Positions 1 through 64,000 of a DNA stretch of 64,000 bases are shown here, in pieces. The DNA is from an uncultured delta proteobacterium (GTDB lineage Bacteria; Desulfobacterota; Desulfobacteria; Desulfobacterales; JAFDCJ01), in assembly GCA_963769935.1 (NCBI GenBank), contig CAVYNY010000022.1, positions 32,001 through 96,000 on the forward strand, in the 5' to 3' direction. Both the position numbers and the translations under genes were made by a program. The notes below the pieces were generated by a model. The model was not told where the DNA came from, searched no databases, and saw nothing but the letters and a program-made list of their open reading frames with translations. Position 1 is the first letter of the stretch. Every line of letters begins with the position of its first letter.

Positions 1-51
1 TATGTAGCTGGCAAAGACCAGAAAATAAAATCAGTCCAGCATCCGCTTTTG

Positions 52-158
52 ATCCCCAGTATTCCATTATTCCATGGGTTCTCGAACGGCCAACACCACC
101 CCTCCGGGGTGTAGTCAAACCCCGCCTTCGGCGGGGCCTCTGGATCCGGATCTTTATC
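52..158. repeat. Intergenic repeat with embedded CCCCGCCTTCGGCGGGG palindrome; related to 32460-32566
   Basis: AACGGCCAACACCACCCCTCCGGGGTGTAGTCAAAC resembles AAAGGCCAACGCCACTCCCGTGGTATGAAATCAAC near 32504; GC hairpin at about 120-136. Confidence 0.45.
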
Positions 159-280
159 GGTGTCCTTCCTTCATTGGATGTAAAGGGATTTTTTAAAGGC
201 ATCATCCTGATCACCGGCTGTTTGCCTTTCAGCGGCCTGCAAAATCTTGCAAAAGGATGTCTACAGTCTTTTGGAAGATG

Positions 281-302
281 GAATACATGATTGAACCCAT
301 AT
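281..302 (+). promoter_or_regulatory. 22-bp regulon box upstream of kinase 606
   Basis: GAATACATGATTGAACCCATAT; half-site GTCTACAG at 259 (22 bp upstream). Confidence 0.65.
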
Positions 303-605
303 TGTTTTAAGTTGTTTTTTTTCCAAAAATTAATTAGATAAAGAAGAACAGGATGCCGGCCGGGAAAATGACGGCGTCCGAATAGGGCGAAAAGGCAATC
401 CGGAAAGTGCCGCAGATAAAGACAGGCAAGAGAGTCACCAATTCGAATATGTACACGAGCTTTTCATATAATCAGATCGCCTGATTCAAAGGAACGGTGC
501 AATGGGCCATAAGAAAATGGTCCTTTTAATCGTTGCTGACAATAAGGCGATCCGGGCGATTAACGCATTCTGGCAATTGGCCAGGGTTCCGGAGGACACA
601 ATCAG

Positions 606-1907
606 ATGCCGGATAAAGCTAAGCCGCTGCATATTCTTCTGATCGAAGACAACGAGCACGACCGCATTGCCTTTCAGCGGGTTATAGAAAAGGAATGCGT
701 CGGTTGCGATCTTACGGTCTGTGAACGGGCTGAAGAAGCCGAGCACCTGCTGAAGCGTGCCGACAACGCCTTTGACATAGTGGTGCTGGATTATGATTTG
801 CCCGGCATGAATGGGCTGGATTTTTTTAAGATGGTGCGTCGGCAGCAGAATTTGCCGCCGTTTGTGATGCTGACCGGGGCAGGCTCGGAGAGACTTGCCG
901 TGAAATCACTCCAGGCGGGGATTCATGATTATGTGGTCAAGGACACCGGCTTGGGGTATCTAAATCTGCTGCCGGTGGTTTTGACCGGGGCAGTGCGCCG
1001 GCACACAAATGACCTGGCGCGTCAGGCCGCTGAAGCGGCTTTGAAAAGAGCCCACGCTGAGCTGGAGTCTAAAGTTCGCGAACGAACCGCCGACTTGGCC
1101 CTGACGGTTCAAGCGCTGGAAATTGAAATTGAAGAACGTCGTCAAACCGAGGCTGCGCTGCGCCAATCCCAAAATCAGCTGCGTAAATTATCGCAAAAGA
1201 TCCTGGATTCGCAGGAAAACGAGCGCAAACTGATCTCCCAGGAAATCCACGACAGTATCAGCGGCAGCCTGGCAGCCATCAAGCTGGCGCTGGAAGAAAA
1301 ACTCGCCTCCATGGGACGAAAGCCGGCCGCAAATGTAATTTCGCTGGAGAAAATTCTTTCCCACATCGAGGAAATCATTGTAGAATCCCGCAGGATTTCG
1401 GCGCATCTGCGTCCATCCCTGCTGGATGATCTGGGATTATTGGCAACCATAGACTGGCTCGGCCGTGAATTTGAGCAACTGCATCCGAATTTAAGAATTG
1501 AGCAGCAGCTGGATATAACGGAAGACCAAATTCCTGAAATGTTGAAAGTGGTGATCTACCGTGTGCTGCAGGAAGCGATGAACAATGTGGCCAAACACAG
1601 TGGCGCTACCAGAGTTCGCCTGCTGTTAGCGGCCCGGAATAATCGCATAGAGCTTACCGTTGCGGATAACGGCTGTGGATTCGATCCCGCAGAAATAAAA
1701 TCTTCCGAGTCATCGGCGGTCAGCGGATTCGGTTTGTCAGGCATGGTGGATCGCACCCAACTTTGCGACGGGAAGTTTAAGATTTCTTCGGAAAAGGGGA
1801 AGGGCACGACGGTACACATCTCTTTGCCGTGCGGTCCTGATTCGATCGGCGGTTCGATGCCATCCCCTTCACCTGAAAACAATGCCGCACTCCGCAAGTC
1901 CGGATGA
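606..1907 (+). CDS. Cytoplasmic hybrid histidine kinase: REC + HisKA_3 + HATPase_c
   Basis: REC motifs LLIEDNEHD/VVLDYDLPGMNG; H-box ERKLISQEIHDSISG; N-box QEAMNNVAKHS; DNGCGF; no TM segment. Confidence 0.92.
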   Translation: MPDKAKPLHILLIEDNEHDRIAFQRVIEKECVGCDLTVCERAEEAEHLLKRADNAFDIVVLDYDLPGMNGLDFFKMVRRQQNLPPFVMLTGAGSERLAVKSLQAGIHDYVVKDTGLGYLNLLPVVLTGAVRRHTNDLARQAAEAALKRAHAELESKVRERTADLALTVQALEIEIEERRQTEAALRQSQNQLRKLSQKILDSQENERKLISQEIHDSISGSLAAIKLALEEKLASMGRKPAANVISLEKILSHIEEIIVESRRISAHLRPSLLDDLGLLATIDWLGREFEQLHPNLRIEQQLDITEDQIPEMLKVVIYRVLQEAMNNVAKHSGATRVRLLLAARNNRIELTVADNGCGFDPAEIKSSESSAVSGFGLSGMVDRTQLCDGKFKISSEKGKGTTVHISLPCGPDSIGGSMPSPSPENNAALRKSG

Positions 1908-2055
1908 CACCCGGCAACCTTGTTCAAGTCTGTCTGCGAAATGCGTAAATAGTCACTTTTTAGCCGATCGAAGACCTCTCCCCATTAACCTTTTTAAATT
2001 CTATAATTTAACTTTCTGATTCCGATTCAGCCAAAATACATTTATACCTCGTGGC

Positions 2056-2077
2056 AAATACGGGATTTCCCTTATTT
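2056..2077 (+). promoter_or_regulatory. 22-bp regulon box upstream of kinase 2321
   Basis: AAATACGGGATTTCCCTTATTT; half-site AAATACAT at 2034. Confidence 0.75.
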
Positions 2078-2320
2078 CCTCTAGTGCCGAGCCGATTAAT
2101 ATTTACAATTGAGCTTGCAGCAGCGCGGTATCGAAAATCCCGCCTGCCATGCAAGGCCTGCGCGGGCAGGTTGTCGACGATGTTGACGACTGCTTGGATT
2201 TATTGAAATCTATTCAAATGATTTTGCGATAATGGCGCTGCCCCAAAGTGGCCGCTTCTTCCAAGCGTTGTCCCGGAAGGAGCATAGAATTTTCCTAAAA
2301 GATTATTCGAAGAATCAGCC

Positions 2321-3508
2321 ATGGCCGATATTACCCATAGTTCCGCATCTTCACCGATCAACATTCTTTTGATCGAAGACAATGAACACGACCGGGCCGC
2401 ATTTGCAAGAGCACTGCGCAAGTCGGAAAAGGCCTTTAGAATATCGGTGTGTGAAAAGGCCGAAAATGCGCTGCATAAACTCACGGCAGGCAAGGTGGTA
2501 TATGATCTGGTTGTCGTGGATTATGATTTGCCGGGGATGACCGGCATGGAATTTTACCGTCGGCTGCGGCATATGAATAATCTGCCGCCGTTTGTAATGC
2601 TGACCGGGGCCGGTTCGGAAAATCTTGCGGTCGAAGCCTTGCAGGCCGGTATGTACGATTACATCATCAAGGATCAGGGGCAGGGTTATCTGAAACTGTT
2701 GCCCCTAAAACTGGCGAACATCAAACAGCGTAAAAACGAGCGCAAGACCGGGCGCAGGGCCCAGGTGGAACTGAAAAAAGCCCATGACGAGCTTGAGAAA
2801 CGCGTGGCGACCCGCACGACCGAGTTGCTGCAATCCCAGATGCGGCTGCGGCTGCTGTCGCGCGAGATATTGGAAGCCCAGGAAAACGAACGCAAACTGG
2901 TGGCCCGGGAGATTCACGACAGTATCTCCGGTGACCTGGCGGCCATTAAAATATGTCTGGAAGAAAGACTGCACAGGATGAAGGGCAGACCCCTGGACGG
3001 CACCATATCTTTAGAAAAAATAATCGCCACCATCGACGATACCATTCATGAAACCCGCCGCATTTCAGCCTATTTGCGGCCATCGACGCTCGATGATCTG
3101 GGACTGGTGTCGACAATTGGCTGGTTTTGCCGTAGATTCGAAAAATATCACCCGCAAATTCGCGTGGAGCGGCGATTCGAAATTGAAGAAAATGACATTC
3201 CCGAGCAATTGAAAGTTGTTGTTTACCGGATTCTGCAGGAGGCCATGCACAATGTGGCCAAACACAGTGAAGCCGATCGGGTGCAGGTAGGTTTAGTGAA
3301 ATTTGGAAACGCATTAAGATTGAGCATTCAGGACAACGGCAACGGATGTGGTTTGGATTTTGAGAAAATCAGTTCCCACCCGCACCTCATGAGCGGGTAC
3401 GGTCTGGCCAATATGCAGAATCGAGCTGAAATTTGCGGCGGGAGGCTTAAAATCGCATCAAAGCCGGGAGCGGGCACATCCATTCACCTGACGTTGCCGT
3501 GCAGCTGA
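2321..3508 (+). CDS. Cytoplasmic hybrid histidine kinase: REC + HisKA_3 + HATPase_c (paralog of 606..1907)
   Basis: Shares ILLIEDNEHDR, DYDLPGM, NLPPFVMLTGAGSE, EIHDSISG and QEAMHNVAKHS-type motifs with 606..1907. Confidence 0.92.
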   Translation: MADITHSSASSPINILLIEDNEHDRAAFARALRKSEKAFRISVCEKAENALHKLTAGKVVYDLVVVDYDLPGMTGMEFYRRLRHMNNLPPFVMLTGAGSENLAVEALQAGMYDYIIKDQGQGYLKLLPLKLANIKQRKNERKTGRRAQVELKKAHDELEKRVATRTTELLQSQMRLRLLSREILEAQENERKLVAREIHDSISGDLAAIKICLEERLHRMKGRPLDGTISLEKIIATIDDTIHETRRISAYLRPSTLDDLGLVSTIGWFCRRFEKYHPQIRVERRFEIEENDIPEQLKVVVYRILQEAMHNVAKHSEADRVQVGLVKFGNALRLSIQDNGNGCGLDFEKISSHPHLMSGYGLANMQNRAEICGGRLKIASKPGAGTSIHLTLPCS

Positions 3509-3538
3509 ATCGCACATGTCACAGGTACTTTGAGGTGT

Positions 3539-4204
3539 TCAGTCTTTTTTCGCCACCAGACCATGCTCGATGGCATACGCCGTCAAGGCAGCTGCATTGT
3601 GCAGATCCAGCTTGTTCATAATGTTGGCCCGGTGCTTTTCGACCGTTTTTACGCTGATATGCAGCATGTCGGAAATTCCTTTATTTTGAAAACCTTCTCC
3701 CAGCATCTTTAGAACCTCTTTTTCCCGCTGGGTGATGGTGTCCCATGCTGTTTTGGATTTCAGCTTTTTGCGGCCGGTCATGTAGCCTTCCAGCACGTTT
3801 TCCGAAATCGACGGGCTGATATACCGTTTTCCCTGCAGCACGCTCTCGACGGCCACCATCAACTCACTGCGTCCGGCATCTTTCAGACAATAGCCGTCGG
3901 CACCGGCCTCAAATGCCTCCAGCACGTATTGGTCGGATTCATGGATGGTCAGCGCCATAATTTTTATTTCCGGAAATTGATTTTTGATTTCCTTCATTAC
4001 GGAGATACCGTTCATTTTGGGCATGGAAAGGTCCAGCAGCAAAAGATCCGGCCGGCATTTCTTGACAGTTCGGATCGCTTCAAGACCATCCCCGGCTTCT
4101 CCGATCACCTCCAGGTCGGCCTTGTCTGAAAGCAGTGATTTTAAACCTTCCCGGAACAGCTTGTGATCTTCCACAATGACGATTTTTGTTTTACCTTCGA
4201 TCAT
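3539..4204 (-). CDS. NarL/LuxR-family DNA-binding response regulator
   Basis: REC (IVIVEDHKLFREGL, LLDLSMPKMNG) + LuxR HTH (ITQREKEVL..ISVKTVEKHRANIMNKL). Confidence 0.95.
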   Translation of the reverse strand: MIEGKTKIVIVEDHKLFREGLKSLLSDKADLEVIGEAGDGLEAIRTVKKCRPDLLLLDLSMPKMNGISVMKEIKNQFPEIKIMALTIHESDQYVLEAFEAGADGYCLKDAGRSELMVAVESVLQGKRYISPSISENVLEGYMTGRKKLKSKTAWDTITQREKEVLKMLGEGFQNKGISDMLHISVKTVEKHRANIMNKLDLHNAAALTAYAIEHGLVAKKD

Positions 4205-4535
4205 TGAACCGCTCCCTTCAAGATTACGTCAGAAAAAAAATGCCGGAATGTCCACCTTCTGTTTATAAGACGACCTTCCGGCTTCAATGGCGGCGTTTTT
4301 CCTGGAAGCCACGTCGCGGCCGGCAGTGAAAACAAAAGAAGAAATCAGAAACCCAATCAGTATCAATCTGCAGCGAATTCTACATTCAGTTTTATTTACT
4401 CTAAGCTATAACCGAAATTATTGGGAAAGTAAATGACTCTCTTCATTTTGTTGATTTGGGGCGATCGACTTCAGAATTAATCATGACGGTCTGTTTAATA
4501 ATTTCAGCCACCTAATATTCAAACCTTCTCAATTA

Positions 4536-4557
4536 CAATGGGGTATACAATGTAGTT
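4536..4557 (-). promoter_or_regulatory. 22-bp regulon box upstream of NarL-type regulator
   Basis: Minus strand AACTACATTGTATACCCCATTG; half-site AAATACTG 22 bp upstream (4558-4579); weaker plus-strand box at 4567-4588. Confidence 0.6.
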
Positions 4558-4727
4558 GCGGGATAACTGGACAGTATTTAACTTATTTCCACAATGGTTA
4601 GCTGCGATCGGACTTGACGGAATAAATTTCGATTTTTAGTTTAGATCATAGTTAGGCAGTAATCCCAATCCTTCCTTAAATTGACCCAAATTTGGGCGGG
4701 AGGAATTTTAAAACACAAGGAGCATCC

Positions 4728-5072
4728 ATGATCGAGCAATATCAGGAAGGCAGCTATCTAAAAATAGACGGCACCCAGTATTTCAACGATCTAAAAATTA
4801 TTGACGGACGGGTGAAGGGGCGCTGGTGGCGAAGCCAAGGCCATCGGCTGCAGATTGAAGACATCTTTGATATTTTAGCTGCCAAACCGGAAATATTTGT
4901 TATCGGAACGGGGTATGCCGGCAATATGCGCGTGCCGGATGATGTCCGGTCCGACCTTGAACATAAAGACATCGGCGTCGTAACGGCTGACACCGCCCAC
5001 GCAATTGAGATCTTCAACCGGCTGTATGCGGAAGGCAAGCACGTCGCCGGAGCGTTTCACCTGACCTGTTAG
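4728..5072 (+). CDS. Mth938-like (DUF498) protein
   Basis: AAGGAG RBS; PEIFVIGTG..G.M and C-terminal AGAFHLTC typical of family. Confidence 0.85.
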   Translation: MIEQYQEGSYLKIDGTQYFNDLKIIDGRVKGRWWRSQGHRLQIEDIFDILAAKPEIFVIGTGYAGNMRVPDDVRSDLEHKDIGVVTADTAHAIEIFNRLYAEGKHVAGAFHLTC

Positions 5073-5482
5073 ATTGATTTTTTCATTTCCAATACATTTT
5101 TGCATTCACGGTAGTCATAGCTGACGTCATCCATCAACTTTCTGACCAAATGAATGCCGAGGCCGCCGATGTTGCAGTTTTCAAGATCATCATAGGTCAG
5201 CTCCGGTTCCGCGACGTTGAGGGGATTAAATGGCCGGCCGCTGTCTTCGACCCGCAGCACCAATGCTCCGTTAACCTGCGGTATGGCGCTGATTTTGATA
5301 AAATGATCTTGACAGTCCCTATAGGCATAGGCGATAATATTGGAAACGACCTCTTCCAATACAAGATTCGTTTCAACAATATACTTTTTCGAAAGGCGTA
5401 ATTTCCGTCCCAGTTTTTCAATGAACCTGTGAAGTTTGTCCAGCTCAGCCATATCGTTTCTGAGTTTTAATACCTCTTTCAT
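5069..5482 (-). CDS. RsbW-type anti-sigma factor / Ser-Thr kinase (HATPase_c_2)
   Basis: LEEVVSNIIAYAY, EDSGRPFNPL, GGLGIHLVRKLMDDVSY. Confidence 0.88.
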   Translation of the reverse strand: MKEVLKLRNDMAELDKLHRFIEKLGRKLRLSKKYIVETNLVLEEVVSNIIAYAYRDCQDHFIKISAIPQVNGALVLRVEDSGRPFNPLNVAEPELTYDDLENCNIGGLGIHLVRKLMDDVSYDYRECKNVLEMKKSI

Positions 5483-5569
5483 TTTTGCCTCACCGGTTGC
5501 GTCAAATCCATAGTAAATTTTAAAGGCTCTGTTTACATAACATTATATATCCCCGCCCGTGCCTGAATG

Positions 5570-5591
5570 AAATGGGGTCTGAACGGTATTT
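5570..5591 (-). promoter_or_regulatory. 22-bp regulon box upstream of RsbW-like gene
   Basis: Minus strand AAATACCGTTCAGACCCCATTT; half-site AAATACTT at 5592-5613; TATATAAT 20 nt downstream. Confidence 0.78.
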
Positions 5592-5781
5592 TTGACCGCC
5601 GGCGCAAGTATTTCTCGCCCTTAGACTATAGACCAAGCCTTGAGCCCGGCCGGCAGGTGACATTTACGATTCATGATTTTGCTGCAATGGAGCAACGACA
5701 GCGTTGAATCAGGCTTCGATATTCCGGCCCCGCGGTTTGCCTTCTGATCCGCACGACTGAAATACTGCCTGAAACCGTCAA

Positions 5782-5803
5782 GGATACATTCTATCCTTTA
5801 TTG
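5782..5803 (+). promoter_or_regulatory. 22-bp regulon box upstream of PAS kinase
   Basis: GGATACATTCTATCCTTTATTG; half-site AAATACTG at 5760. Confidence 0.6.
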
Positions 5804-5999
5804 TTTCAGTCGCTGTTAAGGATTAATTAGCAGCTCAGTAGGCGATTGCGGCGGTGAACAAGAGCGGAGCTGAACCCTGAAATCTATAAAGATCCCTCTT
5901 TTACAATGCTATCTGAAATCGGCCAAACTTGTTTTATCCAAACTCGGACGAATCAGAATACCAGAGCGCGACTCCAGAGCGATCAGGTAATTTAAAAAT

Positions 6000-8021
6000 A
6001 TGAAAAAACATATCGGCAGCCCCTCAAAATCGTCCGCTTCACCAAGAATCAAACGGAAGGATGGAATTACAGTTCAGGATGTGGACACCCCGGCAGCTCG
6101 ACGTCCGGTTGCGCATTCGGCGGCGGAGGCTGTCTCCGGGGTCGGGGTCGGCTCTTTCAAGCACAAGATCCTGGCGTCGTCCCTAAACGGCATATATATC
6201 TACAACCTGGCGACCGGCCTCAGCACCTTCATCAATCCCCAGTACACCCGCCTGACGGGTTACACCCTTGAGAATCTTCAGGCTTTGAAGGGCGCGGGAT
6301 TATTCGCATTGGTTCACCCGGAAGATCAAGAACGGACGGCCGCCCACAGGGAGCGTATCGGCCGGGCCGGCGATGATGAAACCTTGGAGATCGAATACCG
6401 TTTCAAACGCGCCGACGGACGCTGGATGTGGTGTTTGTCAAAAGAGGCTGTCTTCGAGCGCGACGGGCAAGGTCACGTGCTCCGGGTTATCGGCGCCTTC
6501 CTGGACATCACCGACCGCAAGACGAGCAATACAAAACTGCAACACGAGCGCGAGCTGCTGCAAAAGATCATTGACACGATTCCGATAATGATCAGCATTT
6601 ACGATCCGGACTTGCGGCGCTTCAGCTTCAACAACGAATTCCGGCGCACTCTGGGCTGGTCGGAACATGACCTGAAGGGCGGCGATGCGATGCAAAAATT
6701 TTATGCCGACCCCTCCGAGCGCGAGGCAGCGCGGCAGTTCATGGAATCCCTGGAAACCGGCTGGCAGACCTTTAAGGTGACTGCCAGGGACGGCGGCACC
6801 GTCGAAAGCTCGTGGGCCAATATTCGCCTGTCCGACGATACCCGGATCGGTGTCGGCATCGATGTCCGGGAACGCACGGCCCAGCTGAAAGCAACCGTGG
6901 CAGCCCTGGAAAACGAAATGCGGGTCCGCAAAGACTTGGAGAATAAACTTCGGCAGTGGTCGCGGGTATTCATGGACGCGGCTGATCCGATCATCATCGA
7001 GAACCTTTCCGGCACCATCATCGATATGAACCGGGAGGCGGAAAGAAAATTCGGATGGAAGCGTCAAGAGTTGATCGGCAAATCCATGCGCAGCCTGATC
7101 CCTCCCTCCGGGTATCAAAAGGCGGAGAGCCTGCGCGAACGCTGTCGCCGCGGTGAGGAGGTGCGAAGCTGGGAGGCTATTCGGCAGGACCAGAAGGGAC
7201 TGATTTTTTCGGTGCTGCTGACCGCTTTTCCCCTGTTGGATGAGTCCGGAAATATCATATCCGTGGCGACCATTGCCAAGGACATTACCTTGCGCAAGCA
7301 GATGGAAAGGGAGCTGGCAAAATCCCACAAGCATCTTCAGGAGTTGTCGCGCAAGAGCATCGAAGCCTTGGAAAACGACCGCCGGACCACCGCCAAGGAA
7401 CTGCACGACCGTATCGGCGCCAGCCTGGCGGCCATTAAATTCAGGCTGGAGGAGATTGTCGAGCAGATTGTCCAAAAGCCGAAAAAAGCGGCCGCTTCCC
7501 TCGACGAAACGGTTTCCAACCTGCAGACCGTCATCAAGGAGACCAAACAGATTGCGGCCCAATTGCGGCCCACCATACTCGATGACCTGGGTCTTTTGTC
7601 CACCATCAGCTGGCTTACGAGACAATTCTTAGAACAGTTCAGCGGTATTAAATTGAATTCGCAAATTGAGGTCCGGGAAGAAGATATCCCGGATACGCTC
7701 AAAATCGTCATATATCGCGTGCTGCAGGAATCCCTGCATAATGCCGCCAAACATAGTGAGGCCACCGAAGTTAACATCCGCCTGGATAGCGAAGCTGATC
7801 GCATTGTGCTTGAAGTTGCCGACAACGGCCGCGGCTTTGATGTCCAGAATACACTCAGCTGCGAGGATCCCCTCAGCGGGTTCGGTCTGGCGGGCATGAT
7901 AGAGCGCGCCGAGATTGTCGGTGGCTCCCTTACGATCGATTCTTCTTTCGGAAACGGTACGCACATCAAAATGACGCTCAACCCGGAGCCTTATAACGCC
8001 AAATTGTCGAACTCAGCCTGA
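6000..8021 (+). CDS. Cytoplasmic multi-PAS sensor histidine kinase (HisKA_3)
   Basis: Three PAS/PAC repeats (VHPED..EYRFKRADGRWMW; ..DITLRK); H-box ELHDRIGASL; QESLHNAAKHS; DNGRGF. Confidence 0.92.
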   Translation: MKKHIGSPSKSSASPRIKRKDGITVQDVDTPAARRPVAHSAAEAVSGVGVGSFKHKILASSLNGIYIYNLATGLSTFINPQYTRLTGYTLENLQALKGAGLFALVHPEDQERTAAHRERIGRAGDDETLEIEYRFKRADGRWMWCLSKEAVFERDGQGHVLRVIGAFLDITDRKTSNTKLQHERELLQKIIDTIPIMISIYDPDLRRFSFNNEFRRTLGWSEHDLKGGDAMQKFYADPSEREAARQFMESLETGWQTFKVTARDGGTVESSWANIRLSDDTRIGVGIDVRERTAQLKATVAALENEMRVRKDLENKLRQWSRVFMDAADPIIIENLSGTIIDMNREAERKFGWKRQELIGKSMRSLIPPSGYQKAESLRERCRRGEEVRSWEAIRQDQKGLIFSVLLTAFPLLDESGNIISVATIAKDITLRKQMERELAKSHKHLQELSRKSIEALENDRRTTAKELHDRIGASLAAIKFRLEEIVEQIVQKPKKAAASLDETVSNLQTVIKETKQIAAQLRPTILDDLGLLSTISWLTRQFLEQFSGIKLNSQIEVREEDIPDTLKIVIYRVLQESLHNAAKHSEATEVNIRLDSEADRIVLEVADNGRGFDVQNTLSCEDPLSGFGLAGMIERAEIVGGSLTIDSSFGNGTHIKMTLNPEPYNAKLSNSA

Positions 8022-8107
8022 GACAAACCGCGCCCTGCAGGGTGGGCCTCGCTCGATATTTTATTTCATAGCGGGCAATGCCCACCCTTCCGCGGCCGGA
8101 AAGGCCG

Positions 8108-8308
8108 TTAAGGTCTCTTGGCTGGTCGCTCCAGATTGCCCGTACGACCGTCGTCGCAGGGAGCATCTTCGTCCTGCAAACGAGCATGCTCCGCCCACTC
8201 CGGAGCTTTTTGGCAAATTGTATCTTCCGGGATGGTCACGCCGGTTTTCCCTTCAATGGTCTTGGGCTTATCGGATTTTTCACCGGTTGATTTTTTCTTG
8301 GAGCTCAA
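8108..8308 (-). CDS. Small hypothetical protein (C..APEWAEHAR..D..PCDDGR motif)
   Basis: GGAGG RBS 8 nt before TTG; follows DksA-BON gene on the same strand. Confidence 0.6.
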   Translation of the reverse strand: MSSKKKSTGEKSDKPKTIEGKTGVTIPEDTICQKAPEWAEHARLQDEDAPCDDGRTGNLERPAKRP

Positions 8309-8367
8309 TTCATTTTCCTCCCTTTAGTCAAAGTTGGCCTGTCAGTCCATTTTGGCCGACCGGCAGG

Positions 8368-9138
8368 TCATTCCCGGGTGTCCTCGGGTGTCAGTTCATC
8401 CGGCGGCGTCATCGGTACGTTGTCCGACAGGGAGGTGTAGGCATCCACCTGCTCATCCTCACCGTCCATCATGATATCTTTTTCAAGCTTTTCCGATATG
8501 GGCGCGGGAGTCCGTTCCCGGCGTTCCCAAGGCTGGCGGTCGATTTTTATATCGTCAACGGTTTCGTCGAAGTCCAGTTTGTCGTTGATGATTTCGAGCA
8601 ATATTTCATGCTCCGCATTGCTGGGAAGCACGCCGCTCAGGTATACGACACCGTCCTCGCAGGTGATGTCGAGTTCCTCCATATCCACCCGACCGTCCTC
8701 CTGCAGCGCATCATGAATGGTTTCCTGCATATCATCGTCGGTCAGCGCTTCTTTGTCCAGCGAGACCGCAGGCGACTCAATTCCTCCTTGGGCAAAAGAT
8801 TCCCTCATGCCGGCACACGGAACACAGTATCTGGCCCAGGGTACCACCTGCAGACGCTTGACGGAAATGGGCCTGCGGCAGGCTTCGCATTGGCCGTATC
8901 TGCCTTCATCCATTTTAGTCAGGGCATGGTCGATTGCGCGAAGCTCAGCCTGACCCCGTTCATCCAGCTGCGCCAATTCGCGGGACAGGGTTTCCTTGCT
9001 GGCGGTTTCTTCGAGCTCTTTTTCCGGCTCGTGCAGGGCCTCCCAGGAGGTATTGACCGTGCGCCGAAACTCAAAGATGTCCCTGCGGCGATCCAGCAAA
9101 TTTTCCCTGAGCGCCCTGATGTCTTTTTTGCTTAGCAT
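8368..9138 (-). CDS. TraR/DksA C4 zinc-finger protein fused to BON-like domain
   Basis: Coiled coil + YGQCEAC..RL.VVPWARYCVPC; then IHDALQEDGRVD..ITCEDGVVYLSG BON-like segment; GGAGG RBS. Confidence 0.82.
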   Translation of the reverse strand: MLSKKDIRALRENLLDRRRDIFEFRRTVNTSWEALHEPEKELEETASKETLSRELAQLDERGQAELRAIDHALTKMDEGRYGQCEACRRPISVKRLQVVPWARYCVPCAGMRESFAQGGIESPAVSLDKEALTDDDMQETIHDALQEDGRVDMEELDITCEDGVVYLSGVLPSNAEHEILLEIINDKLDFDETVDDIKIDRQPWERRERTPAPISEKLEKDIMMDGEDEQVDAYTSLSDNVPMTPPDELTPEDTRE

Positions 9139-9280
9139 TTAAACCTCCTTCAATGAGAACTCCCGGCCGGATCCGGGCCGCCGCTCATAGTGATCATTGA
9201 ATATTTAAAATTGAATGTCTTTGATTTGCCTGCGGCGGATCAATTTTCATTACATTACTTATACATTCCATTTGCTGAAT

Positions 9281-9302
9281 AAATGGGGTCAATCCGGTAT
9301 TT
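9281..9302 (-). promoter_or_regulatory. 22-bp regulon box upstream of DksA-BON gene
   Basis: Minus strand AAATACCGGATTGACCCCATTT; half-site CAATACTG at 9303-9324. Confidence 0.8.
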
Positions 9303-9328
9303 CCTCCACCCTTCGACAGTATTGAAGG

Positions 9329-10471
9329 TTATAAAAAGCGCAGGAGACTGCCCGGATGGGATTTTTTGACAAGACCATACCAGCGGCAGAGCGGATAAAG
9401 CACCAGTAAAACCGCAGCAGCGGCGATAAAAGCCTCCGCCAGCCCCCCGGTTTGATGCATATTGAAAAGCCAGGCGCCGGCTGCCAGAAGATGCACATGA
9501 ATGAGGTAAAAGAATAACGGCGTGCGGCCGAATACCTGCAATGGATTATAAGCCGAAGGCTTTCGGTTGCGGTACCAGGCAAACAGAAAAGCTAAAATCA
9601 GAAACATGAGACCCAGTTCAAGAGCTGCAAAAGAGAGGCTTGGCGGATATTTGCTTACATGCAGCCATTGAAGAATCGAGTTGCCGTAGCGGTACAGCAG
9701 CATGTTGCCGTAGCGATTGAAACCGCGAACCAAAAAAAAAGCGGTTAAAGATACCACTCCGGCTATCGAAAAGAACCAAACCGGATTAAAGTCGCTGCGG
9801 GTCAGCATGTACTTCCCGCAGACCCAGCCCAGTATCATGTAAGCCAGCCAGGGAATCAGCGGGTATAAAACAAATATGCCGGCTACCTTGCGCAGACCGG
9901 TAATCAGCAATGCTCCGGCAGGCCCCGGCTGCTGTCCGCCTCCGGCCCAGATTGCCAGCTCGGCAAATTTTTCGCCAAGCAGAAATATTGCCAAGCTGAT
10001 AATAAGCAGCTTGAACAGGCCGAGTCGGCGGAGTGGTACCATCAAACAGAAGCTGCCGCCGATAGCATACAGCACCTGGAGGATGAAACCGCTCCCGAAG
10101 CCAATGCTCATCCAAAGGGGATCCAGCAGCATAATGAAAATCCCCCGGATAAAGATATCTCTGTCAATGGAGCGCCCCGGCTCGCCGCGGGAATGCCGTC
10201 CGGCCACGCTCAATGCCAGCCCGAAACCGGCCAGAAACAAAAAAGTAGGCGCGCACAGATGCGTCACCCAGCGAGTAAGGAATTGGGCCGGCGGGATCTT
10301 CGCGTCTGCCTGATACCAGATAAACGAGTCGGTGGCATACCGGCCTGCATTGAACGCATGCGAGGCATGGTCAATTGTCATGAGCACCATGACGATGCCG
10401 CGCATGGCATCGATGGCGGCCAAACGAGATTTGCGGTGAGCTGTTGATGGTCGATTCTGAGAGTCAGCCAT
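9329..10471 (-). CDS. DUF1624 / HGSNAT-like multi-pass membrane acyltransferase
   Basis: RLAAIDAMRGIVMVLMTIDH, TRWVTHLCAPTFLFLAG, KYPPSL; many TM helices. Confidence 0.85.
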   Translation of the reverse strand: MADSQNRPSTAHRKSRLAAIDAMRGIVMVLMTIDHASHAFNAGRYATDSFIWYQADAKIPPAQFLTRWVTHLCAPTFLFLAGFGLALSVAGRHSRGEPGRSIDRDIFIRGIFIMLLDPLWMSIGFGSGFILQVLYAIGGSFCLMVPLRRLGLFKLLIISLAIFLLGEKFAELAIWAGGGQQPGPAGALLITGLRKVAGIFVLYPLIPWLAYMILGWVCGKYMLTRSDFNPVWFFSIAGVVSLTAFFLVRGFNRYGNMLLYRYGNSILQWLHVSKYPPSLSFAALELGLMFLILAFLFAWYRNRKPSAYNPLQVFGRTPLFFYLIHVHLLAAGAWLFNMHQTGGLAEAFIAAAAVLLVLYPLCRWYGLVKKSHPGSLLRFL

Positions 10472-10510
10472 TGGATTGGGTCTGTTTATTCCAACATTGA
10501 AAACCTGGCG

Positions 10511-10546
10511 CTCCCTCCGGGCTGTAGGCCTGCGGGCAGGAAGCTG
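10511..10546 (+). repeat. REP-like 36-bp repeat, copy 1
   Basis: CTCCCTCCGGGCTGTAGGCCTGCGGGCAGGAAGCTG; 34/36 identical to 32275-32310. Confidence 0.8.
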
Positions 10547-10617
10547 GGCCGGGATTCTTTACGCAAGCTATGTCGTTTTCTCAATCCGGCTGATTGTTGT
10601 CAACGACGAATCAGCGT

Positions 10618-11620
10618 TTAGAGGAGTTCCGATACCTGTACCAATAGATCCAGATTCTTGGCAATAAAAATCAATTCGGCGTTTTCCACCTGAGCATGAC
10701 GCGTTTGAATCCATGATTCGAATGCATTTTGATCCAGGGCCGGGTGGCCTTTAAGTTCAGTGTGGATCGTATCGAGGATAAAATGCAGGAAATAGGGTTC
10801 ATCGGCGGGATATCCTCCCGACTCGGGCAAAACGATCCAATCAGAGCCGCCGGCCGCCAGGACGGCGGCATCCGCAGCCCGGAGGCGGTCGAATAGATTG
10901 CGGCCGGTGTGACAGCCGCCGGTTTTGCGGCCGTCGGTAATGCGCTCATCCATGCTTTGGTTGTACAATTGCAGGATCAGCCTATCAAAGGCAGGGTTCT
11001 AATTCCGGCAGGAAAATGGTTTCACCGTCATAGTTCAGCGTCAGGTACAATAAACCGCCCGGTCGTATGAAATTGATGAATTGACGCAGCACTACGTCGA
11101 TATCGATCAAATCCATAAATGCATGGGCAATGCCCAAATCCCACTGCCGCCCGCAATTTTCACCTGACAAAAAGTGATACACATCGGCCTGCATAAATTT
11201 GATCCATATTTCGCCTTCTTGAGTTCGAATAAGGGTGGTGTTTTCCGAACGGGGACTGAAGCCGAAGCCTCCGGCGGCAGCCCAGCGCCCCAGTTGCCGG
11301 CGGGATTCACCGACACTGACTGCATCCGAGTCAACTGCCGTGTAGTCTGCGAAGATTAAAAGTTTCCAATCAACCAACCGTTCGATCATCGTCCCGATTC
11401 CGGCACCCAATTCCAAAACGCTCAATCGGTTTGCGTGTCTGCTTTTGGGCAAAGCTGCGGCCAGCGTCTCCCGGACATGTTCATTCAACGCACGATCATC
11501 CACGCTCTTCTTGGATGACAGGTAGCGTATAAAACGTTGTCCGTTTATAGTCGACACGGTAAATTTCACCTCAGCGAGCCCCAGACGATATGAGCCTGAG
11601 GCTCGTTCCTGATTTGTCAT
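10618..11620 (-). pseudogene. Class I SAM-dependent methyltransferase split by a +1 frameshift near 10995 (pseudogene or sequencing error)
   Basis: RYLSSKKSVDDRALN, VLELGAGIGTM; removing one C from GAACCCTGCC joins ..PELEPAFDRLILQLYNQSMDER.. Confidence 0.75.
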
Positions 11621-11693
11621 TGAACACGGTCATGTTTGGCATGAAATGGAACTGCCCTGATTGGCCTAAAATAAAATGGGTGTCGAAAATATT

Positions 11694-11715
11694 GTATGGG
11701 GTGAAGACTGTATTT
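11694..11715 (-). promoter_or_regulatory. 22-bp regulon box upstream of methyltransferase
   Basis: Minus strand AAATACAGTCTTCACCCCATAC; TATTTT 20 nt downstream. Confidence 0.7.
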
Positions 11716-12294
11716 TGGCATCGCCAAACCCTGATAAGCCGGCCGCAGCACAGGGGAGAATGAAAACCTGGGCGCGCGGAGAAGCGAAAATACCCTTTAC
11801 CGGACAATTGGAGAGATATTCCTATATTCCTATCAATCAGGTTGAGCCGTATGAAAAACGCGGATTAGGCGGCGTAAGACCGCTGGCCTGGTATTATCCG
11901 TTGCCGGGAGGGGCCTGGTGGCGCAGGCGGATGGGCGGCTATCCGGAATATTCGACCGAGGCCCCGGTCCGAGTATTTGGCAGGTACGGTGAATTTTTAA
12001 AGCAATTACATGATGCACAGTATTTACCGGGCCTTCCACGGCGTCTATATTTCATCAGATCCTGAAAACGCTGCGGTGGTGCTAAGCGACCCCAATCCGT
12101 GAATCAGCAGACGGAAGCAGTTGCGTCTAAAGGCCCGGGGCAGCCGTCGCAAAGAAAATCTGATTGTCGCTTCCATTTATTTAGCGCGTTGCTTGCCGGG
12201 CGCGGGAAGGTCCAGACGGCGATTTCAGGAATGAAGGTCGATATCGGATCGACGGCAGGGTCTGCTAATATGACTTCTAAGGGAGGTAACTAAA

Positions 12295-12861
12295 ATGCAG
12301 GAAACTAAAATAAATTGGCTAAACGATTATGAGGAAGGCTACGGACGTGCCCGCGAGGAAAAGAAGCCGCTGTTTCTCGACTTTTTCAAAGACGGGTGAA
12401 ATGGCTGCGCCAAATTGGGTGCCGTGACGTACCCGGACAGACAGGTCGCAGCCCTGCTCAACGAAAATTTTGTTCCCGTCCAAGTCAACATCGAAAAGGT
12501 TGCTAAACTGGCGGATGAATTTCAGGCTCTCTGGACCCCCAATTTGAATGTGATCGATGGCCGTCAAAAGCGGGTATACTGGGTTGAGGGTTGGCTGCCG
12601 CCGTCCGAATTTGCGGCCATGCTGGGCGTTGCGCAGGGACACTATTTTCTGCGGGGCAAAAAATACACGGAAGCCGCACCGCTTTTCAAGGCGGTGTTTG
12701 AACAGAATCCCCGCAGCCAATTCGCCCCGGAAGCTCTGTATTACAGGGGCGTCAGCCGCTATTTGAACTCTCATAAAGTCGACGAACTCAAGGAAGACTG
12801 GATCATGCTGCAGCGCTTTTATCCTCAGAGCGCCTGGAGCCTGCGTTCCAACATACTGTGA
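12295..12861 (+). CDS. Thioredoxin-like selenoprotein (UxxC) with C-terminal TPR-like region, 188 aa
   Basis: GGAGG RBS; MQETKINWLNDYEEGYGRAREEKKPLFLDFFKDG-TGA(12397-12399)-NGCAKLGAVTYPD in frame with ORF 12415..12861; hairpin just after the UGA. Confidence 0.88.
12415..12436 (+). promoter_or_regulatory. Candidate bacterial SECIS hairpin
   Basis: TTGGGTGC-CGTGAC-GTACCCGG stem-loop with G-containing loop, starting 16 nt after the in-frame UGA. Confidence 0.55.
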
Positions 12862-13069
12862 GCAAACCGCGAAGATAAAAATGCAATCAATCCGGGCAGG
12901 TCTCCGCAGCGAAGTGCGGGTCTCCCTCGGGCTGCATGCCGGCTGCTGTTGCCCGACTTCGCACGTGAAACTTCACCTGGACCTAACAGCGAACCGCTGA
13001 ATAATGAACCCTTGAATCACGCTAAAGACATGATCGGACGACCCGAATTGCGAAAAAGGGAGATGATAA

Positions 13070-13432
13070 ATGAACCAAAGGGATTCAAATTACTTTAAAA
13101 GACGACTCCGGCAATGGCTGGAGTCGCTGAAGCAGCAGGCCGGCAACACTGTCAGCTATTTCAGGCAATACGACGAGCGTTCAGCGGACCCGCTGGATCA
13201 GGCAACCCTCGAATACGAACGCAATTTTGCGCTTCGAATTCACAACAGAGAGGATTTGCTTATCAGGAAAATCAAGCAATCCTTGCGGGATATCGAAGAC
13301 GGCGTATACGGGTTCTGTGAGGCGTGCGGCAGCCCGATCGGCGTAAAAAGATTAAAAGTCCGTCCAGTTGCCCGCTATTGTATCGAATGTAAGACCGTGG
13401 CCGAAAAAAAGGAGCGGGTTTTTGGCCTTTGA
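13070..13432 (+). CDS. dksA: RNA polymerase-binding transcription factor DksA family
   Basis: DPLDQA (DxxDxA) coiled-coil tip; CEAC..RLKVRPVARYCIEC. Confidence 0.88.
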   Translation: MNQRDSNYFKRRLRQWLESLKQQAGNTVSYFRQYDERSADPLDQATLEYERNFALRIHNREDLLIRKIKQSLRDIEDGVYGFCEACGSPIGVKRLKVRPVARYCIECKTVAEKKERVFGL

Positions 13433-13453
13433 TTCCCGCGGTGAAATGGGTGT

Positions 13454-13535
13454 AATGGTTTAGAACGTTTAGATCGTTTAGATGGTTGATGGTTGGGACT
13501 GTCGTAATGAGCCCAACGTTCTAAACGATTCCAAC
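13454..13535. repeat. 9-mer ATCGTTTAG/ATGGTTTAG tandem array with inverted arm
   Basis: ATGGTTTAGAACGTTTAGATCGTTTAGATGGTTG...AACGTTCTAAACGAT. Confidence 0.65.
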
Positions 13536-13578
13536 TAAAATCAGGAAACAACCATGTTAGGAATTGCCGGTATCATAA

Positions 13579-13600
13579 AAATACAGGATTCACCTTATTT
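13579..13600 (+). promoter_or_regulatory. 22-bp regulon box upstream of STAS-like gene
   Basis: AAATACAGGATTCACCTTATTT; TACCTT 20 nt downstream. Confidence 0.8.
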
Positions 13601-13713
13601 ACTGCCGGGAGTCAAGGGTTTACCTTGCTAAAAAAAGAATCATTCTTTTTGATTGAACTCCCTTGAAGCGCGCCGGTTATCGTGCTTTGACAAGGGCCGG
13701 AAAAGGAGGTGCG

Positions 13714-13992
13714 ATGGCCTGCAATTTTAATATTTCGGTAGCCAAAGCCGGAGATCATGTCTGCTTGAAGCTGAATGGAGACTTCGACGGCAGTTCGGCC
13801 TGCGAGCTGGTAAACATGCTGAATGGCGGTGCGCTGTTCAACTCCCCAAAAATCCTGGTAGATACGGATTCGCTCAAGAATGTGTACCCCTTTGGTTTGA
13901 ATATCCTGCACAGTCGGCTGCATAAAGCAAAATCAAGGATGGTTCCGCTGGTTTTCACCGGGAAGATGTCGGAGCGATTCGCAGCGGGATGA
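13714..13992 (+). CDS. Small STAS-like (anti-anti-sigma-like) protein
   Basis: AGGAGG RBS; LKLNGDFDGSSACEL..ILVDTDSL..VYPFG. Confidence 0.7.
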   Translation: MACNFNISVAKAGDHVCLKLNGDFDGSSACELVNMLNGGALFNSPKILVDTDSLKNVYPFGLNILHSRLHKAKSRMVPLVFTGKMSERFAAG

Positions 13993-14170
13993 AAAATTGG
14001 CAGAAAATCTCTTAGCTCAATCTGATCGAATACATTTCTTCTCTTCCGCGTGGTGATCGAAAAAGAGCTTGGCGAGAGCTAACATCGAGATTTATGAATT
14101 TCATTAACCGACCCAATGCTGATGCAATAGCCATAAAAGATATGTTTATTGAGAATTGAAAGTCGATTCC

Positions 14171-16594
<2,424 letters not shown>

Positions 16595-16803
16595 TGTTGA
16601 AAACCTGACTTTATGGGCCAGGTTAAAGAAACTTGGCTTTACCGTGCACCCATGCTGTGGAGTGACGTCCCGCCCTGGTGCGACGTACGGAGAATTTAAA
16701 GCACGTTTGTCCTGATTAGTAAAAAATAGCTAATGTTGGATTTATGTTTTACTTTGACAATCTCCGTCATTAGGAAAGCCGGCTTTACCGGTGCCTCTAT
16801 GCC

Positions 16804-17220
16804 CTAAGCCGGCAGTGAAATTTTTTTCAGAACTTCGCCGACCAGATTTTTATCAACGGATTTGGCCAGATCACCAAGGGATACAATGCCGGATAATTTT
16901 CTCCCGTCCGCCATTACCAGCAAGCGTCGCACCCGCCGGTCGCCCATCAAACGGGCCGCGGTTTCAATATCATCGTCTTCCTTGCAGGCGAAAACTTCGT
17001 CGGTCATCGCATCGGTTACATAGGTCGTTTGAGGGTTAAGACCTTCTGCCACAACGCGAACCGTGATGTCTCGATCCGTCAGCATGCCGACGGCTTCACC
17101 GCCCACGACTACCGGCATATCACCGACGTCTGATTCTTTCATTTTAGCGGCCGCTTGCTCGATTGTCTGATCTTCAGTGATAAAGTCGGTTCTACGAGTC
17201 ATAATTTCACGAACTTTCAT
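16804..17220 (-). CDS. CBS-domain pair protein
   Basis: MKVREIMT, GMLTDRDITVR, VRRLLV..GIVSLGDLA. Confidence 0.92.
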   Translation of the reverse strand: MKVREIMTRRTDFITEDQTIEQAAAKMKESDVGDMPVVVGGEAVGMLTDRDITVRVVAEGLNPQTTYVTDAMTDEVFACKEDDDIETAARLMGDRRVRRLLVMADGRKLSGIVSLGDLAKSVDKNLVGEVLKKISLPA

Positions 17221-17273
17221 GTTGGCCTCCTTCTAGCTTTTTTACAGAGAATATGCCTGAAACATATCGCTTA

Positions 17274-17295
17274 AAATGGGGTATATCCGGTATTC
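17274..17295 (-). promoter_or_regulatory. 22-bp regulon box upstream of CBS gene
   Basis: Minus strand GAATACCGGATATACCCCATTT; TATTCT 20 nt downstream; half-site CTGTACAT 22 bp upstream. Confidence 0.8.
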
Positions 17296-17331
17296 TTCAG
17301 ACTGTTATCATGTACAGTATTGGATAATGCG

Positions 17332-17353
17332 AAATACAGGGTTGAACCTATTT
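17332..17353 (+). promoter_or_regulatory. 22-bp regulon box upstream of 17423 gene
   Basis: AAATACAGGGTTGAACCTATTT; TAGGTT 20 nt downstream; half-site ATGTACAG at 17310. Confidence 0.78.
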
Positions 17354-17422
17354 ACTTTGCCATGTTGAGCCAATAGGTTGTTATTTATTCGCACACTTGT
17401 ATAGAAAAGGAGTGAAATCATC

Positions 17423-17731
17423 ATGGCAGAACCTGCAAAAATTGTGAAAGGCGGATTTCGAGCCACCTTGGCACTGATCATATCTGTCATTGCTCTTTTG
17501 ATCTCGATTTTCGGATATGCTACCTCCGAAAGAGAAAAAGATCTGAACGCTCGAATCCAGGACTTCCAGGCCAAAATGGAAAAGATGAAGGCGGAAAGCG
17601 CCGATCAGATAGACAAGATTCGCAATGAAACCGCAAAGGCGCTGGAAAAAATGAGCAACGCCGTCAAGAATGAAGGCCAACAGTCCAAAGCGGAGCCTGC
17701 GAAATCGACAGGCCAGACGGCCAACCAGTAG
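17423..17731 (+). CDS. Small membrane-anchored coiled-coil hypothetical protein
   Basis: AAGGAG RBS; N-terminal TM helix then charged helix. Confidence 0.75.
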   Translation: MAEPAKIVKGGFRATLALIISVIALLISIFGYATSEREKDLNARIQDFQAKMEKMKAESADQIDKIRNETAKALEKMSNAVKNEGQQSKAEPAKSTGQTANQ

Positions 17732-17766
17732 AACATGCATCAATATGAGGATTAAAGGCGGGAATT

Positions 17767-18090
17767 CTACCGGGAATGCTTGAGCTTTCTCTCAAGCAGG
17801 CACATTTTACCGTCGTCGGAGAGGTGCACGGCCTCGGTCCGAATCAGCATTTTGAGGGCATACGGCTTATAATCGCGCGGTTTGTACATTCTTTCAAGAA
17901 AGCTCGGGGGCTGCAATTCCAATTCAGCGACGGTTTTGGCCCCCTGGGAGCATAGGGAATGATTTGTTCTGAATCTCTCGATGACCTGGTTGAGAACTCT
18001 TTTCACCAAAAAGGCTTGAATTCTCAAGGCCGCCAGGAAGGCCAGCATCAGAAGTATCGTAATTGAAAATAAATTTAGCGGGTCTTCCAT
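17767..18090 (-). CDS. Hypothetical protein with N-terminal TM helix
   Basis: GGAGA RBS before MEDPLNLF..; RDYKPYALKMLI motif. Confidence 0.65.
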   Translation of the reverse strand: MEDPLNLFSITILLMLAFLAALRIQAFLVKRVLNQVIERFRTNHSLCSQGAKTVAELELQPPSFLERMYKPRDYKPYALKMLIRTEAVHLSDDGKMCLLERKLKHSR

Positions 18091-18143
18091 TGGGTTTTCT
18101 CCAGGTATTGCTTGAAGGTTTCCACATCCGGCAGTTCCGGCAT
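18075..18143 (-). pseudogene. N-terminal stub of Fpg/Nei DNA glycosylase
   Basis: MPELPDVETFKQYLEKT matches the invariant Fpg PELP(E/D)VE start; RBS present; stops after 22 aa. Confidence 0.7.
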
Positions 18144-18210
18144 CTTGTCTCCCGGCTTGGTTTCTGGAGATGGCCGGCGTGTGTGAGAATATTGCCAAGC
18201 GCAGCAGCTA

Positions 18211-18480
18211 TCAATGACTCCCAGCCCCCAGTCGTCCGGTTTGAGGCGTTGTGCCAAGATTCTGCAGCACCCCCTCGGCGAGAATCAGATCCAGGGTGTG
18301 CATATCGATTTCGATCTGATTCCAGCCCAGCCAGTCCAGCTTGCGGTTCAATTCACGAAGCGTGATGTCGGGATTGGAATAAAGCGTGCGGGTCAGATTG
18401 CGGATAAAACCGGGCAGCATATCCCTGGAAAGCCCCTTGTTGATCAGCCGCTGCAGCAGAATGTTGTGAAGAACATCCAT
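18211..18480 (-). CDS. Small hypothetical protein
   Basis: AAGGAGG RBS; LNRKLDWLGWNQIEIDMHTLDLILA. Confidence 0.7.
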   Translation of the reverse strand: MDVLHNILLQRLINKGLSRDMLPGFIRNLTRTLYSNPDITLRELNRKLDWLGWNQIEIDMHTLDLILAEGVLQNLGTTPQTGRLGAGSH

Positions 18481-18613
18481 TGAGCGCCTCCTTTCAGGCG
18501 GTTTGAATAAAAACCGTCACTGACAGCCCATTTAGGTTCTCCTGCCGGAAAACAGGGGTTCCCCGCAGGACGCAATGACTCACCTTCTGATAACATCGTC
18601 GGCCTCAAGAATA

Positions 18614-18635
18614 CAATAGAGTGAATCCTGTATTT
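18614..18635 (-). promoter_or_regulatory. 22-bp regulon box upstream of 18480 gene
   Basis: Minus strand AAATACAGGATTCACTCTATTG; TCGTACG half-site 22 bp upstream. Confidence 0.75.
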
Positions 18636-18756
18636 TACCGACAATTATAACGTACGAGGGCTTCTCCGGTGATACCGCGCAGGTGAACGTTGTTGTGAAT
18701 TACCAAGCCGTTATGAAGCGCGGTCGGGTACGCAGCAGATTTAATGCCCGATCCGT

Positions 18757-19938
18757 TCATCCTCTTTTTTGCATCGGTTCGTAGCTGCATCCCATCAGCC
18801 CGCAGTACTGCCCCACATACTCCGCCCTGGGCCTGTACAAAGCAGGCTTTTCCTGCGCATCGCCGAACTTTTCCTCGATGATGTGCGCACTCCAGCCCGC
18901 AATGCGGGCAATGGCGAAGAGCGGCGTCATAATGTCCCGCGGTATGCCCAGCATATGATAATAGGGCCCGGTGGAAAAATCCACGTTCGGCTCAACGCCG
19001 GTCTTGCCCAGCTTCTTGAACTCCGTCCGAGCGACTTCTTCCAATTTTAGGGAGAGGTCATACCATTTTTTCCGGCCGGTTTTTTCACCCAGCCGGCGGC
19101 TCATCTCCCTTACGAATTTTAACCGCGGATCGACCGTCTTGTAAACTGCATGCCCCAAACCCATTATTTTTTCATGTCTTTCCAGTTTGCCGCGCACCCA
19201 CCCGGCCATGTCGTCAACCGACTCCAGTTCGAGAAGCATTTTCATGACCCGGGCATTGGCCCCTCCATGCAGGGCTCCCGACAAGGCCCCCAGCCCGGCG
19301 GCCACACCGGTATAGATGTGGGCCCGGGTCGAGACCACTTCCCGGCAGGCAAAAGTAGAGGCGTTGAAGGTATGATCGGCGTGGAGAAGCAGGCAAGTAT
19401 CCAGATCTTTTGCCGTTTCCGGGTCGGGTTTGCTGCCCTGCAGCTGCCACAGAAAATTGGCGGCATGGGGCAGCTCTTTGTCGGACGGAAGCGGTTTTTG
19501 ACCCTGCCGTATTCGATGCCAGGCAGCGACCAACACCGGCAGCCGGGAAATAAGCCTGACTGCCTTTCGCAGGTTTGCCTCCCGGCTTTCGTCCTGAATC
19601 TCAGGATCGGAAACAGCCATAAGGGGCACGACCGCCTGAAGCACGTCCATGGGGGCGGCCTCTCGGGGCAGTTTTTCAAGACATTGATAGATGCAATCTG
19701 GAAGTTCCCTGGCCTCAAGTACCTGCTGCCCGAATTCCCGATACTCATTTTCATCGGGCAGCCTTCCCTGCAAAAGAAGAAAGGCCACCTCGAGGAAAGA
19801 GGAATTCTCGGCCAGGTCTTCAATTCGGTATCCACGATAGATGAGAACGCCTTTCTCACCATCGATGAAACTGATCTTGGTATCGGCGACCGCAATCCCA
19901 CGGAGGCCGGTGTTTTTCAGACGAACTGCTTCCGGCAT
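18757..19938 (-). CDS. gltA: Citrate synthase family (citrate or 2-methylcitrate synthase)
   Basis: GLRGI..IDGEKGVLIYRGY, LHADHTFNASTF, GALHGGAN, MGLGHAVYK..DPR, PNVDF. Confidence 0.9.
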   Translation of the reverse strand: MPEAVRLKNTGLRGIAVADTKISFIDGEKGVLIYRGYRIEDLAENSSFLEVAFLLLQGRLPDENEYREFGQQVLEARELPDCIYQCLEKLPREAAPMDVLQAVVPLMAVSDPEIQDESREANLRKAVRLISRLPVLVAAWHRIRQGQKPLPSDKELPHAANFLWQLQGSKPDPETAKDLDTCLLLHADHTFNASTFACREVVSTRAHIYTGVAAGLGALSGALHGGANARVMKMLLELESVDDMAGWVRGKLERHEKIMGLGHAVYKTVDPRLKFVREMSRRLGEKTGRKKWYDLSLKLEEVARTEFKKLGKTGVEPNVDFSTGPYYHMLGIPRDIMTPLFAIARIAGWSAHIIEEKFGDAQEKPALYRPRAEYVGQYCGLMGCSYEPMQKRG

Positions 19939-20094
19939 AATTTTTTCTCCTTTCTATTCCTGCGGTGATCCAAGGCACCGTTTCCTTTACCCAAGATTTT
20001 CAGGATCAAGGCAAGCGCTCCGGCCGGGTTTGAAAACCGTTGGAAACCGGGTGTTCCCTGCCTAACACTATTCTAATTCAGGTCATTTAAGAAA

Positions 20095-20116
20095 AAATAG
20101 GGTTTATAATGTATTT
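20095..20116 (-). promoter_or_regulatory. 22-bp regulon box upstream of citrate synthase
   Basis: Minus strand AAATACATTATAAACCCTATTT; TAGAAT 19 nt downstream; GTATACAG half-site 22 bp upstream. Confidence 0.72.
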
Positions 20117-20200
20117 TGCCATTGAGGGGGCTGTATACATAATAAAAGCATCGGTGATAAGGGGCTAGAGATCGCTTCGCATACCGGAAATTTTGACTGC

Positions 20201-20222
20201 AAATAGGTGATTTACCCCATTG
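20201..20222 (+). promoter_or_regulatory. 22-bp regulon box upstream of UDPGP remnant / YcbK gene
   Basis: AAATAGGTGATTTACCCCATTG; half-site GCATACCG at 20179. Confidence 0.65.
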
Positions 20223-20429
20223 AGTCACGAGGGAACTTCCTTTAATTATGGACAGTGGCAAAATTCATGCTTTATGGGCCTCAAAGACGGAAGTTTCGGG
20301 GATTGCAAAGGGAGATTGGAGCTGGGAGTCGGATTGTGATCGCGCAGGAGCCGCTTAGAACCGATCGATGATCTGCGGCTCATCCTGCTTTGCGGCGGTT
20401 CAGAGGAATTTATTCAAGAAAGGATCCTT

Positions 20430-20747
20430 ACCAACAATATCTGGATCTATTTACCTGCCTTGAAGAATATCATGGACAGAAAAAAAGGTGTGCTGGGTTT
20501 GCCGATGATCCGGAATCGTACGACCATGGCTCCCCGTGATCCGAAATCGACACCTGTATATCAGCTGGAAAAGGCAATGGGAGCGGCAATTTCGGTTTTC
20601 GAAGCCGCCGCTGCCATCCGGGTCCCCCGCAAGCGCTTTGCACCTGTGAAAAATTCCAACGACTTGATGGCCGTACGCTCTGATCGCTTCAGTTTAAACG
20701 ACAAATTTCAGATGGTCCCGAATCCGCATCGATCCAGACGGCGATAG
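20430..20747 (+). pseudogene. Fragment of UTP--glucose-1-phosphate uridylyltransferase (UDPGP family)
   Basis: TNNIWI..LPMIRN..PRDP.S.PVYQLEKAMGAAI..F..A.AIRVPRKRFAPVKNSNDL..RSD. Confidence 0.75.
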
Positions 20748-20780
20748 AGAATCTTCAGGAACCGGAGCGTTGGAGGAAAA

Positions 20781-21341
20781 ATGAACCGCGTGAGCAGACG
20801 TCATTTTTTGCGTTTGATGATATGGACCGGACTGATCAGCTATTCGCCGAGGTCGGCCCTGGCCGCCATCGAAGATCCAGCCGCTGCGGAAAACTGCATT
20901 TCTCTATATAATCCGTACACCCGGGAGAGCTTTAGCGGAGTTTATCGGCGCAACGGCATTTCGGTGGCTGCTGCGATGCAAAAAATCAATCAGATTTTAA
21001 GGGATATCCGCACAGACGAAGTTAAACCAATAGATCCTGCTCTACTGGATTTAATGGCTGCCATTGCCATAGAACTCAACAGCGACGAGCCTATTCATGT
21101 TAGCTCCGGTTACCGCAGCCAAAAAACGAACGACCTCTTGCGCAGACGCAACAAGTGGGCGGCAAAAAAAAGCTTTCACATTAAAGGCCAGGCGGCCGAT
21201 ATTCGCGTGCCGGGGCAGCCGACCAAGGCTGTGCGTTGGGCGGCCTGCAGATTAAAAATGGGCGGCGTCGGATATTATTCGCAGCGCAAATTCCTGCATA
21301 TTGACGTCGGCCCGGTGCGATACTGGAACTGGAGAAGTTGA
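20781..21341 (+). CDS. YcbK/DUF882 family peptidase M15, Tat signal
   Basis: SRRHFL twin-Arg; SSGYRS..TN..L, S.H..GQAADI, GGVGYY..FLHIDVGPVR. Confidence 0.9.
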   Translation: MNRVSRRHFLRLMIWTGLISYSPRSALAAIEDPAAAENCISLYNPYTRESFSGVYRRNGISVAAAMQKINQILRDIRTDEVKPIDPALLDLMAAIAIELNSDEPIHVSSGYRSQKTNDLLRRRNKWAAKKSFHIKGQAADIRVPGQPTKAVRWAACRLKMGGVGYYSQRKFLHIDVGPVRYWNWRS

Positions 21342-21510
21342 GAGGAGATAGTAGAATCGACAAAAATAATTTCAAGAAGGAATTGTATCATCTTACGAAA
21401 ACCCTTATATTGATCACATACGCGATTTATGCCTAATTCTGTTTTCGATTCTATCGAAGCAGAATAAAAGCCGCAGTCGGAAGAAAATAAAGCAGAGGCC
21501 TTTGAATGCT

Positions 21511-22557
21511 ATGATAGATTCGGAACTTCTATCAAAAATCAGAATGCTGGCTCCGGGAACCAAACTGAGAAAGGCATTGGACGACATCGTCATGGCAAAA
21601 CTCGGTACAATTGTAATGCTCGTCGATTCGCTAACCAAAACGAAAGATATCATTCAAGCTGGATTTCCGATCGAAATCCCTTTTACTTCTGAAAGATTAT
21701 ATGAACTTTCCAAAATGGACGGTGCTATTATTTTAGACGATGAGGCTGCGAAATTTTATTTTGCCAATGTCCATCTCATCCCCGATGCCACCATCCATTC
21801 AAGTGAAACGGGTATCAGACACCGCACTGCCGAGCGCATTGCCAGGCAAACCGGCAACCTTGTTGTGGCAGTCTCAAGGAGAAGAAATATCATCACTGCC
21901 TACTACAAAGAGCATAAGCATGTCATCAATACCATTAATTATCTGGTTACCAAAATCGGCCGCGCTTTAAACGTACTGGAAAAACACCGTGAAAACCTCG
22001 ATAAAATAATCAACCAAATCGATAAGGACGAGTTTAACGACTGCGTGTACCTGGATGAACTCGCATTTTTGATTGCAAAGTTTCTGGGCGTCCAAAAAAT
22101 TCGGGACGAAATAGAACCTTATATTATCGAGATCGGTGTCGAAGGAAAACTATCCAGCATGCAGTTGTACGAAATTTTGGGAAATTTGGATGAGCAGCTG
22201 ATATATTTCATTATGGATTACGCCGCCGCCGAAATAGGCGAATCAGAGGCAGTCGAAATTGTCGACCGGCTCAGAAACTATAAAGACCTGAATAATCTGA
22301 ATGTAGCGAACATCCTCGGCTACGAGGCCTCTTCGGCTGCGCAGATCGATGAAAGAAATGTTGTTCCCCGCGGCTATCGGCTTCTGACACACAAGGCTAA
22401 AATCCCCATGAATATCTCTAAAAATGTTGTCCAGGCGTTCGGAAATATGTCCCGAATCTGTTCGGCGGATGTCGATGCCCTGAAAACCGTCGATGGCATC
22501 GGTGTCAAACGCGGGAAAGACATTGTGGAAACGATTCACATGTTGAAAGATATATAG
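21511..22557 (+). CDS. disA: DNA integrity scanning diadenylate cyclase DisA
   Basis: APGTKLRKALDDI, LYELSKMDGA (DGA), ETGIRHRTAER (RHR), linker, PRGYRLL, HhH VDGIGVKRG. Confidence 0.92.
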   Translation: MIDSELLSKIRMLAPGTKLRKALDDIVMAKLGTIVMLVDSLTKTKDIIQAGFPIEIPFTSERLYELSKMDGAIILDDEAAKFYFANVHLIPDATIHSSETGIRHRTAERIARQTGNLVVAVSRRRNIITAYYKEHKHVINTINYLVTKIGRALNVLEKHRENLDKIINQIDKDEFNDCVYLDELAFLIAKFLGVQKIRDEIEPYIIEIGVEGKLSSMQLYEILGNLDEQLIYFIMDYAAAEIGESEAVEIVDRLRNYKDLNNLNVANILGYEASSAAQIDERNVVPRGYRLLTHKAKIPMNISKNVVQAFGNMSRICSADVDALKTVDGIGVKRGKDIVETIHMLKDI

Positions 22558-22569
22558 CATAATGAAAAG

Positions 22570-23739
22570 TTGAGGATGTCTTTGAAAGAAAACGCGACGA
22601 ATCCCCTGCCACCGGGAGGCCTATCCGTGTGTAAATTAAAAATCATGCTGCTCACGCTTCTTCTATTGCTGTCGGCGGGATGCTCTCCCGCACGTGTGCA
22701 GGAAGGGATTCATCTTGATACCATCACTATGCCGCCCGGATTCAAGATCTCATTGTATGCGCGGGTTCCCGGTGCGCGATCCATGACTTTAAGCCCCGGC
22801 GGGGTGCTGTTTGTGGGAACCCGGGAAAAGGGATGTGTTTACGCGGTCTTGGACCGCAATCAGGACTACGTGGCCGATGAGGTGATTGTGGTGGCAGACG
22901 GCCTTCATTCGCCCAACGGCGTCGCCTTTCGCGAGGGCGCTCTCTTTGTGGCCGAAGTCAGCCGTGTGCTGCGGTTCGACAACATCGAGACCAATCTCAA
23001 AAATCCGCCGGAGCCTGTGGTGGTAAACAGCACCTTCCCAACTGATGAACATCACGGATGGAAGTATATCGCATTCGGACCCGACGACAGGTTGTATGTC
23101 CCGGTGGGCGCCCCCTGCAATGTCTGCGAGCGGGATGATCCGCGGTATGCAAGCATTATGCGCATGGCGCCGGACGGCGGCGATCTGGAGATTTACGCCC
23201 GCGGAGTCCGAAATACCGTGGGATTCGACTGGCAACCGGCGACGAAAGTGCTCTGGTTCACGGACAACGGCCGGGATTGGATGGGAGATGACGTGCCGCC
23301 GGATGAGCTCAACCGGGCGCCTGCAAGGGGAATGCACTTCGGCTTCCCCTACTGCCATGCCGGAAGGATACCGGATCCTGAGTATGGGGCAAAGAGATCC
23401 TGCAATGAATTTCAACCGCCGGCTATCGAGCTGGGGCCGCATGTTGCGGCCTTGGGCATGAAATTTTATACTGGCCGTATGTTTCCGGCCCAATACCGGG
23501 AGCAAATCTTTATCGCCGAGCACGGGTCCTGGAACCGGTCGGTGCCGATTGGCTATCGCATTAGCCTTGTTCGGCTGGAGGCATACAAGGCCGTTCAATA
23601 CAGCGTATTTGCCCAAGGTTGGCTGCAGCAGGACCGCGCCTGGGGCCGGCCGGTAGATGTTCTGGTAATGCCCGACGGTGCGCTTCTGGTATCCGATGAC
23701 CGGGCCGGCGCAATCTACCGGATAAGCTATGAGCCTTGA
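22570..23739 (+). CDS. PQQ-dependent sugar / sorbosone dehydrogenase family beta-propeller lipoprotein
   Basis: Lipobox LSAGC; HHGWKYIAFGPD, GVRNTVGFDW, AEHGSWNRS, GRPVDV. Confidence 0.88.
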   Translation: MRMSLKENATNPLPPGGLSVCKLKIMLLTLLLLLSAGCSPARVQEGIHLDTITMPPGFKISLYARVPGARSMTLSPGGVLFVGTREKGCVYAVLDRNQDYVADEVIVVADGLHSPNGVAFREGALFVAEVSRVLRFDNIETNLKNPPEPVVVNSTFPTDEHHGWKYIAFGPDDRLYVPVGAPCNVCERDDPRYASIMRMAPDGGDLEIYARGVRNTVGFDWQPATKVLWFTDNGRDWMGDDVPPDELNRAPARGMHFGFPYCHAGRIPDPEYGAKRSCNEFQPPAIELGPHVAALGMKFYTGRMFPAQYREQIFIAEHGSWNRSVPIGYRISLVRLEAYKAVQYSVFAQGWLQQDRAWGRPVDVLVMPDGALLVSDDRAGAIYRISYEP

Positions 23740-23842
23740 GGAAAGCATGGAATATTGTTTTGCATCCGATTTGAAATAACTCGAGGTTCCAGATTGAATG
23801 CCGAACAATAATGCGACATTCTAAGTTTGAAAGGAGACTATC

Positions 23843-24352
23843 ATGAGTCATGTAGCCGTTATTATAACCGATTTGTTTGAGGATTCGGAATATAGCGAAC
23901 CGGCTAAAGCCTTTAAGGAAGCCGGACACACCCTGACCCATGTGGGCCTGGAGGCCGGCAAGATCGTCAAAGGGAAAAAAGACGGTACGCCTGTTAAAAT
24001 CGACCAATCGATCGACAGCGTGTCGACAGGCGATTTTGATGCCCTCTTGATCCCCGGCGGGTATTCGCCGGACAAGCTGCGGGCCCATGAAAACGCCGTA
24101 AAATTTGCCCGGGATTTCATGAAAAGCGGCAAGCCGGTTTTTGCCATCTGTCATGCCGGTCAGCTGTTGATTTCCGCCGACGTGATCCGCGGCCGGAAAA
24201 TGACCGGCTGGAAGTCTATTGTGCAAGATATCAAAAATGCCGGCGCAGAATTTATCGACCAAGAGGTCGTGGAAGACGGCAACCTGATATCCAGCCGTCA
24301 TCCGGGCGATCTGCCCGCATTCATCGAATCATCTTTAAAACGGTTGGGTTAA
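23843..24352 (+). CDS. PfpI/YhbO-type DJ-1 family protein (type 1 glutamine amidotransferase-like)
   Basis: FEDSEY, ALLIPGGYSPDKLR, AICHAGQ, VVEDGNLISSR. Confidence 0.93.
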   Translation: MSHVAVIITDLFEDSEYSEPAKAFKEAGHTLTHVGLEAGKIVKGKKDGTPVKIDQSIDSVSTGDFDALLIPGGYSPDKLRAHENAVKFARDFMKSGKPVFAICHAGQLLISADVIRGRKMTGWKSIVQDIKNAGAEFIDQEVVEDGNLISSRHPGDLPAFIESSLKRLG

Positions 24353-24512
24353 TCCTATAATCGCATAAAATATTGCATTGGATTTTGGCTGTTCCGACGA
24401 AAATCCTTGGCATTTTTGAGTGATCCTGGATACTGGTTTCTGGATGCTGGCTGTTTTTGAATTTAACTCTCGGTGCACTGCTGGATATCCAGCATCCCAT
24501 GAGAAAGCAGCA

Positions 24513-25052
24513 ATGAATAGAATCCGAACATTGCCGTACCTTTTAGAGACGACCCTGTTGATCATGATCTGCGGCTGCGCCTACTCGATCTCGCAGGAAA
24601 TGAGAGCAAAAGCCAATCCGGATTTAACCTATTCCGTGGTGGCCCGTGATCCGCTTTTATACAAGGGCGCGACGATTATTTGGGGCGGCATCGTGATCCA
24701 AGTGCAAAACCAACCCCGCCAAACCGTTCTCACGATCCTGGAGACCCCATTGGATAACAGGGGAATTCCTAAAGACGAAGTCTATGGCCGCGGGCGATTC
24801 ATTGCCCAAGTGCCCGAGGATCTGGATCAGAAGGCCTACGGCGGCGGAAAGAAAGTCATTCTGGCCGGAGACATCGTCGGGGAGGAGACGAAGCAGATCG
24901 GTGGGACGCAGTACCGCTACCCTGTCGTCCTGGTGAAAGAACTTCACCAGTTTAACCAAAGGGATGATTACCGATATTACCGTCCGAATGACTATCCAGA
25001 TCAATATGGATATCCCTACTACGATCAAACCCCCTTCAAGGGGATACAATAA
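24513..25052 (+). CDS. Slp family outer-membrane lipoprotein
   Basis: Lipobox ICGC; IIWGG.VI, GRFIA, YRYPV. Confidence 0.82.
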   Translation: MNRIRTLPYLLETTLLIMICGCAYSISQEMRAKANPDLTYSVVARDPLLYKGATIIWGGIVIQVQNQPRQTVLTILETPLDNRGIPKDEVYGRGRFIAQVPEDLDQKAYGGGKKVILAGDIVGEETKQIGGTQYRYPVVLVKELHQFNQRDDYRYYRPNDYPDQYGYPYYDQTPFKGIQ

Positions 25053-25113
25053 AACCTAATTACCTGCCATACCCCATAGCCAACTTGTTCGTTGCGGTTT
25101 AATGGTAATCAGG

Positions 25114-25437
25114 ATGAACGATCATCGTCACATAAACTACAATAGAGCGTTCGGAATCGGCATTGCTTTAAATGTTGCCTTTATTCTCTTCGAGGCTGCT
25201 TGCGGGTCTTTTTCGGACTCGCTGGCCATGGATCGATCCGGCCGTAAGTCTGCTCATTGCTGCGATCATCATGATCGGCACCTGGCGGCTTCTGATAGAT
25301 TCCGTCAATCTGGTTCTGCAAGCCGCAATGAAATCCATGACCGATTCGGCATTGCACATGTCACCCTGCAGGTCGAGCGAAGCGACGCTTTTATGGATTG
25401 CGGAGACGAATGCAGACTCGAAGCATTTTCAAGGTAA
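25114..25437 (+). pseudogene. Deletion-compressed remnant of cation diffusion facilitator (CzcD-like)
   Basis: N-terminal YNRAFGIGIALN..SDSLA, middle WPWIDPAVSLLIA..SVNLVLQA in another frame, C-terminal DRFGIAHVTLQVE. Confidence 0.8.
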
Positions 25438-25617
25438 TTTTGCCGTCCACGGCCAAGCCTTACATTTTTCTTCAGTTCAGCCACTAAGGGTTCACCTCCG
25501 GCGGATCAGGCCTACCTCTAGTGAAGCTCCTCCCGCACAAATTGAAATGACTAAAAATCCTGTTGACTGAAAATCAAACTCAAAATGTAATAAAAAAATA
25601 GCCTCTCAAATCCCGGC

Positions 25618-25639
25618 AAATACACGATAGACCCCATAG
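25618..25639 (+). promoter_or_regulatory. 22-bp regulon box upstream of coiled-coil/DUF1328 genes
   Basis: AAATACACGATAGACCCCATAG; TAAATT 20 nt downstream; AAATAG half-site at 25596. Confidence 0.75.
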
Positions 25640-25769
25640 AAAATTATCCCGACGGAAATTAAATTATTTTTTGATCCGAATAAACCAATAACCAAATGTT
25701 TAACCTGCATTTGTCGTTCTTGTCGTTCTTTTTCCAATACAGTGCAAATCGAAAAAAAAGGAGGAAAAT

Positions 25770-26069
25770 ATGTCACCCGAAAAGTCACAAAAAGACCAAT
25801 ATGTTCAGAAGCTGCATGCCAAGCTGGATGAATGGAACGCCGAAATCGATAAGCTGAAAGCCAAAGCCGATCAGGCGCAGGCCGAGTCGCGCATTGAATA
25901 TCAGGAACAAATAAAAAATTTGCAGCAACGACGCCAGGAAGCTGAAAAAAAGATTACCGAATTGCGCAAGGCTGGAGAGGGTGCCTGGGAGGATCTGAAA
26001 GCAGGTGTACAATTGGCCTGGGACAACATGGATGAGGCGGTTAAATCGGCCCGATCCAAATTCAAATAG
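25770..26069 (+). CDS. Small coiled-coil stress-type protein
   Basis: AGGAGG RBS; KLHAKLDEWNAEIDKLKAKA..AWEDLKAG. Confidence 0.88.
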   Translation: MSPEKSQKDQYVQKLHAKLDEWNAEIDKLKAKADQAQAESRIEYQEQIKNLQQRRQEAEKKITELRKAGEGAWEDLKAGVQLAWDNMDEAVKSARSKFK

Positions 26070-26144
26070 ATCGGTGGCGCGCGCTTTCGACCAAGCTGAG
26101 AACGAATTCAGCTCCGGCGGTAAAGATTAAGGAGGTACTTTAAA

Positions 26145-26321
26145 ATGTTATATTGGGCACTCGTATTCTTTATTATTTCTCTGATTGCAGCCCTGTTTGG
26201 CTTTACGGGAATTGCAATTGCTTTTGCAGGCATCGCAAAGATATTGTTTTTTATCTTCATCGTTTTGTTCATTCTTACCCTTATATTCGGCTGGCGACGA
26301 CGACCGCCGTCAAGGGTATAA
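26145..26321 (+). CDS. DUF1328 (YtjA-like) small membrane protein, 58 aa
   Basis: [48 protein letters not shown]; below ORF-track cutoff. Confidence 0.9.
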
Positions 26322-26389
26322 TCAGGAACATGGAGTAGAGAGAAAAAATAATACAAGGCCTCTGCGTGCTCAGCACCTCTGCGGTGAAA

Positions 26390-26616
26390 ATGAATATCAA
26401 ACCGGATTTTAAAGACATCGACAGGCTGTCCCAAACGGACGCCAAAAAGGAGATCGAGGCCCTCGGTGTGTGCCACCGCCGCCCGCGATGGGCCCTGGCT
26501 TGGAAGTTCCCCCCCAAGAAGAAGTTACGGTTCTGGAAGATATTGTCGTTCAGGTGGGCCGCACCGGCGTGCTGACGCCGGTCGCCCTGCTGCAGCCGGT
26601 CGATGTCGGCGGGGTA
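26390..26616 (+). pseudogene. ligA: Deletion-compressed remnant of NAD-dependent DNA ligase
   Basis: N-terminus ..AKKEIEAL joined to G...RPRWALAWKFPP then EEVTVLEDIVVQVGRTGVLTPVALLQPVDVGGV. Confidence 0.85.
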
Positions 26617-26625
26617 TCTGGAAAT

Positions 26626-27327
26626 ATGAAAACAAACATCCATCAAATTGAGGAATTACGCGAGCAGCGGCACATCTTCGCCGACCGCTTTGAGGCCGGC
26701 GAGACGCTCGCTGCGATGCTGCAGGCGGAGTACGCGCACATCCCCGGGGGAATGGTTCTGGCGATTCCATCCGGCGGGATTCCGGTAGGATTAAAGGTCA
26801 GTGAGATATTGGGACTGCCGCTTGATCTTCTGATCGTGAGGAAATTGCAGATACCGGGCAACCCTGAAGCCGGTTTCGGGGCGATGACGCTGGATGGGAC
26901 GACGTTCTTTAATCAAGCTCTTTTGGCGCAGCTGCATTTGAGCGCCGCTCAGATCGAGGCCGAAAAGCAGCGGGTCAATCTGGCGCTCGAAAAGCGCAAC
27001 ACACTGTTTCGCGGCGGCCGTCCCTTTCCCGATCTGGCCGGGAAAAAGATCATCCTGGTGGATGACGGTCTGGCCTCGGGTTTTACCATGCTGGCATCGA
27101 TTGATATGGCCAAAAAGGCCAAAGCCTGTGAAACGATTGTGGCGGTTCCTACGGCCCCGCAACATTCGGTTGAGCGCATCTTATCGGGAGTGGACCGAAT
27201 ATACTGTGCCAACATTACAACCGGCCCCTACTTTGCCGTCGCCGAGGCCTATCAAAATTGGTACGATCTGAACGAGGAAGAAGTCCTCGCTCTTCTGAAA
27301 AACAGGCAGTCGGCTCGACCCGGATGA
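26626..27327 (+). CDS. Phosphoribosyltransferase family protein
   Basis: FADRFEAG, LAIPSGGIPVG, VRKLQIPGNPEAGFGA, ILVDDGLASGFTM. Confidence 0.88.
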   Translation: MKTNIHQIEELREQRHIFADRFEAGETLAAMLQAEYAHIPGGMVLAIPSGGIPVGLKVSEILGLPLDLLIVRKLQIPGNPEAGFGAMTLDGTTFFNQALLAQLHLSAAQIEAEKQRVNLALEKRNTLFRGGRPFPDLAGKKIILVDDGLASGFTMLASIDMAKKAKACETIVAVPTAPQHSVERILSGVDRIYCANITTGPYFAVAEAYQNWYDLNEEEVLALLKNRQSARPG

Positions 27328-27390
27328 CGGCCGCGGCCGATCCGCCGCGGCGGCCTAAACCTGCATCCGGCCTTAATCCGGCGGTAGGTT

Positions 27391-28120
27391 TCAATCCTGA
27401 ACGGCCGCTAATCGTCGTTCAGCTGCGCAACCTGCCTTTCCAGGTCCACATCGCGCTCGAACCTGAAGTAGCATCTGACGGTCAGCGACTCGCAGCCCGC
27501 CAGGGAAGGAACCCCCAGCGGCCTCTGCCGAAAGCCGGCGCAGGTCCAGCATCCATCCGCTGATGGGCCAGTGGTCGGGCTGGGTTTGAAAGGCCGTCGC
27601 ATGCACCTGCTCGATAAGATAAGCCTGGGGATTGACTTCGACGCGAAGCCGCCGCGCTTCCATGACCACCTTTTTTTCGGTCTCGAATTCCTTCTCGCTA
27701 TAGGTTAGATGCTGCATCCGATCCGCCTCCAGTTCCAGGGCGGTTTGAATGTGTTCGGAAGCCAGTTTTTCAAAGTATCCGGCAAAGTCATAAGAAGTAA
27801 AGGCGTTGTATGCAGCGCCAATCGCCGCGTCAATCCGTGTTTTCTTCCGCTTTCAGAGCTCGAACCGGTTTCCTTTACATCGGACTGCTTGGGCATCTGA
27901 TCTCCTTGAATTGTTGCTGTTGCTCAATATTTGCAATATGCGGCAGTAACTTTGCTCATTCACACTACTGCTACTGCCCGGCGGTTTTTCCGTAACGAAA
28001 GCCTGGGGACCTTCAACCAATCCGATTTCGCCCAGTTTCCGCTGGCAATCATAGGCCAGGCGATAACCGTTGGAAAAACCGATGCACAAGCGCTCATGGG
28101 CGGTATCTTTTTCCTCATTT
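27391..28120 (-). pseudogene. Degraded M16 (pitrilysin) zinc peptidase remnant
   Basis: YNAFTSYDFAGYFE..LELEADRM..FETEKKVVMEARRLR..HWPISGW split across frames; no intact HxxEH. Confidence 0.75.
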
Positions 28121-28308
28121 CAGAAAACCGGTCATGCCGAAATGCAGGCAAAGGTTCAATATGCAATAGGTTCAAGTATGTATTTCGCTGATCATTCGAC
28201 CTTATCTAATTGTTCCGCCATGAAAATAAATTATACGGGGCGCTGATTAAGCCGCCTCTTTTAAGGCGGCAGCTAATGTTTAAGCCAAATACAGTCTGAA
28301 TCTCCTAA

Positions 28309-28330
28309 ATGTACATGTTTGACCGGATTT
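28309..28330 (+). promoter_or_regulatory. 22-bp regulon box upstream of 28410 gene
   Basis: ATGTACATGTTTGACCGGATTT; AAATACAG half-site at 28287; TATACT exactly 20 nt downstream. Confidence 0.7.
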
Positions 28331-28409
28331 CAATTACAACATCGGAATCGTATACTAAGCCTAATTTGTAAAATCAGGTGATATCCCAACGATATGAAAG
28401 GAGGCAGTT

Positions 28410-28781
28410 ATGCCGGATCGCATGGGTATGCTCAATAAGATCAAAGAAGGGATGAAAGTCTACGACAACACCGGGGACGAGGTCGGCACGGTTGAGTTCC
28501 TCCATTTCAGTGAAGCCAACGGCGACGGACATGCCGTCGCAGCGGCACCGCCGGAGCAGTCCACTCAGTCGGACCTGGTAGATTTTGTAAGGAAAATGTT
28601 CGGGGCCGACAATCTGCCCCGGGAACTGCGCGAGCGGCTGCTGATGCACGGCTTCATCAGGGTGGACAGCGCCAAGCTGTTCGGACCCGACCGTTACGTC
28701 ATGTTCGATCAAATCGCCCGCGTAGAGACAAATGGCGTGCATCTTAGGGTGGAGGATGCTCAAAATCTGTTGAAGGCCTAA
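28410..28781 (+). CDS. PRC-barrel-like (DUF2171-type) hypothetical protein
   Basis: AGGAGG RBS; IKEGMKVYDNTGDEVGTVE..GFIRVD..DRYV. Confidence 0.78.
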   Translation: MPDRMGMLNKIKEGMKVYDNTGDEVGTVEFLHFSEANGDGHAVAAAPPEQSTQSDLVDFVRKMFGADNLPRELRERLLMHGFIRVDSAKLFGPDRYVMFDQIARVETNGVHLRVEDAQNLLKA

Positions 28782-28932
28782 TAGCCTGGCTATTCCGCTT
28801 GACATGGTTCCGGGCTATGCCGGCTGGTTTCTGACCTATGACAAGCGCATCGGAATCATTTCCGATCATTTTGGCATTGAACAAGAAAATCCATTTCTTA
28901 AAAAAATATTTCCTAATCCTCAGGAGGACGCG

Positions 28933-29211
28933 ATGAACGAAAAGGAAAAATACCGTGCTAAAATTGAAGCTCAAATGGCAAGCTTCAATGAAACCATCGA
29001 AGAAATCACCACCAAAGCCAAGCTGAGAAAAACGACGGAGTCGGATGTTCAAATCAAGGCTCTGGTTAAAAAACATGAAGCGGCGAAAGCCAAGTTGAAA
29101 GAACTGGAAAATTCGGATGAAAATACCTGGCAAAAAATCCAAAGCGAACTGGATCAGCTTGTTGCGGATGTTGACCAGGATACCCGCAACGCCCTGGCAT
29201 ATTTCGGATAA
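28933..29211 (+). CDS. Small coiled-coil protein (similar style to 25770)
   Basis: AGGAGG RBS; MNEKEKYRAKIEAQM..ENTWQKIQSEL. Confidence 0.8.
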   Translation: MNEKEKYRAKIEAQMASFNETIEEITTKAKLRKTTESDVQIKALVKKHEAAKAKLKELENSDENTWQKIQSELDQLVADVDQDTRNALAYFG

Positions 29212-29229
29212 TTTATCCGCCCTTTATTT

Positions 29230-29365
29230 GGCACGATCAGAGTACTGTCCGCCAACTTGTCGGCAACGGCCAGCAGGCGCAGGCCTTTGTCCGCCAATTC
29301 TTCCGAGCGTTTGATCCACCGTCGGCGCGTTTCTTCTGTCAGCGGCCGGGAGCCATTCAAATCTT
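29230..29365 (-). pseudogene. Short fragment of P-type cation-transporting ATPase
   Basis: PLTEETRRRW....EELADKGLRLLAVA resembles the P-type ATPase N-domain GLRvLAvA motif. Confidence 0.6.
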
Positions 29366-29536
29366 TTTCGGCGATGAATTGAACAATGCGCTTTTTTCAA
29401 TCAGTGAACCGCGATGGTCCGATCCTGACGCTTCTCAAAAGATTAGGCAGCTTAAAAGACGCATATATGATCTTTATGCTGACTATAAAGGTGCTTACGA
29501 AAAAGTTTCATAACATCATAAAAATGGAGGTTTCCC

Positions 29537-29716
29537 ATGACAGAAAATAAAATTGGTCATCAGAATCAAGATAAGGAGAGGTCCGATCAGATGAGAATAG
29601 ATTTAGAGCGGGTTTATGCCCGGCGACACGAAGCTCCATTCTCGGAAGCTCTAAATTTGTCGTTCCTCTTTACAGTGCTGCTGTTTGTCCTTTATGTGAT
29701 CGAAAAATATCAATAA
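29537..29716 (+). CDS. Small (59 aa) protein with C-terminal TM helix
   Basis: GGAGG RBS; MTENKIGH..ALNLSFLFTVLLFVLYVIEKYQ. Confidence 0.55.
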   Translation: MTENKIGHQNQDKERSDQMRIDLERVYARRHEAPFSEALNLSFLFTVLLFVLYVIEKYQ

Positions 29717-29731
29717 TAACGAGCGGAGGAT

Positions 29732-29806
29732 TTATATCTCCCCGCCACAGGTGAATCTGCGGGGGATAATTCCCTCATGCTCAAATTCCGGGCTGGTGAT
29801 CCTCAT
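29732..29806 (-). pseudogene. N-terminal stub of YbhB/YbcL (PEBP) family protein
   Basis: GGAGGA RBS; MRITSPEFEHEGIIPRRFTC.GE, continuing INPPL after a frameshift, then lost. Confidence 0.7.
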
Positions 29807-29880
29807 TGCATTTCCTCCTCCAGGCGGCGGGCACCCGCCAAAATTGCTTAAGTTTAAGGTGTTTTCCGCTGCGAAACTGT

Positions 29881-30325
29881 TCAGTTCATGGCCTGCAAAT
29901 TGCTGATGATATAGTCCAGGTGGATCTTTTCCTCGCTGAAATATGTCCGAAGTGCTTCCTTTACCTCCGGCGGCGCTTCCCATGAAACCACTTCGCCGTA
30001 ATAGCGGTTGGTGATTTCTTCGGTGGTCCTCATGGCTTTCAGGGCGCCTTTCAAACCGGTGAAAGCTGCGGATCGCCGCAAAGGCCTCGATGACATACCC
30101 TTTGAAATCCTGTGATGGCTCAGGCGGCTGCCCGCCCAGGTTCGCGATATGTTCGGCCAGACCGCTGATGTGATTGCGGTGCTCTTCCTGGAATTTCATC
30201 AGACGCTCTTTTATGATGGGGTCATCGAGTTCCTTGATGGCCTGGTCGTAGGCATGGACTGCATCGATGTCCAACTGGACGAGATTCGATATCGCTTTGA
30301 TTAGATCTTTTTCATTTTCTTTCAT
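29881..30325 (-). pseudogene. Ferritin-like (DUF2383-type) protein with one +1 frameshift near 30062
   Basis: LVQLDIDAVHAYDQAI..F..EH..H..L; removing one T from AGCTTTCACC gives SFTGLKGALKAMRTTEE..EEKIHL. Confidence 0.8.
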
Positions 30326-30406
30326 TTCTCAGTTTCCTTGTCAGTTTCAACTCAGAATTCCTTATACATCTTATTCAAAGAAAATAGTGAACTGCCGGTC
30401 GCCGAA

Positions 30407-30428
30407 CAATAAGGTAAAGCCTGTATTT
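30407..30428 (-). promoter_or_regulatory. 22-bp regulon box upstream of ferritin-like gene
   Basis: Minus strand AAATACAGGCTTTACCTTATTG; TATTTT 20 nt downstream; GAATACAT half-site at 30429-30450. Confidence 0.8.
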
Positions 30429-30791
30429 ACTGGAGTGATTCGATGTATTCAGATAGGCCTTAGGTATTGAAATTCGGGTTCAGCCCCTATGAGGTCAACT
30501 AAATAATGAACCCCTGAACCCGAAACCCTGAACCTGAATGCGGCGGATCCGACGAGTGTTTGTGATTGGCTTCCCGCTCACAGTCAGCCTTTAATATTGA
30601 TACTCCTTGTTTAGAAGCGTCCTGAAAGTAATTTTTTGGTGAGTTCGGCGTTTTACTCTCTTTGAGAGCCTGATTCGGAACCTATTGTCGTCGTTTGACA
30701 AAAGCCGTATTTTTCAATACAAGTGTAACGTAATCGTATTCTTCGCTTTTTCAATGGCTTTCTACCAAAAGGCTTTCAAACAAAATTTGCT

Positions 30792-31217
30792 ATGATTCAG
30801 GTAAATCAAAACATTCTCCTGGATGAAAACGAAATACAGGAGGAATTCGTTCGGGCCTCCGGCCCCGGCGGCCAGAACGTCAACCGCGTGTCGACCGCGG
30901 TCCAGCTTCGATTCGATATCGTCAATTCGGCTTCTCTGCCCGAGGATGTTCGCCGGCGGCTTTTGCGCCTGGGCGGCAGCCGGGTCACCCGAGACGGCAT
31001 TCTCATTATCGATGCGCGGCGGTTTCGCACCCAGGAGGCAAACCGCAGGGACGCCCGCCGGCGGCTGATCGAGCTGGTGAAAAAAGCGGCGGAAAAGCCC
31101 AAACCCCGCCACAAAACAAAACCCACCTCCGCATCCAAGCACAAACGCCTCGCAGAAAAACAGCGGCGCAGCCGAATCAAGCAGCATCGCCAATCGGTTG
31201 ACCCGGCAGAAGATTAA
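30792..31217 (+). CDS. arfB: Alternative ribosome rescue factor ArfB (peptidyl-tRNA hydrolase)
   Basis: RASGPGGQNVNRVSTAVQLRFD; RTQEANR; basic C-terminal tail. Confidence 0.93.
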   Translation: MIQVNQNILLDENEIQEEFVRASGPGGQNVNRVSTAVQLRFDIVNSASLPEDVRRRLLRLGGSRVTRDGILIIDARRFRTQEANRRDARRRLIELVKKAAEKPKPRHKTKPTSASKHKRLAEKQRRSRIKQHRQSVDPAED

Positions 31218-31237
31218 GGGGTTAAGACAAAGGGATT

Positions 31238-31420
31238 AAGGTTCAGGGTTCATAAAAGGTTTCAGGTGTCAGGTGTCAGGTGTCAGATAAAAGAGCTCAA
31301 AGCTAAAAAACACCGCAAAAATAAAAAAACGCTTAACCAATAACAAATTACTTATTTTCATTTTCTCAACTTCCCAACTTCTCATTTTCTTATCTTCCCA
31401 TCTTCTCACCCTCTCACCTT
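31238..31420 (-). repeat. Mosaic intergenic repeat family, copy A (internally shortened)
   Basis: (TCAGGTG)3 array, AAAAACACCGCAAAA and pyrimidine 8-mer tract; reverse complement matches 51590-51715 and 51360-51400. Confidence 0.7.
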
Positions 31421-31778
31421 CCCCCCTCGGCCCTCTGTTCCAGGTACTCCTTCAGGGCCACGGCATTGTTATATTTTTCGTTCCTGGCGCCGAAAACAAG
31501 CGTGATGGTTCCTTTTTGAGTCATTTTAGAGAGCTGTTCAACCGGCGCCTCGTTTTGATCCAGTTCACGAAAATAGCGTCGCTTGAATTCCGGCCACTTC
31601 TCAGGGTCGTGTTCGAACCACTTTCTGAGGTTTGTGCTCGGCGCAATTTCTTTAAGCCACAGGTCGATCCCGGCCTCCGTCTTTCGCACGCCGCGCGGCC
31701 ACACCCGGTCGATGAGAACCCGCATGCCGCCATGTCTGCCGTCTGTTTTTCATAGACTCTTTTAAGCCGGATCGCCAT
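31414..31778 (-). pseudogene. DUF488 (YeaO-like) protein with one frameshift near 31730
   Basis: MAIRLKRVYE.. then RVLIDRVWPRGVRK..WLKEIAPST.LRKWF.HDPEKW. Confidence 0.82.
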
Positions 31779-31798
31779 TTTAATCCCCGCCCAAAGGC

Positions 31799-32177
31799 TC
31801 AAAAATATTTAACGCCGATCCGGTAGTAGTTGCCGAATTTATCCCGGTGCTCACGGCACCACTTTACCTCGCCCAGAGTGGACGTCCGCAGAAATTTCCG
31901 GTTAACGTGGTAGATATCGATCGACCGTTATGTCGCCCAGACGGATATAAAGAACGGATCCGGGTTTGAAGGGTTCGGATGTCTCCATGCACATGCCGCC
32001 TTTGCTGTGATTAAAGGTCATTGACCCATATTCACGCTGAAATCTGGAGCTGAAAATGGTAAAAATCAGAGGCGCGTGCGAAGTGATACGTTGCTCTTGC
32101 CTTTGATCCGGCTGCAACCTCGGTTGGTCGAATTCTTCATCAGCCGGGACGGCCTTTTTTTGTTGCATCCTCAACAT
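31799..32177 (-). pseudogene. PilZ-domain protein with one frameshift near 31915
   Basis: RQEQR (RxxxR), NHSKGG; shifted frame continues RTSTLGEVKWCRE..YRIGVKYF. Confidence 0.75.
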
Positions 32178-32274
32178 ATGCTACCTCCTTTCTGTTCAGC
32201 TGGATATGCTTTGGGTGAATAAAATCCGGCGGCAAAGCTGAAAGAATATTTATTCAAATTTGAAAAACCTGATC

Positions 32275-32310
32275 CTCCCTCCGGGCTGTAGGCCTACGGG
32301 CCGGAAGCTG
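32275..32310 (+). repeat. REP-like 36-bp repeat, copy 2
   Basis: CTCCCTCCGGGCTGTAGGCCTACGGGCCGGAAGCTG. Confidence 0.8.
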
Positions 32311-32809
32311 AGCCAGGTCAGATTAAACCCGATAGGCTGAAGAAAAATGCCGTGGAACGACGGAATATTGAGATGTTGGAATAAAGGGTTCAGAAGGATG
32401 AAATCTTTTTTCGAAGCAACTCGTACGTCAGAGGTTAATCCGCGGATCTTTTTTAAACCTAATATTCCATTGCGCTACCCTTCCATCGTTGCATTGGACG
32501 TCTAAAGGCCAACGCCACTCCCGTGGTATGAAATCAACGCCTCACCCTCCGGCTGGGATTCTTTGCAGATATCTATATTTCTTTATTCCTACGTCAAACC
32601 CAAATAGTAAATACTGTCAATCATGTATCCGTATTCCTAAAATACAGTATAAAATTATATTTATGCCCGATGCATAACTTTGCAGCAGTCGCCATAATTT
32701 ATTATAAAATATAATCCACCCCGACATCCGCATTAATTCATTGACAGGTCACTGTATTTGCGCCAATGTATCGGCATATCCGGTGAATCGGGGCTGTTTG
32801 TTTCCTTTC

Positions 32810-33439
32810 GAAGTCTTACCTTCGTAAACGATGCCTACTGTCGACTATATCACCGTTCCCGGGAAGAGTTGATCGGGCAAAAGATACCTCTGTCGGTATA
32901 CGGTCCTGATGCCAAGCCGGTAAACCGCTATCTGGACACCCTGATTCTCGGCCAATTCCCCAGGGGGATTGAACACAGAGTTGCCTTCGGCAGCGACATT
33001 TACTGGATTTGCTGGAGCGATCAGGCTATTTTCGACACGCAGGGCCGGCTCCTGGAAATCCAGTCTGTCGGTCGAGACGTCACCGACCGCGTGCGGGCGC
33101 AAGATGCGCTGCGCGAAGCCAATCAAGAGCTGTCCGAGTTCGCCTATGCATTGACCCACAATTTGAAAGCACCCCTGCGGGCGGTTTCCAATTATGTTAA
33201 TTTTCTATATGAAGACCTGGCAGACATCCTGCAGGAAAAAACAAAGAAATAACTGGAAGGTCTAAGGCAGGCGATTGCACACAGAACGCGAGTATGAAGG
33301 CGTCGGCATGGGACTGGCTATCGTCAGGAAAGCCGCTAAAAATATGCGCGGCGCGGTTCGGGTGGAATCCGCTCCTGACGAGGGCAGCACGTTTTACGTC
33401 CGTCTGCCGTTTTCCCCTTCCTTGAACACCCGCAGGTAG
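32810..33439 (+). pseudogene. Remnant PAS sensor histidine kinase (stop codon plus internal deletion)
   Basis: PAS/PAC, HisKA FAYALTHNLKAPLRAV, TAA at 33250-33252, then jump to LHTEREYEGVGMGLAIVRK..GSTFYVRLP. Confidence 0.8.
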
Positions 33440-33687
33440 CAAATTTGACGCAAATTCAATTGGATGTTTTTCGGGATAGGCGGATTGGGGTTTGCCGAGC
33501 AGTTCATCTTCACTGCCTCCGAATATCACCGCCAGACGCTGTTCCCATGGAACTTTTTCCTCGGTGCCGTCCTGGATGTGCAGCGTGCGATTAGTCCACC
33601 GGGTCTCAAACTGCAGATCGTCAAAATCCGCGCAAATTCTGAAAAATATCGGGTTATCCATGATAAAATACTTGATTTTTTGAATGA

Positions 33688-33709
33688 TTATACTTTCCCA
33701 GACCTATTC
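33688..33709 (+). promoter_or_regulatory. 22-bp regulon box upstream of EAL-like gene
   Basis: TTATACTTTCCCAGACCTATTC; AAATACTT half-site at 33666; TAAATT 20 nt downstream. Confidence 0.55.
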
Positions 33710-33780
33710 TTTTGCGGCGCAGGCGTGATTAAATTAAAGATAGACCAAGTGTTAAGATCTTTAGGAGAAGAAATCTGATT

Positions 33781-34437
33781 ATGTTTGCTTCCATTGCCCG
33801 CCAGGCAATATATAACCGTAAAGAGGAGATAATCGGGTATGAATTGCTCTACCGCTCCTCGATCCTAAATAGATGTCCAGCGGTGAACGGCGACCGGGCA
33901 ACCATGGCGCTGCTCCACCGGCTGCTTCAAACCGGCAGTATCGAACATGCGACCAATGGGAAATTGGCATTTGTCAATTATACCCGCAACCTGCTTCTGG
34001 AAAAAATCCCACTGACTACGCCGCACGATACCGGCGTGGTTGAGATTCTGGAGGATGTCCGGCCGGAGCGTCTATGGTGGAAGCCTGTGAAAACTACGGA
34101 GAAGGGATATGTAATCGTCCTGGATGATTTCATTTACCGCCGCGAACTGGAGCCTTTAATTCTTCTGGCCGACATCATAAAAATCGATTTTCACTGCGAA
34201 TCGCCCCATAAAATCGAAATGGATGTGAAAAGGCTCGCAAGCTATCCGGCAAAACTTCTGGCTGAAAAAGTGGAAACCGAATCCGAATTGAACATCGCAT
34301 TAGGCCTTGGATTCATCTATTTTCAAGGTCATTTCTTTTCGCAGGCAGAACCTTTTACCCGGACTGGTTCAGCGGGGCCTTCGCAGACTCCGCGCCGCGA
34401 GAAGGCGGAGGCCGGCCGCTTGGCCAAAATAGGATAG
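33781..34437 (+). CDS. EAL-like domain protein (YuxH/HDOD-associated type, lacking HDOD)
   Basis: ARQAIYN..IGYELLYR, FVNYT, VEILED, LDDF, LLAEKVET, FQGHFFS. Confidence 0.78.
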   Translation: MFASIARQAIYNRKEEIIGYELLYRSSILNRCPAVNGDRATMALLHRLLQTGSIEHATNGKLAFVNYTRNLLLEKIPLTTPHDTGVVEILEDVRPERLWWKPVKTTEKGYVIVLDDFIYRRELEPLILLADIIKIDFHCESPHKIEMDVKRLASYPAKLLAEKVETESELNIALGLGFIYFQGHFFSQAEPFTRTGSAGPSQTPRREKAEAGRLAKIG

Positions 34438-34444
34438 GGCTGCG

Positions 34445-34855
34445 ATGGATAAAAAACACGGCCGCCCCCCGCTCCGGATTGCAGTGAAATATTTTCTGCT
34501 GCAATTGCCCGGGATAGCTTCGTTTGCTCTAATTCTTCTCCTGGTGCGACACTGGCTGGAGATCCCAGCCTACCTCGCGTGGGCCCTGCTCGGCATCTGG
34601 TTAGGCAAAGACATTTTTTTATTCCCCGTTCTCTGGCGCTTTTACGACCCGCACCAGTACCCCGACCGATTCCGAATGATCGGCCGCAAGGGTTTTGCTC
34701 TGACCCGTCTGAACCCTGACGGCTACGTTTTGGTCAAGGGAGAACGCTGGCAGGCGACCATTTGCGAAGGACAGTCTTCTATCGAGCAAGGCCGGGAGAT
34801 ATGCGTGGAGGCCGTCAACGGCCTCAAATTGACCGTGCGATCATGCACCGAATAG
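34445..34855 (+). CDS. NfeD-like family protein
   Basis: Two TM helices then IGRKG..LNPDGYVLVKGERWQA OB-fold. Confidence 0.85.
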   Translation: MDKKHGRPPLRIAVKYFLLQLPGIASFALILLLVRHWLEIPAYLAWALLGIWLGKDIFLFPVLWRFYDPHQYPDRFRMIGRKGFALTRLNPDGYVLVKGERWQATICEGQSSIEQGREICVEAVNGLKLTVRSCTE

Positions 34856-35042
34856 TTACTTAGAAGTACTCGCAATCAAAGATTTGAAAATGAACGCTGT
34901 GTATTATCGGTCTGGCCGGGGTTTTCCACCTGACCGCCAATGCGACGTCAGGGTAAATGTTGCGGCTCCAACAATCAGTGGATTTGTTAATCTGTATTCA
35001 GAGCTTTTCGGCGTCGTTGGCATAAGTTCGATTCGAATGGGC

Positions 35043-35960
35043 CTAGCTTGAGCTTGGCCGGCGTTTGACGATTTCGTGGACAGCGGATTTTATGTCCGGA
35101 TAGGTGAATTTGTAGCCGAATTTTTGCAGCTTTTCAGGCACCACACGTTGACTGTTGAGCAGGGACCTGCCGAATTCGCCCAGCAGGAGTTTGATCAAAA
35201 ACGCCGGCGCGGGAATAAACGTCGGCCGATTGAGCGCATCTCCCAATTTCGCGGCCAGCTCCCGATTGCGAATCGGCTGCGGCGCACAGAAGTTGACCGG
35301 ACCGTTGATTTTCCGCTTGGCTATCACGAATTTGTAGGCATAGAGCAGATCGTGCATATGAATCCAGGGAAACCATTGCCGGCCGCTGCCGAGCGACCCG
35401 CCCACAAAGAGGCGAAAAGCAGGTATCATTTTCCTCATCGCGCCGCCGTCCCGATCCAGCACAATTCCAAAGCGGGGCACCACCACCCGGGCGCCCTTGT
35501 TTGTAGCCTGCAGGGCCTCCCACTCCCAGTCTTTTCCCACATTGGCCAGGAAATCCTCTCCCGGCGGAGATTCTTCTGTGAGAACATTGTCGCCCCGGTC
35601 GCCGTAAACACCGACAGCAGATGTGCTGCAAAATATGATCTGGCGATCCTCCGGCAGGGCGTCAACCAAATTGCGAGTGGTTAAAATCCGGCTGTCATAA
35701 ATTTGCTTTTTATAGTCTTCAGTCCAGCGTTTAAAAATGGATTTGCCGGCCAGATTGATAATTACCTGCTGATCGCGCAGCTCGTCCTGCCAGGCTCCCG
35801 GTTTAGCCGTATCAGCCGGGATGTAGCGAAAATCGCCATGATCAATCAATTTGGGGTTGGGGTTCAGTCCTGTGGCGGTCACCCGGTTGCCCTCCCTTAA
35901 AAGGAAATCCGCGAGGTGGCGGCCGACAAAACCCAAACCGCCCGTAATGAAGTAGTTCAT
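35043..35960 (-). CDS. TIGR01777 family NAD-dependent epimerase/oxidoreductase
   Basis: ITGGLGFVG, INLAGKSIFKRW..SRILTT, GSGRQWFPWIH, SQRVVP. Confidence 0.92.
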   Translation of the reverse strand: MNYFITGGLGFVGRHLADFLLREGNRVTATGLNPNPKLIDHGDFRYIPADTAKPGAWQDELRDQQVIINLAGKSIFKRWTEDYKKQIYDSRILTTRNLVDALPEDRQIIFCSTSAVGVYGDRGDNVLTEESPPGEDFLANVGKDWEWEALQATNKGARVVVPRFGIVLDRDGGAMRKMIPAFRLFVGGSLGSGRQWFPWIHMHDLLYAYKFVIAKRKINGPVNFCAPQPIRNRELAAKLGDALNRPTFIPAPAFLIKLLLGEFGRSLLNSQRVVPEKLQKFGYKFTYPDIKSAVHEIVKRRPSSS

Positions 35961-36063
35961 TTGAAAATGTCCTTCCTGTGGGTCATGCTTTCTTGAGATC
36001 ATCTTTCTTTAGTAAGAAGCTAGTGCATCGGTATTGTTTTGCAATAGGGTATAACGGCACTCA

Positions 36064-36085
36064 AAATACACGATCGACCCTATTT
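36064..36085 (+). promoter_or_regulatory. 22-bp regulon box in divergent TIGR01777/PRC-barrel promoter region
   Basis: AAATACACGATCGACCCTATTT, with adjacent block 36042-36063 (minus-strand right half ACCCTATTG). Confidence 0.72.
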
Positions 36086-36483
36086 TATTTTGACGAGTTT
36101 TTCGGATAAGTAATAAGGTCAGCAGCGATCCCTTTTTATTCAATCTGTTGCAGAAATTCCGAGTTCCTCACCTTGAACGCAACCAGATAGAATGCTGAGA
36201 AGAATAAAATCTTAAAGATAAATGCGAAGCATAAAAAAAAATTAATCCGCCGGACCAACGAACCAACGACTTTCTTGTTTCTGCAAAGAACCTAAAAATT
36301 TTTTTGATGAACTTCTGAAACGCTACAAGATTAACTTGGGTCAGCCGGATAAGTGGCGCGGCGACCCGTTTCACATCCTGATTGCCTGGAAATGGCCGAG
36401 CGCGTGGCAGAGAATGGTGCATCTGAATAAACGATCGTGTAATCAAATCTGATGGAAATTCTATTTTTTATGGAAGGCTTAGC

Positions 36484-37368
36484 ATGATCAACAAACTGCA
36501 AAGAATCGGCATTTCACAAATAATGACGGCCATCGTTTTCTGTATTGCACTAGCGATGCCTGCCGGGGCTGCAGAAAATCCGGCCGGGGCCCTGCGGGCC
36601 AGTGCCATGATCGATCAACCGATTTTCAATGGCCAGGGACAGGAGCTCGGTGATCTTGATGATCTCGTCGTCAAAAGAAACGGCAGCATCAAAACCGCGT
36701 TGATATCGGTCGACGGCTTTCTGGATGTAGGCGAAAAACTGGTATCCGCCCCGTACAAGTCTTTAAAATTTGCCGACGGCAAAATTAATTTGGACATCAC
36801 CAAAAAGCAACTCGAGGAGCGGCCCGAATTCGACTATCGCAAAAAAGGTCTATTTACAAACTATGGCTACCGTCTTAATCCTTATTACGGCATGATGCCC
36901 GGACCCTACGGGACTTACGGCAGAGGCCTGCCGCCGGGGTATCGCCAGCAGTGGTCGGATGAAGGCGTCCCCATACCCAACAGTGGACCTCAAGGCGGTG
37001 GCGGCCAGGATCAGCAGAATGACCGTCCCTATTCGCGTCATCGCGATGAAGGCGGTCACGGAATGCAGAATTGGTACAATTCCTGGAATTGGGCCCACTA
37101 TCCGGCGCGAATGCTGGTAAGCGTCATATTAGGGCAGGCGGTTATCGACAAGCAGGGCGAGGAAGTCGCGACAGTGGAGGATCTCATTATCAGCACCGCT
37201 GGAAAGGTAGATCAGCTCATACTGTCTTACGGCGGCTTTTTAGATTATGGCGACAAGCTGGTGGCGGTACCCTATTGCCCCATCGGCTTTACCAACCGCG
37301 GAATCACCTACGACATTACCCGGCGGGAGATCGAAAACCTGCCGAAATTCACGGGCTTAAATCGTTAG
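36484..37368 (+). CDS. Secreted protein with two PRC-barrel domains
   Basis: Signal peptide; RASAMIDQPIFNGQGQELGDLDDL..GFLDVGEKLV; second repeat VIDKQGEEVATVEDL..GGFLDYGDKLVAVP. Confidence 0.88.
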   Translation: MINKLQRIGISQIMTAIVFCIALAMPAGAAENPAGALRASAMIDQPIFNGQGQELGDLDDLVVKRNGSIKTALISVDGFLDVGEKLVSAPYKSLKFADGKINLDITKKQLEERPEFDYRKKGLFTNYGYRLNPYYGMMPGPYGTYGRGLPPGYRQQWSDEGVPIPNSGPQGGGGQDQQNDRPYSRHRDEGGHGMQNWYNSWNWAHYPARMLVSVILGQAVIDKQGEEVATVEDLIISTAGKVDQLILSYGGFLDYGDKLVAVPYCPIGFTNRGITYDITRREIENLPKFTGLNR

Positions 37369-37432
37369 GATCGTTTAGATGGTTTAGATGGTTTGGATCG
37401 TTAGATCGTTAAGATCGTTGATCGTTGGGATC
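37361..37432. repeat. 9-mer ATCGTTTAG/ATGGTTTAG tandem array
   Basis: ATCGTTAGGATCGTTTAGATGGTTTAGATGGTTTGGATCGTTAGATCGTTAAGATCGTTG. Confidence 0.75.
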
Positions 37433-37515
37433 GAAGAAATCACATCCAATGAAACAATCCAGTCGATCTGATTCAACCTGAGTTAAGAGATTCCTGTCCA
37501 AACGATTCCAAGGAT

Positions 37516-39108
37516 CTATACCATCTGTCTGTTTCTAATCGGTTCGTAAAGGCTTTCAATATATTGAGCGGCACTGTCATTCCATCTGAAGCGCGCGGCC
37601 GCCGCGCTTTCACAAATTTTGCGCCATTGAGCCGGCTGTTTCTTCTTTAAGGCTACGGCCAGGGAGGCGGTTTGAACGAGGTTGTCAACCTGGGTTCGGA
37701 GGCTGTCGCCTTTAAATGCAAATCCGTTGCGACCGTCTTGTACCGTGTCTTTCAGACCGCCGACTTCGTGCACCAGGCAGGGCTGCCCGCTGCGCATGGC
37801 AAGCATTTGACTGAGGCCGCAGGGTTCAAAAGAGCTGGGCATCATAAAAAGGTCCCCGCCGGCGTAGAGGGCATCGGCGCATTGCTCTGAAAATCCGTTG
37901 ATAAAAAGAAAATTATCAAACCGAGAGCTCATTTCGGTCAGAAACTTCTCGTATTGCCGGTCTCCGTTGCCCAACATCAGATAGCAGCCGTTTTCGCCAA
38001 GGGCTTCAAGGATGCCTTGCAGGCCTGATATGCCGTCAGACCCTGATTCCCGTAGCAGCAAAACCTTTTGATCAACGATTCGACCAACCGATGTCAGCAC
38101 GATAGAGGGCGGGCGGAAGCGTTGACCAAGCTCGAGGGCACGGGCGTACGCCATGAACTGCGACGTGGGGACCGTATCCCAGACCCCGGTCCAGCGAAGT
38201 GTTGTGGTTCTGAAAAGATCCAGCATTTCCGGGAATTGATATCGCTTGGCGGCGGACTCCGGCGGATAATCGCAGCCGTTTAGAATACCTGTCAGCCGGC
38301 CGTCGCGACCGGCCTGAATCAGGTCGCTTTCCAGCCCCTCGCCTCCATAAAATACAGGTTTTTGGCTGGGCTTTTGAATCTCGGCGGCATAGGAAGGCGA
38401 AACCGTGTGAACGGCATCGGCCAGACGGATGCCGATCGCCATGGCATTGAAACAATCCGGCCAGCGGGGATCGGCAACGACGGACCAGTCATAATTGAGC
38501 TCCGGAAACCAGGCCTCCAGCGACGATTCATTGCCCCGCAGGGGGCGAACACCCTGCAGCGCCAGGTTATGGATGGTATAGATCAGTCGAATCTTTTTAA
38601 GTTCGGCATAATCCGGATGAAACGCCCGCAGTAAAGCCACAAAGGCCGCATGCCAGTCGTGCAGATGAATACAGTCAACTTCATCCAGCAGCTTGCCGCA
38701 AACTGTTGCCGACACGGCCGCGCCGAAAAGTGCGAAGCGCGACGCGTCCGTGAAAAAGGGCCGATCCGGCGGATCATCGGTATACACATTGAATTTGCCT
38801 GCCAATGAATCGAATGCGCCCAAAGCCGGGTGATGGATGACGAGCTGGGTGAGCGCCGGCTGCTTTGTTGCCGAACGGATTTCATATATGTCGGCGGTAT
38901 GCGGAAAGCCTCTGAACAAAAAACTGAGTGAATGTATCTTGGCGGCCCCGCTTTGCCGGTGCAAAAACCCGTGGGAAGGGGTGACAACGGTTACCCGGCA
39001 GTTGTGGTCCGCCAGGGCCGGCGGAAGATTGCGAATGACGTCGCCGATGCCGCCGACTTTGCCCCCGTCAAGGGCACCGTTTTCAGCCGCTACGAAAATA
39101 ATATGCAT
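37516..39108 (-). CDS. glgA: Glycogen/starch synthase (GT5)
   Basis: GKVGGIGDV (KxGG), HLHDWH, TIHNLALQG, MPSSFEPCGLSQMLAM, VGGLKDTV. Confidence 0.9.
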   Translation of the reverse strand: MHIIFVAAENGALDGGKVGGIGDVIRNLPPALADHNCRVTVVTPSHGFLHRQSGAAKIHSLSFLFRGFPHTADIYEIRSATKQPALTQLVIHHPALGAFDSLAGKFNVYTDDPPDRPFFTDASRFALFGAAVSATVCGKLLDEVDCIHLHDWHAAFVALLRAFHPDYAELKKIRLIYTIHNLALQGVRPLRGNESSLEAWFPELNYDWSVVADPRWPDCFNAMAIGIRLADAVHTVSPSYAAEIQKPSQKPVFYGGEGLESDLIQAGRDGRLTGILNGCDYPPESAAKRYQFPEMLDLFRTTTLRWTGVWDTVPTSQFMAYARALELGQRFRPPSIVLTSVGRIVDQKVLLLRESGSDGISGLQGILEALGENGCYLMLGNGDRQYEKFLTEMSSRFDNFLFINGFSEQCADALYAGGDLFMMPSSFEPCGLSQMLAMRSGQPCLVHEVGGLKDTVQDGRNGFAFKGDSLRTQVDNLVQTASLAVALKKKQPAQWRKICESAAAARFRWNDSAAQYIESLYEPIRNRQMV

Positions 39109-39310
39109 GGTATCTCCTGATTAATCCGCCTTGCAAAATAACACATTCGGGGTTGTGAGTTGTTCTTTGAAAACTTTTGAAACCTATTAGTCGAAGCTCC
39201 GGCGGATTAATTTCTTTATGCTGCGCATTTAATTTTGCTAAGCTTATTTTTTTAAGATCATTTCAGCTACTTATATAACAGAACCGGAGAAACCAGGCAA
39301 CTGAATTTTA

Positions 39311-39332
39311 AAATAGATTATTCACTCCATTT
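39311..39332 (+). promoter_or_regulatory. 22-bp regulon box upstream of DUF5752-treT
   Basis: AAATAGATTATTCACTCCATTT. Confidence 0.6.
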
Positions 39333-39585
39333 AAACTTAATTAATCCGACCACCAGAATAGCTCATCTACAATCAGCGTCATCTATCCGCGGGTTAATTC
39401 ATACGGCCTCACCGGTTGACAAACCGCGCAGTTATTTTTAACATATTAATATAGACGGTTCTCAATAAGGGCCGGATAAAATTCCTTGGATCTGAGACCC
39501 GGCGGTTGACGTCGAATGTTCGCAGCATCCGGGAATTTTTATTTTTGAAGCAAAAGGCCCCGCAAACGAAATCAAGGAGAAAACG

Positions 39586-40245
39586 ATGTGCAATCCTTTT
39601 GGCGTAACCGATTGTGCCCTGATTGCCATTGCCACCGGCGAAAAAGCCCAAAACATAAGAGAAATGCACAACCGGCTCATGCGGACCTATGACGAAGGTG
39701 TCATATACTATCATTTCTGGGGCGGAATGCTGCGCCCTCATTTTATCGATCCGGAATATCAAAATCATTTTGCCGGATGGGCCTACCACGACCTCCACGA
39801 CCGACGACTGGCTGAAAAGCTGTCTATTATCAATCCGGCGCGCTATGCTTCCATCGAGGAATTGCGCCAGCAAGTCATCGAAGTCTTCGAAGAACGGATG
39901 GACGAAGATGACGCTGCATCGCGGGTGGAGGCGGAACACCCTTTTTTTTTCATGCGATCGCAGATCGTTGTCTTCGACACACACCTGCGGGTCGATACGC
40001 CCGAGGCGCTTACCGGCTTGATACCGGATTTATCGCTGGGCAGCCTTTTTTATCACTTCATTGATTCCCGACGTCGAACCCCGTCGGGCGGCGATGACTT
40101 TTCCGAATGGCTCAAATGCTGGGGAGACCGATATCATGACTTGGTGGATGAGATCCATGCCATCGATCCCTATTTTAACAGTCTGATTGAATTGCGGGAG
40201 GATCTGGCAGAAATATTTTCTTTTCATTTGAAAACCGAGGAATAA
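39586..40245 (+). CDS. DUF5752 family protein (TreT partner)
   Basis: IATGEKAQN..E..IYYHF..EY.N.FA.W; duplicated SLFYHF..DDFSEW; directly upstream of treT. Confidence 0.8.
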   Translation: MCNPFGVTDCALIAIATGEKAQNIREMHNRLMRTYDEGVIYYHFWGGMLRPHFIDPEYQNHFAGWAYHDLHDRRLAEKLSIINPARYASIEELRQQVIEVFEERMDEDDAASRVEAEHPFFFMRSQIVVFDTHLRVDTPEALTGLIPDLSLGSLFYHFIDSRRRTPSGGDDFSEWLKCWGDRYHDLVDEIHAIDPYFNSLIELREDLAEIFSFHLKTEE

Positions 40246-40247
40246 AC

Positions 40248-41486
40248 ATGACTGAATTGCTTGACCAATATGCCCCCATTGTCGGGGCGAACGTCATCGA
40301 TCATCTGCGCCAGTTGGCCGAACCTCTCAAAGGAATGAAAGTGATGCATGTAAATTCCACGCGCGAGGGGGGCGGAGTGGCCGAAATACTTCACCGCCTG
40401 ATACCCCTGAAGCAGGAACTGGGATTGGATGCGACCTGGGAGATCGTTGCCGGGGATTCACAGTTTTATCAGTGCACCAAAAAGATGCACAACGCCCTGC
40501 AGGGCGATCGTGTCGGCATTTCGAGCGAACTGCTGCAACACTATGAAGCTGTTAATGCCGATAATTTTGAAAGATTGAAAGCTCTCTTGCAGGAGGCGGA
40601 TATTGTCATTATTCATGACCCCCAGCCGGCCCCCTTGTTGAAATACTGCCGGGCCCGCAAGGGCAAATGGATCTGGCGCTGTCATATCGATGCCAGCCGG
40701 CCATTTCGTCCGGTGTGGAAGCATTTGCAAAATTTTATCAGCGATTACGACGCCAGCATCTATTCGCTGCCCGCCTTTGCCCAGCCCATGCCCCATTCGC
40801 TTTACATCATTCCTCCCAGCATTGATCCGCTGAGTGAAAAAAACGTTGCGCTCGATAGGGCAGAAATTCAGGGAGTCGGCAATAGCTATGGCCTCGATCC
40901 CGAGCGGCCGATCATCTCTCAGATTTCCCGTTTTGACCGGTTCAAAGATCCCGTCGGTGTGATCCGGGCCTACCGGATGGCCAAGTCCTTCGGTCCGCCG
41001 CTGCAGCTGATCCTGGCCGGTGGAACCGCCACCGATGACCCTGAAGGCGAGGAGGTCCTGGCTGAAGTCACGGCCGCGGCTCAGGATGATCCGGATATTC
41101 ATGTGCTGATGCTGCCGCCGGATGCCCATCGCACCATCAATGCCATCCAGCGATTATCCACAATTGTCGTGCAGAAATCACTCAAGGAAGGGTTCGGGCT
41201 GACCGTCACCGAGGCACTGTGGAAAGGCAAGCCGGTTATCGGGGGGGATGCCGGCGGAATTCGGCTGCAGGTAGTCAACCACCAAACGGGTTTTCTGGTG
41301 AATACGGCCGAGGGGGCCGCTCTGAGAATCCGTTATTTGCTGAAACACCGTGATCGCCTGCAGGAAATGGGAGAGACGGCCAGAACCTTTGTGCTGGAAA
41401 ATTATCTGCTGACCCGCCACCTCAGAGAATACCTGACGCTGATGCTTGCGGTCATCAGAAACAGCAGCGATAGAATCGAGCTTTAG
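40248..41486 (+). CDS. treT: Trehalose glycosyltransferring synthase (GT4)
   Basis: HVNSTREGGGVAEIL, IHDPQP, WIWRCHID, PSIDPLSEKN, SRFDRFKD, EGFGLTVTEALWK. Confidence 0.88.
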   Translation: MTELLDQYAPIVGANVIDHLRQLAEPLKGMKVMHVNSTREGGGVAEILHRLIPLKQELGLDATWEIVAGDSQFYQCTKKMHNALQGDRVGISSELLQHYEAVNADNFERLKALLQEADIVIIHDPQPAPLLKYCRARKGKWIWRCHIDASRPFRPVWKHLQNFISDYDASIYSLPAFAQPMPHSLYIIPPSIDPLSEKNVALDRAEIQGVGNSYGLDPERPIISQISRFDRFKDPVGVIRAYRMAKSFGPPLQLILAGGTATDDPEGEEVLAEVTAAAQDDPDIHVLMLPPDAHRTINAIQRLSTIVVQKSLKEGFGLTVTEALWKGKPVIGGDAGGIRLQVVNHQTGFLVNTAEGAALRIRYLLKHRDRLQEMGETARTFVLENYLLTRHLREYLTLMLAVIRNSSDRIEL

Positions 41487-41489
41487 TTC

Positions 41490-41850
41490 TGAGGTTCAGA
41501 TAAAGAAGCTCATAGCTGATAGCTCCCCGGTTAAATCCGCTTCGCCCCGGTTAAACAGGAAAAAAGGTTTAACTGGGCAGGCTGATCCATTGATATTTAA
41601 CGGGGTAAACATAGCTCATAGTTAAAAAACGCCGCAGAACGTCGAATCTCGAAGGAGGAATCATAATTCAACCTCCGTCGGCTTTGATTGAGAGCTAATA
41701 TCAAATAACTTCTACCCCCCTCCTATCTTCTATCTGTTATCCCTTTCCCACCCTCCCACCTTCTTACCCTCTCACCTTCCCACCTTCCCATCTTCCCACC
41801 CTCTGCCCCTTGCCCTTTGCCCTCTGTCTTCTGTATTCTGACACCTTATC
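41490..41850 (-). repeat. Mosaic intergenic repeat family, copy B, with nested palindromic insertion
   Basis: Reverse complement of 41611-41750 aligns with 51470-51626 and 54308-54434. Confidence 0.8.
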
Positions 41851-41918
41851 TTCTGCAACGATCTAAACGATCTAAACCATCCAAACCATTCCCCCAAAAT
41901 ACATATTCACAATTCCGC

Positions 41919-41940
41919 AAATACAGGATGGATAGTATTT
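41919..41940 (+). promoter_or_regulatory. 22-bp regulon box upstream of glgE operon
   Basis: AAATACAGGATGGATAGTATTT; AAATACAT half-site at 41897; TAGATT 19 nt downstream. Confidence 0.68.
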
Positions 41941-42050
41941 ACCCATTTAGATTAATGCTTAGATTAAAAAATGATCATCTTTAATATTCATAAATTAAAT
42001 CTAAAATTCTTGTATCCACAAATTTCGAAAACACAGATTAAGGACTCAGA

Positions 42051-44051
42051 ATGCTACCGGCAGAGTTGGCAGACAGCATTGGACGAGTGATTATTGAAGG
42101 CGTTCAACCGGAAATCGACGGCGGCCGTTTTCCGATCAAGCGATCGGTGGGCGAAAGCGTCGAAGCGGAGGCCGACATTTTCACCGATGGCCACGATGTA
42201 ATTGCGGCTATCCTGTTGTATCGCAAGGAAACCGATAAAGCATGGCGAGGGGTTTTCATGAAAGCCCTGGGCAACGACCGTTGGCGCGGTTCTTTCCGTG
42301 TGGAAGAAATCGGAAGCTATTTTTACACCTTCCAGGCCTGGGTCGACCACTTTGTGACCTGGTGGCGGGATATCAAGAAAAAAGTGGCCGCCGGGCAGGA
42401 AGTTGCGGCGGATCTGCTGATTGGATCCAAGCTCATCCAAAACGCCGCCGCGCAAGCCGTCGGGGAAGATAAGACCATGCTGAGCAGTTGGGCCGAACTG
42501 CTGGTTTCCGACAAACCGATGGCTGAAAAAATCAGACTGGCATTGGATGGGAACCTGGCGCGTCTGGCGAGCCGGTATCCGGACCGAAGTCATGCAACTC
42601 GTTATGCCAAAAATCTGCCGGTAGCCGTCCATAGGCCTAAAGCCCGCTTCAGTTCATGGTATGAGATGTTTCCCCGCTCATGCAGCGGGCAGGAAGACCG
42701 GCACGGCACATTCAAAGATTGCGAGAATCGCCTGCCCTACATTGCCGAGATGGGATTCGATGTCCTTTACCTGCCGCCGATTCATCCCATCGGCCATTCC
42801 CACCGCAAGGGCAAAAACAACTCCCTGCGGCCGGAGCCGGATGATCCGGGCAGCCCCTGGGCGATCGGGGCACCCGAGGGCGGCCATCGTGCAGTGCATC
42901 CACAACTGGGCACATTGGAAGATTTTCGGCGCTTGGTTTCCAAAGCCAGGGAATTCGGTATCGAAGTGGCCTTGGACCTGGCCTTTCAGTGCAGCCCGGA
43001 TCACCCCTATGTTCAAAAGCATCCTGAATGGTTCTACCGCCGGCCCGACGGTACCATTCAATACGCCGAAAATCCGCCCAAAAAGTATGAGGATATCTAT
43101 CCGCTTAATTTTGAAAACGACCACTGGCAGGATCTCTGGCAGGAGCTTCTGGGCGTCGTGCACTTCTGGATTGAACACGGCATTCGGATTTTCCGGATGG
43201 ACAATCCCCACACCAAGCCGTTTGCCTTCTGGAAATGGCTGATTGCCGCGGTCAGAAAAGACTACCCCGAGTGCATATTTTTGGCCGAGGCCTTTACGCG
43301 GCCCCGGGTCATGTATCGGCTCGCCAAACTTGGATTTACCCAATCCTATACCTATTTCGCCTGGCGCAACACCAAATTGGAACTGACCCAGTATTTTACC
43401 GAACTGACTCGGGCGCCGGTGCGGGAATTCTTCTGGCCCAATCTATGGCCCAATACCCCTGATATCCTAACGGAGTATCTGCAGATGGGCGGCAGACCGG
43501 CATTTGCGACGCGGCTGGTACTGGCGGCAACCCTGGGCGCCAACTACGGCATTTACGGACCGGCCTTTGAGCTTGCTCAAACCGCCGCCCGGGAAGCGCA
43601 CGGCGAAGAGTACCTGGATTCTGAAAAATATCAGATAAAATCCTGGGATACCGAGCGTTCGGACAGTCTGAAATCTTTCATTGCAAGGATCAACCGTATC
43701 CGGCGCGAAAATCCGGCGCTGCAAAACGATCGTAATCTGCATTTTCATCCGGTGAACAATGAGCAGCTGATCGCCTACAGCAAACACACCGACGATCTTG
43801 CAAATATTATTTTGGTGGTCGTCAATCTCGACTCCCATCATACGCACAGTGGATGGCTGGAATTTTCGCCCGAGACGCTGGACCTGGATCCGCAGCAAAC
43901 CTTTCAAGTCCACGATTTGCTAAGTGATTCACGCTATCTGTGGCAGGGCTTAAGCAACTTTGTGGAACTGAACCCGCAGATCGTTCCCGCTCACATATTT
44001 GTCGTGCGGCGCAAAGTCCGCACGGAACGCGACTTTGATTATTTTTTATAA
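42051..44051 (+). CDS. glgE: Alpha-1,4-glucan:maltose-1-phosphate maltosyltransferase
   Basis: WYEMFPRS, YLPPIHPIG, RKGKNN, AENPPKKYEDIYP, FRMDNPHTKP, NTPDIL. Confidence 0.96.
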   Translation: MLPAELADSIGRVIIEGVQPEIDGGRFPIKRSVGESVEAEADIFTDGHDVIAAILLYRKETDKAWRGVFMKALGNDRWRGSFRVEEIGSYFYTFQAWVDHFVTWWRDIKKKVAAGQEVAADLLIGSKLIQNAAAQAVGEDKTMLSSWAELLVSDKPMAEKIRLALDGNLARLASRYPDRSHATRYAKNLPVAVHRPKARFSSWYEMFPRSCSGQEDRHGTFKDCENRLPYIAEMGFDVLYLPPIHPIGHSHRKGKNNSLRPEPDDPGSPWAIGAPEGGHRAVHPQLGTLEDFRRLVSKAREFGIEVALDLAFQCSPDHPYVQKHPEWFYRRPDGTIQYAENPPKKYEDIYPLNFENDHWQDLWQELLGVVHFWIEHGIRIFRMDNPHTKPFAFWKWLIAAVRKDYPECIFLAEAFTRPRVMYRLAKLGFTQSYTYFAWRNTKLELTQYFTELTRAPVREFFWPNLWPNTPDILTEYLQMGGRPAFATRLVLAATLGANYGIYGPAFELAQTAAREAHGEEYLDSEKYQIKSWDTERSDSLKSFIARINRIRRENPALQNDRNLHFHPVNNEQLIAYSKHTDDLANIILVVVNLDSHHTHSGWLEFSPETLDLDPQQTFQVHDLLSDSRYLWQGLSNFVELNPQIVPAHIFVVRRKVRTERDFDYFL

Positions 44052-44066
44052 AAAGCGGTGCTTCCG

Positions 44067-47000
44067 ATGGATAATAGCTCATCAACGCAAGACGAGAGCC
44101 TCTGGTATAGAGACGCCGTCATTTACCAGCTGCATGTCAAAACCTATTTTGACAGTGACGAAGACGGCGTGGGGGACTTCAAAGGTCTCACTCAAAAACT
44201 GGATTATCTGCAAAATTTGGGCGTGACCGCCCTCTGGCTTTTGCCTTTTTACCCGTCGCCGTTAAAGGACGACGGCTACGATATCGCGGATTACACCAAT
44301 ATTAACCCCTCTTTTGGAACCCTGCACGATTTCAAGGTCTTTTTGCGCGAAGCCCATCGGCGAGGATTGAAGGTGATCACCGAGCTGGTCGTAAACCACA
44401 CTTCCGATCAGCATCCCTGGTTTCAAAATGCCCGGCGGGCGAAACCCGGCAGCAGCCGGCGCAATTTCTACGTCTGGAGTGATACGGCCGACAAGTATAA
44501 AGAAGCGCGCATAATTTTTAAAGATTTCGAGTCTTCCAATTGGACCTGGGATCCGGTCGCGGGGGCGTATTACTGGCATCGATTTTACTTCCATCAGCCT
44601 GATTTGAATTTTGACAACCCGCAGGTCCATAAAGCGTTGTTGCGGGCCCTTGACTTCTGGCTGGAGATGGGAGTAGACGGCCTGCGGCTTGATGCCGTGC
44701 CGTATTTGTATGAGCGGGAAGAGACCAACTGCGAAAATCTGTCCGAAACCCATGCGTTTTTAAAAAAATTGCGGGCCCATGTGGATCGCAAATTTGACAA
44801 CCGCATGCTGTTGGGGGAGGCTAACCAGTGGCCGGAGGATGTGGTCGATTATTTCGGCAACGGCGACGAATGCCATATGAATTTTCATTTTCCCCTGATG
44901 CCCCGATTGTTCATGGCGCTGCGCATGGAAGACAGTTTTCCGATTGTCGATATCCTTGAACAAACGCCTGCCATTCCGGACACGTGCCAATGGGCCGTAT
45001 TTTTACGCAATCACGATGAGTTGACGCTGGAGATGGTCACCGATGAGGAGCGCGACTATATGTACCGGGTTTACGCCCGGGATCCTCAAATGCGGGTGAA
45101 TTTAGGCATCCGGCGTCGATTGAATCCGCTGCTGGGAAATCACCACCGCCGCATCGAACTGATGAACGGGCTGCTGTTTTCGATGCCGGGAACGCCGATT
45201 ATCTACTACGGCGATGAGATCGGTATGGGTGACAACATTTTTCTGGGTGATCGCAACGGCGTTCGCACCCCCATGCAGTGGAGTGCGGACCGCAACGCCG
45301 GTTTCTCCAGGAGCAACCCGCATCGTCTTTATTTGCCGGTAATTACCGACCCGGAGTATCATTATGAAGTCGTCAACACCGAAGCTCAGGAAAACAACCG
45401 CCACTCCCTGTTGTGGTGGATGCGACGTCTGATTACCCTGCGCAAACGGTTCAAGGCCTTCAGTCGCGGTGATCTTGAATTTCTGTACCCTGAAAATGCC
45501 AAAATACTGGCGTTTACCCGATCCTATCAGGATGAATGCATTCTGGTAGTTGCCAACCTGTCCCGATTCGTGCAGTACGCGGAATTGGATCTGTCGGCCT
45601 TCAAAAACAGGGTTCCCGTTGAGCTCTTCGGGCGGACGGAATTTCCCGCCGTCGGCGGGGATCCGTATTTTCTTACCCTGGGGCCGCATTCCTTTTACTG
45701 GTTTTTTATGCAGCCTGCCGAAGCGACGCAGGCGGGCAGTGCCCTGACGGCCGAATCCGGCCAGCTTGCATGTCTGGAAGTCGGCAGTTCATGGGAGCAG
45801 GTTTTAAGAGGCAGAGCCAAAAACCAGCTGGAGGAACTGCTGCCCGCTTACCTGCGCGGCAAACGCTGGTTCGGAGGCAAGGCTCAGCAGGTCAAAAAGG
45901 CCGCCATTCAGGAGTTTGTACCCTTGCAGGACGGCGCTTTTGCGGCTTTTATTGCTTTCGCGGCAATTGATTACATGGACGGCAACAGCGAAACGTACGT
46001 GCTGCCCCTGGCCTTTGCTTCCGGGGCCCAGGCAGAGGCTGCGCTGCATGAACATCCGTGGGCGGCCCTGACCCGTCTGCGGATAAAATCCACCGGCGAC
46101 GAGGGAATCCTATTTGAAGCCACGGCCCTGAAGGATTTCGGCACAGCGCTGATCCGGGCCATCGACCACCGTCAGCGGCGTAAAGGGAGTGCCGGGGAGT
46201 TGATATGCTCCCGGACGCCTGTGCTGCGCAGGATTTGTGAAAATAATCCAGCCTCGCTGGAGCCCTCGCTGCTGGGTGCGGAACAGAGCAACACCTCTCT
46301 GGTGTATGGAAGCTGTTTCATCCTGAAGCTTTTCCGGCGGCTTCAGGAAGGCACCAACCCGGATCTTGAAATCGGACGTTTTCTGACCGAAAAAGGCTTT
46401 GCCCACATACCGCCGGTTGCCGGTGCCTTGGAATATCGTGCCGGCCGACAGAAGCCGCAGACGATAGGGATTTTGCAGGGGTTTACCCCCAATCAGGGAG
46501 ATGCCTGGGAATACACCCTGAATACACTGGCACATTATTTTGAAAAGGTCCTCGAAAAGCAGGCAGATAAAACGCCGCCCGTGGTTCCCCGCGCCTCGTT
46601 TATGGAACTGGCTGAAACGGCCGTACCCCCGGATGTGTCTGAGTTGATTGGAATTTACATAGAGTCGGTGCGCATCCTGGCCCTGCGCACCGCGGAGCTG
46701 CACCGGGTGTTGGCGTCCCCTTCGGAAGATCCAAAATTTGCACCCGAGCCTTTCTCCAAATTATATCAACGCTCCCTTTACCAATCCATGCGCACCCTTG
46801 CCGGACGGACACTGCCGCTGCTGCGCCGGCACTTGAACGATTTGCCGGAAACTGATCAGCAGCAGGCATGCGAAGTCCTTGAGATGAATAAAGATATCCT
46901 CAAGCGCTTCCATTCACTGCTGGATCTGAAAATTTCGGGAGTGCGAAGCCGATGCCACGGTGATTTTCATCTGGGGCAGGTGCTCTTTACCGGAAAAGAT

Positions 47001-47408
47001 TTTGTCATTATCGATTTCGAAGGGGAACCCGCCCGACCGATCAGTGAGCGTCAGATCAAACGCTCCCCTCTGCGGGATGTTGCCGGAATGCTGCGCTCCT
47101 TTCACTATGCCGCCTATTCCGCCCTGATTGCAATGGAAAAGCAGGGCATGGTGCAGCCGGAAAGACTGCCGTATTTGGAATCCTGGGCAAATTTATGGTA
47201 TGTGTGGGTGTGTGCGGGTTTTGTAAAAATATATCTGGCTCAGACCGCCGGGGACGGCTTTTTGCCGAGTACCAGAGCAGAAATCGAAATTCTGCTGGAT
47301 GCCCTGCTGCTGGAAAAGGCCATTTATGAACTGGGATATGAACTGAACAACCGGCCCGACTGGGTAAAAATTCCCATCCACGGCATCCGGCAATTATTGC
47401 AGAACTAG
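44067..47408 (+). CDS. treS: Trehalose synthase TreS fused to maltokinase (Mak/Pep2)
   Basis: GH13 [35 protein letters not shown]-terminal kinase [23 protein letters not shown]. Confidence 0.96.
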
Positions 47409-47426
47409 CTATAAGGAGGTTTGGGG

Positions 47427-49394
47427 ATGTCCGAAAACCAATCCGTGAATCCATCAGCCGGCGAAGCAGCCCGCGATGCAAACACGCAGGGTTTCAGCCT
47501 GCTGACGCAGGATGATATTTACCTGTTCAATGAAGGCAGCCACTTTCGCCTATACGAGAAATTGGGCGCCCATGTGGTGGATGACGACCGTCTGAAAGGG
47601 GTCTATTTTGCAGTGTGGGCGCCCAATGCCGGCCAGGTAAGCGTGATCGGCGATTTCAACGGCTGGGACAATCTCAGCCATCCGCTGCGGCCCAGGGAAT
47701 CCTCGGGAATCTGGGAGGGAACCATTGCGGGGCTTGAAAAAGGCGGGCTCTACAAATACCATATCGTTTCGCGATTCAACAACTATCAGGCCGACAAAGC
47801 CGATCCTTTTGCCTTTTTTAATCAAATTGCCCCGCAAAAGGCCTCGGTCGCCTGGAATTTGGATTATTCCTGGCAGGATCAGGCCTGGATGGCCGACCGC
47901 GGCCGTCCCAATGCCCTTGATGCGCCGATTGCCATTTATGAGGTCCATCCGGGGTCCTGGCAGCGGGTGCCGGAGGAAGACAACCGATCCCTGACCTATC
48001 GCGAGCTGGCCCCCAAGCTTACCGAGTATGTTCACCATATGGGCTTTACCCACATTGAGTTTCTACCGATAATGGAGCACCCGTTTTATGGATCATGGGG
48101 GTACCAAACCCTGGGGTATTTCTCGCCCACCAGCCGCTACGGAACTCCGCAGGATTTTATGTTCCTGATTGATCATCTCCATCAGCACGGCATCGGTGTG
48201 ATTCTGGACTGGGTACCGTCTCATTTTCCGAGCGACGAACACGGCCTGGGCTTTTTCGACGGCTCCCATCTTTTTGAACACGCCGATCCGCGCAAAGGCT
48301 TTCACCCGGACTGGAACAGTTTTATCTTCAATTACGGCCGCAAGGAGGTGCAAAGTTATTTGATCAGCAGTGCCCTGTTCTGGCTGGATAAATATCACAT
48401 CGACGGCTTTCGGGTGGATGCGGTGGCCTCCATGTTGTATCTGGACTACTCCCGCAAAGACGGCGAGTGGATCCCCAATGAATACGGCGGCCATGAGAAC
48501 CTCGAGGCCATCGCCTTTTTGCGCCGCTTCAACGAAGAGGTGCATGCCAATTTTCCCCAGGCGCTGACGATTGCCGAAGAATCCACGGCCTGGCCCATGG
48601 TATCGCGTCCCACCTATACCGGGGGCTTGGGGTTTGATATGAAATGGGATATGGGCTGGATGCATGACACCCTGGATTACATGTCCAAAGAGCCTGTCCA
48701 CCGCTCCTTTCACCACAACAAACTAAACTTCCGGATGCTGTATGCCTATACGGAAAATTACGTTCTGCCGCTGTCCCACGACGAGGTCGTCCACGGCAAG
48801 GGATCGCTGCTGGCCAAAATGTCGGGGGATGAATGGCAAAAGTTCGCCAACTTAAGGATCCTGCTGGGGTACATGTACGCCCAGCCGGGCAAGAAACTGC
48901 TGTTCATGGGCGCCGAATTTGGGCAATGGAGAGAATGGAGTCATGAGCGCAGCCTGGATTGGCATCTGTTGGCAAACCCGCTGCACGCCGGAATTCAGCG
49001 GTGGGTCCATGACCTGAATGGTCTTTACCGGCAGGAACCGACCTTGCATGAGCTTGACTTCAGCGCCAAGGGGTTTCGCTGGATCGACTGCAACGACACA
49101 CTGCAAAGCACCGTCAGTCTGATTCGTCGGGGTCGATCCCCCAAAAACGCCCTGATCGTTGCCTGCAATTTCACGCCGGTTCCGCGCCACAATTACCGCC
49201 TCGGCGCCCCCGGCGGCGGGATCTGGCTGGAAATATTAAACAGTGATGCCCGGGATTACGGCGGCAGCGGGCAGGGCAACCTGGGGGCCCTGGAAGCCGC
49301 CCCCGTTCCCAGCCACGGTTTTCCCTATTCGCTGAATCTGACGCTTCCGCCGCTGGCGGCCGTCTTTTTGAAAATGCGGGAGGATGCCGAATGA
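47427..49394 (+). CDS. glgB: 1,4-alpha-glucan branching enzyme
   Basis: [50 protein letters not shown]. Confidence 0.96.
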
Positions 49395-51255
49395 GGACCT
49401 CTCTGGGTGCCACTTATTATGGTGACGGTCGCTGCCGGTTCCTGGTGTGGGCGCCGCTGGCCGAACGGGTCGAGATCCGCCAGCTGTCGCCTCAGGAGCG
49501 CAGTGCCGCGCTGGAAAAACTGCCGCAGGGGTATCACCGGGCCGTGTTGACCGACTTCGACCCCTCCGGCCGTTATGTCTATCGTCTTTACAAAATTCAG
49601 GCCAAAGAGCCGGTCGAACGCCCCGACCCGGCCTCGCGCTTTCAGCCCGAGGGCGTCCACGGCCCCTCCCAGGTCGTGGATGCGGAATTTGACTGGGAGG
49701 ATGCCGATTGGCACGGCCTGCCGCTGTCACAGTATATCATCTACGAGCTGCATGTCGGCACGTTTACGCCGGCGGGAACCTTTGACGCCGTTATTGCACA
49801 TCTGGATGAACTCAGGGATATCGGCATCACCGCCGTCGAACTCATGCCGGTGGCCCAGTTTCCCGGCACCCGCAACTGGGGCTATGACGGCACCTATCCG
49901 TTTGCGGCCCAGAACTCATACGGCGGTCCGCAAGGCCTCAAACGGCTGGTCAATGCCTGCCACCGCAAAGGTCTGGCGGTGATCCTGGATGTGGTCTACA
50001 ACCATTTGGGGCCGGAGGGCAATTACCTGAGGGACTTCGGACCTTATTTTACGGACTTCTACCAGACCCCCTGGGGGGAAGCCGTCAATTTCGACGGACC
50101 TTACAGTGACGACGTGCGGCGGTTTTTCATGGAAAATGCGCTTTACTGGGTTGAGGACTGTCATATCGATGCGCTGCGCCTCGATGCCGTGCATGCCATA
50201 TTGGATTTTTCCGCCCGCCCGTTTCTGGAGGAACTGGCCCGGACGGTGCACCGGGCGGCCGAACGGTTAAACCGCCGCATTTACTGTATTGCCGAAAGTG
50301 CCCTGAACGACACGCGCATCATCCGGCCGCGGGAGCTGGGCGGATTCGCCCTGGACGCCCAGTGGAACGACGATTTCCACCATGCCCTGCATGCACTGCT
50401 GACCGGTGAACAGACCGGCTATTATCAGGACTTCGGCCGGCTGCATCAGCTGGCCCGGGCCTGGCGGCGGGGCTTTGTCTACGATGGGCAGTATTCCGGC
50501 TACCGGCAGCGTGCGCACGGCAATTCCTCCCGCAACATTCCGGCGCAGCAGCTGGTGGTTTTTGCCCAGAATCACGATCAGATCGGCAACCGTATGCTCG
50601 GAGAACGCCTGAGCCGGCTGGTTTCTTTTGAGGACTTAAAATTGGCCGCCGGGCTGGTGCTTTTGTCGCCCTTTATCCCTCTGCTTTTTATGGGCGAAGA
50701 GTACGGTGAGACCGCCCCCTTTCAATACTTCATCGACCACTCGGACCCGGAACTCGTAAACGCCGTGCGCGAGGGGCGCCGGCGGGAATTTGCCGCCTTC
50801 GGCTGGGAGGAGGAACCGCCGGATCCGCAGGACGAGGCCACTTTTTTAAGGTCCAAACTGGATCGATCGCTGCGGGATACCAGTCTCGAGCCGGATTCTG
50901 CTGGGCTTTTACCGTGAACTGATCCGGCTGCGCAAGGAAATTCCCGCCCTGGCGCGGCTGAGCAAAAAGCACCAGGATGTCGTTGCCGACCATGAGCATC
51001 GGACACTTTTTGTGCGGCGCCGGGCCGGATCCGATGAGGCATTTATGATTTTTTGCTTCAGCAAGCAGCAAGACGGTGCCGCTGCCGCTGCCGGCGGGCC
51101 GCTGGAAAAAAATTCTGGATTCCGCCGAGCAACGCTGGCTCGGTCCGGGCAGTTTGCTGCCCGAAGAAATTGAATCAGATGGAAGAATCGAGCTGCCCGT
51201 GACGCCGCAGAGTGTCGTGGTTCTTGGAAGAGAAGATGGGCCGGAGGACGGATGA
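49391..51255 (+). CDS. treZ: Malto-oligosyltrehalose trehalohydrolase; two apparent frameshifts near 50890 and 51070
   Basis: [37 protein letters not shown]; shifted frames continue [10 protein letters not shown] and GRWKKILDS to TGA 51255. Confidence 0.88.
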
Positions 51256-51309
51256 CCCGTCGTCGCCCGCGGGCGATGGCGCGGCAAGCAGGAGACAGAA
51301 GACATAGGA

Positions 51310-51720
51310 GGAGGTTTCCGGTGTCAGGTGTCAGCGGGCAGAAGATAAGAAGAAAGATAAAGAAGCTGAGAAGTTGAAAAGTTGGGAAGATGAGAGGGTG
51401 CAAAGGATGAAAGTGGAGAAACATTGAAACGGAGAACCAGGGAAACGGAGATCTGGAGAAACAGAGAAAAGGGAAATGGGATAACAGATAGAAAAGCGGC
51501 GACGAGTAGAAGTTATTGGTTATTTGTTATTAGCTTCCAATTGAAGCCGAGGGAGGTTGAATTTCGTATTCCTACTTCGACATTCGAGCAGTTTTGCGGT
51601 GTTTTTAACTATCAGCTATGAGCTATCAGCTATGAACTATTTTATCTGACACCTGAAACCTGACACCTGACAACCTCATATGGCACCTGAAACCTTTTAG
51701 GAACTCTGAACGCTGAATCC
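51310..51720 (+). repeat. Mosaic intergenic repeat family, copy C
   Basis: GGTGTCAGGTGTCAG...purine tract...core GGAGGTTGAATTTCG..GCGGTGTTTTTAACTAT..(AGCTATC/G)n...CTGACACCTGAAACC. Confidence 0.8.
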
Positions 51721-51735
51721 AAAGCGAGGGATCAC

Positions 51736-54170
51736 ATGACAGACGAACGCTATATTTGCATCCACGGCCACTTTTACCAGCCGCCGCGGGAAAATGCCTG
51801 GCTGGAGGCCGTCGAACTCCAGGATTCGGCTTACCCGTATCATGATTGGAACGAGCGCATTGCCACGAGTGCTATGAGGCCAATGCAACCTCACGTATAT
51901 TGGACGAGCAGGGACGCATTGTGCAGATCGTCAACAACTACAGCAACATAAGCTTTAATTTCGGCCCGACCCTGCTGGCCTGGCTGGAAGAACATGCGGC
52001 CGGTGTATATGAAAAAATTATTCAAGCCGACGTGCAGAGCCGGGAACGTTTTTCCGGCCACGGTTCGGCTCTGGCTCAGGCCTACAACCATATGATCCTG
52101 CCGCTGGCCAATCAGCGGGATAAAAACACCCAGATTATCTGGGGTATCCGCGATTTCGAGCATCGCTTCGGCAGAAAGCCGGAGGGGATGTGGCTGCCGG
52201 AAGCGGCCGTGGATCTGGCAACCCTGGATGTCCTGGCAGAGCATGGCATCCGTTTTACGATTCTAAGCCCCTATCAGGCCAGGCGGGTGCGGCCGATCGG
52301 TGAGGAAAAATGGACGGATGTCGGCCGCGGGGCCATTGATCCCAGAAGGCCCTACCTCCAGCGGCTGCCCGACGGGCGCTCCCTGGCTATTTTTTTCTAT
52401 GACGGTCCGATTTCCCAGGCGGTGGCTTTTGAACGTTTATTAAAAAACGGGGAAGAATTTGCCAACCGTCTGATCGGCGGCTTCGACAATGAGCGCGAGA
52501 CCGCGCAGCTGGTGCACATTGCCACCGATGGTGAAAGCTACGGCCACCATCATCGCCACGGGGACATGGCCCTGGCTTATGCGCTGGATCACATCGAAGC
52601 CAACGGATTTGCGCGCCTGACCAATTACGGCGAATATCTGGAAAGGCATCCGCCGACCCATGAAGTCGAAATCTTCGAAAATACCTCCTGGAGCTGCGCG
52701 CATGGGATCGAACGCTGGCGCAGCGACTGCGGCTGTCATACGGGCCAAAATCCCGACTGGAACCAGTCCTGGCGGGAACCGCTGCGCAATGCGCTGGACT
52801 GGCTGCGCGATGCCCTGGCACCGGTATATGAAGAAAAAATGAAGCATCCGTATCTTGAAAGATCCCTGGCAGGCCCGCAACGATTATATCGACATTATTT
52901 TAAATCGCTCGCCCGAAAATCATCGAGCAGTTCCTGGCCCGGCATGCGGTTCAGCAGCTGAGCCCGGCAGACAGGATCACCGTGCTCAAACTGCTGGAAA
53001 TGCAGCGTCATCTGATGTTGATGTACACCAGCTGCGGCTGGTTTTTTGATGAACTGTCGGGCATTGAAACGGTGCAGGTCATCCAGTACGCCGGCCGGGC
53101 AATCCAGCTTTGCCGCGAAACTACCGGAAATCGACCTGGAGCCGGAATTTTTGGACCATTTGAGCCGGGCCCACAGCAACCTGCCCGAAATGGGCGACGG
53201 GCGCAATATATTTGAAAAATTCGTGAAACCGGCCGGGCTCGATCTCGAGAAGGTGGCCGCGCATTATGCCATCAGCTCCCTGTTTGAAGACTATCCGGCC
53301 GAAGCCTCCATTTTCTGTTATTCCGCCTCCCGGCAGGATTACCGGATTGCCGAGGTCGGCAAGGCCAAGCTGGCGGTGGGGCGGGTGACCATGTCCTCCA
53401 ATATTACCCTTGAAACAGATGCATTTCATTTCGGGGTAATGCACTTCGGCGATCACAACCTCACCTGCGGTATCGGAAAAATTCCGGCTGAAGAGGATTT
53501 CCGGCGTTTGCAGGAAGAAATTTTCACCATGTTTGAAAAAGCCGATTTCCCTGCCGTCCTCAGGGTTCAGGACGAATTTTTCGGATTATCGCAGTACTCC
53601 CTCAAGACATTATTTCGGGACAGACAGCGCCAAATCCTGGAGCTGATTCTGGCGACCGCCGAGGATGATGCCCTGCTGGTTTACCGGCATCTGTACGAGG
53701 ACAATGTCCCGCTTATGCGGTTTTTGAAAGATTCCGGCAGCCCGCCGCCCCAGGTGTTAAGGACGGCCGGCGAGCTGGTCATTAATGGGGATTTGCGTCT
53801 CGAGTTCAGCCGCGACGAGCTGGACCATGAGACCATTCAAAATCTGATCGACGCCGCCGATTTGGCCGGAATCTCCTTGGATGCCAAAACCCTCGAATTC
53901 GTGCTGCGGCAAAAGCTGGGACGTCTGGCGGAACAAATACGACAGACCCCGGAGGACATCGATCTGCTTGAACGGATGCTGGCAGCGGTGGAGCTGGTCT
54001 ATGTCCTGCCGTTTGACGTCAATCTGCGAAAAGTTCAGAACATTCAATACGATCTGAATCAACGGCTCTACCCGGTCTACCAGGAGAAAACCGCCGGAGG
54101 CGATGCATCCGCCGGCCGGTGGATAAAATGTGCCGATGCATTGAACGAAAAACTGCTGATCAAGGCCTGA
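51736..54170 (+). pseudogene. GH57 glycoside hydrolase with DUF3536; about four single-base frameshifts
   Basis: CIHGHFYQPPRENAW, SFNFGPTL, GMWLPE, ATDGESYGHHH, MYTSCGWFFDE spread over five frames. Confidence 0.85.
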
Positions 54171-54515
54171 GGGTTCAGAGGTTCAGGGTAGGACAGATGA
54201 CAGAGGAGAGAGCATAAGGTTTTGGGTGTCAAGTTTCAGGTGTCCGCTTACAGAAAAGGGAGACCAGTCGACAGAGGATAGAGGCTAGAGCTGGGAAGTT
54301 GCGAAGTTGGGAAGATAGGAGGCGAGTAGAAATTATTAATTATTGATTATTTGTTATGAGCTTTCAAACGGAGCAGACGGAGGTTGAATTTCGGTTCCTC
54401 ATTCGACGTTCTGCGGTGTTTTTTAACTATGAGCAATGGACTATGAGCTTTGAACTATCAGCTATCAGCTATGAGCTTTTTTTCTGGCACCTGACACCTG
54501 AACACTGAAACCTCA
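54171..54515 (+). repeat. Mosaic intergenic repeat family, copy D
   Basis: Same core GACGGAGGTTGAATTTCG..TTCGACGTTCTGCGGTGTTTTTTAACTATGAGC, with inverted TCAGGTG/CACCTGA ends. Confidence 0.8.
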
Positions 54516-54539
54516 GCCACATCACTAAAAGGGTAGCTA

Positions 54540-57341
54540 ATGAACATCCCCACCGCCACATACCGGCTGCAACTCAGCCCGGGTTTTGGCTTCAACGATG
54601 CCGCCGCCATCGTCGGCTACCTGGCGGATCTTGGCATTTCGCACCTGTATGCGTCGCCGATATTCAAGGCTCGGCCAGGCAGTCCGCACGGCTATGACGG
54701 GGTGGATCCCAACCAGTTGAATCCGCAGCTGGGCGCGCTGACTGATTTTGAAAATTTGACGCAAGCGTTGCAGGGGCATGCCATGGGCTGGCTGCTGGAC
54801 ATTGTTCCCAACCATTTGGCTTTTGATTATGACAACCGGATGCTGATGGATGTGCTGGAGAACGGACCGCATTCAAAATACTATCGATTCTTTGACATTG
54901 AATGGGATCATCACGATGAGGGGATGCATGGCCGACTGCTGGCGCCGTTTCTGGGAAAGCGCTATGCGGCCTGCCTGGTGGATGGCGAAATTAAATTATC
55001 CTATGAATCTGCCGGCTTTGTTGTCGAATATTATGATTTAAAGCTGCCGTTAAGGATCGATTCGTATTTGGAAATTCTTGGCCATGGGATCGATAAAGTC
55101 GGGGCGACGCTCGGCAAAAGCCGGCCGGATCTTAATGGCCTGATCGATATCCTTGACCGTCTGGCAGGACTGGCGCTGCCGCTCGACCCCGTCGGCCGCT
55201 CCGACCAGATCCGGTCCATTAAACAGACACTTTGGACCACCTATTGCGACAATAGCGCCGTCCGGCAGTTTATTGACAGCGAGCTTCGCCGGTTCAACGG
55301 AGAACCGGGAGATGCGGACAACTTTGGGTTGCTCGACAACATCTTAGCGCAGCAGTTTTATCATCTGTGCTACTGGAAGGCGGCCTGCGATGAAATCAAT
55401 TACCGGCGATTTTTCAGCATCAACGGACTGATTGCGCTATGCCAGGAAAACGAAGCGGTGTTTGATCACACGCACGCCCTGTTGTCCAAACTTATCGGGG
55501 AGGCAATCGTCTCCGGCATCCGCATCGATCACATTGACGGCCTGGGGGATCCGACCGGGTATTTAAAGCGGCTTCGCGGGCGCTTTAAAGACGTCTATAT
55601 CCTGATCGAAAAAATTCTGGGCCCGGCGGAAAGCCTGCCCGACGATTGGCCGGTTCAGGGAACCACCGGCTACGAGTTTGCCAATATGCTCAACGGCCTG
55701 TTTGTCCGGCCGGAAAATGAGGAGAACTTCACCGCGGTTTATACCCGCTTCAGCGGCCGGGAGAATTCATTTGAAGGTCTTGTTTATTCCGGCAAGCGAC
55801 GGATCCTTGAAACCCAGATGGCGGGAGATCTGGATAACCTGGCCGGTTATGTAAAAAGAATTTCCAACCGGACGAGGAGCGGTCGTGATTTCACCCTGAA
55901 ACACCTAAAAGAGTCGCTGGCAGAATTGCTGGTGTGCTTTCCGGTCTACCGGACCTATGTCGATCATGAAGGTCCCCGGCAAGCCGACCGAAGATATATC
56001 CGATCGGCGGTGGAGTTGTCGGTTTTGCACCGGCCGCAGCTGCAGCCCGAGCTTGAGTTACTGCAGCGGTTGCTGCTGGACGAAATCGGTGGGCAAGATT
56101 CCGATGACCCGGCCGGCATCCGCGAACTTAGCCGGCAAATTGTGGTCCGGTTTCAACAGCTGACTGCCCCATTGATGGCCAAGGGGGTTGAAGATACGGC
56201 GCTGTATGTCTACAATCGGTTGCTGTCGCTGAACGACGTCGGCTGCGATCCGCGCCGATTCGGCTGCAGGGCCGCAGATTTTCACGCCTTTGCCGCAAAC
56301 AGAGCGAACCGCTGGCCGCACGCGATGAACAGCAGCGCCACGCATGACTCTAAAAGGGGCGAGGATGCGCGTGCCAGACTGAATGTGCTGTCCGAGATCC
56401 CCGCTGAATGGGCCGCAAGCCTTGAGCAATGGCATATCCTCAACCGCCCTGTAAAAGTCCGGCTCGACGGGCAAGCGATGCCGGATAAAAACGAAGAATA
56501 CTTCCTGTACCAGACCCTGATCGGGGCGTTTCCGATCGGCGACCGGGACCTATCCGGTTTTATTGCAAGAATCAGCCAATACATGGTCAAGGCCGCCCGG
56601 GAAGCCAAAATACACACATCGTGGTTGGAGCCGAACGTCCCCCACGAAGCCGCGCTGACATCTTTTGTGGAAAAAATCCTGCACGCGACCGACGAAAACG
56701 GATTTTTGAAAGTGTTTTTGCCGTTTTGTAAAAAAATTGCCCGCTACGGCATCTTCAATTCACTTTCCCAGACCCTGATTAAAATCACGGCCCCCGGTGT
56801 TCCCGATTTTTATCAGGGCACCGAATTGACGGACCTGAACCTGGTGGACCCCGATAACCGCCGTCCGGTCAATTTTGCCGATCGCGCGTTTTTTTTAAAG
56901 GAGATTCGGGCCCGGGCCCGCACGAATACCCGGGCGCTGATCAGCGAGCTGCTGGTCAACCGTTTCGACGGGCGTCTGAAGATGTATTTGCTTGCCGCAG
57001 CGCTTAAAATCAGAAATGCACATGCGCGTCTTTTCCGGGAAGGCTGCTATATCGCACTGCGGCCTGCCGGACGGTTCCATAACCATGTTCTTGCCTTTGC
57101 CCGGCATTGGGAGCAAAAATGGAGCATTACGGTGGTGCCCCGGTTTTTAACGGCCCTGGTCGGCGAAGATGAAGATCCCTTTGGAGCCGGGATTTGGCAG
57201 GATACGGTGGTCGATTTGCCTGACGGGGCGCCCGTACGCTGGAAAAATATTTTTAGCAACGAGGTGCTGACTGCTGGAAATAGCATAGCCCTCGGTGATG
57301 CGCTGGCAGATTTTCCGATTGCCATGCTTATCGCGGAATGA
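54540..57341 (+). CDS. treY: Malto-oligosyltrehalose synthase
   Basis: PTATYRLQL, GSPHGYD, DIVPNH, INYRRFF, RIDHIDGL, ATHDSKRGED, PGVPDFYQG. Confidence 0.95.
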   Translation: MNIPTATYRLQLSPGFGFNDAAAIVGYLADLGISHLYASPIFKARPGSPHGYDGVDPNQLNPQLGALTDFENLTQALQGHAMGWLLDIVPNHLAFDYDNRMLMDVLENGPHSKYYRFFDIEWDHHDEGMHGRLLAPFLGKRYAACLVDGEIKLSYESAGFVVEYYDLKLPLRIDSYLEILGHGIDKVGATLGKSRPDLNGLIDILDRLAGLALPLDPVGRSDQIRSIKQTLWTTYCDNSAVRQFIDSELRRFNGEPGDADNFGLLDNILAQQFYHLCYWKAACDEINYRRFFSINGLIALCQENEAVFDHTHALLSKLIGEAIVSGIRIDHIDGLGDPTGYLKRLRGRFKDVYILIEKILGPAESLPDDWPVQGTTGYEFANMLNGLFVRPENEENFTAVYTRFSGRENSFEGLVYSGKRRILETQMAGDLDNLAGYVKRISNRTRSGRDFTLKHLKESLAELLVCFPVYRTYVDHEGPRQADRRYIRSAVELSVLHRPQLQPELELLQRLLLDEIGGQDSDDPAGIRELSRQIVVRFQQLTAPLMAKGVEDTALYVYNRLLSLNDVGCDPRRFGCRAADFHAFAANRANRWPHAMNSSATHDSKRGEDARARLNVLSEIPAEWAASLEQWHILNRPVKVRLDGQAMPDKNEEYFLYQTLIGAFPIGDRDLSGFIARISQYMVKAAREAKIHTSWLEPNVPHEAALTSFVEKILHATDENGFLKVFLPFCKKIARYGIFNSLSQTLIKITAPGVPDFYQGTELTDLNLVDPDNRRPVNFADRAFFLKEIRARARTNTRALISELLVNRFDGRLKMYLLAAALKIRNAHARLFREGCYIALRPAGRFHNHVLAFARHWEQKWSITVVPRFLTALVGEDEDPFGAGIWQDTVVDLPDGAPVRWKNIFSNEVLTAGNSIALGDALADFPIAMLIAE

Positions 57342-57418
57342 ACTACTCGCTTCAGTTTTCGAGGAGCAATTTGCAGGCCTGAATGTACTATCTTTCAGGG
57401 CGAATTAATTAGCGGAGG

Positions 57419-58927
57419 ATGAAATCAATGACCATTCGATCCAGCGGAATTTTATTGCATCCTACCATTCTGCCGACAGACTTCGGAATCGGTGATCTGG
57501 GTCCGGCGGCTTACCGTTTTGTTGACTTTTTGGCGGACACCGGACAGAGCCTCTGGCAGATTCTGCCGTTGACGCCCACTGACCCGAAGCACAAAAACTC
57601 CCCCTATCACAGCACATCCGCCCTGGCCGGCAATCCGCTGCTGATCAGCCCCGAGCTCCTGGTAAAAGAGGGACTGCTGGCTGAATCGGATCTGGCCGAG
57701 GCTCCGGATTTGCGCGGCAACCGCATCGATTTCGCTACGGTGGCGGCTTTTAAAAACAAACTGTTCGAGATTGCCTTCGACCGGTTTCAGCAAAAAACAG
57801 GGGATAAAACGTCGTTTGAGCGATTCTGCGTTCGGCAGGATTTCTGGCTGGATGCGTATGCCCTGTTCGCCGCCCTCAAAGAGCGCTTCGCCGGCCGGCC
57901 CTGGATTGAGTGGCCGCTTGAAATCCGACGCCGATCCCGCGACGACCTGCTGGCCGTCCGGCAGGAGCTGGCGCTTGCCGTTCAAAGGGAAAAATTTTTG
58001 CAGTATGTTTTTTTCCGGCAGTGGATGCAGCTAAAAGACTACTGCCGCCAGAAAGAGGTCAAAATTATGGGCGATATACCGATTTACGTCCACTATGACA
58101 GCGTGGACGTGTGGTGTCACCCCGAGCTGTTCAAACTGGATGAAAACCTCAAGCCCTATGTCGTCTCCGGGGTTCCGCCGGATTACTTCAGCCAAACCGG
58201 CCAGCTGTGGGGCCATCCGCTGTATCGCTGGGATGCCTTTCAGGAAACCGGGTATCACTGGTGGATAATCCGGTTGCAGCACAATCTGCAGCTATGCGAC
58301 CTTGTCCGCATCGATCACTTCCGGGGTCTGGTGGCCTACTGGGAAGTGCCGGCTGAAGAAAAAACCGCCGTCAACGGCAAATGGGTGACGGCGCCGGTTG
58401 ATGATTTCATGCATCATCTGCTGCGGAAATTTGCATGTTTGCCGATTATCGCGGAGGATCTGGGCACCATCTCGGCCGATGTGCGCGAAGTCATGCAGCG
58501 CTATCAACTGCCCGGTATGCGTCTGCTGCTGTTTGCCTTCGGAGAGGACTTCCCCGACGGGGCTTTTTTGCCCCACAATCATGTCAAAAATTGCCTGGTC
58601 TACACGGGAACCCACGACAATAATACCGTGCGCGGCTGGTTCGAAACCGAAGCGAGCTCGGAAAGCAAGACCCGCCTGATGGATTATCTGGGCGGCCATG
58701 TAACGGTCGACCGGCTGCACTGGGCGCTGATCCGCCTGGCGATGATGTCCGTGGCCGATACCGCGGTAATCCCGATTCAGGATTTGCTGGGTCTGGGGTC
58801 GGAAGCCCGCATGAACAATCCGTCCAAGCTGGAAGGCAACTGGTCTTGGCGTCTTGTGGAAAATCCCGTCACCTCTGAGCTTACCAATCGTTTACGCGAG
58901 ACGACCCGCATTTATGGCCGGTCATAA
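57419..58927 (+). CDS. malQ: 4-alpha-glucanotransferase (amylomaltase, GH77)
   Basis: RSSGILLHPT, WQILPL, GVPPDYFS.TGQLWG, RIDHFRG, AEDLG, YTGTHDNNT. Confidence 0.96.
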   Translation: MKSMTIRSSGILLHPTILPTDFGIGDLGPAAYRFVDFLADTGQSLWQILPLTPTDPKHKNSPYHSTSALAGNPLLISPELLVKEGLLAESDLAEAPDLRGNRIDFATVAAFKNKLFEIAFDRFQQKTGDKTSFERFCVRQDFWLDAYALFAALKERFAGRPWIEWPLEIRRRSRDDLLAVRQELALAVQREKFLQYVFFRQWMQLKDYCRQKEVKIMGDIPIYVHYDSVDVWCHPELFKLDENLKPYVVSGVPPDYFSQTGQLWGHPLYRWDAFQETGYHWWIIRLQHNLQLCDLVRIDHFRGLVAYWEVPAEEKTAVNGKWVTAPVDDFMHHLLRKFACLPIIAEDLGTISADVREVMQRYQLPGMRLLLFAFGEDFPDGAFLPHNHVKNCLVYTGTHDNNTVRGWFETEASSESKTRLMDYLGGHVTVDRLHWALIRLAMMSVADTAVIPIQDLLGLGSEARMNNPSKLEGNWSWRLVENPVTSELTNRLRETTRIYGRS

Positions 58928-59078
58928 CTATTAATAAGATAAAATGAGTAGACATTACAATCGTTATTGCCAATCTCAAGGCGCTATTCAATCGCATAGT
59001 GGCGCAAGGCACAAGGCGCAGGGCGCAAGAAAACGATTCATTTTTAAATAGCACCCAGAATGTCATGTCTGTTAACTA

Positions 59079-60419
59079 ATGCGCGGCTTAATAAAAAAAA
59101 GGCATATTAAAACGATCCCAGGATTAAGACGAAGGTGCAAAAGACTGCGAATTAAAAGGCGGATCCTGAATTTGATAGCGGCCACAGTCTGGCTGATCTG
59201 TGCCTGCGGAGCCGCTCATAACGAGGCCCTCGTTTTTGCCGTCGGCGGCGCCCCCTCCGAGGTGTCTTTCTGGGAAGAGCTGCTGCGGGACTTCGAACGG
59301 CAATCCGGCATCCGGGTGGAGCTTTTGCGGCAACCCGCCGATACGGATCAGCGCCGGCAGGGACTGGTGATCGCCTTAAACGCCCGCCAGTCCGACCCGG
59401 ATGTATTCTTGATGGACGTCGCCTGGCTGGGTCTCTTTGTGGCTTCGGACTGGCTGGAACCGCTGGACAACAAGGTGGATGCGGCGCCCTTCTTCCAGCG
59501 TGTGATCAGTCTGGTCGACCGGCACCAGGGGCATTTGATGGCCCTGCCCGTGTATGTGGACTGCGGCATCCTTTACTTTCGGCGGGATTTGCTGGAAAGA
59601 TTCCAGCTGCCCGGTCCGCCGGACACCTGGCCGAAGCTCTTATCTTATTCGCTGACCGTTCAGCAGGCGATGCGCAAAACCAATCCACGCTTTTACGGCT
59701 TCGTCTGGCAGGGCGCCCAGTACGAGGGTCTTGTCTGCAATTTCATGGAATTCAGCGGTTCCAGGGGCGGATTTCTGCAGCAGGGCGGCGAACTGCAACT
59801 GGATGTTGCCGCCAACCGGACGGCGCTGACCTTTATGCGGGACCTGATCTGGCGGGATCGCATCTCGCCGCCGAGCACGTATACCGAGATGAAAGAGGAG
59901 CAAGTGCGTCTCTATTTTCAGGCCGGCAATGCGCTGTTCGAGCGCAACTGGCCCTATGCCTGGTCGCTGCACCAGAGCCCGGGGTCGCCGGTTAAAAATA
60001 GGATCGGCATAGCGCCCCTGCCGGCCCCGCCCGACGGCGGGCGGGTTTCTGCCCTGGGGGGCTGGCACATCGGTCTCTCCCGGTTTTCCGATCGCAAGCT
60101 CCAGGCCATGAAGTTCATCCGTTTTGTTACATCCTATGACACCCAGAAAAAAATTATGTCGCAGATGGGATGGAATCCGGGCCGCGCAGATCTCTATGAT
60201 GACCCGGGCATTTTGAAGCGGGCGCCTCATTACCGACAATTAAAGGATATCTTTCAATACGCGCAGCCCAGGCCGCTGCTGCCCTACTATACCCAGGTTT
60301 CGGCCATCGCCCAGCGCTACCTGAACAGCGCGCTGGCGGACCGCATATCCGCCGGTAAAGCCCTGGGCGCGGCTCAGCATGAAATCGACGCTCTGCAGCA
60401 GCGCTATGAGGTTAAATGA
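59079..60419 (+). CDS. Sugar ABC transporter substrate-binding protein (trehalose/maltose-like)
   Basis: PDVFLMDVAW, WQGAQYEGLVCN, F.RNWPYAW, LGGWHIG, PRP..PYY; start codon uncertain. Confidence 0.88.
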   Translation: MRGLIKKRHIKTIPGLRRRCKRLRIKRRILNLIAATVWLICACGAAHNEALVFAVGGAPSEVSFWEELLRDFERQSGIRVELLRQPADTDQRRQGLVIALNARQSDPDVFLMDVAWLGLFVASDWLEPLDNKVDAAPFFQRVISLVDRHQGHLMALPVYVDCGILYFRRDLLERFQLPGPPDTWPKLLSYSLTVQQAMRKTNPRFYGFVWQGAQYEGLVCNFMEFSGSRGGFLQQGGELQLDVAANRTALTFMRDLIWRDRISPPSTYTEMKEEQVRLYFQAGNALFERNWPYAWSLHQSPGSPVKNRIGIAPLPAPPDGGRVSALGGWHIGLSRFSDRKLQAMKFIRFVTSYDTQKKIMSQMGWNPGRADLYDDPGILKRAPHYRQLKDIFQYAQPRPLLPYYTQVSAIAQRYLNSALADRISAGKALGAAQHEIDALQQRYEVK

Positions 60420-60473
60420 GGAGGAATGTCTTATGAAACAGAAAACGAATAGCAAAGCTTGGCCGGCAAGGTC

Positions 60474-60795
60474 TAAATTCCAATTTCCAAGCACCAAATT
60501 ACAAATAAATCCCAAAGTGCAATCATCAATGACCGAAACCGGCTAAGCCAAGAAAATCAGACTATTTTTATTCTTTCATGTTTTGATGATAGAAGCATCG
60601 CTTATTTATATGAAGAGATGACCAAACCTGATGAATTCCCGTTTGTAATTTTGAATTTTGGAATTTGTGATTTTGATCGCCGGCGGTCCTGAGCAAATTT
60701 TTCGCAATTTTATTTGCATTGGTTTCAGGTCCCAGATTTCTGGTGCAATTTCCTTGACAGTGGCTATCAGGTTGACGGCTGACACCTGAAACCTT
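60474..60795. repeat. Intergenic spacer with inverted low-complexity arms
   Basis: AAATTCCAATTTCCAAGCACCAAATTACAAAT..., later GTTTGTAATTTTGAATTTTGGAATTT; GGTTTCAGGT...GACACCTGAAACC. Confidence 0.55.
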
Positions 60796-60821
60796 CTTCG
60801 AACGAAGAATTTGAGAGCATA

Positions 60822-61721
60822 ATGCGGATCTTATCCAACCATCATTTTTTCAGCCGGGAAACCTGGACCGCGTTGGCATTTCTGCTGCCGCTGGCCGGTT
60901 TCGTGGTGATTTTCATCCTGGTGCCGGTCCTGGGCACCCTAACGGACGCGTTCTTTTTGGATGTCACCTTCCGGGCCAAACGCTTTATAGGCATAGATAA
61001 CTTTATCTGGCTGTTCAATGACCCGGGCTTCGGTCGGGCACTGTGGTTTACCGGTCTGTTTGTGCTGGTATCCGTGCCGCTGGAAGTGATTCTGGGGCTG
61101 ATCATGGCGCTGGTTCTGAACGAAAAGCTGCCGCTGCGGGGGATCATGCGCGCCGCGGTGCTGATTCCATGGGCGATTCCGGCGGTAGTGTCCGGCCGGA
61201 TCTTCGAGCTTATTTACAATTACAGCTACGGTGCTGCCAACTACGTGTTGACCATGATGCACCTGACGTCCGGACCGGTCAACTGGCTGGGCAGCGAAAT
61301 CGGGGCCTTTTTGGCCCTGGTGATTGCCGACGGCTGGAAAACGACGCCGTTCGCCGCAATTATCCTGCTGGCGGGCCTCTCCGCTATTCCGCAGGATTTG
61401 TACCGCCAGGCCCGCGTGGACCGGGCCAATTTTGTCCAGCGGTTTTCTAAGATAACCCTGCCGCTGTTGAAACCTGTTTTGATCGTCGTGGTGCTCTTTC
61501 GCACAATCGAGGCCTTGCGGGTGTTTGATCTGATTTTCGTCCTGACCGGCGGCGGGCCGGGTGGAGCCACCACATCGGTTTCACTGTTTGGCTATGATTA
61601 TTTTTCGGCCGGCGACTTCGGGTATGGTTCGGCGGCCAGCGTGATTCTTTTTTTCATCGCCTTGGGTTTGTCGCTGGGCCTGGTCAGGCTGAGCCGGGTT
61701 GAACAGGGGGTGATGTCGTGA
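60822..61721 (+). CDS. Sugar ABC transporter permease (MalF-like)
   Basis: FIGIDNF, IPWAIP, DGWKTTPF, LYRQARVDRA EAA loop. Confidence 0.92.
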   Translation: MRILSNHHFFSRETWTALAFLLPLAGFVVIFILVPVLGTLTDAFFLDVTFRAKRFIGIDNFIWLFNDPGFGRALWFTGLFVLVSVPLEVILGLIMALVLNEKLPLRGIMRAAVLIPWAIPAVVSGRIFELIYNYSYGAANYVLTMMHLTSGPVNWLGSEIGAFLALVIADGWKTTPFAAIILLAGLSAIPQDLYRQARVDRANFVQRFSKITLPLLKPVLIVVVLFRTIEALRVFDLIFVLTGGGPGGATTSVSLFGYDYFSAGDFGYGSAASVILFFIALGLSLGLVRLSRVEQGVMS

Positions 61722-62548
61722 AGGAGGAGACTCTCAAAAAAGGCATCACTTTTGCCGCCGCAGCGGTAACGATCCTTTTTTGCCTGGCGCCGTTCGGGTA
61801 TATGATCCTGACCGGTTTCAGCCGCCAGGCGGACTTTTTGTCTCCGGATACACCCTGGGTCGGCACGCTGGCGAACTATCGCGCCGTCATGGTTTCCGAG
61901 TCCCTTCATTTCACGGCCTTTATGCGCAACAGCATCATCGTTTCCGCGGCCAGTGCGGTGATCAGCGTATTTTTCGCTGCGCTGGCCGCCTATGCCATCA
62001 CCCGCCTGTCTCTGCCCGGCAAGCTGCCGTTCATGTTTTTGATCCTGGCCCTGTCCATGTTTCCGCCGGTCAGTCTGGTGGGGTATTTGTATAAGCTGAT
62101 GACGGCTCTGGGCTGGATCAACACCTATCCGGCCCTGATATTGCCCTATGTGGCCTGGACCCTGCCGCTGTCCTTATGGATTTTGGTCAGCTATTTTTCC
62201 CGCATACCGCGGGATCTCGATCGTGCCGGGCTGATCGACGGCTGCAGCCGGATACAGATTCTCTTTAAGATTATTTTTCCGGTGGCCGCCCCGGGGATTT
62301 TTGCGACCCTGCTGCTGGCCTTTATTTTTGCCTTTAATGAGTTTTTATTTGCGCTGATGCTGACCACCGATTATGCCGCCCGGACCATTCCCGTGGGGAT
62401 TGCGCTCTTCGAGGGTCTGCACGGCCAAATCCCGTGGGGGGAAATCATGGCGGCCGCCACCATGGCAACGGTGCCGGTGGTGGTGCTGGCGCTTGTCTTC
62501 CAGCGGCGCATTATTCAGGGGTTGACCCGGGGAGCGGTCAAGGAATGA
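61718..62548 (+). CDS. Sugar ABC transporter permease (MalG-like)
   Basis: NSIIVS, MFPP, IPRDLDRAGLIDGCS, FNEFLFAL. Confidence 0.92.
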   Translation: MKEETLKKGITFAAAAVTILFCLAPFGYMILTGFSRQADFLSPDTPWVGTLANYRAVMVSESLHFTAFMRNSIIVSAASAVISVFFAALAAYAITRLSLPGKLPFMFLILALSMFPPVSLVGYLYKLMTALGWINTYPALILPYVAWTLPLSLWILVSYFSRIPRDLDRAGLIDGCSRIQILFKIIFPVAAPGIFATLLLAFIFAFNEFLFALMLTTDYAARTIPVGIALFEGLHGQIPWGEIMAAATMATVPVVVLALVFQRRIIQGLTRGAVKE

Positions 62549-63672
62549 CACTTGCCATCGAGCATCTCAGCAAACGCTTTACGACGCTGCGCGGCCCAGT
62601 GGACGCCGTGCGCGATGTCAGTCTGGAGATTCATCCCGGTGAATTTTTTGTCCTGCTGGGCCCCAGCGGCTGCGGCAAGAGCACCCTGCTGAATCTGGTG
62701 GCCGGTCTGGAAAAGCCGACGGATGGTGAGATCCGGCTTGAAGATCAAACGGTGGCCGCCCCTCGTAAAGGCGTGTTTGAGCCGCCGCGGCAGCGCAATG
62801 TGGCCATGGTTTTCCAGAGTTATGCGCTGTATCCCCATTTGAAAGTTTACGACAATATCGCCTTTCCGCTGCGGGTGGTGCGCACCGGCAAATCGGATAT
62901 CGACCGGGCTGTCAAGCGCACCGCCGCCATGCTGGACATCGAGGAATTGATGGATCGCAAGCCGGCCGAACTTTCCGGCGGACAACGCCAGCGGGTGGCC
63001 ATCGCCCGGGCGCTGGTGCGACGGCCGCGGCTGTTTCTGCTGGACGAACCCCTATCCAATTTAGACGCCCAGCTGCGCAGCCGCACGCGGCTGGAATTAA
63101 AAAATCTGCAGCAGCAGCTGGGCGTTACCACATTGTACGTCACCCACGACCAAACCGAAGCCATGACGCTGGGCCACCGCATTGCCCTGCTCAAAGACGG
63201 TTCGCTGATTCAGGTGGGAACTCCGGAAGACATGTATGCGCATCCACGGACGGCGTTTGCCGCCACATTCATCGGTTCGCCGTCCATGAATCTGATAAGC
63301 GCCCGCCTGCGGCAGGAAGGGCAGGGTGTCTTCGTCGAATTAGGGGATACACATTCGCAAATAGAGCTAAAAAAGGATGTAAGACCGGATCTCCGTTTCA
63401 AGCGGGAGATCACCGTGGGAATTCGACCCGAACACATCCAATTCAGCGCTGAACGCTCCCCGTCCTGCCTGTCCGGCAGAATCGGCGCAATTGAACCCCT
63501 GGGCCGGGAGCTGCTGCTGCACGTGCAAACGGACGCCGGCACGCTTCTTGTTTTAAGCGCCGACAAACACTTTAAAGCCGGTGATACCGCAGCGATCGTC
63601 TTCGATCCGGATCGGATTCATCTTTTTGAAAGAAGGTCAAATGAAATGGGAGAGCAATGGAAGGCGTCATAA
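62545..63672 (+). CDS. Sugar ABC transporter ATP-binding protein (MalK-like)
   Basis: GPSGCGKST, LSGGQRQR, LLDEPLSNLD, YVTHDQ; ATGA overlap with permease stop. Confidence 0.94.
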   Translation: MTLAIEHLSKRFTTLRGPVDAVRDVSLEIHPGEFFVLLGPSGCGKSTLLNLVAGLEKPTDGEIRLEDQTVAAPRKGVFEPPRQRNVAMVFQSYALYPHLKVYDNIAFPLRVVRTGKSDIDRAVKRTAAMLDIEELMDRKPAELSGGQRQRVAIARALVRRPRLFLLDEPLSNLDAQLRSRTRLELKNLQQQLGVTTLYVTHDQTEAMTLGHRIALLKDGSLIQVGTPEDMYAHPRTAFAATFIGSPSMNLISARLRQEGQGVFVELGDTHSQIELKKDVRPDLRFKREITVGIRPEHIQFSAERSPSCLSGRIGAIEPLGRELLLHVQTDAGTLLVLSADKHFKAGDTAAIVFDPDRIHLFERRSNEMGEQWKAS

Positions 63673-64000
63673 AAACGGATCAAATCCGATGCTACGACGG
63701 TGACGGCAATCTGATGGACTGTGCCGGGTCCGGTCAGGACGCCGGGATGCGGTTCGGGGTCAAATGGCCGAGTCCTCGATTTGAAGCGCACGGGGACGTG
63801 GTCATTGACCGCCTTAGCGGGTTAATGTGGACCCGAGATGCGGGACTGAGCGAATTTCCGCAAACTTGGATCGAAGCAACTTATTTTATAGAAAAAATAA
63901 ACCGTGGGGAGATCTTCGGCTATCGGGATTGGCGTCTTGCGGAGCGGCGGGAACTGTTCAGTCTGGTAAGCCACCAGCGGGTTAATCCGGCACTGCCCTC
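63657..64000 (+). CDS. DUF1566 (Lcl C-terminal-like) domain protein, truncated by window end
   Basis: MEGVIKTDQIRCYDGDG..CAGSGQDA..WPSPRF..VIDRLSGLMW..GYRDWRL..RELFSL. Confidence 0.8.
   Translation, partial: MEGVIKTDQIRCYDGDGNLMDCAGSGQDAGMRFGVKWPSPRFEAHGDVVIDRLSGLMWTRDAGLSEFPQTWIEATYFIEKINRGEIFGYRDWRLAERRELFSLVSHQRVNPALP

Follow-up and report, generated by a model that had tools for sequence, protein, structure and literature searches.

A polarised 22-bp promoter box as the likely site of KHR-type NarL/FixJ regulators in an uncultured Desulfobacterales bacterium

The general stress regulons of SigB, RpoS and EcfG comprise trehalose and glycogen enzymes, Usp, PfpI, PRC-barrel, BON and DUF2171 proteins, ferritin-like proteins, aldo-keto reductases and PQQ sugar dehydrogenases; the kinases DosS and DosT are GAF-haem sensors. 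At the E. coli yeaR promoter, NarL binds at -43.5, just upstream of the -35 element, and the α C-terminal domain of RNA polymerase occupies the minor groove between the NarL monomers (excerpts of PMC10853779). The survival of oxygen and drying by sulfate reducers is usually treated gene by gene, and the only systematic regulator-to-site map that we found for such an organism is the set of response-regulator motifs of Desulfovibrio vulgaris (excerpts of PMC3333781). Our literature search returned no global regulator of oxygen or drying survival for Desulfobacterales and no description of the box or regulon considered here; a master switch of this kind is apparently not yet described for this bacterial group. 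We analyzed a 64,000-nucleotide stretch (the window) from an uncultured member of the order, whose genome (96.7% complete) contains dsrA and yielded no RpoS- or SigB-like factor.

The box in the window and across the genome

An earlier note had quoted 20 copies of a 22-bp box, and all 20 strings were found exactly once, at the positions and strands given there, outside the genes of a dicodon gene model and each ahead of a same-strand ORF (Table 1). When each core was scored with its own site left out, 16 of the 20 reached 18.6-29.7 bits, whereas the copy at 33688 fell to -7.6 bits and is doubtful; those at 5782, 28309 and 41919 gave 8.6-10.9 bits, with the flanking elements nonetheless present. 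Further sites were detected at 12004+, 28164- and 32609- (15.3-21.4 bits), along with a doubtful one at 25058+. Of the targets named in the note, the STAS assignment is a weak match (E 0.03), and treT is the second gene of its operon, behind a DUF5752 gene.

Table 1. Boxes and associated features in window coordinates; for minus-strand boxes the first number is the leftmost base.
Feature	Position	Strand	Context
Box	281..302	+	before REC-HisKA_3 kinase 606-1907; leave-one-out 22.9 bits
Soluble REC-HisKA_3-HATPase kinase, candidate input	606..1907	+	domain matches
Box	2056..2077	+	before REC-HisKA_3 kinase 2321-3508; upstream half-site 2035-2041; -10 near 2097-2102
Soluble REC-HisKA_3-HATPase kinase, candidate input	2321..3508	+	domain matches
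RR-A, NarL/FixJ response regulator, candidate activator	3539..4204	-	receiver and GerE HTH; helix K186-N194 KTVEKHRAN
Box	4536..4557	-	before RR-A; upstream half-site 4572-4578; putative autoregulation; kept at 3/4 close orthologues
Box	5570..5591	-	before RsbW-like HATPase_c_2 gene 5069-5482
Weak-core box, good flanks	5782..5803	+	before PAS-HisKA_3 kinase 6000-8021; core 8.6, upstream 8.2, -10 5.1
Soluble multi-PAS HisKA_3 kinase, candidate sensor	6000..8021	+	domain matches
Box	9281..9302	-	before DksA-zinc-finger-BON gene 8368-9138; kept in 2/3 orthologues
Box	11694..11715	-	before methyltransferase-like ORF 10985-11620 (weak Pfam match)
Near-symmetric box, added here	12004..12025	+	15.3 bits; -10 score 5.0
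Box	13579..13600	+	before STAS-like ORF 13663-13992 and single receiver gene 14156-14557
Box	17274..17295	-	before CBS-pair gene 16804-17220; -10 at 17248-17253
Palindromic TGTACA	17311..17316		upstream half-site of both divergent boxes 17274/17332; TAC at -18 on each strand
Box	17332..17353	+	before 102-aa ORF 17423-17731; -10 at 17374-17379; kept in 2/2 orthologues
Box	18614..18635	-	before 89-aa ORF 18211-18480
Box	20095..20116	-	before citrate synthase 18757-19938
Box	20201..20222	+	before broken UDP-glucose pyrophosphorylase remnant, then DUF882-DisA-PQQ dehydrogenase-PfpI-Slp run
Box	25618..25639	+	before 99-aa coiled-coil ORF 25770-26069
Box, added here	28164..28185	-	faces ORF 27391-27717; 21.4 bits
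Weak-core box, strong upstream half-site	28309..28330	+	before DUF2171/PRC-like gene 28410-28781; kept in 1/1 orthologue
Box	30407..30428	-	before ferritin-like DUF2383 ORF 29732-30325
Near-symmetric box, added here	32609..32630	-	19.6 bits
Doubtful box, core fails leave-one-out, flanks fit	33688..33709	+	before ORF 33781-34437 and NfeD-like gene
Box	36064..36085	+	before PRC-barrel gene 36484-37368
Box	39311..39332	+	before DUF5752-treT operon 39586-41486; no box upstream of 2/2 orthologues examined
Near-symmetric box	41919..41940	+	before glgE-treS-glgB-treZ operon; strong boxes upstream of 2/2 glgE orthologues
glgE, treS-maltokinase, glgB, treZ: trehalose/glycogen target operon	42051..50917	+	gene identities

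A matrix built from the 20 sites was used to scan the genome, which is 77% coding. At ≥16 bits it found 71 non-coding and 13 coding sites, and at ≥20 bits 57 and 1, respectively; 20 column-shuffled matrices gave on average 4.45 (maximum 15) and 0.6 (maximum 3) non-coding sites at the two thresholds, so that chance does not account for the motif. The regulon had been described as island-wide, but 51 of the 71 sites lie outside window positions 1-42100, with 20 inside the span first considered and 26 in a wider cluster at 28-102.5 kb of the same contig. Among these 51 held-out sites, 46 face a gene start, and approximately 65 genes or operons genome-wide are preceded by a box. Upstream of orthologues the box was kept in 12 of 18 regions compared with 2 of 21 controls, and it persisted where the intergenic DNA no longer aligned; loci L195-L210 of this footprint test were picked around known matches. 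The flanks between the conserved blocks carried no information content. A strict match was absent from 250 of 301 genomes of the phylum.

The downstream genes encode trehalose and glycogen enzymes (including OtsAB), Usp and PRC proteins, superoxide reductase, cytochrome c oxidase, Nuo, pyruvate dehydrogenase (PDH) and the system's own kinases. These identities agree with the stress/dormancy-type gene set proposed earlier, but a trehalose/stress scope is too narrow for targets that extend to aerobic respiration and oxygen defence. In the genomes G027 and G030 a similar box stands before genes for cell-wall hydrolases, for a Ras-like GTPase and for kinases, and "stress regulon" is therefore not a universal description.

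Promoter anatomy and polarity of the site

The promoter anatomy was measured on the 51 held-out sites, chosen by core score only. A -35-like σ70 hexamer occupies box positions 20-25 and a -10-like hexamer positions 43-48, both at fixed spacing, and a lone half-site lies 22 bp upstream of the box. TAC was present at position -18 in 28 of the 51 sites, compared with at most 2 at each of 15 other offsets, a tandem arrangement of a strong and a weak site that supports the earlier analogy to DosR. Similarity to TTGACA was maximal at position 20, a peak that is partly circular because positions 20-22 belong to the matrix; the literal hexamer was found in G027 and G030 sites. TA at position 43 occurred in 21 of the 51 sites and TAnnnT at 42-43 in 17, a moderate -10 signal in this genome, and the relatives' sites (n = 141) had T43 in 97, A44 in 103 and T48 in 77. 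Of the 70 mixed boxes, 47 had the -10 element beyond their R half and 6 beyond their L half. By consensus the box promoters are weak, and neither of the divergent promoters at 17274/17332 was picked up by a consensus scan.

The 16-bp core stops just before the -35 hexamer, and the 22-bp box overlaps the first -35 bases. With start sites placed from the -10 element, the predicted dyad centre lies near -43.5, as for NarL at yeaR; the box is therefore likely an activator site directly upstream of -35, not the operator that it had been called.

The core had been presented as an established 7-2-7 inverted repeat, but no more than 3 of the 7 positions in its quoted arms are complementary; across the 20 sites the complementarity ranged from 1 to 6 of 7, mostly 2-3. 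The two halves are unequal and polarised, with AATAC in the distal half and a G-rich proximal half (ACCYYA), and there is a sharp contrast between mirrored positions, with C at position 6 in 65/71 sites and at position 17 in 6/71. This genome contained 70 mixed L-R sites, 7 R-R and 6 L-L, the latter two at background level. Beside KHR-type regulators in relatives we found symmetric L-L and R-R variants, all at one spacing; the 239 kb surrounding other NarL regulators contained none. Only these symmetric variants demonstrate the dyad. A preference for unequal halves is a puzzle within the homodimer reading.

Regulators that accompany the box and alternative readings

RR-A comprises a receiver (PF00072, 103 bits; acidic pocket E12/D13, phospho-acceptor D58, T86 and K108 present) and a C-terminal LuxR/GerE HTH (PF00196, 65.8 bits); its best solved relatives are VraR, DevR and NarL (DevR 3c3w at E 1.5e-31). 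Three HisKA_3 kinases within 4 kb are candidate partners. Four HisKA_3 kinases are preceded by boxes; a PAS-GAF kinase with a box is encoded on contig C27. A paralogue, RR-B, on contig C11 has practically the same recognition helix and is an equal candidate; either or both may act.

Across genomes, the box tracked NarL/FixJ regulators whose helix reads KTVxKHR[AS]N, and it followed these KHR regulators within single genera and families. Loci of RR-A homologues contained 137 sites at ≥14 bits (67 of 80 loci; 112 per Mb), compared with 65 per Mb at 22 further KHR-type loci and 14 per Mb at 18 other NarL regulators; these counts cover related genomes, and their significance is overstated. A close HTH homologue was present in 19 of 20 box-bearing phylum genomes outside the order and in none of 14 genomes from those families that lack the box. 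In the box-rich genomes G097, G030 and G057 the A/B group is missing, and regulators of a separate clade that shares the helix are present. Two box-bearing genomes, G207 (91% complete) and G291 (360 contigs), yielded no such regulator. Regulator presence does not suffice for a genome to have many boxes: among genomes free of the box, a close homologue was present in 14 of 32 from the order and in 17 of 44 from elsewhere in the phylum. Four genomes, all fragmented assemblies, have one GerE-HTH gene and 2-7 strict asymmetric boxes each, in three cases with a box directly beside that gene; because the box is kept with a single LuxR-type gene, a homodimer likely suffices. This co-occurrence supports the earlier proposal of one NarL/LuxR-type regulator. 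The protein then named, RR-A, falls in exactly the box-linked group, but its C11 paralogue is equally eligible. We estimate at about 70% the probability that the box is the site at which a phosphorylated KTVxKHR[AS]N NarL/FixJ homodimer activates the approximately 65 σ70 promoters as a general-stress regulon.

The polarity itself invites the alternative that a heterodimer, for which RcsB provides a precedent, or two different proteins side by side read the unequal halves. The prevalence of mixed sites and the contrast between positions 6 and 17 fit this reading, as do two sister paralogues in G027, G030 and G097 (adjacent in G030); we nevertheless consider it unlikely, given the asymmetric boxes in the single-PF00196 genomes (where a non-LuxR partner is conceivable), the L-L and R-R forms beside the same regulators, the near identity of the RR-A and RR-B helices, and the lack of R-R palindromes beside other NarL paralogues. 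That the same regulator represses from a true operator, with stress relieving the repression, would accord with the overlap of the 22-bp box and the first -35 bases. Repressor sites seldom keep so exact a register, however, and the constant spacing and single orientation of a core that ends just short of -35, together with the weakness of the promoters, make repression quite improbable.

CRP/FNR sites are likewise 22 bp long, with AAAT...ATTT ends. A factor of this or another family might bind the box, the NarL regulators being merely targets; the equal length, the AT-rich ends, one clear CRP-family gene (C13) and the many NarL-group carriers lacking a strict box are compatible with that. The box columns, however, contain no TGTGA-like core and no TGTGA-N6-TCACA pattern, and the box follows the KHR regulator within genera and families and across two clades sharing the helix. 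The predicted centre, moreover, is -43.5 and not -41.5 (excerpts of PMC10853779), and this explanation is decidedly unlikely. The right half resembles the CCCCAT of an RpoH (σ32) -10 element, and an RpoH-like gene is present, so the whole might be an alternative-sigma promoter. Promoters for σ32 have a TTGAA-type -35 element 12-16 nt before CCCCAT and are located before chaperone genes. We found TTGA in the expected window in 1 of 71 sites, and a search of the 600 bp around 10 chaperone/protease genes (dnaK, groEL, clpB, htpG, lon) gave no box, with a best score of 8.3 bits; the separate -10 element 21 bp further on, the dyad variants and the 250 phylum genomes without a strict match also render this reading barely credible. 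Random matches within AT-rich intergenic sequence, or some dispersed repeat, could account for the failure of 33688 under leave-one-out and for some G027 copies that are locally duplicated with identical flanks. Against 57 non-coding sites where 0.6 were expected, flanks devoid of information and a box that outlasts the intergenic alignment, that explanation is close to negligible.

Proposed mechanism and comparison with known systems

For activation by a KHR-type homodimer, we propose that phosphorylated RR-A, RR-B or both would bind the box at about -43.5 and recruit RNA polymerase through the α C-terminal domain, in the way that NarL acts at yeaR, and that a second dimer may join it cooperatively near -65.5, like DevR at its secondary sites. 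Positive feedback would arise from the boxes that precede the regulator and the four HisKA_3 kinases, and the single receiver proteins under box control may serve as a phosphate drain. The regulon probably serves survival of air exposure and drying. The inducing signal is the least certain point: oxygen or desiccation has about an even chance, the other candidates being osmotic or starvation stress. More tentatively, and with clearly less than an even chance of holding in all its parts, the system could be the missing general-stress master switch of many Desulfobacterota, a multi-kinase, self-amplifying NarL-family activator in place of an alternative sigma factor. In these nominal anaerobes, air or drying would then induce oxygen defence, the storage of trehalose and glycogen, and respiration with oxygen (through cytochrome c oxidase, Nuo, PDH and citrate synthase); a homodimer would read a polarised site whose halves are selected differently according to their distance from RNA polymerase, and the helix-box pair would have been rewired to a cell-wall/GTPase programme in another lineage.

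With the regulator group named, the site precisely defined and approximately 65 promoters listed, direct testing is possible, although the organism is represented by a genome only. The box could help to read stress regulons from metagenome-assembled genomes and to place many small genes that are as yet uncharacterised, and its polarity offers a clean case for studying the influence of RNA polymerase on the specificity of homodimeric activators.

In D. vulgaris, of the same phylum, the regulators DVU2577 and DVU2675 have no motif assigned in the excerpts of PMC3333781, to which this comparison is confined. SsrB of Salmonella is the best NCBIfam match of RR-A (PRK15369, 195 bits), and this score is below the family cut-off of 242, so RR-A was rejected as an SsrB orthologue. 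According to the excerpts of PMC2837388, SsrB recognises an 18-bp degenerate 7-4-7 palindrome whose ACmTTA resembles the proximal ACCYYA, and it matters how one heptamer is oriented with respect to the gene; the distal half of our box, however, is conserved but different rather than merely degenerate, and the targets are unrelated. Like DevR/DosR of Mycobacterium tuberculosis, the candidate activators are NarL-family regulators with a large putative survival regulon, and the excerpted DevR paper (PMC3177182) names the otsB promoter, OtsAB being a box target here. The DevR halves there are palindromic GGGACT, whereas AATAC is distal here and only the proximal half is G-rich; column counts did not match GGGACT halves, and identity with the Dev box was rejected. 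Also unlike DevR, the kinases adjoining the regulators are of PAS or REC types, those in the window lacking the GAF domains of DosS/DosT, the phylum is different, and the targets include oxygen-using enzymes.

The system resembles NarL at yeaR in its receiver-GerE protein and HisKA_3 kinases, its 16-bp 7-2-7 site, the predicted centre at -43.5 and the second upstream site at some promoters (excerpts of PMC10853779). It differs in base sequence, recognition helix and polarised halves, and in a second site 22 bp upstream, compared with -44.5 and -77.5 at ogt in the same excerpts; its kinases are soluble PAS/REC proteins and not a nitrate sensor, and its targets concern stress and not nitrate respiration. 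With the SigB, RpoS and EcfG regulons the box targets share the gene types named at the outset, aldo-keto reductases and a PQQ sugar dehydrogenase included, but the element that unites them here is an activator-type dyad before a σ70 promoter.

Distribution of the box and promoter anatomy

All 20 box strings listed in the earlier note were found where it placed them in the window, outside called genes and each before a same-strand ORF. With a matrix built from these boxes, leave-one-out scores were 18.6-29.7 bits for 16 of the 20; three weak-core boxes carry good flanks, and site 33688 fails leave-one-out. Scanning of the whole 7.99-Mb genome revealed 71 non-coding versus 13 coding sites at ≥16 bits and 57 versus 1 at ≥20 bits, and the shuffled controls that the note had called for (20 column-shuffled matrices) yielded 4.45 and 0.6 non-coding sites at the two thresholds. 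Because the genome scan far exceeds these counts, we regard ∼65 sites as real; that the box is a genuine factor site is virtually certain, and the probability that chance matches explain it is negligible. The box is not confined to the island as the note had proposed, since just 20 of the 71 sites lie within window positions 1-42100 (26 in the wider cluster). Among the 51 sites outside that interval, which were unused in training, 46 aim at a gene start.

Column information over the 20 sites exposed two blocks missed in the note: AATACWG at -20 to -14 (numbering the 22-bp box 1-22) and an AT-rich block at 43-48. In the 51 held-out sites, which were selected by their core, TAC occurred at -18 in 28 (at most 2 at 15 other offsets) and TA at 43 in 21. 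The 141 sites of relatives (80 loci in other genomes) possessed T43 in 97, A44 in 103, and T48 in 77 cases. Similarity to TTGACA was maximal at position 20 (3.51 of 6, a partly circular value) and to TATAAT at position 43 (2.72), and the box of two related genomes, G027 and G030, terminates in a literal TTGAC or TTGAT. A -35 element at 20-25, a 17-nt spacer, and a -10 element at 43-48 place the dyad axis at about -43.5, with the 16-bp core stopping just before the -35 element. NarL occupies this same position at yeaR, with the alpha-CTD in the minor groove between the monomers (PMC10853779); analogous binding could explain the conserved T11 and A14 within the box. By comparison with the secondary DevR boxes, which are poorly conserved (PMC3177182), the upstream half-site would place a predicted second dimer near -65.5.

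A single TGTACA forms the upstream half-site of both divergent boxes at 17274 and 17332. This common half-site sits in a CTGT-N8-ACAG palindrome (window 17302-17317) resembling the enterobacterial LexA box, a likeness that is probably incidental. One metatranscriptome, with a small matching share, yielded contigs that partly cover the genes for CBS, the 102-aa and 89-aa proteins, and citrate synthase, for the most part at <95% identity; none covered 17220-17363, and these contigs give no start sites. Several strong boxes of the host genome score poorly for a -10 element at 43-48 (contig C10 at 601900 and 616222, C20 at 315000, C22 at 535759, C32 at 86075 and 92220). They have a common downstream TGAGCA/TGAACA-like stretch, with GGTAC upstream in several, and perhaps form a subclass of promoters or were all copied from a single ancestor.

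Candidate regulator and symmetry of the site

The host genome encodes five full NarL-type regulators. RR-A in the window (3539..4204, minus strand) and its paralogue RR-B on contig C11 are 55% identical, have the helix KTVEKHRAN in common, and each lie beside a box; the retrieved surroundings of the remaining three contained no box of at least 14 bits. Close homologues of RR-A belong to Desulfobacterales, and the host has dsrA; the protein search returned generic names only. Around 80 RR-A homologues we found 137 sites in 1.23 Mb, distributed over 67 of the 80 loci (reversed matrix, 8). The corresponding values were 16 sites in 246 kb around 22 further KHR-type genes (helix KTVxKHR[AS]N; 19 from genomes with 0-1 strict matches) and 3 sites in 213 kb around 18 other NarL regulators (reversed matrix, 2).

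A strict version of the box was present in 116 of the 251 genomes examined in the order, generally with 1-3 copies per genome and frequently close to the control level; in the phylum, 51 of 301 genomes had it. Within the order, a close HTH homologue was present in 18 of 22 genomes with at least five matches versus 14 of 32 with 0-1. Three exceptions (G097, G030, and G057) carry regulators of a distinct clade in which this helix recurs, and in G097 the box heads the operon of one such regulator; for the fourth, G207, neither kind was found. Outside the order, a homologue (E ≤1e-20) was present in 19 of 20 genomes with at least two matches; of the box-free genomes, 0 of 14 belonging to the families of those 20 and 17 of 44 others had one. 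Since kin genomes are not independent, Fisher values for the regulator-box association overstate its significance. Four genomes with one PF00196 gene each possess 2-7 strict asymmetric boxes, so a homodimer of the regulator is likely sufficient. In three of these, the regulator gene is immediately flanked by a complete box, including its upstream half-site and -10 element, and in two of the three a divergent single receiver gene adjoins, as on C11. From these sequence comparisons, we assign a probability of roughly 0.85 to recognition of the box by a KHR-type NarL regulator, with RR-A, RR-B, or both as candidates.

Within the genus, members whose close RR-A orthologues lie on long contigs contain 14-27 strict matches, compared with 1-4 in most of the others, a distribution suggesting that RR-A and the island arrived with the box expansion. 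The regulator tree was a quick one of 102 rows, in which L009-L088 were represented by every second locus. Strong boxes also accompany RR-A homologues from records assigned to Gammaproteobacteria, Hyphomicrobiales, and Myxococcota (loci L024, L027, L037, and L045), reflecting either horizontal transfer or mis-binning; the kinase behind the L024 box has a Tll0287-like domain.

The 7-2-7 inverted repeat claimed for the box did not hold as quoted, its arms matching at 3 of 7 positions only, but a true dyad emerged from variants in relatives. The halves are unequal: the distal half, L, is AAATACA[GT][GT], and the proximal half, R, read inwards, is AAAT[AG]GGGT. The host genome has 70 mixed sites, its 7 R-R and 6 L-L sites being at background level; 102 loci of relatives gave 70 mixed, 26 L-L, 14 R-R, and 13 unclassified boxes. 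Shifted half spacings gave at most 4 boxes. In mixed boxes, the -10 element was adjacent to the R half in 47 cases and to the L half in 6. Variants at fixed spacing together with this bias indicate a dyad with position-dependent preference. R-R sites were considered as bidirectional promoters and rejected, as TA at 43 occurs on both strands in just 2 of 14.

A pyrimidine-rich variant of the box in five genomes (G027, G030, G048, G057, and G097; loci L089-L108 and L146) has 14-55 strict matches, a clear TTGAC/TTGAT end, and a different upstream palindrome, GGTAG-N7-CTACC, at a 21 bp offset. The regulators that accompany it have the KHR helix but form a clade of their own, in many cases as two sister paralogues. 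Among 15 first ORFs scanned behind this variant in G027 and G030 were NlpC/P60 and SLT hydrolases, a Ras-like GTPase, a subtilase, kinases, and MetK, which counts against a universal stress role of the box.

Conservation and target genes

The intergenic DNA of relatives does not align across the boxes, so footprinting was carried out orthologue by orthologue. The box recurred upstream of 12 of 18 target orthologues versus 2 of 21 non-target orthologues (loci L195-L210 having been chosen around known matches), a conservation check that the note had proposed; both non-target cases are second genes of box-led operons. The misses were DUF5752, for which neither of 2 orthologues had the box, and kinase 2321, for which 1 of 3 did.

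Targets in the window comprise RR-A and three HisKA_3 kinases, an RsbW-like protein, DksA-BON, CBS, citrate synthase, DUF2171, DUF2383, PRC barrel, DUF5752-TreT, GlgE-TreS-GlgB-TreZ, and a run that includes DisA, PfpI, and a PQQ-type dehydrogenase. Outside the window (115 of 140 fetched genes scanned for families), they include OtsAB, FtsH then desulfoferrodoxin, Usp, further PRC barrels, a GH15 trehalase-like protein, glucose-6-phosphate dehydrogenase, aldo-keto reductases, ferritin-like, EgtB, DegP, a PAS-GAF kinase, cytochrome c oxidase II, NuoA, NuoF, and KhpA then PDH E1. First ORFs in relatives (92 of 96 scanned) encode desulfoferrodoxin (5), single receivers (7), Usp (4), dodecin (2), BON (2), rubrerythrin, OsmC, Hsp20, and a redoxin, with about one-third lacking a family. 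These are general-stress genes, as the note had claimed, and they extend to oxygen use and defence.

Of nine HisKA_3-like kinases selected through their motifs, four have a box within 600 bp. The host gave ten sigma-70 region-2 hits, of which the non-ECF-like ones are two RpoD-like proteins, RpoH, and FliA; no RpoS or SigB was found among the ten, and host rpoH has no box. A sigma factor follows the box at five loci of relatives (L023, L026, L054, L076, and L084; RpoH-like in the three tested), which suggests a regulatory cascade. Although the search gave no sigma of the SigB/F type, box targets include the RsbW-like gene (5069-5482) and a weak STAS-like gene (13663-13992). The DisA diadenylate cyclase (21502-22557; 368 bits, above cut-off) belongs to the run that follows box 20201 and would link c-di-AMP with the regulon. 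Further box clusters on host contigs C15, C24, C25, C35, and C39 contain paralogous modules (PRC barrel, YfcH-NfeD, and PRC with V-ATPase G); small contigs may be partly contamination (5.4%).

Several window genes are broken or partial, through either decay or assembly frameshifts, and ribonucleotide reductase on C11 is likewise split. An Rfam search of the window gave no match, and no tRNA was found.

Broken or partial genes in the window
Feature	Position
PPDK_N fragment	14547-15437
UDP-glucose pyrophosphorylase remnant with stops	20250-20747
Phosphoribosyltransferase ORF headed by DNA-ligase OB piece	26470-27327
DUF2383, match to first 87 residues only	29732-30325
TreZ, 477/545 model positions covered	49391-50917
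GH57/DUF3536 split into two ORFs	51846-54170

Proposed mechanism and comparison with known systems

By analogy with characterized systems, the regulator very probably acts as an activator. Soluble PAS and REC kinases would phosphorylate D58 of RR-A. As for NarL and DevR, a dimer would then bind at -43.5, helped by a second at -65.5, and recruit the sigma-70 polymerase, the promoters being weak ones; the response may be amplified through the boxes that precede the regulator and its own kinases. The odds that the signal is oxygen or drying are about even.

Reading of the unequal halves by a heterodimer is unlikely: no R-R or L-L sites lie near the other NarL paralogues, and genomes with one PF00196 gene have asymmetric boxes. 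Binding by a factor of another family is quite improbable given the sites clustered around KHR-type genes, the G207 exception notwithstanding, and a CRP reading was rejected. Repression at the box is decidedly improbable, the core ending just before the -35 element. The box as a sigma-32 promoter is highly improbable and was rejected.

In its R half, the box is similar to the ACmTTA motif of SsrB (PMC2837388); RR-A does not reach the SsrB family cut-off. The box appears to work like the NarL site at yeaR, but the regulon is no member of the NarL system. The suggested DosR analogy likewise applies to the manner of working, which is like that of the DevR regulon, and not to membership, as the site is no Dev box and the window kinases are not of the DosS type. 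No paper on the motif or regulon was found in the literature searched, which lay outside subscription journals and RegPrecise; the supplements of PMC3333781 may bear on the question. The regulon is real and apparently undescribed, with a mechanism of known type and an unusual, polarised site.

What the first reader, a model, noticed from the sequence alone, without database searches (positions are those of the whole stretch)
259..41965. Fixed promoter architecture: half-site, 22 bp, full box, ~20 nt, -10 hexamer
Seen: 17 of the 20 boxes have a TAC/TAG half-site in the same register exactly 22 bp upstream (259, 2034, 4558, 5592, 5760, 9303, 17296, 17310, 18636, 20117, 20179, 25596, 28287, 30429, 33666, 36042, 41897). 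Many have a TAnnnT hexamer 19-20 nt downstream (TATACT 28351, TAAATT 25660 and 33730, TAGATT 41960, TAGGTT 17374, TACCTT 13621; on the minus strand TATTCT, TATTTT, TAGAAT). In the divergent 17220-17423 spacer one TGTACA palindrome supplies the half-site for both boxes. Inference: two dimers bind cooperatively about two helical turns apart, with the main box centred near -43. That is class II activation overlapping the -35 element of a sigma70-type promoter.
Basis: partly seen in the sequence, partly recalled or inferred. Interest (0 to 1): 0.7.

Follow-up and report, generated by a model that had tools for sequence, protein, structure and literature searches.

The report
Tandem-site stress regulon promoter, Desulfobacterota
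A fixed three-part DNA signal sits in front of about sixty genes, many of them stress and sugar-storage genes, in this sediment bacterium and recurs across its phylum; it is most likely the docking site of a two-component activator, a new example of a switch design already known from tuberculosis bacteria.

Summary
A matrix trained only on the window's 22-bp box finds 43 non-coding boxes elsewhere in the genome; 29 carry TA[CG] exactly 22 bp upstream (background 1.7%) and 17 carry TAnnnT 19-20 nt downstream. In other orders of the phylum the figures are 27/40 and 26/40. The spacing puts the box centre at about -43.5 and the upstream unit at -65.5; only one arm of the upstream unit is conserved. 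The likely reader is a NarL/SsrB-type response regulator (window 3539-4204 and/or its paralog): the box tracks this clade across genomes, lies beside its gene, and its right arm matches the published SsrB half-site. DosR (sites at -42.5/-63.5) and NarL (-43.5) are the precedents. Binding, cooperativity and start sites are inferred, not shown; some lineages keep the box but mostly lack the half-site. I found no description of this motif in my searches. Earlier scan notes report regulons of the same kind, in other lineages. New member of a known kind.

The parts
259..302 (+). upstream half-site unit (259-280, TAC) + box (281-302) before REC-HisKA_3 kinase 606-1907
2034..2102 (+). half-site, box 2056-2077, TAATAT at 2097 (gap 19) before REC-HisKA_3 kinase 2321-3508
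3539..4204 (-). NarL/LuxR-family response regulator (REC + GerE HTH, helix TVEKHRAN); candidate reader of the box
606..1907 (+). REC-HisKA_3-HATPase hybrid kinase, H-box intact; candidate partner
2321..3508 (+). REC-HisKA_3-HATPase hybrid kinase, H-box intact; candidate partner
6000..8021 (+). PAS-HisKA_3-HATPase kinase, H-box intact; candidate partner
4536..4579 (-). box 4536-4557 + half-site unit 4558-4579, 332 nt before the regulator gene (candidate autoregulation); no TAnnnT at gap 19-20
   Evidence: same site in close orthologs L004/L059
5570..5613 (-). box + half-site before RsbW-like gene 5069-5482
5760..5803 (+). strong half-site but weak box (9.1 bits) before PAS kinase; doubtful member
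9281..9324 (-). box + half-site before DksA-like gene 8368-9138
11668..11715 (-). box 11694-11715 without half-site, TATTTT at gap 20, before gene 10985-11620
13579..13626 (+). strong box without half-site, TACCTT at 13621, before STAS-like gene
17248..17317 (-). half-site unit 17296-17317, box 17274-17295, TATTCT at gap 20, before CBS gene 16804-17220
17310..17379 (+). half-site unit 17310-17331 (shares TGTACA 17311-17316 with the - strand unit), box 17332-17353, TAGGTT at 17374, before gene 17423-17731
18614..18657 (-). box + half-site
20070..20138 (-). half-site, box 20095-20116, TAGAAT at gap 19, before citrate synthase 18757-19938
20179..20222 (+). half-site + box 20201-20222
25596..25665 (+). 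half-site (TAG), box 25618-25639, TAAATT at 25660, before sll1863-family stress gene 25770-26069
28164..28207 (-). box 28164-28185 with TAA in the half-site position
28287..28356 (+). half-site, box 28309-28330, TATACT at 28351, before gene 28410-28781
   Evidence: same site in G008
30381..30450 (-). half-site, box 30407-30428, TATTTT at gap 20, before DUF2383 ferritin-like gene 29732-30325
33666..33735 (+). strong half-site and TAAATT at gap 20 but box fails the matrix (-4.0 bits); doubtful member
36042..36085 (+). half-site unit (TAG) + box 36064-36085 before PRC-barrel gene; read on - the half-site is the intact right arm of a decayed box for the divergent epimerase gene
39311..39332 (+). 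box without half-site before DUF5752-treT genes
41897..41965 (+). half-site, box 41919-41940, TAGATT at 41960, before the glgE-treS-glgB gene run starting at 42051

Best explanation
The element is a fixed promoter module that is most likely read by a phosphorylated NarL/SsrB-type response regulator, which would bind as a dimer at about -43.5 next to the -35 element of a sigma70-type promoter and would be helped by a second, weakly specific copy two helical turns upstream. Shown: a 22-bp imperfect palindrome (AAATAC-A-K-G-A-T-T-N-ACCC-Y-ATT-K), an ATAC half-site exactly 22 bp upstream followed by a T-rich tract, and a -10 hexamer 20 (or 19) nt downstream, at some 60 sites in front of stress, trehalose/glycogen and respiration genes.
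For: Held-out spacing: 29/43 half-sites (p about 1e-41) and 17/43 -10 hexamers (p about 1e-13) outside the window. 22-bp composite pattern: 106 matches in 26 of 41 genomes; 19-bp control: 4 matches in 4 of 41. Other orders: 27/40 and 25/40 at gap 20. -35 signal outside the trained matrix: base after the box is A in 40/63, whereas the mirror position would give T. Regulator link: 47 boxes in 36 of 80 loci around orthologs (2 with the reversed matrix), about 95 per Mb against 8 per Mb in G000 outside the window; box present in 23/64 genomes with the clade and 7/87 without in the order, 18/49 and 9/202 in the phylum, reversed-pattern background 7/151 and 8/251. Closest solved DNA-binding domains are EsrB and SsrB; the SsrB half-site mCCyTA and its 7-4-7 layout match the right arm and length of the box (PMC2837388; EsrB motif). 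Precedent: DosR sites at -42.5/-63.5 need helical phase, NarL at -43.5. A conserved non-coding unit behind a box begins 33-35 nt after the box end in the rows I counted, as the predicted +1 requires.
Against: No binding, footprint or start-site data; the three RNA runs are contigs only. Most genomes with the regulator clade show no match to the strict pattern (41/64, 31/49). Kin are not independent, and only 19 and 11 candidates per genome were scored. G001, G002, G014 and G021 carry boxes but no member of the clade was found in them (77-93% complete). The two arms differ systematically (left TACA[GT]G, right read back T[AG]GGGT), which a plain homodimer does not explain. 18/63 sites lack the half-site and G139, G101, G156 have it at 1 of 15 sites. 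G at box position 22 is common in G000 (20/63) but rare in other orders (1/40). The window regulator and its paralog cannot be told apart from sequence.
Confidence: 0.68

Rival explanations
1. The box is the regulator's dimer site, but the upstream ATAC plus T-rich tract is not a second cooperative dimer site: it serves an independent contact such as the polymerase alpha C-terminal domain, a lone subunit, or DNA bending.
For: Right arm of the upstream unit is not conserved (A at unit position 19 in 12/63 against 63/63 in the box) and positions -68 to -62 are T-rich; NarL works at yeaR with one dimer and alphaCTD.
Against: The conserved upstream letters copy the box's left arm base for base; the spacing is a single value with no -33 or -44 alternative, which suggests protein-protein contact; boxes without the half-site are slightly stronger (26.2 vs 23.9 bits, p=0.09; weak).
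Confidence: 0.15
2. A different or heteromeric regulator reads the box, for example the TVENHRAN-helix regulator (G000:C15:79156) or a heterodimer, which would explain the unequal arms.
For: Arm asymmetry; boxes in four genomes where the TVEKHRAN clade was not found, three of which have the TVENHR type.
Against: No box >=16 bits in the eight fetched loci (six distinct genes) of the TVENHR type; four misses among 22 genomes of 77-97% completeness are about what incompleteness gives; 10 of 11 phylum-sample genomes with two or more boxes have the clade.
Confidence: 0.1
3. The right arm (CCCCAT-like) is the -10 element of an alternative sigma factor such as RpoH, or the whole module is a special promoter for the genome's second RpoD-like sigma.
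For: The genome has an RpoH and a second 532-aa RpoD-like protein; the arm resembles the sigma32 -10 element (recalled).
Against: No conserved -35-like columns 13-17 nt before the arm; a separate TAnnnT lies 20 nt further on in four data sets; the conserved non-coding unit starts at +33 to +35, not about +7. Use of the second RpoD-like sigma together with the activator is not excluded.
Confidence: 0.04
4. The regulator represses rather than activates, by covering the -35 region.
For: The box flank overlaps the -35 hexamer.
Against: Repressor sites usually vary in position (established knowledge); here the distance to the -10 is fixed and the -35 and -10 matches are weak, as at activator-dependent promoters; -43.5 is the activating position of NarL and DosR.
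Confidence: 0.03

Closest known systems
DosR/DevR regulon promoters, Mycobacterium tuberculosis (PMC3177182, passages and section 16; PMC13486717, abstract and section 6)
   Same: NarL-family regulator; strong site near -43 plus a degenerate in-phase site two turns upstream (-42.5/-63.5 at tgs1); sites shared by divergent promoters; stress-type targets.
   Different: Here 22 bp rather than 21; the second site keeps one arm only; it is missing from about 30% of sites, while every DosR promoter has two or more boxes; different motif and phylum; the regulator is only a distant relative (E=1.5e-31).
SsrB (Salmonella) and EsrB (Edwardsiella) 7-4-7 sites (PMC2837388, passages; PMC6592360, one passage)
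   Same: Closest solved DNA-binding domains and best NCBIfam model (PRK15369, 195 bits); 18-bp 7-4-7 layout; half-site mCCyTA equals the right arm here; tolerance of one degenerate arm.
   Different: Score is below the family cut-off (242); SsrB sites have no strict distance to the start site, while here the distance is fixed; targets are stress and storage genes, kinases are cytoplasmic HisKA_3 types.
E. coli NarL at yeaR and ogt (PMC10853779, passages; PMC7419079, abstract and section 11)
   Same: Dimer site centred at -43.5 just upstream of the -35; TAC...GTA-type arms 10 bp apart; tandem sites at ogt.
   Different: ogt's second site is a full site at -77.5 (or -67.5 engineered), not a half-site at -65.5; inner bases and recognition helix differ; P0001 scores 151 against a NarL cut-off of 250.
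B. subtilis ComA inverted repeat plus 'half-site' RE3 (PMC4797271, passages); CrbR ACTU motif (PMC5715377, passages); LiaR extended sites (PMC4482077, abstract)
   Same: NarL-family regulators with an inverted repeat and an extra half-site or secondary site.
   Different: ComA's extra element lies downstream and is half of an 11-bp-period direct repeat; here it lies upstream and no repeat at -11 is enriched (3/48).

Membership tests
NarL/FixJ-family activator promoters | Regulator with REC + GerE domains and intact phospho-acceptor pocket, with HisKA_3 kinases | tested here: met
NarL/FixJ-family activator promoters | Inverted-repeat site of 16-18 bp | tested here: met
   imperfect, with unequal inner arms
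NarL/FixJ-family activator promoters | Direct binding of the regulator to the site | not testable with these tools
   only co-occurrence and proximity
Class II-position activation | Site centred near -41 to -44, abutting or overlapping the -35 of a sigma70-type promoter | tested here: met
   by spacing to the -10 hexamer, -43.5; start sites not mapped
Class II-position activation | Contacts with sigma region 4 / alphaNTD / alphaCTD | not testable with these tools
   NarL lacks the sigma4 contact, DosR has it
DosR-type tandem-site architecture | Second, weaker site in helical phase directly upstream | tested here: met
   45/63 in G000, 27/40 in other orders
DosR-type tandem-site architecture | Second site present at every promoter | tested here: not met
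   18/63 lack TA[CG] (5 of them have TAA); 1/15 in three genomes; very degenerate sites would be missed
DosR-type tandem-site architecture | Cooperative, phase-dependent binding | not testable with these tools
   needs footprinting
DosR / NarL / SsrB orthologs | Score above the curated family cut-off | tested here: not met
   below cut-off for all 25 NCBIfam models shown
ComA-type inverted + direct repeat | Direct-repeat partner 11 bp from the extra half-site | tested here: not met
sigma32 promoter | Conserved -35 element 13-17 nt before the CCCCAT-like arm | tested here: not met
   spacing recalled

The most novel reading that the evidence does not exclude
This regulator clade is the general-stress switch of a large part of Desulfobacterota, doing with an activator the job RpoS, SigB or EcfG do elsewhere. 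A small core regulon (khpA, formate dehydrogenase, a small RNA with an exposed anti-Shine-Dalgarno stretch) was expanded to some 60 promoters in lineages that gained the island with its second regulator copy and three kinases, and the one-and-a-half-site operator with unequal arms reflects a tetramer or heteromer geometry not yet described for this family.
Probability: 0.3. Interest if true: 0.62.

Novelty: new member of a known kind. Interest (0 to 1): 0.4.

Why it matters
How sulfate-reducer relatives of sediments control their general stress response is poorly described; my literature searches found no account of this motif or regulator clade. The work gives a motif, about 60 target promoters in one genome, a named candidate regulator and exact predicted start sites, all testable in E. 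coli or in vitro. The promoter design itself is known from DosR and NarL, so a specialist would find it useful rather than surprising.

Tried and rejected
RNA evidence: three metatranscriptome runs of one study hold small shares (0.08-0.15) of the stretch and are contigs only; they show neither start sites nor strand. Rfam: no real match in the 6 loci scanned, four of them with the candidate small RNA. Covariation of the small RNA: none useful, the stems are almost invariant. NreC as closest motif: the original paper is not held, two searches found nothing usable and a review gives no letters, so I dropped it. Desulfovibrio DAP-chip paper (PMC3333781, passages): motifs are in figures and supplements that I did not see, so a match there is not excluded. 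sigma32 promoter, ComA-type direct repeat, a third site at -33 or -44, and a mirror half-site downstream were tested on column counts and not supported. A first regular expression for recognition helices was wrong and was redone. No structure or complex prediction was run: dimer scores for this family would not identify the DNA site. Rows dropped: 5 of 68 genome hits at >=18 bits lay in long ORFs and were removed before the logo. In one search I used 60 sites from the 12 genomes with several matches, not all matches.
Full report
Setting. The window is G000:C22:32001-96000 of an 8.0-Mb genome whose close relatives are recorded as Desulfobacterales or uncultured delta proteobacteria. Its first 42 kb hold three HisKA_3 kinases, a NarL/LuxR-type response regulator (3539-4204, P0001), RsbW-like and STAS-like genes, two DksA-like genes, CBS, PfpI, Slp, PRC-barrel, sll1863-family, ferritin-like and TreT genes; the rest is a glycogen/trehalose gene run.

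Observation. All 17 half-site coordinates, the listed -10 hexamers and TGTACA are as stated. To avoid circularity I built a matrix from 18 window boxes alone (22 bp, no flanks) and scanned the genome. Outside the window, 30 of 48 boxes at >=18 bits have TA[CG] at -22, with 0-3 at each other offset; TAnnnT peaks at gap 20 (12) and 19 (6). After removing 5 hits in long ORFs, 63 sites remain (20 in the window): 45/63 have the half-site; outside the window 29/43 against a 1.7% background, and 17/43 have the -10 against 1.9% per position. The refined matrix finds 66 genome sites at >=18 bits against 3 for the reversed matrix.

Anatomy. Columns outside the trained box show T-A at 21-22 nt after the box end (A in 45/63) and T five bases later, i.e. 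a -10 hexamer. A 20-nt gap makes the box's terminal TTK plus three further bases a -35 hexamer with a 17-bp spacer; the base after the box is A in 40/63, while the mirror position at the other end would predict T. The box thus spans about -54 to -33, centre -43.5, and the upstream unit -76 to -55, centre -65.5. The upstream unit keeps A-T-A-C (43, 57, 52, 42 of 63) and a T-rich tract, but nothing of the right arm: it is a true half-site. The box arms differ: left TACA[GT]G, right read back T[AG]GGGT; the half-site copies the left arm. This asymmetry is unexplained. In the 17220-17423 spacer the two TAC half-sites share the central TA of TGTACA on opposite strands; two subunits are unlikely to sit there at once (inference). 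At 36042-36063 the half-site is also the right arm of a decayed minus-strand box for the divergent epimerase gene, whose paralog at C25:1460 keeps an intact box, recalling DosR's shared divergent sites.

Conservation. A composite pattern with 22-bp spacing gives 106 matches in 26 of 41 genomes; the same pattern at 19 bp gives 4 in 4. Around 80 orthologs of P0001, 47 boxes occur in 36 loci (reversed matrix: 2); 19/47 have the half-site and 21/47 the -10 at gap 20. For 40 boxes from 8 genomes of other orders, chosen by the box alone, 27 have the half-site at -22 (2 at -21, 1 at -23) and 25 the -10 at gap 20. For 20 boxes from 4 other families of the order only 3 have the half-site but 11 keep the -10. 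So box-to--10 distance is the constant part and the half-site is common but lineage-dependent.

Which protein. G000 has 12 GerE matches; two regulators share the helix TVEKHRAN (P0001 and C11:383792) and both have a box with half-site beside them. A strict box pattern occurs in 23/64 order genomes with this clade and 7/87 without (reversed control 7/151; Fisher p=3e-5, overstated because kin are not independent), and in 18/49 against 9/202 in a phylum sample (control 8/251) (genome overlaps counted by me from the tables). Genus members with 84-90% orthologs of P0001 (G008, G013, G022) have 11, 18 and 6 composite sites, the other 19 have 0-4; G010 has a partial 89% ortholog and 2 sites. The nearest solved DNA-binding domains are EsrB and SsrB, and SsrB's published half-site mCCyTA and 7-4-7 layout match the right arm and length of the box. 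Against: four genus genomes have boxes without a detected clade member, and most clade-bearing genomes lack the strict pattern. P0001 is below the cut-off of every named family shown.

Targets. Of 20 genes outside the window that I scanned, 18 had Pfam matches, among them trehalose-phosphate synthase/phosphatase, a GH15 trehalase-like enzyme, Usp, two aldo-keto reductases, cytochrome c oxidase subunit II, NuoA- and NuoF-like subunits and KhpA. Sites shared across the genus lie before khpA, a formate dehydrogenase-like twin-arginine gene (named from the sequence, not scanned) and a short non-coding unit. That unit is conserved in 11 genus genomes, folds into a hairpin, a C/U-rich linker and a terminator, and its conserved part begins 33-35 nt after the box end in the three rows I counted, a rough independent check on the predicted +1. 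Among the 5 largest of 10 sigma70 matches, I found RpoD, a second RpoD-like protein, RpoH and FliA, and none above the RpoS or SigB cut-offs; the ECF-sized ones were not typed.

Comparison. DosR uses a primary site at -42.5 and a degenerate secondary site at -63.5, and 5-bp insertions abolish secondary binding; its activation complex was built with the box at -43.5. NarL activates yeaR from -43.5 without touching sigma region 4 and ogt from -44.5 with -77.5. ComA, CrbR and LiaR give further cases of extra or imperfect sites. The design is therefore known; the motif, regulator clade and phylum were not found in searches (open-access library only; supplements of PMC3333781 not seen). Earlier scan notes describe comparable regulons in other lineages, none near this place or on look-alike DNA; their motif letters were partly withheld, so identity with one of them is not excluded.

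Verdict. The architecture is real and conserved across Desulfobacterota. Activation by a NarL/SsrB-type regulator at -43.5 is likely; cooperative use of the half-site is plausible but untested. New member of a known kind; interest 0.4.

Noticed in passing
G000:C18 about 323590-323666, - strand (L051:2090-2167; L187-L197): Candidate small RNA of about 75 nt behind a box with half-site, conserved in 11 of 23 genus genomes: 5' hairpin, single-stranded CUCUCC stretch complementary to a Shine-Dalgarno sequence, intrinsic terminator; convergent on xdhC genes; no Rfam match.
   Followed up: partly
G000:C13:541359 (-) and L024, L025, L027, L030, L034-L036, L038, L041: The KH-domain gene khpA has the full box-plus-half-site promoter in many genus members, hinting at a link to RNA-based control.
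   Followed up: partly
L026, L029, L033, L037, L043, L049: The same promoter module precedes a twin-arginine formate dehydrogenase-like gene divergent from a metK-like gene in six genus genomes.
   Followed up: no
window 5069-5482 and 13663-13992: RsbW-like and STAS-like genes, each behind a box, in a genome where no SigB-type sigma passed the cut-off among the five scanned; their partner is unknown.
   Followed up: partly
G000:C13:431031-432629 (L199): A second RpoD-like sigma factor of 532 aa, below the RpoD cut-off.
   Followed up: no
window 14547-15437, 20460-20747, 25172-25570, 26470-27327, 29732-30325, 51846-54170: Several genes are fragments or split (PPDK piece, UDPGP piece, cation efflux piece, ligase-OB piece fused to a phosphoribosyltransferase, GH57 in two frames); contigs of three RNA runs lack one base at 30065, so some breaks may be assembly errors or strain differences.
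   Followed up: no
L072, L075: Strong boxes next to orthologs of the regulator in records labelled Gammaproteobacteria and Hyphomicrobiales, suggesting spread outside the phylum or mis-binning.
   Followed up: no
window 21502-22557: DisA-type diadenylate cyclase inside the stress island.
   Followed up: no
G020:C34:322914-323532 (L139): The regulator paralog is split in this genome although its core boxes are kept.
   Followed up: no
window about 41830-41880: Short tandem repeats of about 9 nt in an intergenic stretch just before the 41897 half-site; similar letters appear as loose ends near 13455-13487.
   Followed up: no

What the first reader, a model, noticed from the sequence alone, without database searches (positions are those of the whole stretch)
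12295..12861. Hidden selenoprotein: thioredoxin fold with UxxC plus TPR-like tail
Seen: a strong RBS and ATG at 12295 give a Trx-like N-terminus (INWLNDYEEG..AREEKKPLFLDFF). An in-frame TGA at 12397 sits exactly at the first Cys position of the redox motif (G-U-N-G-C), followed by a SECIS-like hairpin 16 nt downstream. The ORF track truncates the gene to 148 aa. Established: UGA recoding to Sec in CxxC-type redox motifs is common in deltaproteobacteria. Inference: the host encodes selA/B/C/D.
Basis: partly seen in the sequence, partly recalled or inferred. Interest (0 to 1): 0.7.

Follow-up and report, generated by a model that had tools for sequence, protein, structure and literature searches.

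The report
Known-family selenocysteine thioredoxin with TPR tail
A gene that annotation software cuts at an internal TGA stop is one 188-codon thioredoxin-plus-TPR gene whose TGA is very likely read as selenocysteine; it belongs to an already catalogued family of predicted selenoproteins and likely reduces disulfides in partner proteins, so it is a real but ordinary find.

Summary
Observation confirmed. RBS, ATG 12295, in-frame TGA 12397-12399 (U35 of U-N-G-C) and a hairpin starting 16 nt later are all there. TGA stands at this codon in 86 of 93 related loci (2 Cys, 5 unplaceable). 42 of 44 full-length homologs have Cys there. The codons under the hairpin show no synonymous change in 22 close relatives, and 66 of 73 distinct loci pass a bacterial-SECIS test (control 87 of 1585). 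The host has tRNA-Sec, selB and two selD. Its selA is frameshifted in the assembly, but the three extra bases are missing from near-identical short-read contigs. The gene is not new in kind. By hand comparison it is about 32% identical along its whole length to WP_011366075.1, the representative of the catalogued 'thiol:disulfide interchange protein' selenoprotein family (PF13098, UxxC), reported in Geobacter and Syntrophus by 2006. I found no experimental study of its function. Best guess: a cytoplasmic selenium-dependent disulfide reductase whose TPR helices recruit clients; a CnoX-like chaperedoxin role is the main rival. NCBIfam has no model for it, and all 103 close database homologs are truncated.

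The parts
12282..12287 (+). Shine-Dalgarno site GGAGGT, 7 nt before the ATG
   Evidence: Sequence. An SD-like word precedes the upstream start in 64 of 69 distinct TGA loci that have such a start.
12295..12861 (+). Whole gene, 188 aa (about 21.9 kDa), thioredoxin fold plus TPR-like helices; no long hydrophobic stretch (max 19-residue hydropathy 0.72), so likely cytoplasmic
   Evidence: AlphaFold2 model pLDDT 95.9, pTM 0.90.
12295..12624 (+). Thioredoxin-like domain (about residues 1-110) with U35-N-G-C38 at the start of helix 36-45 and the W80-T-P82 motif before strand 83-87 (the cis-Pro position, from knowledge of the fold)
   Evidence: Pfam Thioredoxin_2 47.8 bits, Thioredoxin_7 44.6, Thioredox_DsbH 40.3, all over the cut-off of 27; DSSP; DsbD-gamma and thioredoxin structural hits.
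12397..12399 (+). In-frame TGA = residue 35, very likely selenocysteine
   Evidence: TGA in 86 of 93 loci; Cys in 42 of 44 full-length homologs.
12415..12436 (+). Bacterial SECIS hairpin: 7-8 bp stem, loop CGUGAC at 12423-12428, 23 nt after the TGA
   Evidence: codons +7 to +11 show no synonymous change in 22 relatives; covariation above 500 of 500 shuffles and above all slid controls.
12625..12858 (+). TPR-like helical tail (helices 103-120, 124-137, 144-159, 162-175, 180-185), most like CpoB/YbgF and BamD repeats
   Evidence: TPR_16 E 7e-4, below cut-off; TIGR02795 YbgF 30.7 bits vs cut-off 90.1; PDB 6g5s and 2xev; model.

Best explanation
The gene encodes one 188-aa thioredoxin-plus-TPR protein whose in-frame TGA is very likely read as selenocysteine through the hairpin right behind it, and the protein likely works as a cytoplasmic disulfide reductase for partner proteins that its TPR helices are predicted to bind. 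Shown: the open frame on both sides of the TGA, conservation of TGA or Cys at this place, the constrained hairpin, and the host's Sec genes. Inferred from established Sec biology: SelB binds the SECIS loop and delivers Sec-tRNA(Sec). Inferred from thioredoxin chemistry: the U35 selenolate attacks a disulfide or oxidised cysteine of a client, C38 resolves the mixed bond to a selenenyl-sulfide, and a cellular reductase (unidentified) recycles it. Least supported: the TPR tail selects the clients. I put the Sec reading alone at about 0.95 and the full functional model at about 0.6.
For: TGA at codon 35 in 86 of 93 loci, duplicates included (73 distinct), plus 9 of 16 further loci. CxxC in 40 and CxxT in 2 of 44 full-length homologs. 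Upstream of the TGA, residues are kept with free synonymous change, so that part is translated. Under the hairpin, Gly GGT 22/22, Ala GCC 18/18, Val GTG 22/22, Thr ACG 22/22 and Tyr TAC 22/22, while Gly-1, Gly+2, Val+16 and Thr+46 use all four codons. A simplified bSECIS test (G in loop positions 1-2, loop 16-37 nt after the codon, perfect stem of -6 kcal/mol or better) is passed by 66 of 73 loci against 87 of 1585 control positions in the same genes (model from PMC13188914 section 5). Pair counts: 76.8% paired, 17 cells with double changes, 0 of 500 shuffles as high, slid controls 22-54%. Host: tRNA-Sec(UCA) 75.4 bits, selB 382.6 bits, two selD each with a TGA, selA over cut-off. The three extra bases in selA are absent from near-identical contigs: all three in X1, two in X2, one in X3. 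Confident thioredoxin fold with both redox residues at the helix N-terminus; they are the protein's only Cys/Sec.
Against: No experiment shows Sec insertion or activity for this protein, and my searches found none for the family. RNAalifold found no consensus structure on the 51-sequence alignment; a soil clade places its hairpin about 5 nt nearer the TGA. The hairpin's energy alone is not significant. Co-occurrence with selA (76 of 80) and selB (78 of 80) is uninformative because 371 of 401 phylum genomes have selA. Four TGA-bearing genomes of genus g53 and G187 show no selA. No conserved neighbourhood points to a client or reductase. Some homologs have lost one or both redox residues (CxxS, SxxS, ExxS), so not every member is a two-residue oxidoreductase.
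Confidence: 0.6

Rival explanations
1. It is a selenoprotein, but works mainly as a chaperedoxin like CnoX/YbbN: the TPR helices hold unfolding proteins and U35 shields their cysteines as mixed selenenyl-sulfides until a foldase takes over.
For: Same domain order as CnoX (thioredoxin then TPR; PMC8129009 passages). Foldseek ranks 3qdn_A and YbbN 3qou 2nd and 4th. Caulobacter CnoX combines CxxC oxidoreductase and holdase activity.
Against: The YbbN matches are loose (TMq 0.44, rmsd 10.7-11.5 A, 14% identity). CnoX is 284 aa with ten TPR helices, this protein 188 aa with five. Its thioredoxin domain is of the DsbD-gamma/Thioredoxin_7 type and its repeats are CpoB/YbgF-like. No chaperone gene showed up among the recurrent neighbour clusters I read.
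Confidence: 0.25
2. The TGA is read through as cysteine by a selC*/selB* system rather than as selenocysteine.
For: Such systems exist in Desulfobacterales (PMC5389517 passages). In genus g53, whose four genomes carry the TGA form, a second UCA tRNA directly upstream of a second selB is present in three of four, and no selA was found.
Against: The host assembly (96.7% complete) has one UCA tRNA of canonical tRNA-Sec type and one selB, with no match to the g53 second tRNA.
Confidence: 0.04
3. The TGA is a real stop (pseudogene, sequencing error, or a split gene whose 148-aa downstream part starts on its own).
For: Databases list only the truncated forms for close relatives: none of 103 hits covers more than 78% of the query. 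Codon +6 is ATG in 30 and TTG in 10 of 73 loci.
Against: The stop is TGA in all 86 loci that have a stop there, never TAA or TAG. Codon +6 is CTG, CTC or TTA in 33 of 73 loci, and an SD-like word precedes it in only 2 of 69. The upstream 34 codons hold the first strands of the fold and are under coding constraint. A short-read contig confirms the TGA.
Confidence: 0.02
4. The gene is a selenoprotein gene by descent, but this host can no longer make Sec because its selA is broken.
For: selA is split by frameshifts in the assembly.
Against: Three single extra bases (net in frame) are missing from near-identical short-read contigs. Both EF-Tu copies are broken too, which marks an indel-prone assembly. 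selB, selC and both selD are intact.
Confidence: 0.02

Closest known systems
'Thiol:disulfide interchange protein' selenoprotein family (PF13098, UxxC; representative WP_011366075.1; listed for Geobacter metallireducens, G. uraniumreducens and Syntrophus aciditrophicus in PMC1794560)
   Same: Same length class (190 vs 188 aa), one Sec in DFF..G-U-x-G-C, then A-V-x-Y-P-D, W-T-P, A-P-E-A-x-Y..G-V and Y-P-x-S-x-W motifs. About 59 of 183 positions identical by hand count against the sequence shown in the deep-Sep supplement. By hand that sequence is 114 of 190 identical to the product of L139, which BLASTP puts at 35% identity to the query (E 1e-40).
   Different: The query sits in a separate, well-supported subclade (9 rows, SH-aLRT 99; quick tree) with DFFK[DE]G before the Sec. 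The catalogue calls the family 'predicted' and never mentions TPR (0 hits for the term in PMC13188914).
CnoX/YbbN chaperedoxin
   Same: N-terminal thioredoxin domain fused to a C-terminal TPR region.
   Different: 284 aa with two five-helix TPR subdomains versus 188 aa with five helices; SxxC/CxxC rather than UxxC; 14% identity and rmsd over 10 A.
DsbD gamma domain / DsbH / DUF255 thioredoxin-likes
   Same: Closest thioredoxin-domain matches by sequence and fold (2kuc, 2fwe, 1uc7, 3ira, 3f9u).
   Different: Here the domain stands without membrane or export parts, carries Sec and is followed by TPR helices; NCBIfam DsbD 28.8 bits vs cut-off 330.
Other Trx7-type selenoproteins (TsoB, Trx7/PDZ, VPGUxxT types 1 and 2)
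   Same: Weak matches over the first 65-72 residues.
   Different: All far below their cut-offs (20.7-29.6 bits vs 275-805), with other lengths and motifs.

Membership tests
Bacterial selenoprotein (UGA/bSECIS) | In-frame UGA aligned to a conserved Cys in homologs | tested here: met
   TGA 86 of 93 loci; Cys 42 of 44 full-length homologs.
Bacterial selenoprotein (UGA/bSECIS) | SECIS hairpin with G at loop position 1-2, loop 3-9 nt, 16-37 nt after UGA | tested here: met
   Loop CGUGAC at +23, 8-bp helix at -9.4 kcal/mol; 66 of 73 loci vs 87 of 1585 controls; synonymous freeze. RNAalifold consensus was empty.
Bacterial selenoprotein (UGA/bSECIS) | selA, selB, selC, selD in the genome | tested here: met
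   selA frameshifts contradicted by short-read contigs.
Bacterial selenoprotein (UGA/bSECIS) | Sec actually present in the protein | not testable with these tools
   Needs 75Se labelling or mass spectrometry.
'Thiol:disulfide interchange protein' selenoprotein family (WP_011366075.1) | PF13098 domain, one Sec, UxxC motif (Table 1 of PMC13188914) | tested here: met
   PF13098 47.8 bits vs cut-off 27; single U35 in UxxC; table row seen.
'Thiol:disulfide interchange protein' selenoprotein family (WP_011366075.1) | Full-length homology to the representative, same architecture | tested here: met
   Hand comparison only, not a program run: about 59 of 183 identical, with one gap, against the sequence printed; bridged by L139.
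CnoX/YbbN chaperedoxin | Thioredoxin domain plus a ten-helix, two-subdomain TPR region, about 284 aa | tested here: not met
   Five helices, 188 aa, loose structural match.
CnoX/YbbN chaperedoxin | Holdase activity and hand-over to GroEL/ES | not testable with these tools
   Biochemistry needed.
selC*/selB* UGA-to-Cys system in the host | Second UCA tRNA with a second selB | tested here: not met
   One UCA tRNA among 51 tRNAs, one selB; assembly 96.7% complete.
NCBIfam named selenoprotein models (TsoB, Trx7/PDZ, VPGUxxT) | Score over the curated cut-off | tested here: not met
   Query far below all cut-offs; best E-value among 32 aligned members 1e-17.

The most novel reading that the evidence does not exclude
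The family is a selenocysteine-based miniature chaperedoxin, the anaerobes' counterpart of CnoX, present in about a fifth of the genomes of this phylum and in soil bacteria yet missed because gene callers cut it. In one genus the same UGA/SECIS may be decoded as cysteine by selC*/selB* without SelA.
Probability: 0.2. Interest if true: 0.55.

Novelty: new member of a known kind. Interest (0 to 1): 0.22.

Why it matters
Mainly an annotation fix. The redox site is missing from every close database record (103 of 103), and no NCBIfam model reaches its cut-off, so members carry names such as BamD, TolA-binding or HemY. The family is far commoner than the three sequences known in 2006: 84 of 401 phylum genomes hold a homolog, most with the frame closing at the Sec codon. 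I found no functional study, so testing one member would assign a function to a widespread selenoprotein and show whether a TPR module can steer a Sec thioredoxin to its clients.

Tried and rejected
RNAalifold on 51 SECIS regions gave no consensus. Hairpin z-scores were not significant. Co-occurrence with selA/selB was dropped as evidence once the phylum base rate proved to be 371 of 401; that test covered 80 of 86 genomes, and four of the six left out turned out to lack selA. Neighbourhood clustering showed only lineage-specific neighbours (at most 8 loci per cluster), no operon. Promoter/terminator scan: nothing clearly beyond shuffles (4 vs 1.7 and 4 vs 2.9). Plasmid tblastn: one weak thioredoxin hit. 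Earlier scan findings: none. The search of 1.84 billion cluster representatives was not run, so distribution outside this phylum and the metagenome hits is not mapped. The tree is the quick one, not the careful search: it needs three Sec/Cys changes, with four Cys sequences nested beside Sec form L137 (SH-aLRT 99), but without a root I claim no direction. RNA contigs in run X10 (97% identical, spanning 12345-12575) come from a relative, and 35 difference rows were not shown, so they are only a hint of expression. Leptospirillum TFP2 and the Geobacter multiheme selenoenzyme paper proved irrelevant. No complex prediction was run: there is no candidate partner.

Full report
Observation. The window has GGAGGT at 12282-12287, ATG at 12295, an in-frame TGA at 12397-12399 and the final TGA at 12859-12861. 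Read through, this gives 188 aa with U35-N-G-C38. The ORF list shows only the 148-aa piece from TTG 12415. A hairpin GGGUGC-CGUGAC-GUACCC starts 16 nt after the TGA, with its loop 23 nt after it. Its folding energy alone is not exceptional (z -0.19 to -1.97). A short-read contig covering 12200-12614 has no difference from the window (run X1, possibly the source sample).

The TGA is conserved. Among 93 loci (own genome, relatives, 57 metagenome loci, 30 phylum loci; duplicates included) the codon is TGA in 86, TGC in 2 and unplaceable in 5; 73 TGA loci are distinct. Sixteen further loci gave 9 TGA, 6 without a stop (CxxC or CxxS) and 1 partial. In a phylum sample, 84 of 401 genomes hold a homolog, and most frames close about 11 codons before the VTYP motif. 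None of 103 close database proteins covers more than 78% of the query. A profile search found 44 full-length relatives among 59 new hits: CxxC 40, CxxT 2, SxxS 1, ExxS 1. The closest named relatives are Desulfobacterales.

The hairpin behaves as a SECIS. In 22 close relatives the five codons under it never change synonymously (GGT 22/22, GCC 18/18, GTG 22/22, ACG 22/22, TAC 22/22), while neighbouring four-fold sites use all codons and the region before the TGA keeps its residues with free synonymous change. My simplified version of the bSECIS model (PMC13188914 section 5, read whole) is met at -6 kcal/mol or better by 66 of 73 loci against 87 of 1585 control positions. On 51 aligned regions, 76.8% of cells pair, with 17 double changes; no shuffle of 500 reached the percentage paired or the covariation score, and slid helices pair 22-54% (relatedness inflates such numbers). 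Against this, RNAalifold returned no consensus; a soil clade has its loop at +18 rather than +23. An internal start is unlikely: codon +6 is CTG, CTC or TTA in 33 of 73 loci and has an SD-like word in 2 of 69, against 64 of 69 for the upstream start.

Host machinery. tRNA-Sec(UCA) at C3:6328-6421 (75.4 bits), selB 382.6 bits and two selD each with its own TGA are present. selA is frameshifted, but three single extra bases are absent from near-identical contigs (X1 all three, X2 two, X3 one), and both EF-Tu copies are also broken, so these are likely assembly indels. ARAGORN finds one UCA tRNA and a normal tRNA-Trp(CCA) among 51 tRNAs; there is no selC*-like tRNA and no second selB. Among homolog-bearing genomes, selA was found in 76 of 80 and selB in 78 of 80. 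The one lacking both, the complete G411, has a CxxS form without TGA. This co-occurrence carries little weight, since 371 of 401 phylum genomes have selA. Of six genomes left out of those two calls, four (genus g53, 61-79% complete) have the TGA form but no selA found.

Structure. Pfam gives Thioredoxin_2, Thioredoxin_7 and Thioredox_DsbH over cut-off and TPR_16 below it. No NCBIfam model reaches its cut-off for the query, and 32 aligned members match only weakly. The AlphaFold2 model (pLDDT 95.9, pTM 0.90) has a thioredoxin core with U35 at the start of helix 36-45, then five helices from 103 to 185. Sequence hits in the PDB are DsbD-gamma and thioredoxins for the front and CpoB/YbgF/BamD for the tail. 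Foldseek adds YbbN/CnoX, loosely (TMq 0.44, rmsd over 10 A). U35 and C38 are the only Cys/Sec, and there is no long hydrophobic stretch. No conserved neighbourhood exists.

Mechanism. Shown: one conserved reading frame across a TGA that replaces a catalytic Cys, a constrained SECIS-type hairpin, and the decoding genes. Inferred from established Sec biology: SelB reads the hairpin and inserts Sec. Inferred from thioredoxin chemistry: U35 attacks a client disulfide, C38 resolves it, and an unidentified reductase recycles the selenenyl-sulfide. Speculative: the TPR helices choose the clients. The main rival is a CnoX-like holdase role (PMC8129009 passages). Cys insertion by selC* (PMC5389517 passages), a true stop and a Sec-deficient host are each at 0.04 or below.

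Comparison with what is known. [quoted passage not shown] PMC1794560 (passages) counts three such sequences, in Syntrophus aciditrophicus, Geobacter metallireducens and G. uraniumreducens. PMC1976440 (passages) lists the family as known. The supplement of PMC12013277 (search passages in files 1 and 3) prints the representative. It has 190 aa and the same motifs end to end, including the helical tail. By hand it is about 59 of 183 identical to the query and 114 of 190 to the product of L139, which BLASTP aligns to the query at 35% (E 1e-40). File 1 holds another predicted member with the same layout. The query is therefore a new member of a catalogued family, in its own subclade. It is not CnoX by size or TPR anatomy. 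Three full-text searches turned up no functional study and no mention of the TPR part; most subscription papers are outside that library.

Verdict. Real, well supported and ordinary: new member of a known kind, interest 0.22. The remaining value is the untested function, the missing family model, and the side lead in genus g53.

Noticed in passing
G068, G109, G145, G178 (genus g53, family f52); L156-L159, L162-L173: All four genomes carry the TGA form of this family, but selA was found in 0 of 4 (TIGR00474 and PF03841) against 371 of 401 in the phylum. Three have a second, shorter UCA tRNA directly upstream of a second selB, the selC*/selB* layout of PMC5389517, which reports a full Sec apparatus in isolate genomes with selC*. 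Possibly a lineage that reads UGA/SECIS as Cys only; the genomes are 61-79% complete, so this is a lead.
   Followed up: partly
G187 (C64:4022-4444; C51): Estimated 100% complete (170 contigs), has the TGA form, selB and selD, but neither selA nor tRNA-Sec was found.
   Followed up: partly
G000 genome (ARAGORN): The host also has a tRNA-Pyl (CUA), so it may use both selenocysteine and pyrrolysine.
   Followed up: no
G000:C22:678107-679262 (selA); C22:721234-722131 and 736650-737823 (EF-Tu): Frameshifts in selA and both EF-Tu copies mark an indel-prone assembly; broken genes elsewhere in this genome should be distrusted.
   Followed up: partly
G000:C20:157619-158545 and C7:116160-117080: Two selD genes, each with its own in-frame TGA and a hairpin behind it.
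   Followed up: partly
L089-L091, L093, L095, L097-L104, L106-L108: A divergent clade from other metagenomes (motif SAAPA-U-GAC, 35-39% identity) keeps the TGA with a different hairpin whose loop lies at +18; host lineage and Sec machinery not determined.
   Followed up: no
window 11676-12065 (+): The ORF upstream shares 39 residues (64% identity) with a longer, possibly PRC-barrel-like ORF beside the homolog in L062 (family name recalled, not tested); it looks like a remnant, with no Pfam or NCBIfam hit.
   Followed up: partly
window 13070-13432 (+) and 8368-9138 (-): DksA just downstream (TIGR02420 126.6 bits, over cut-off); a second DksA-like zinc-finger protein with a C-terminal extension lies upstream (read, not tested).
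   Followed up: no
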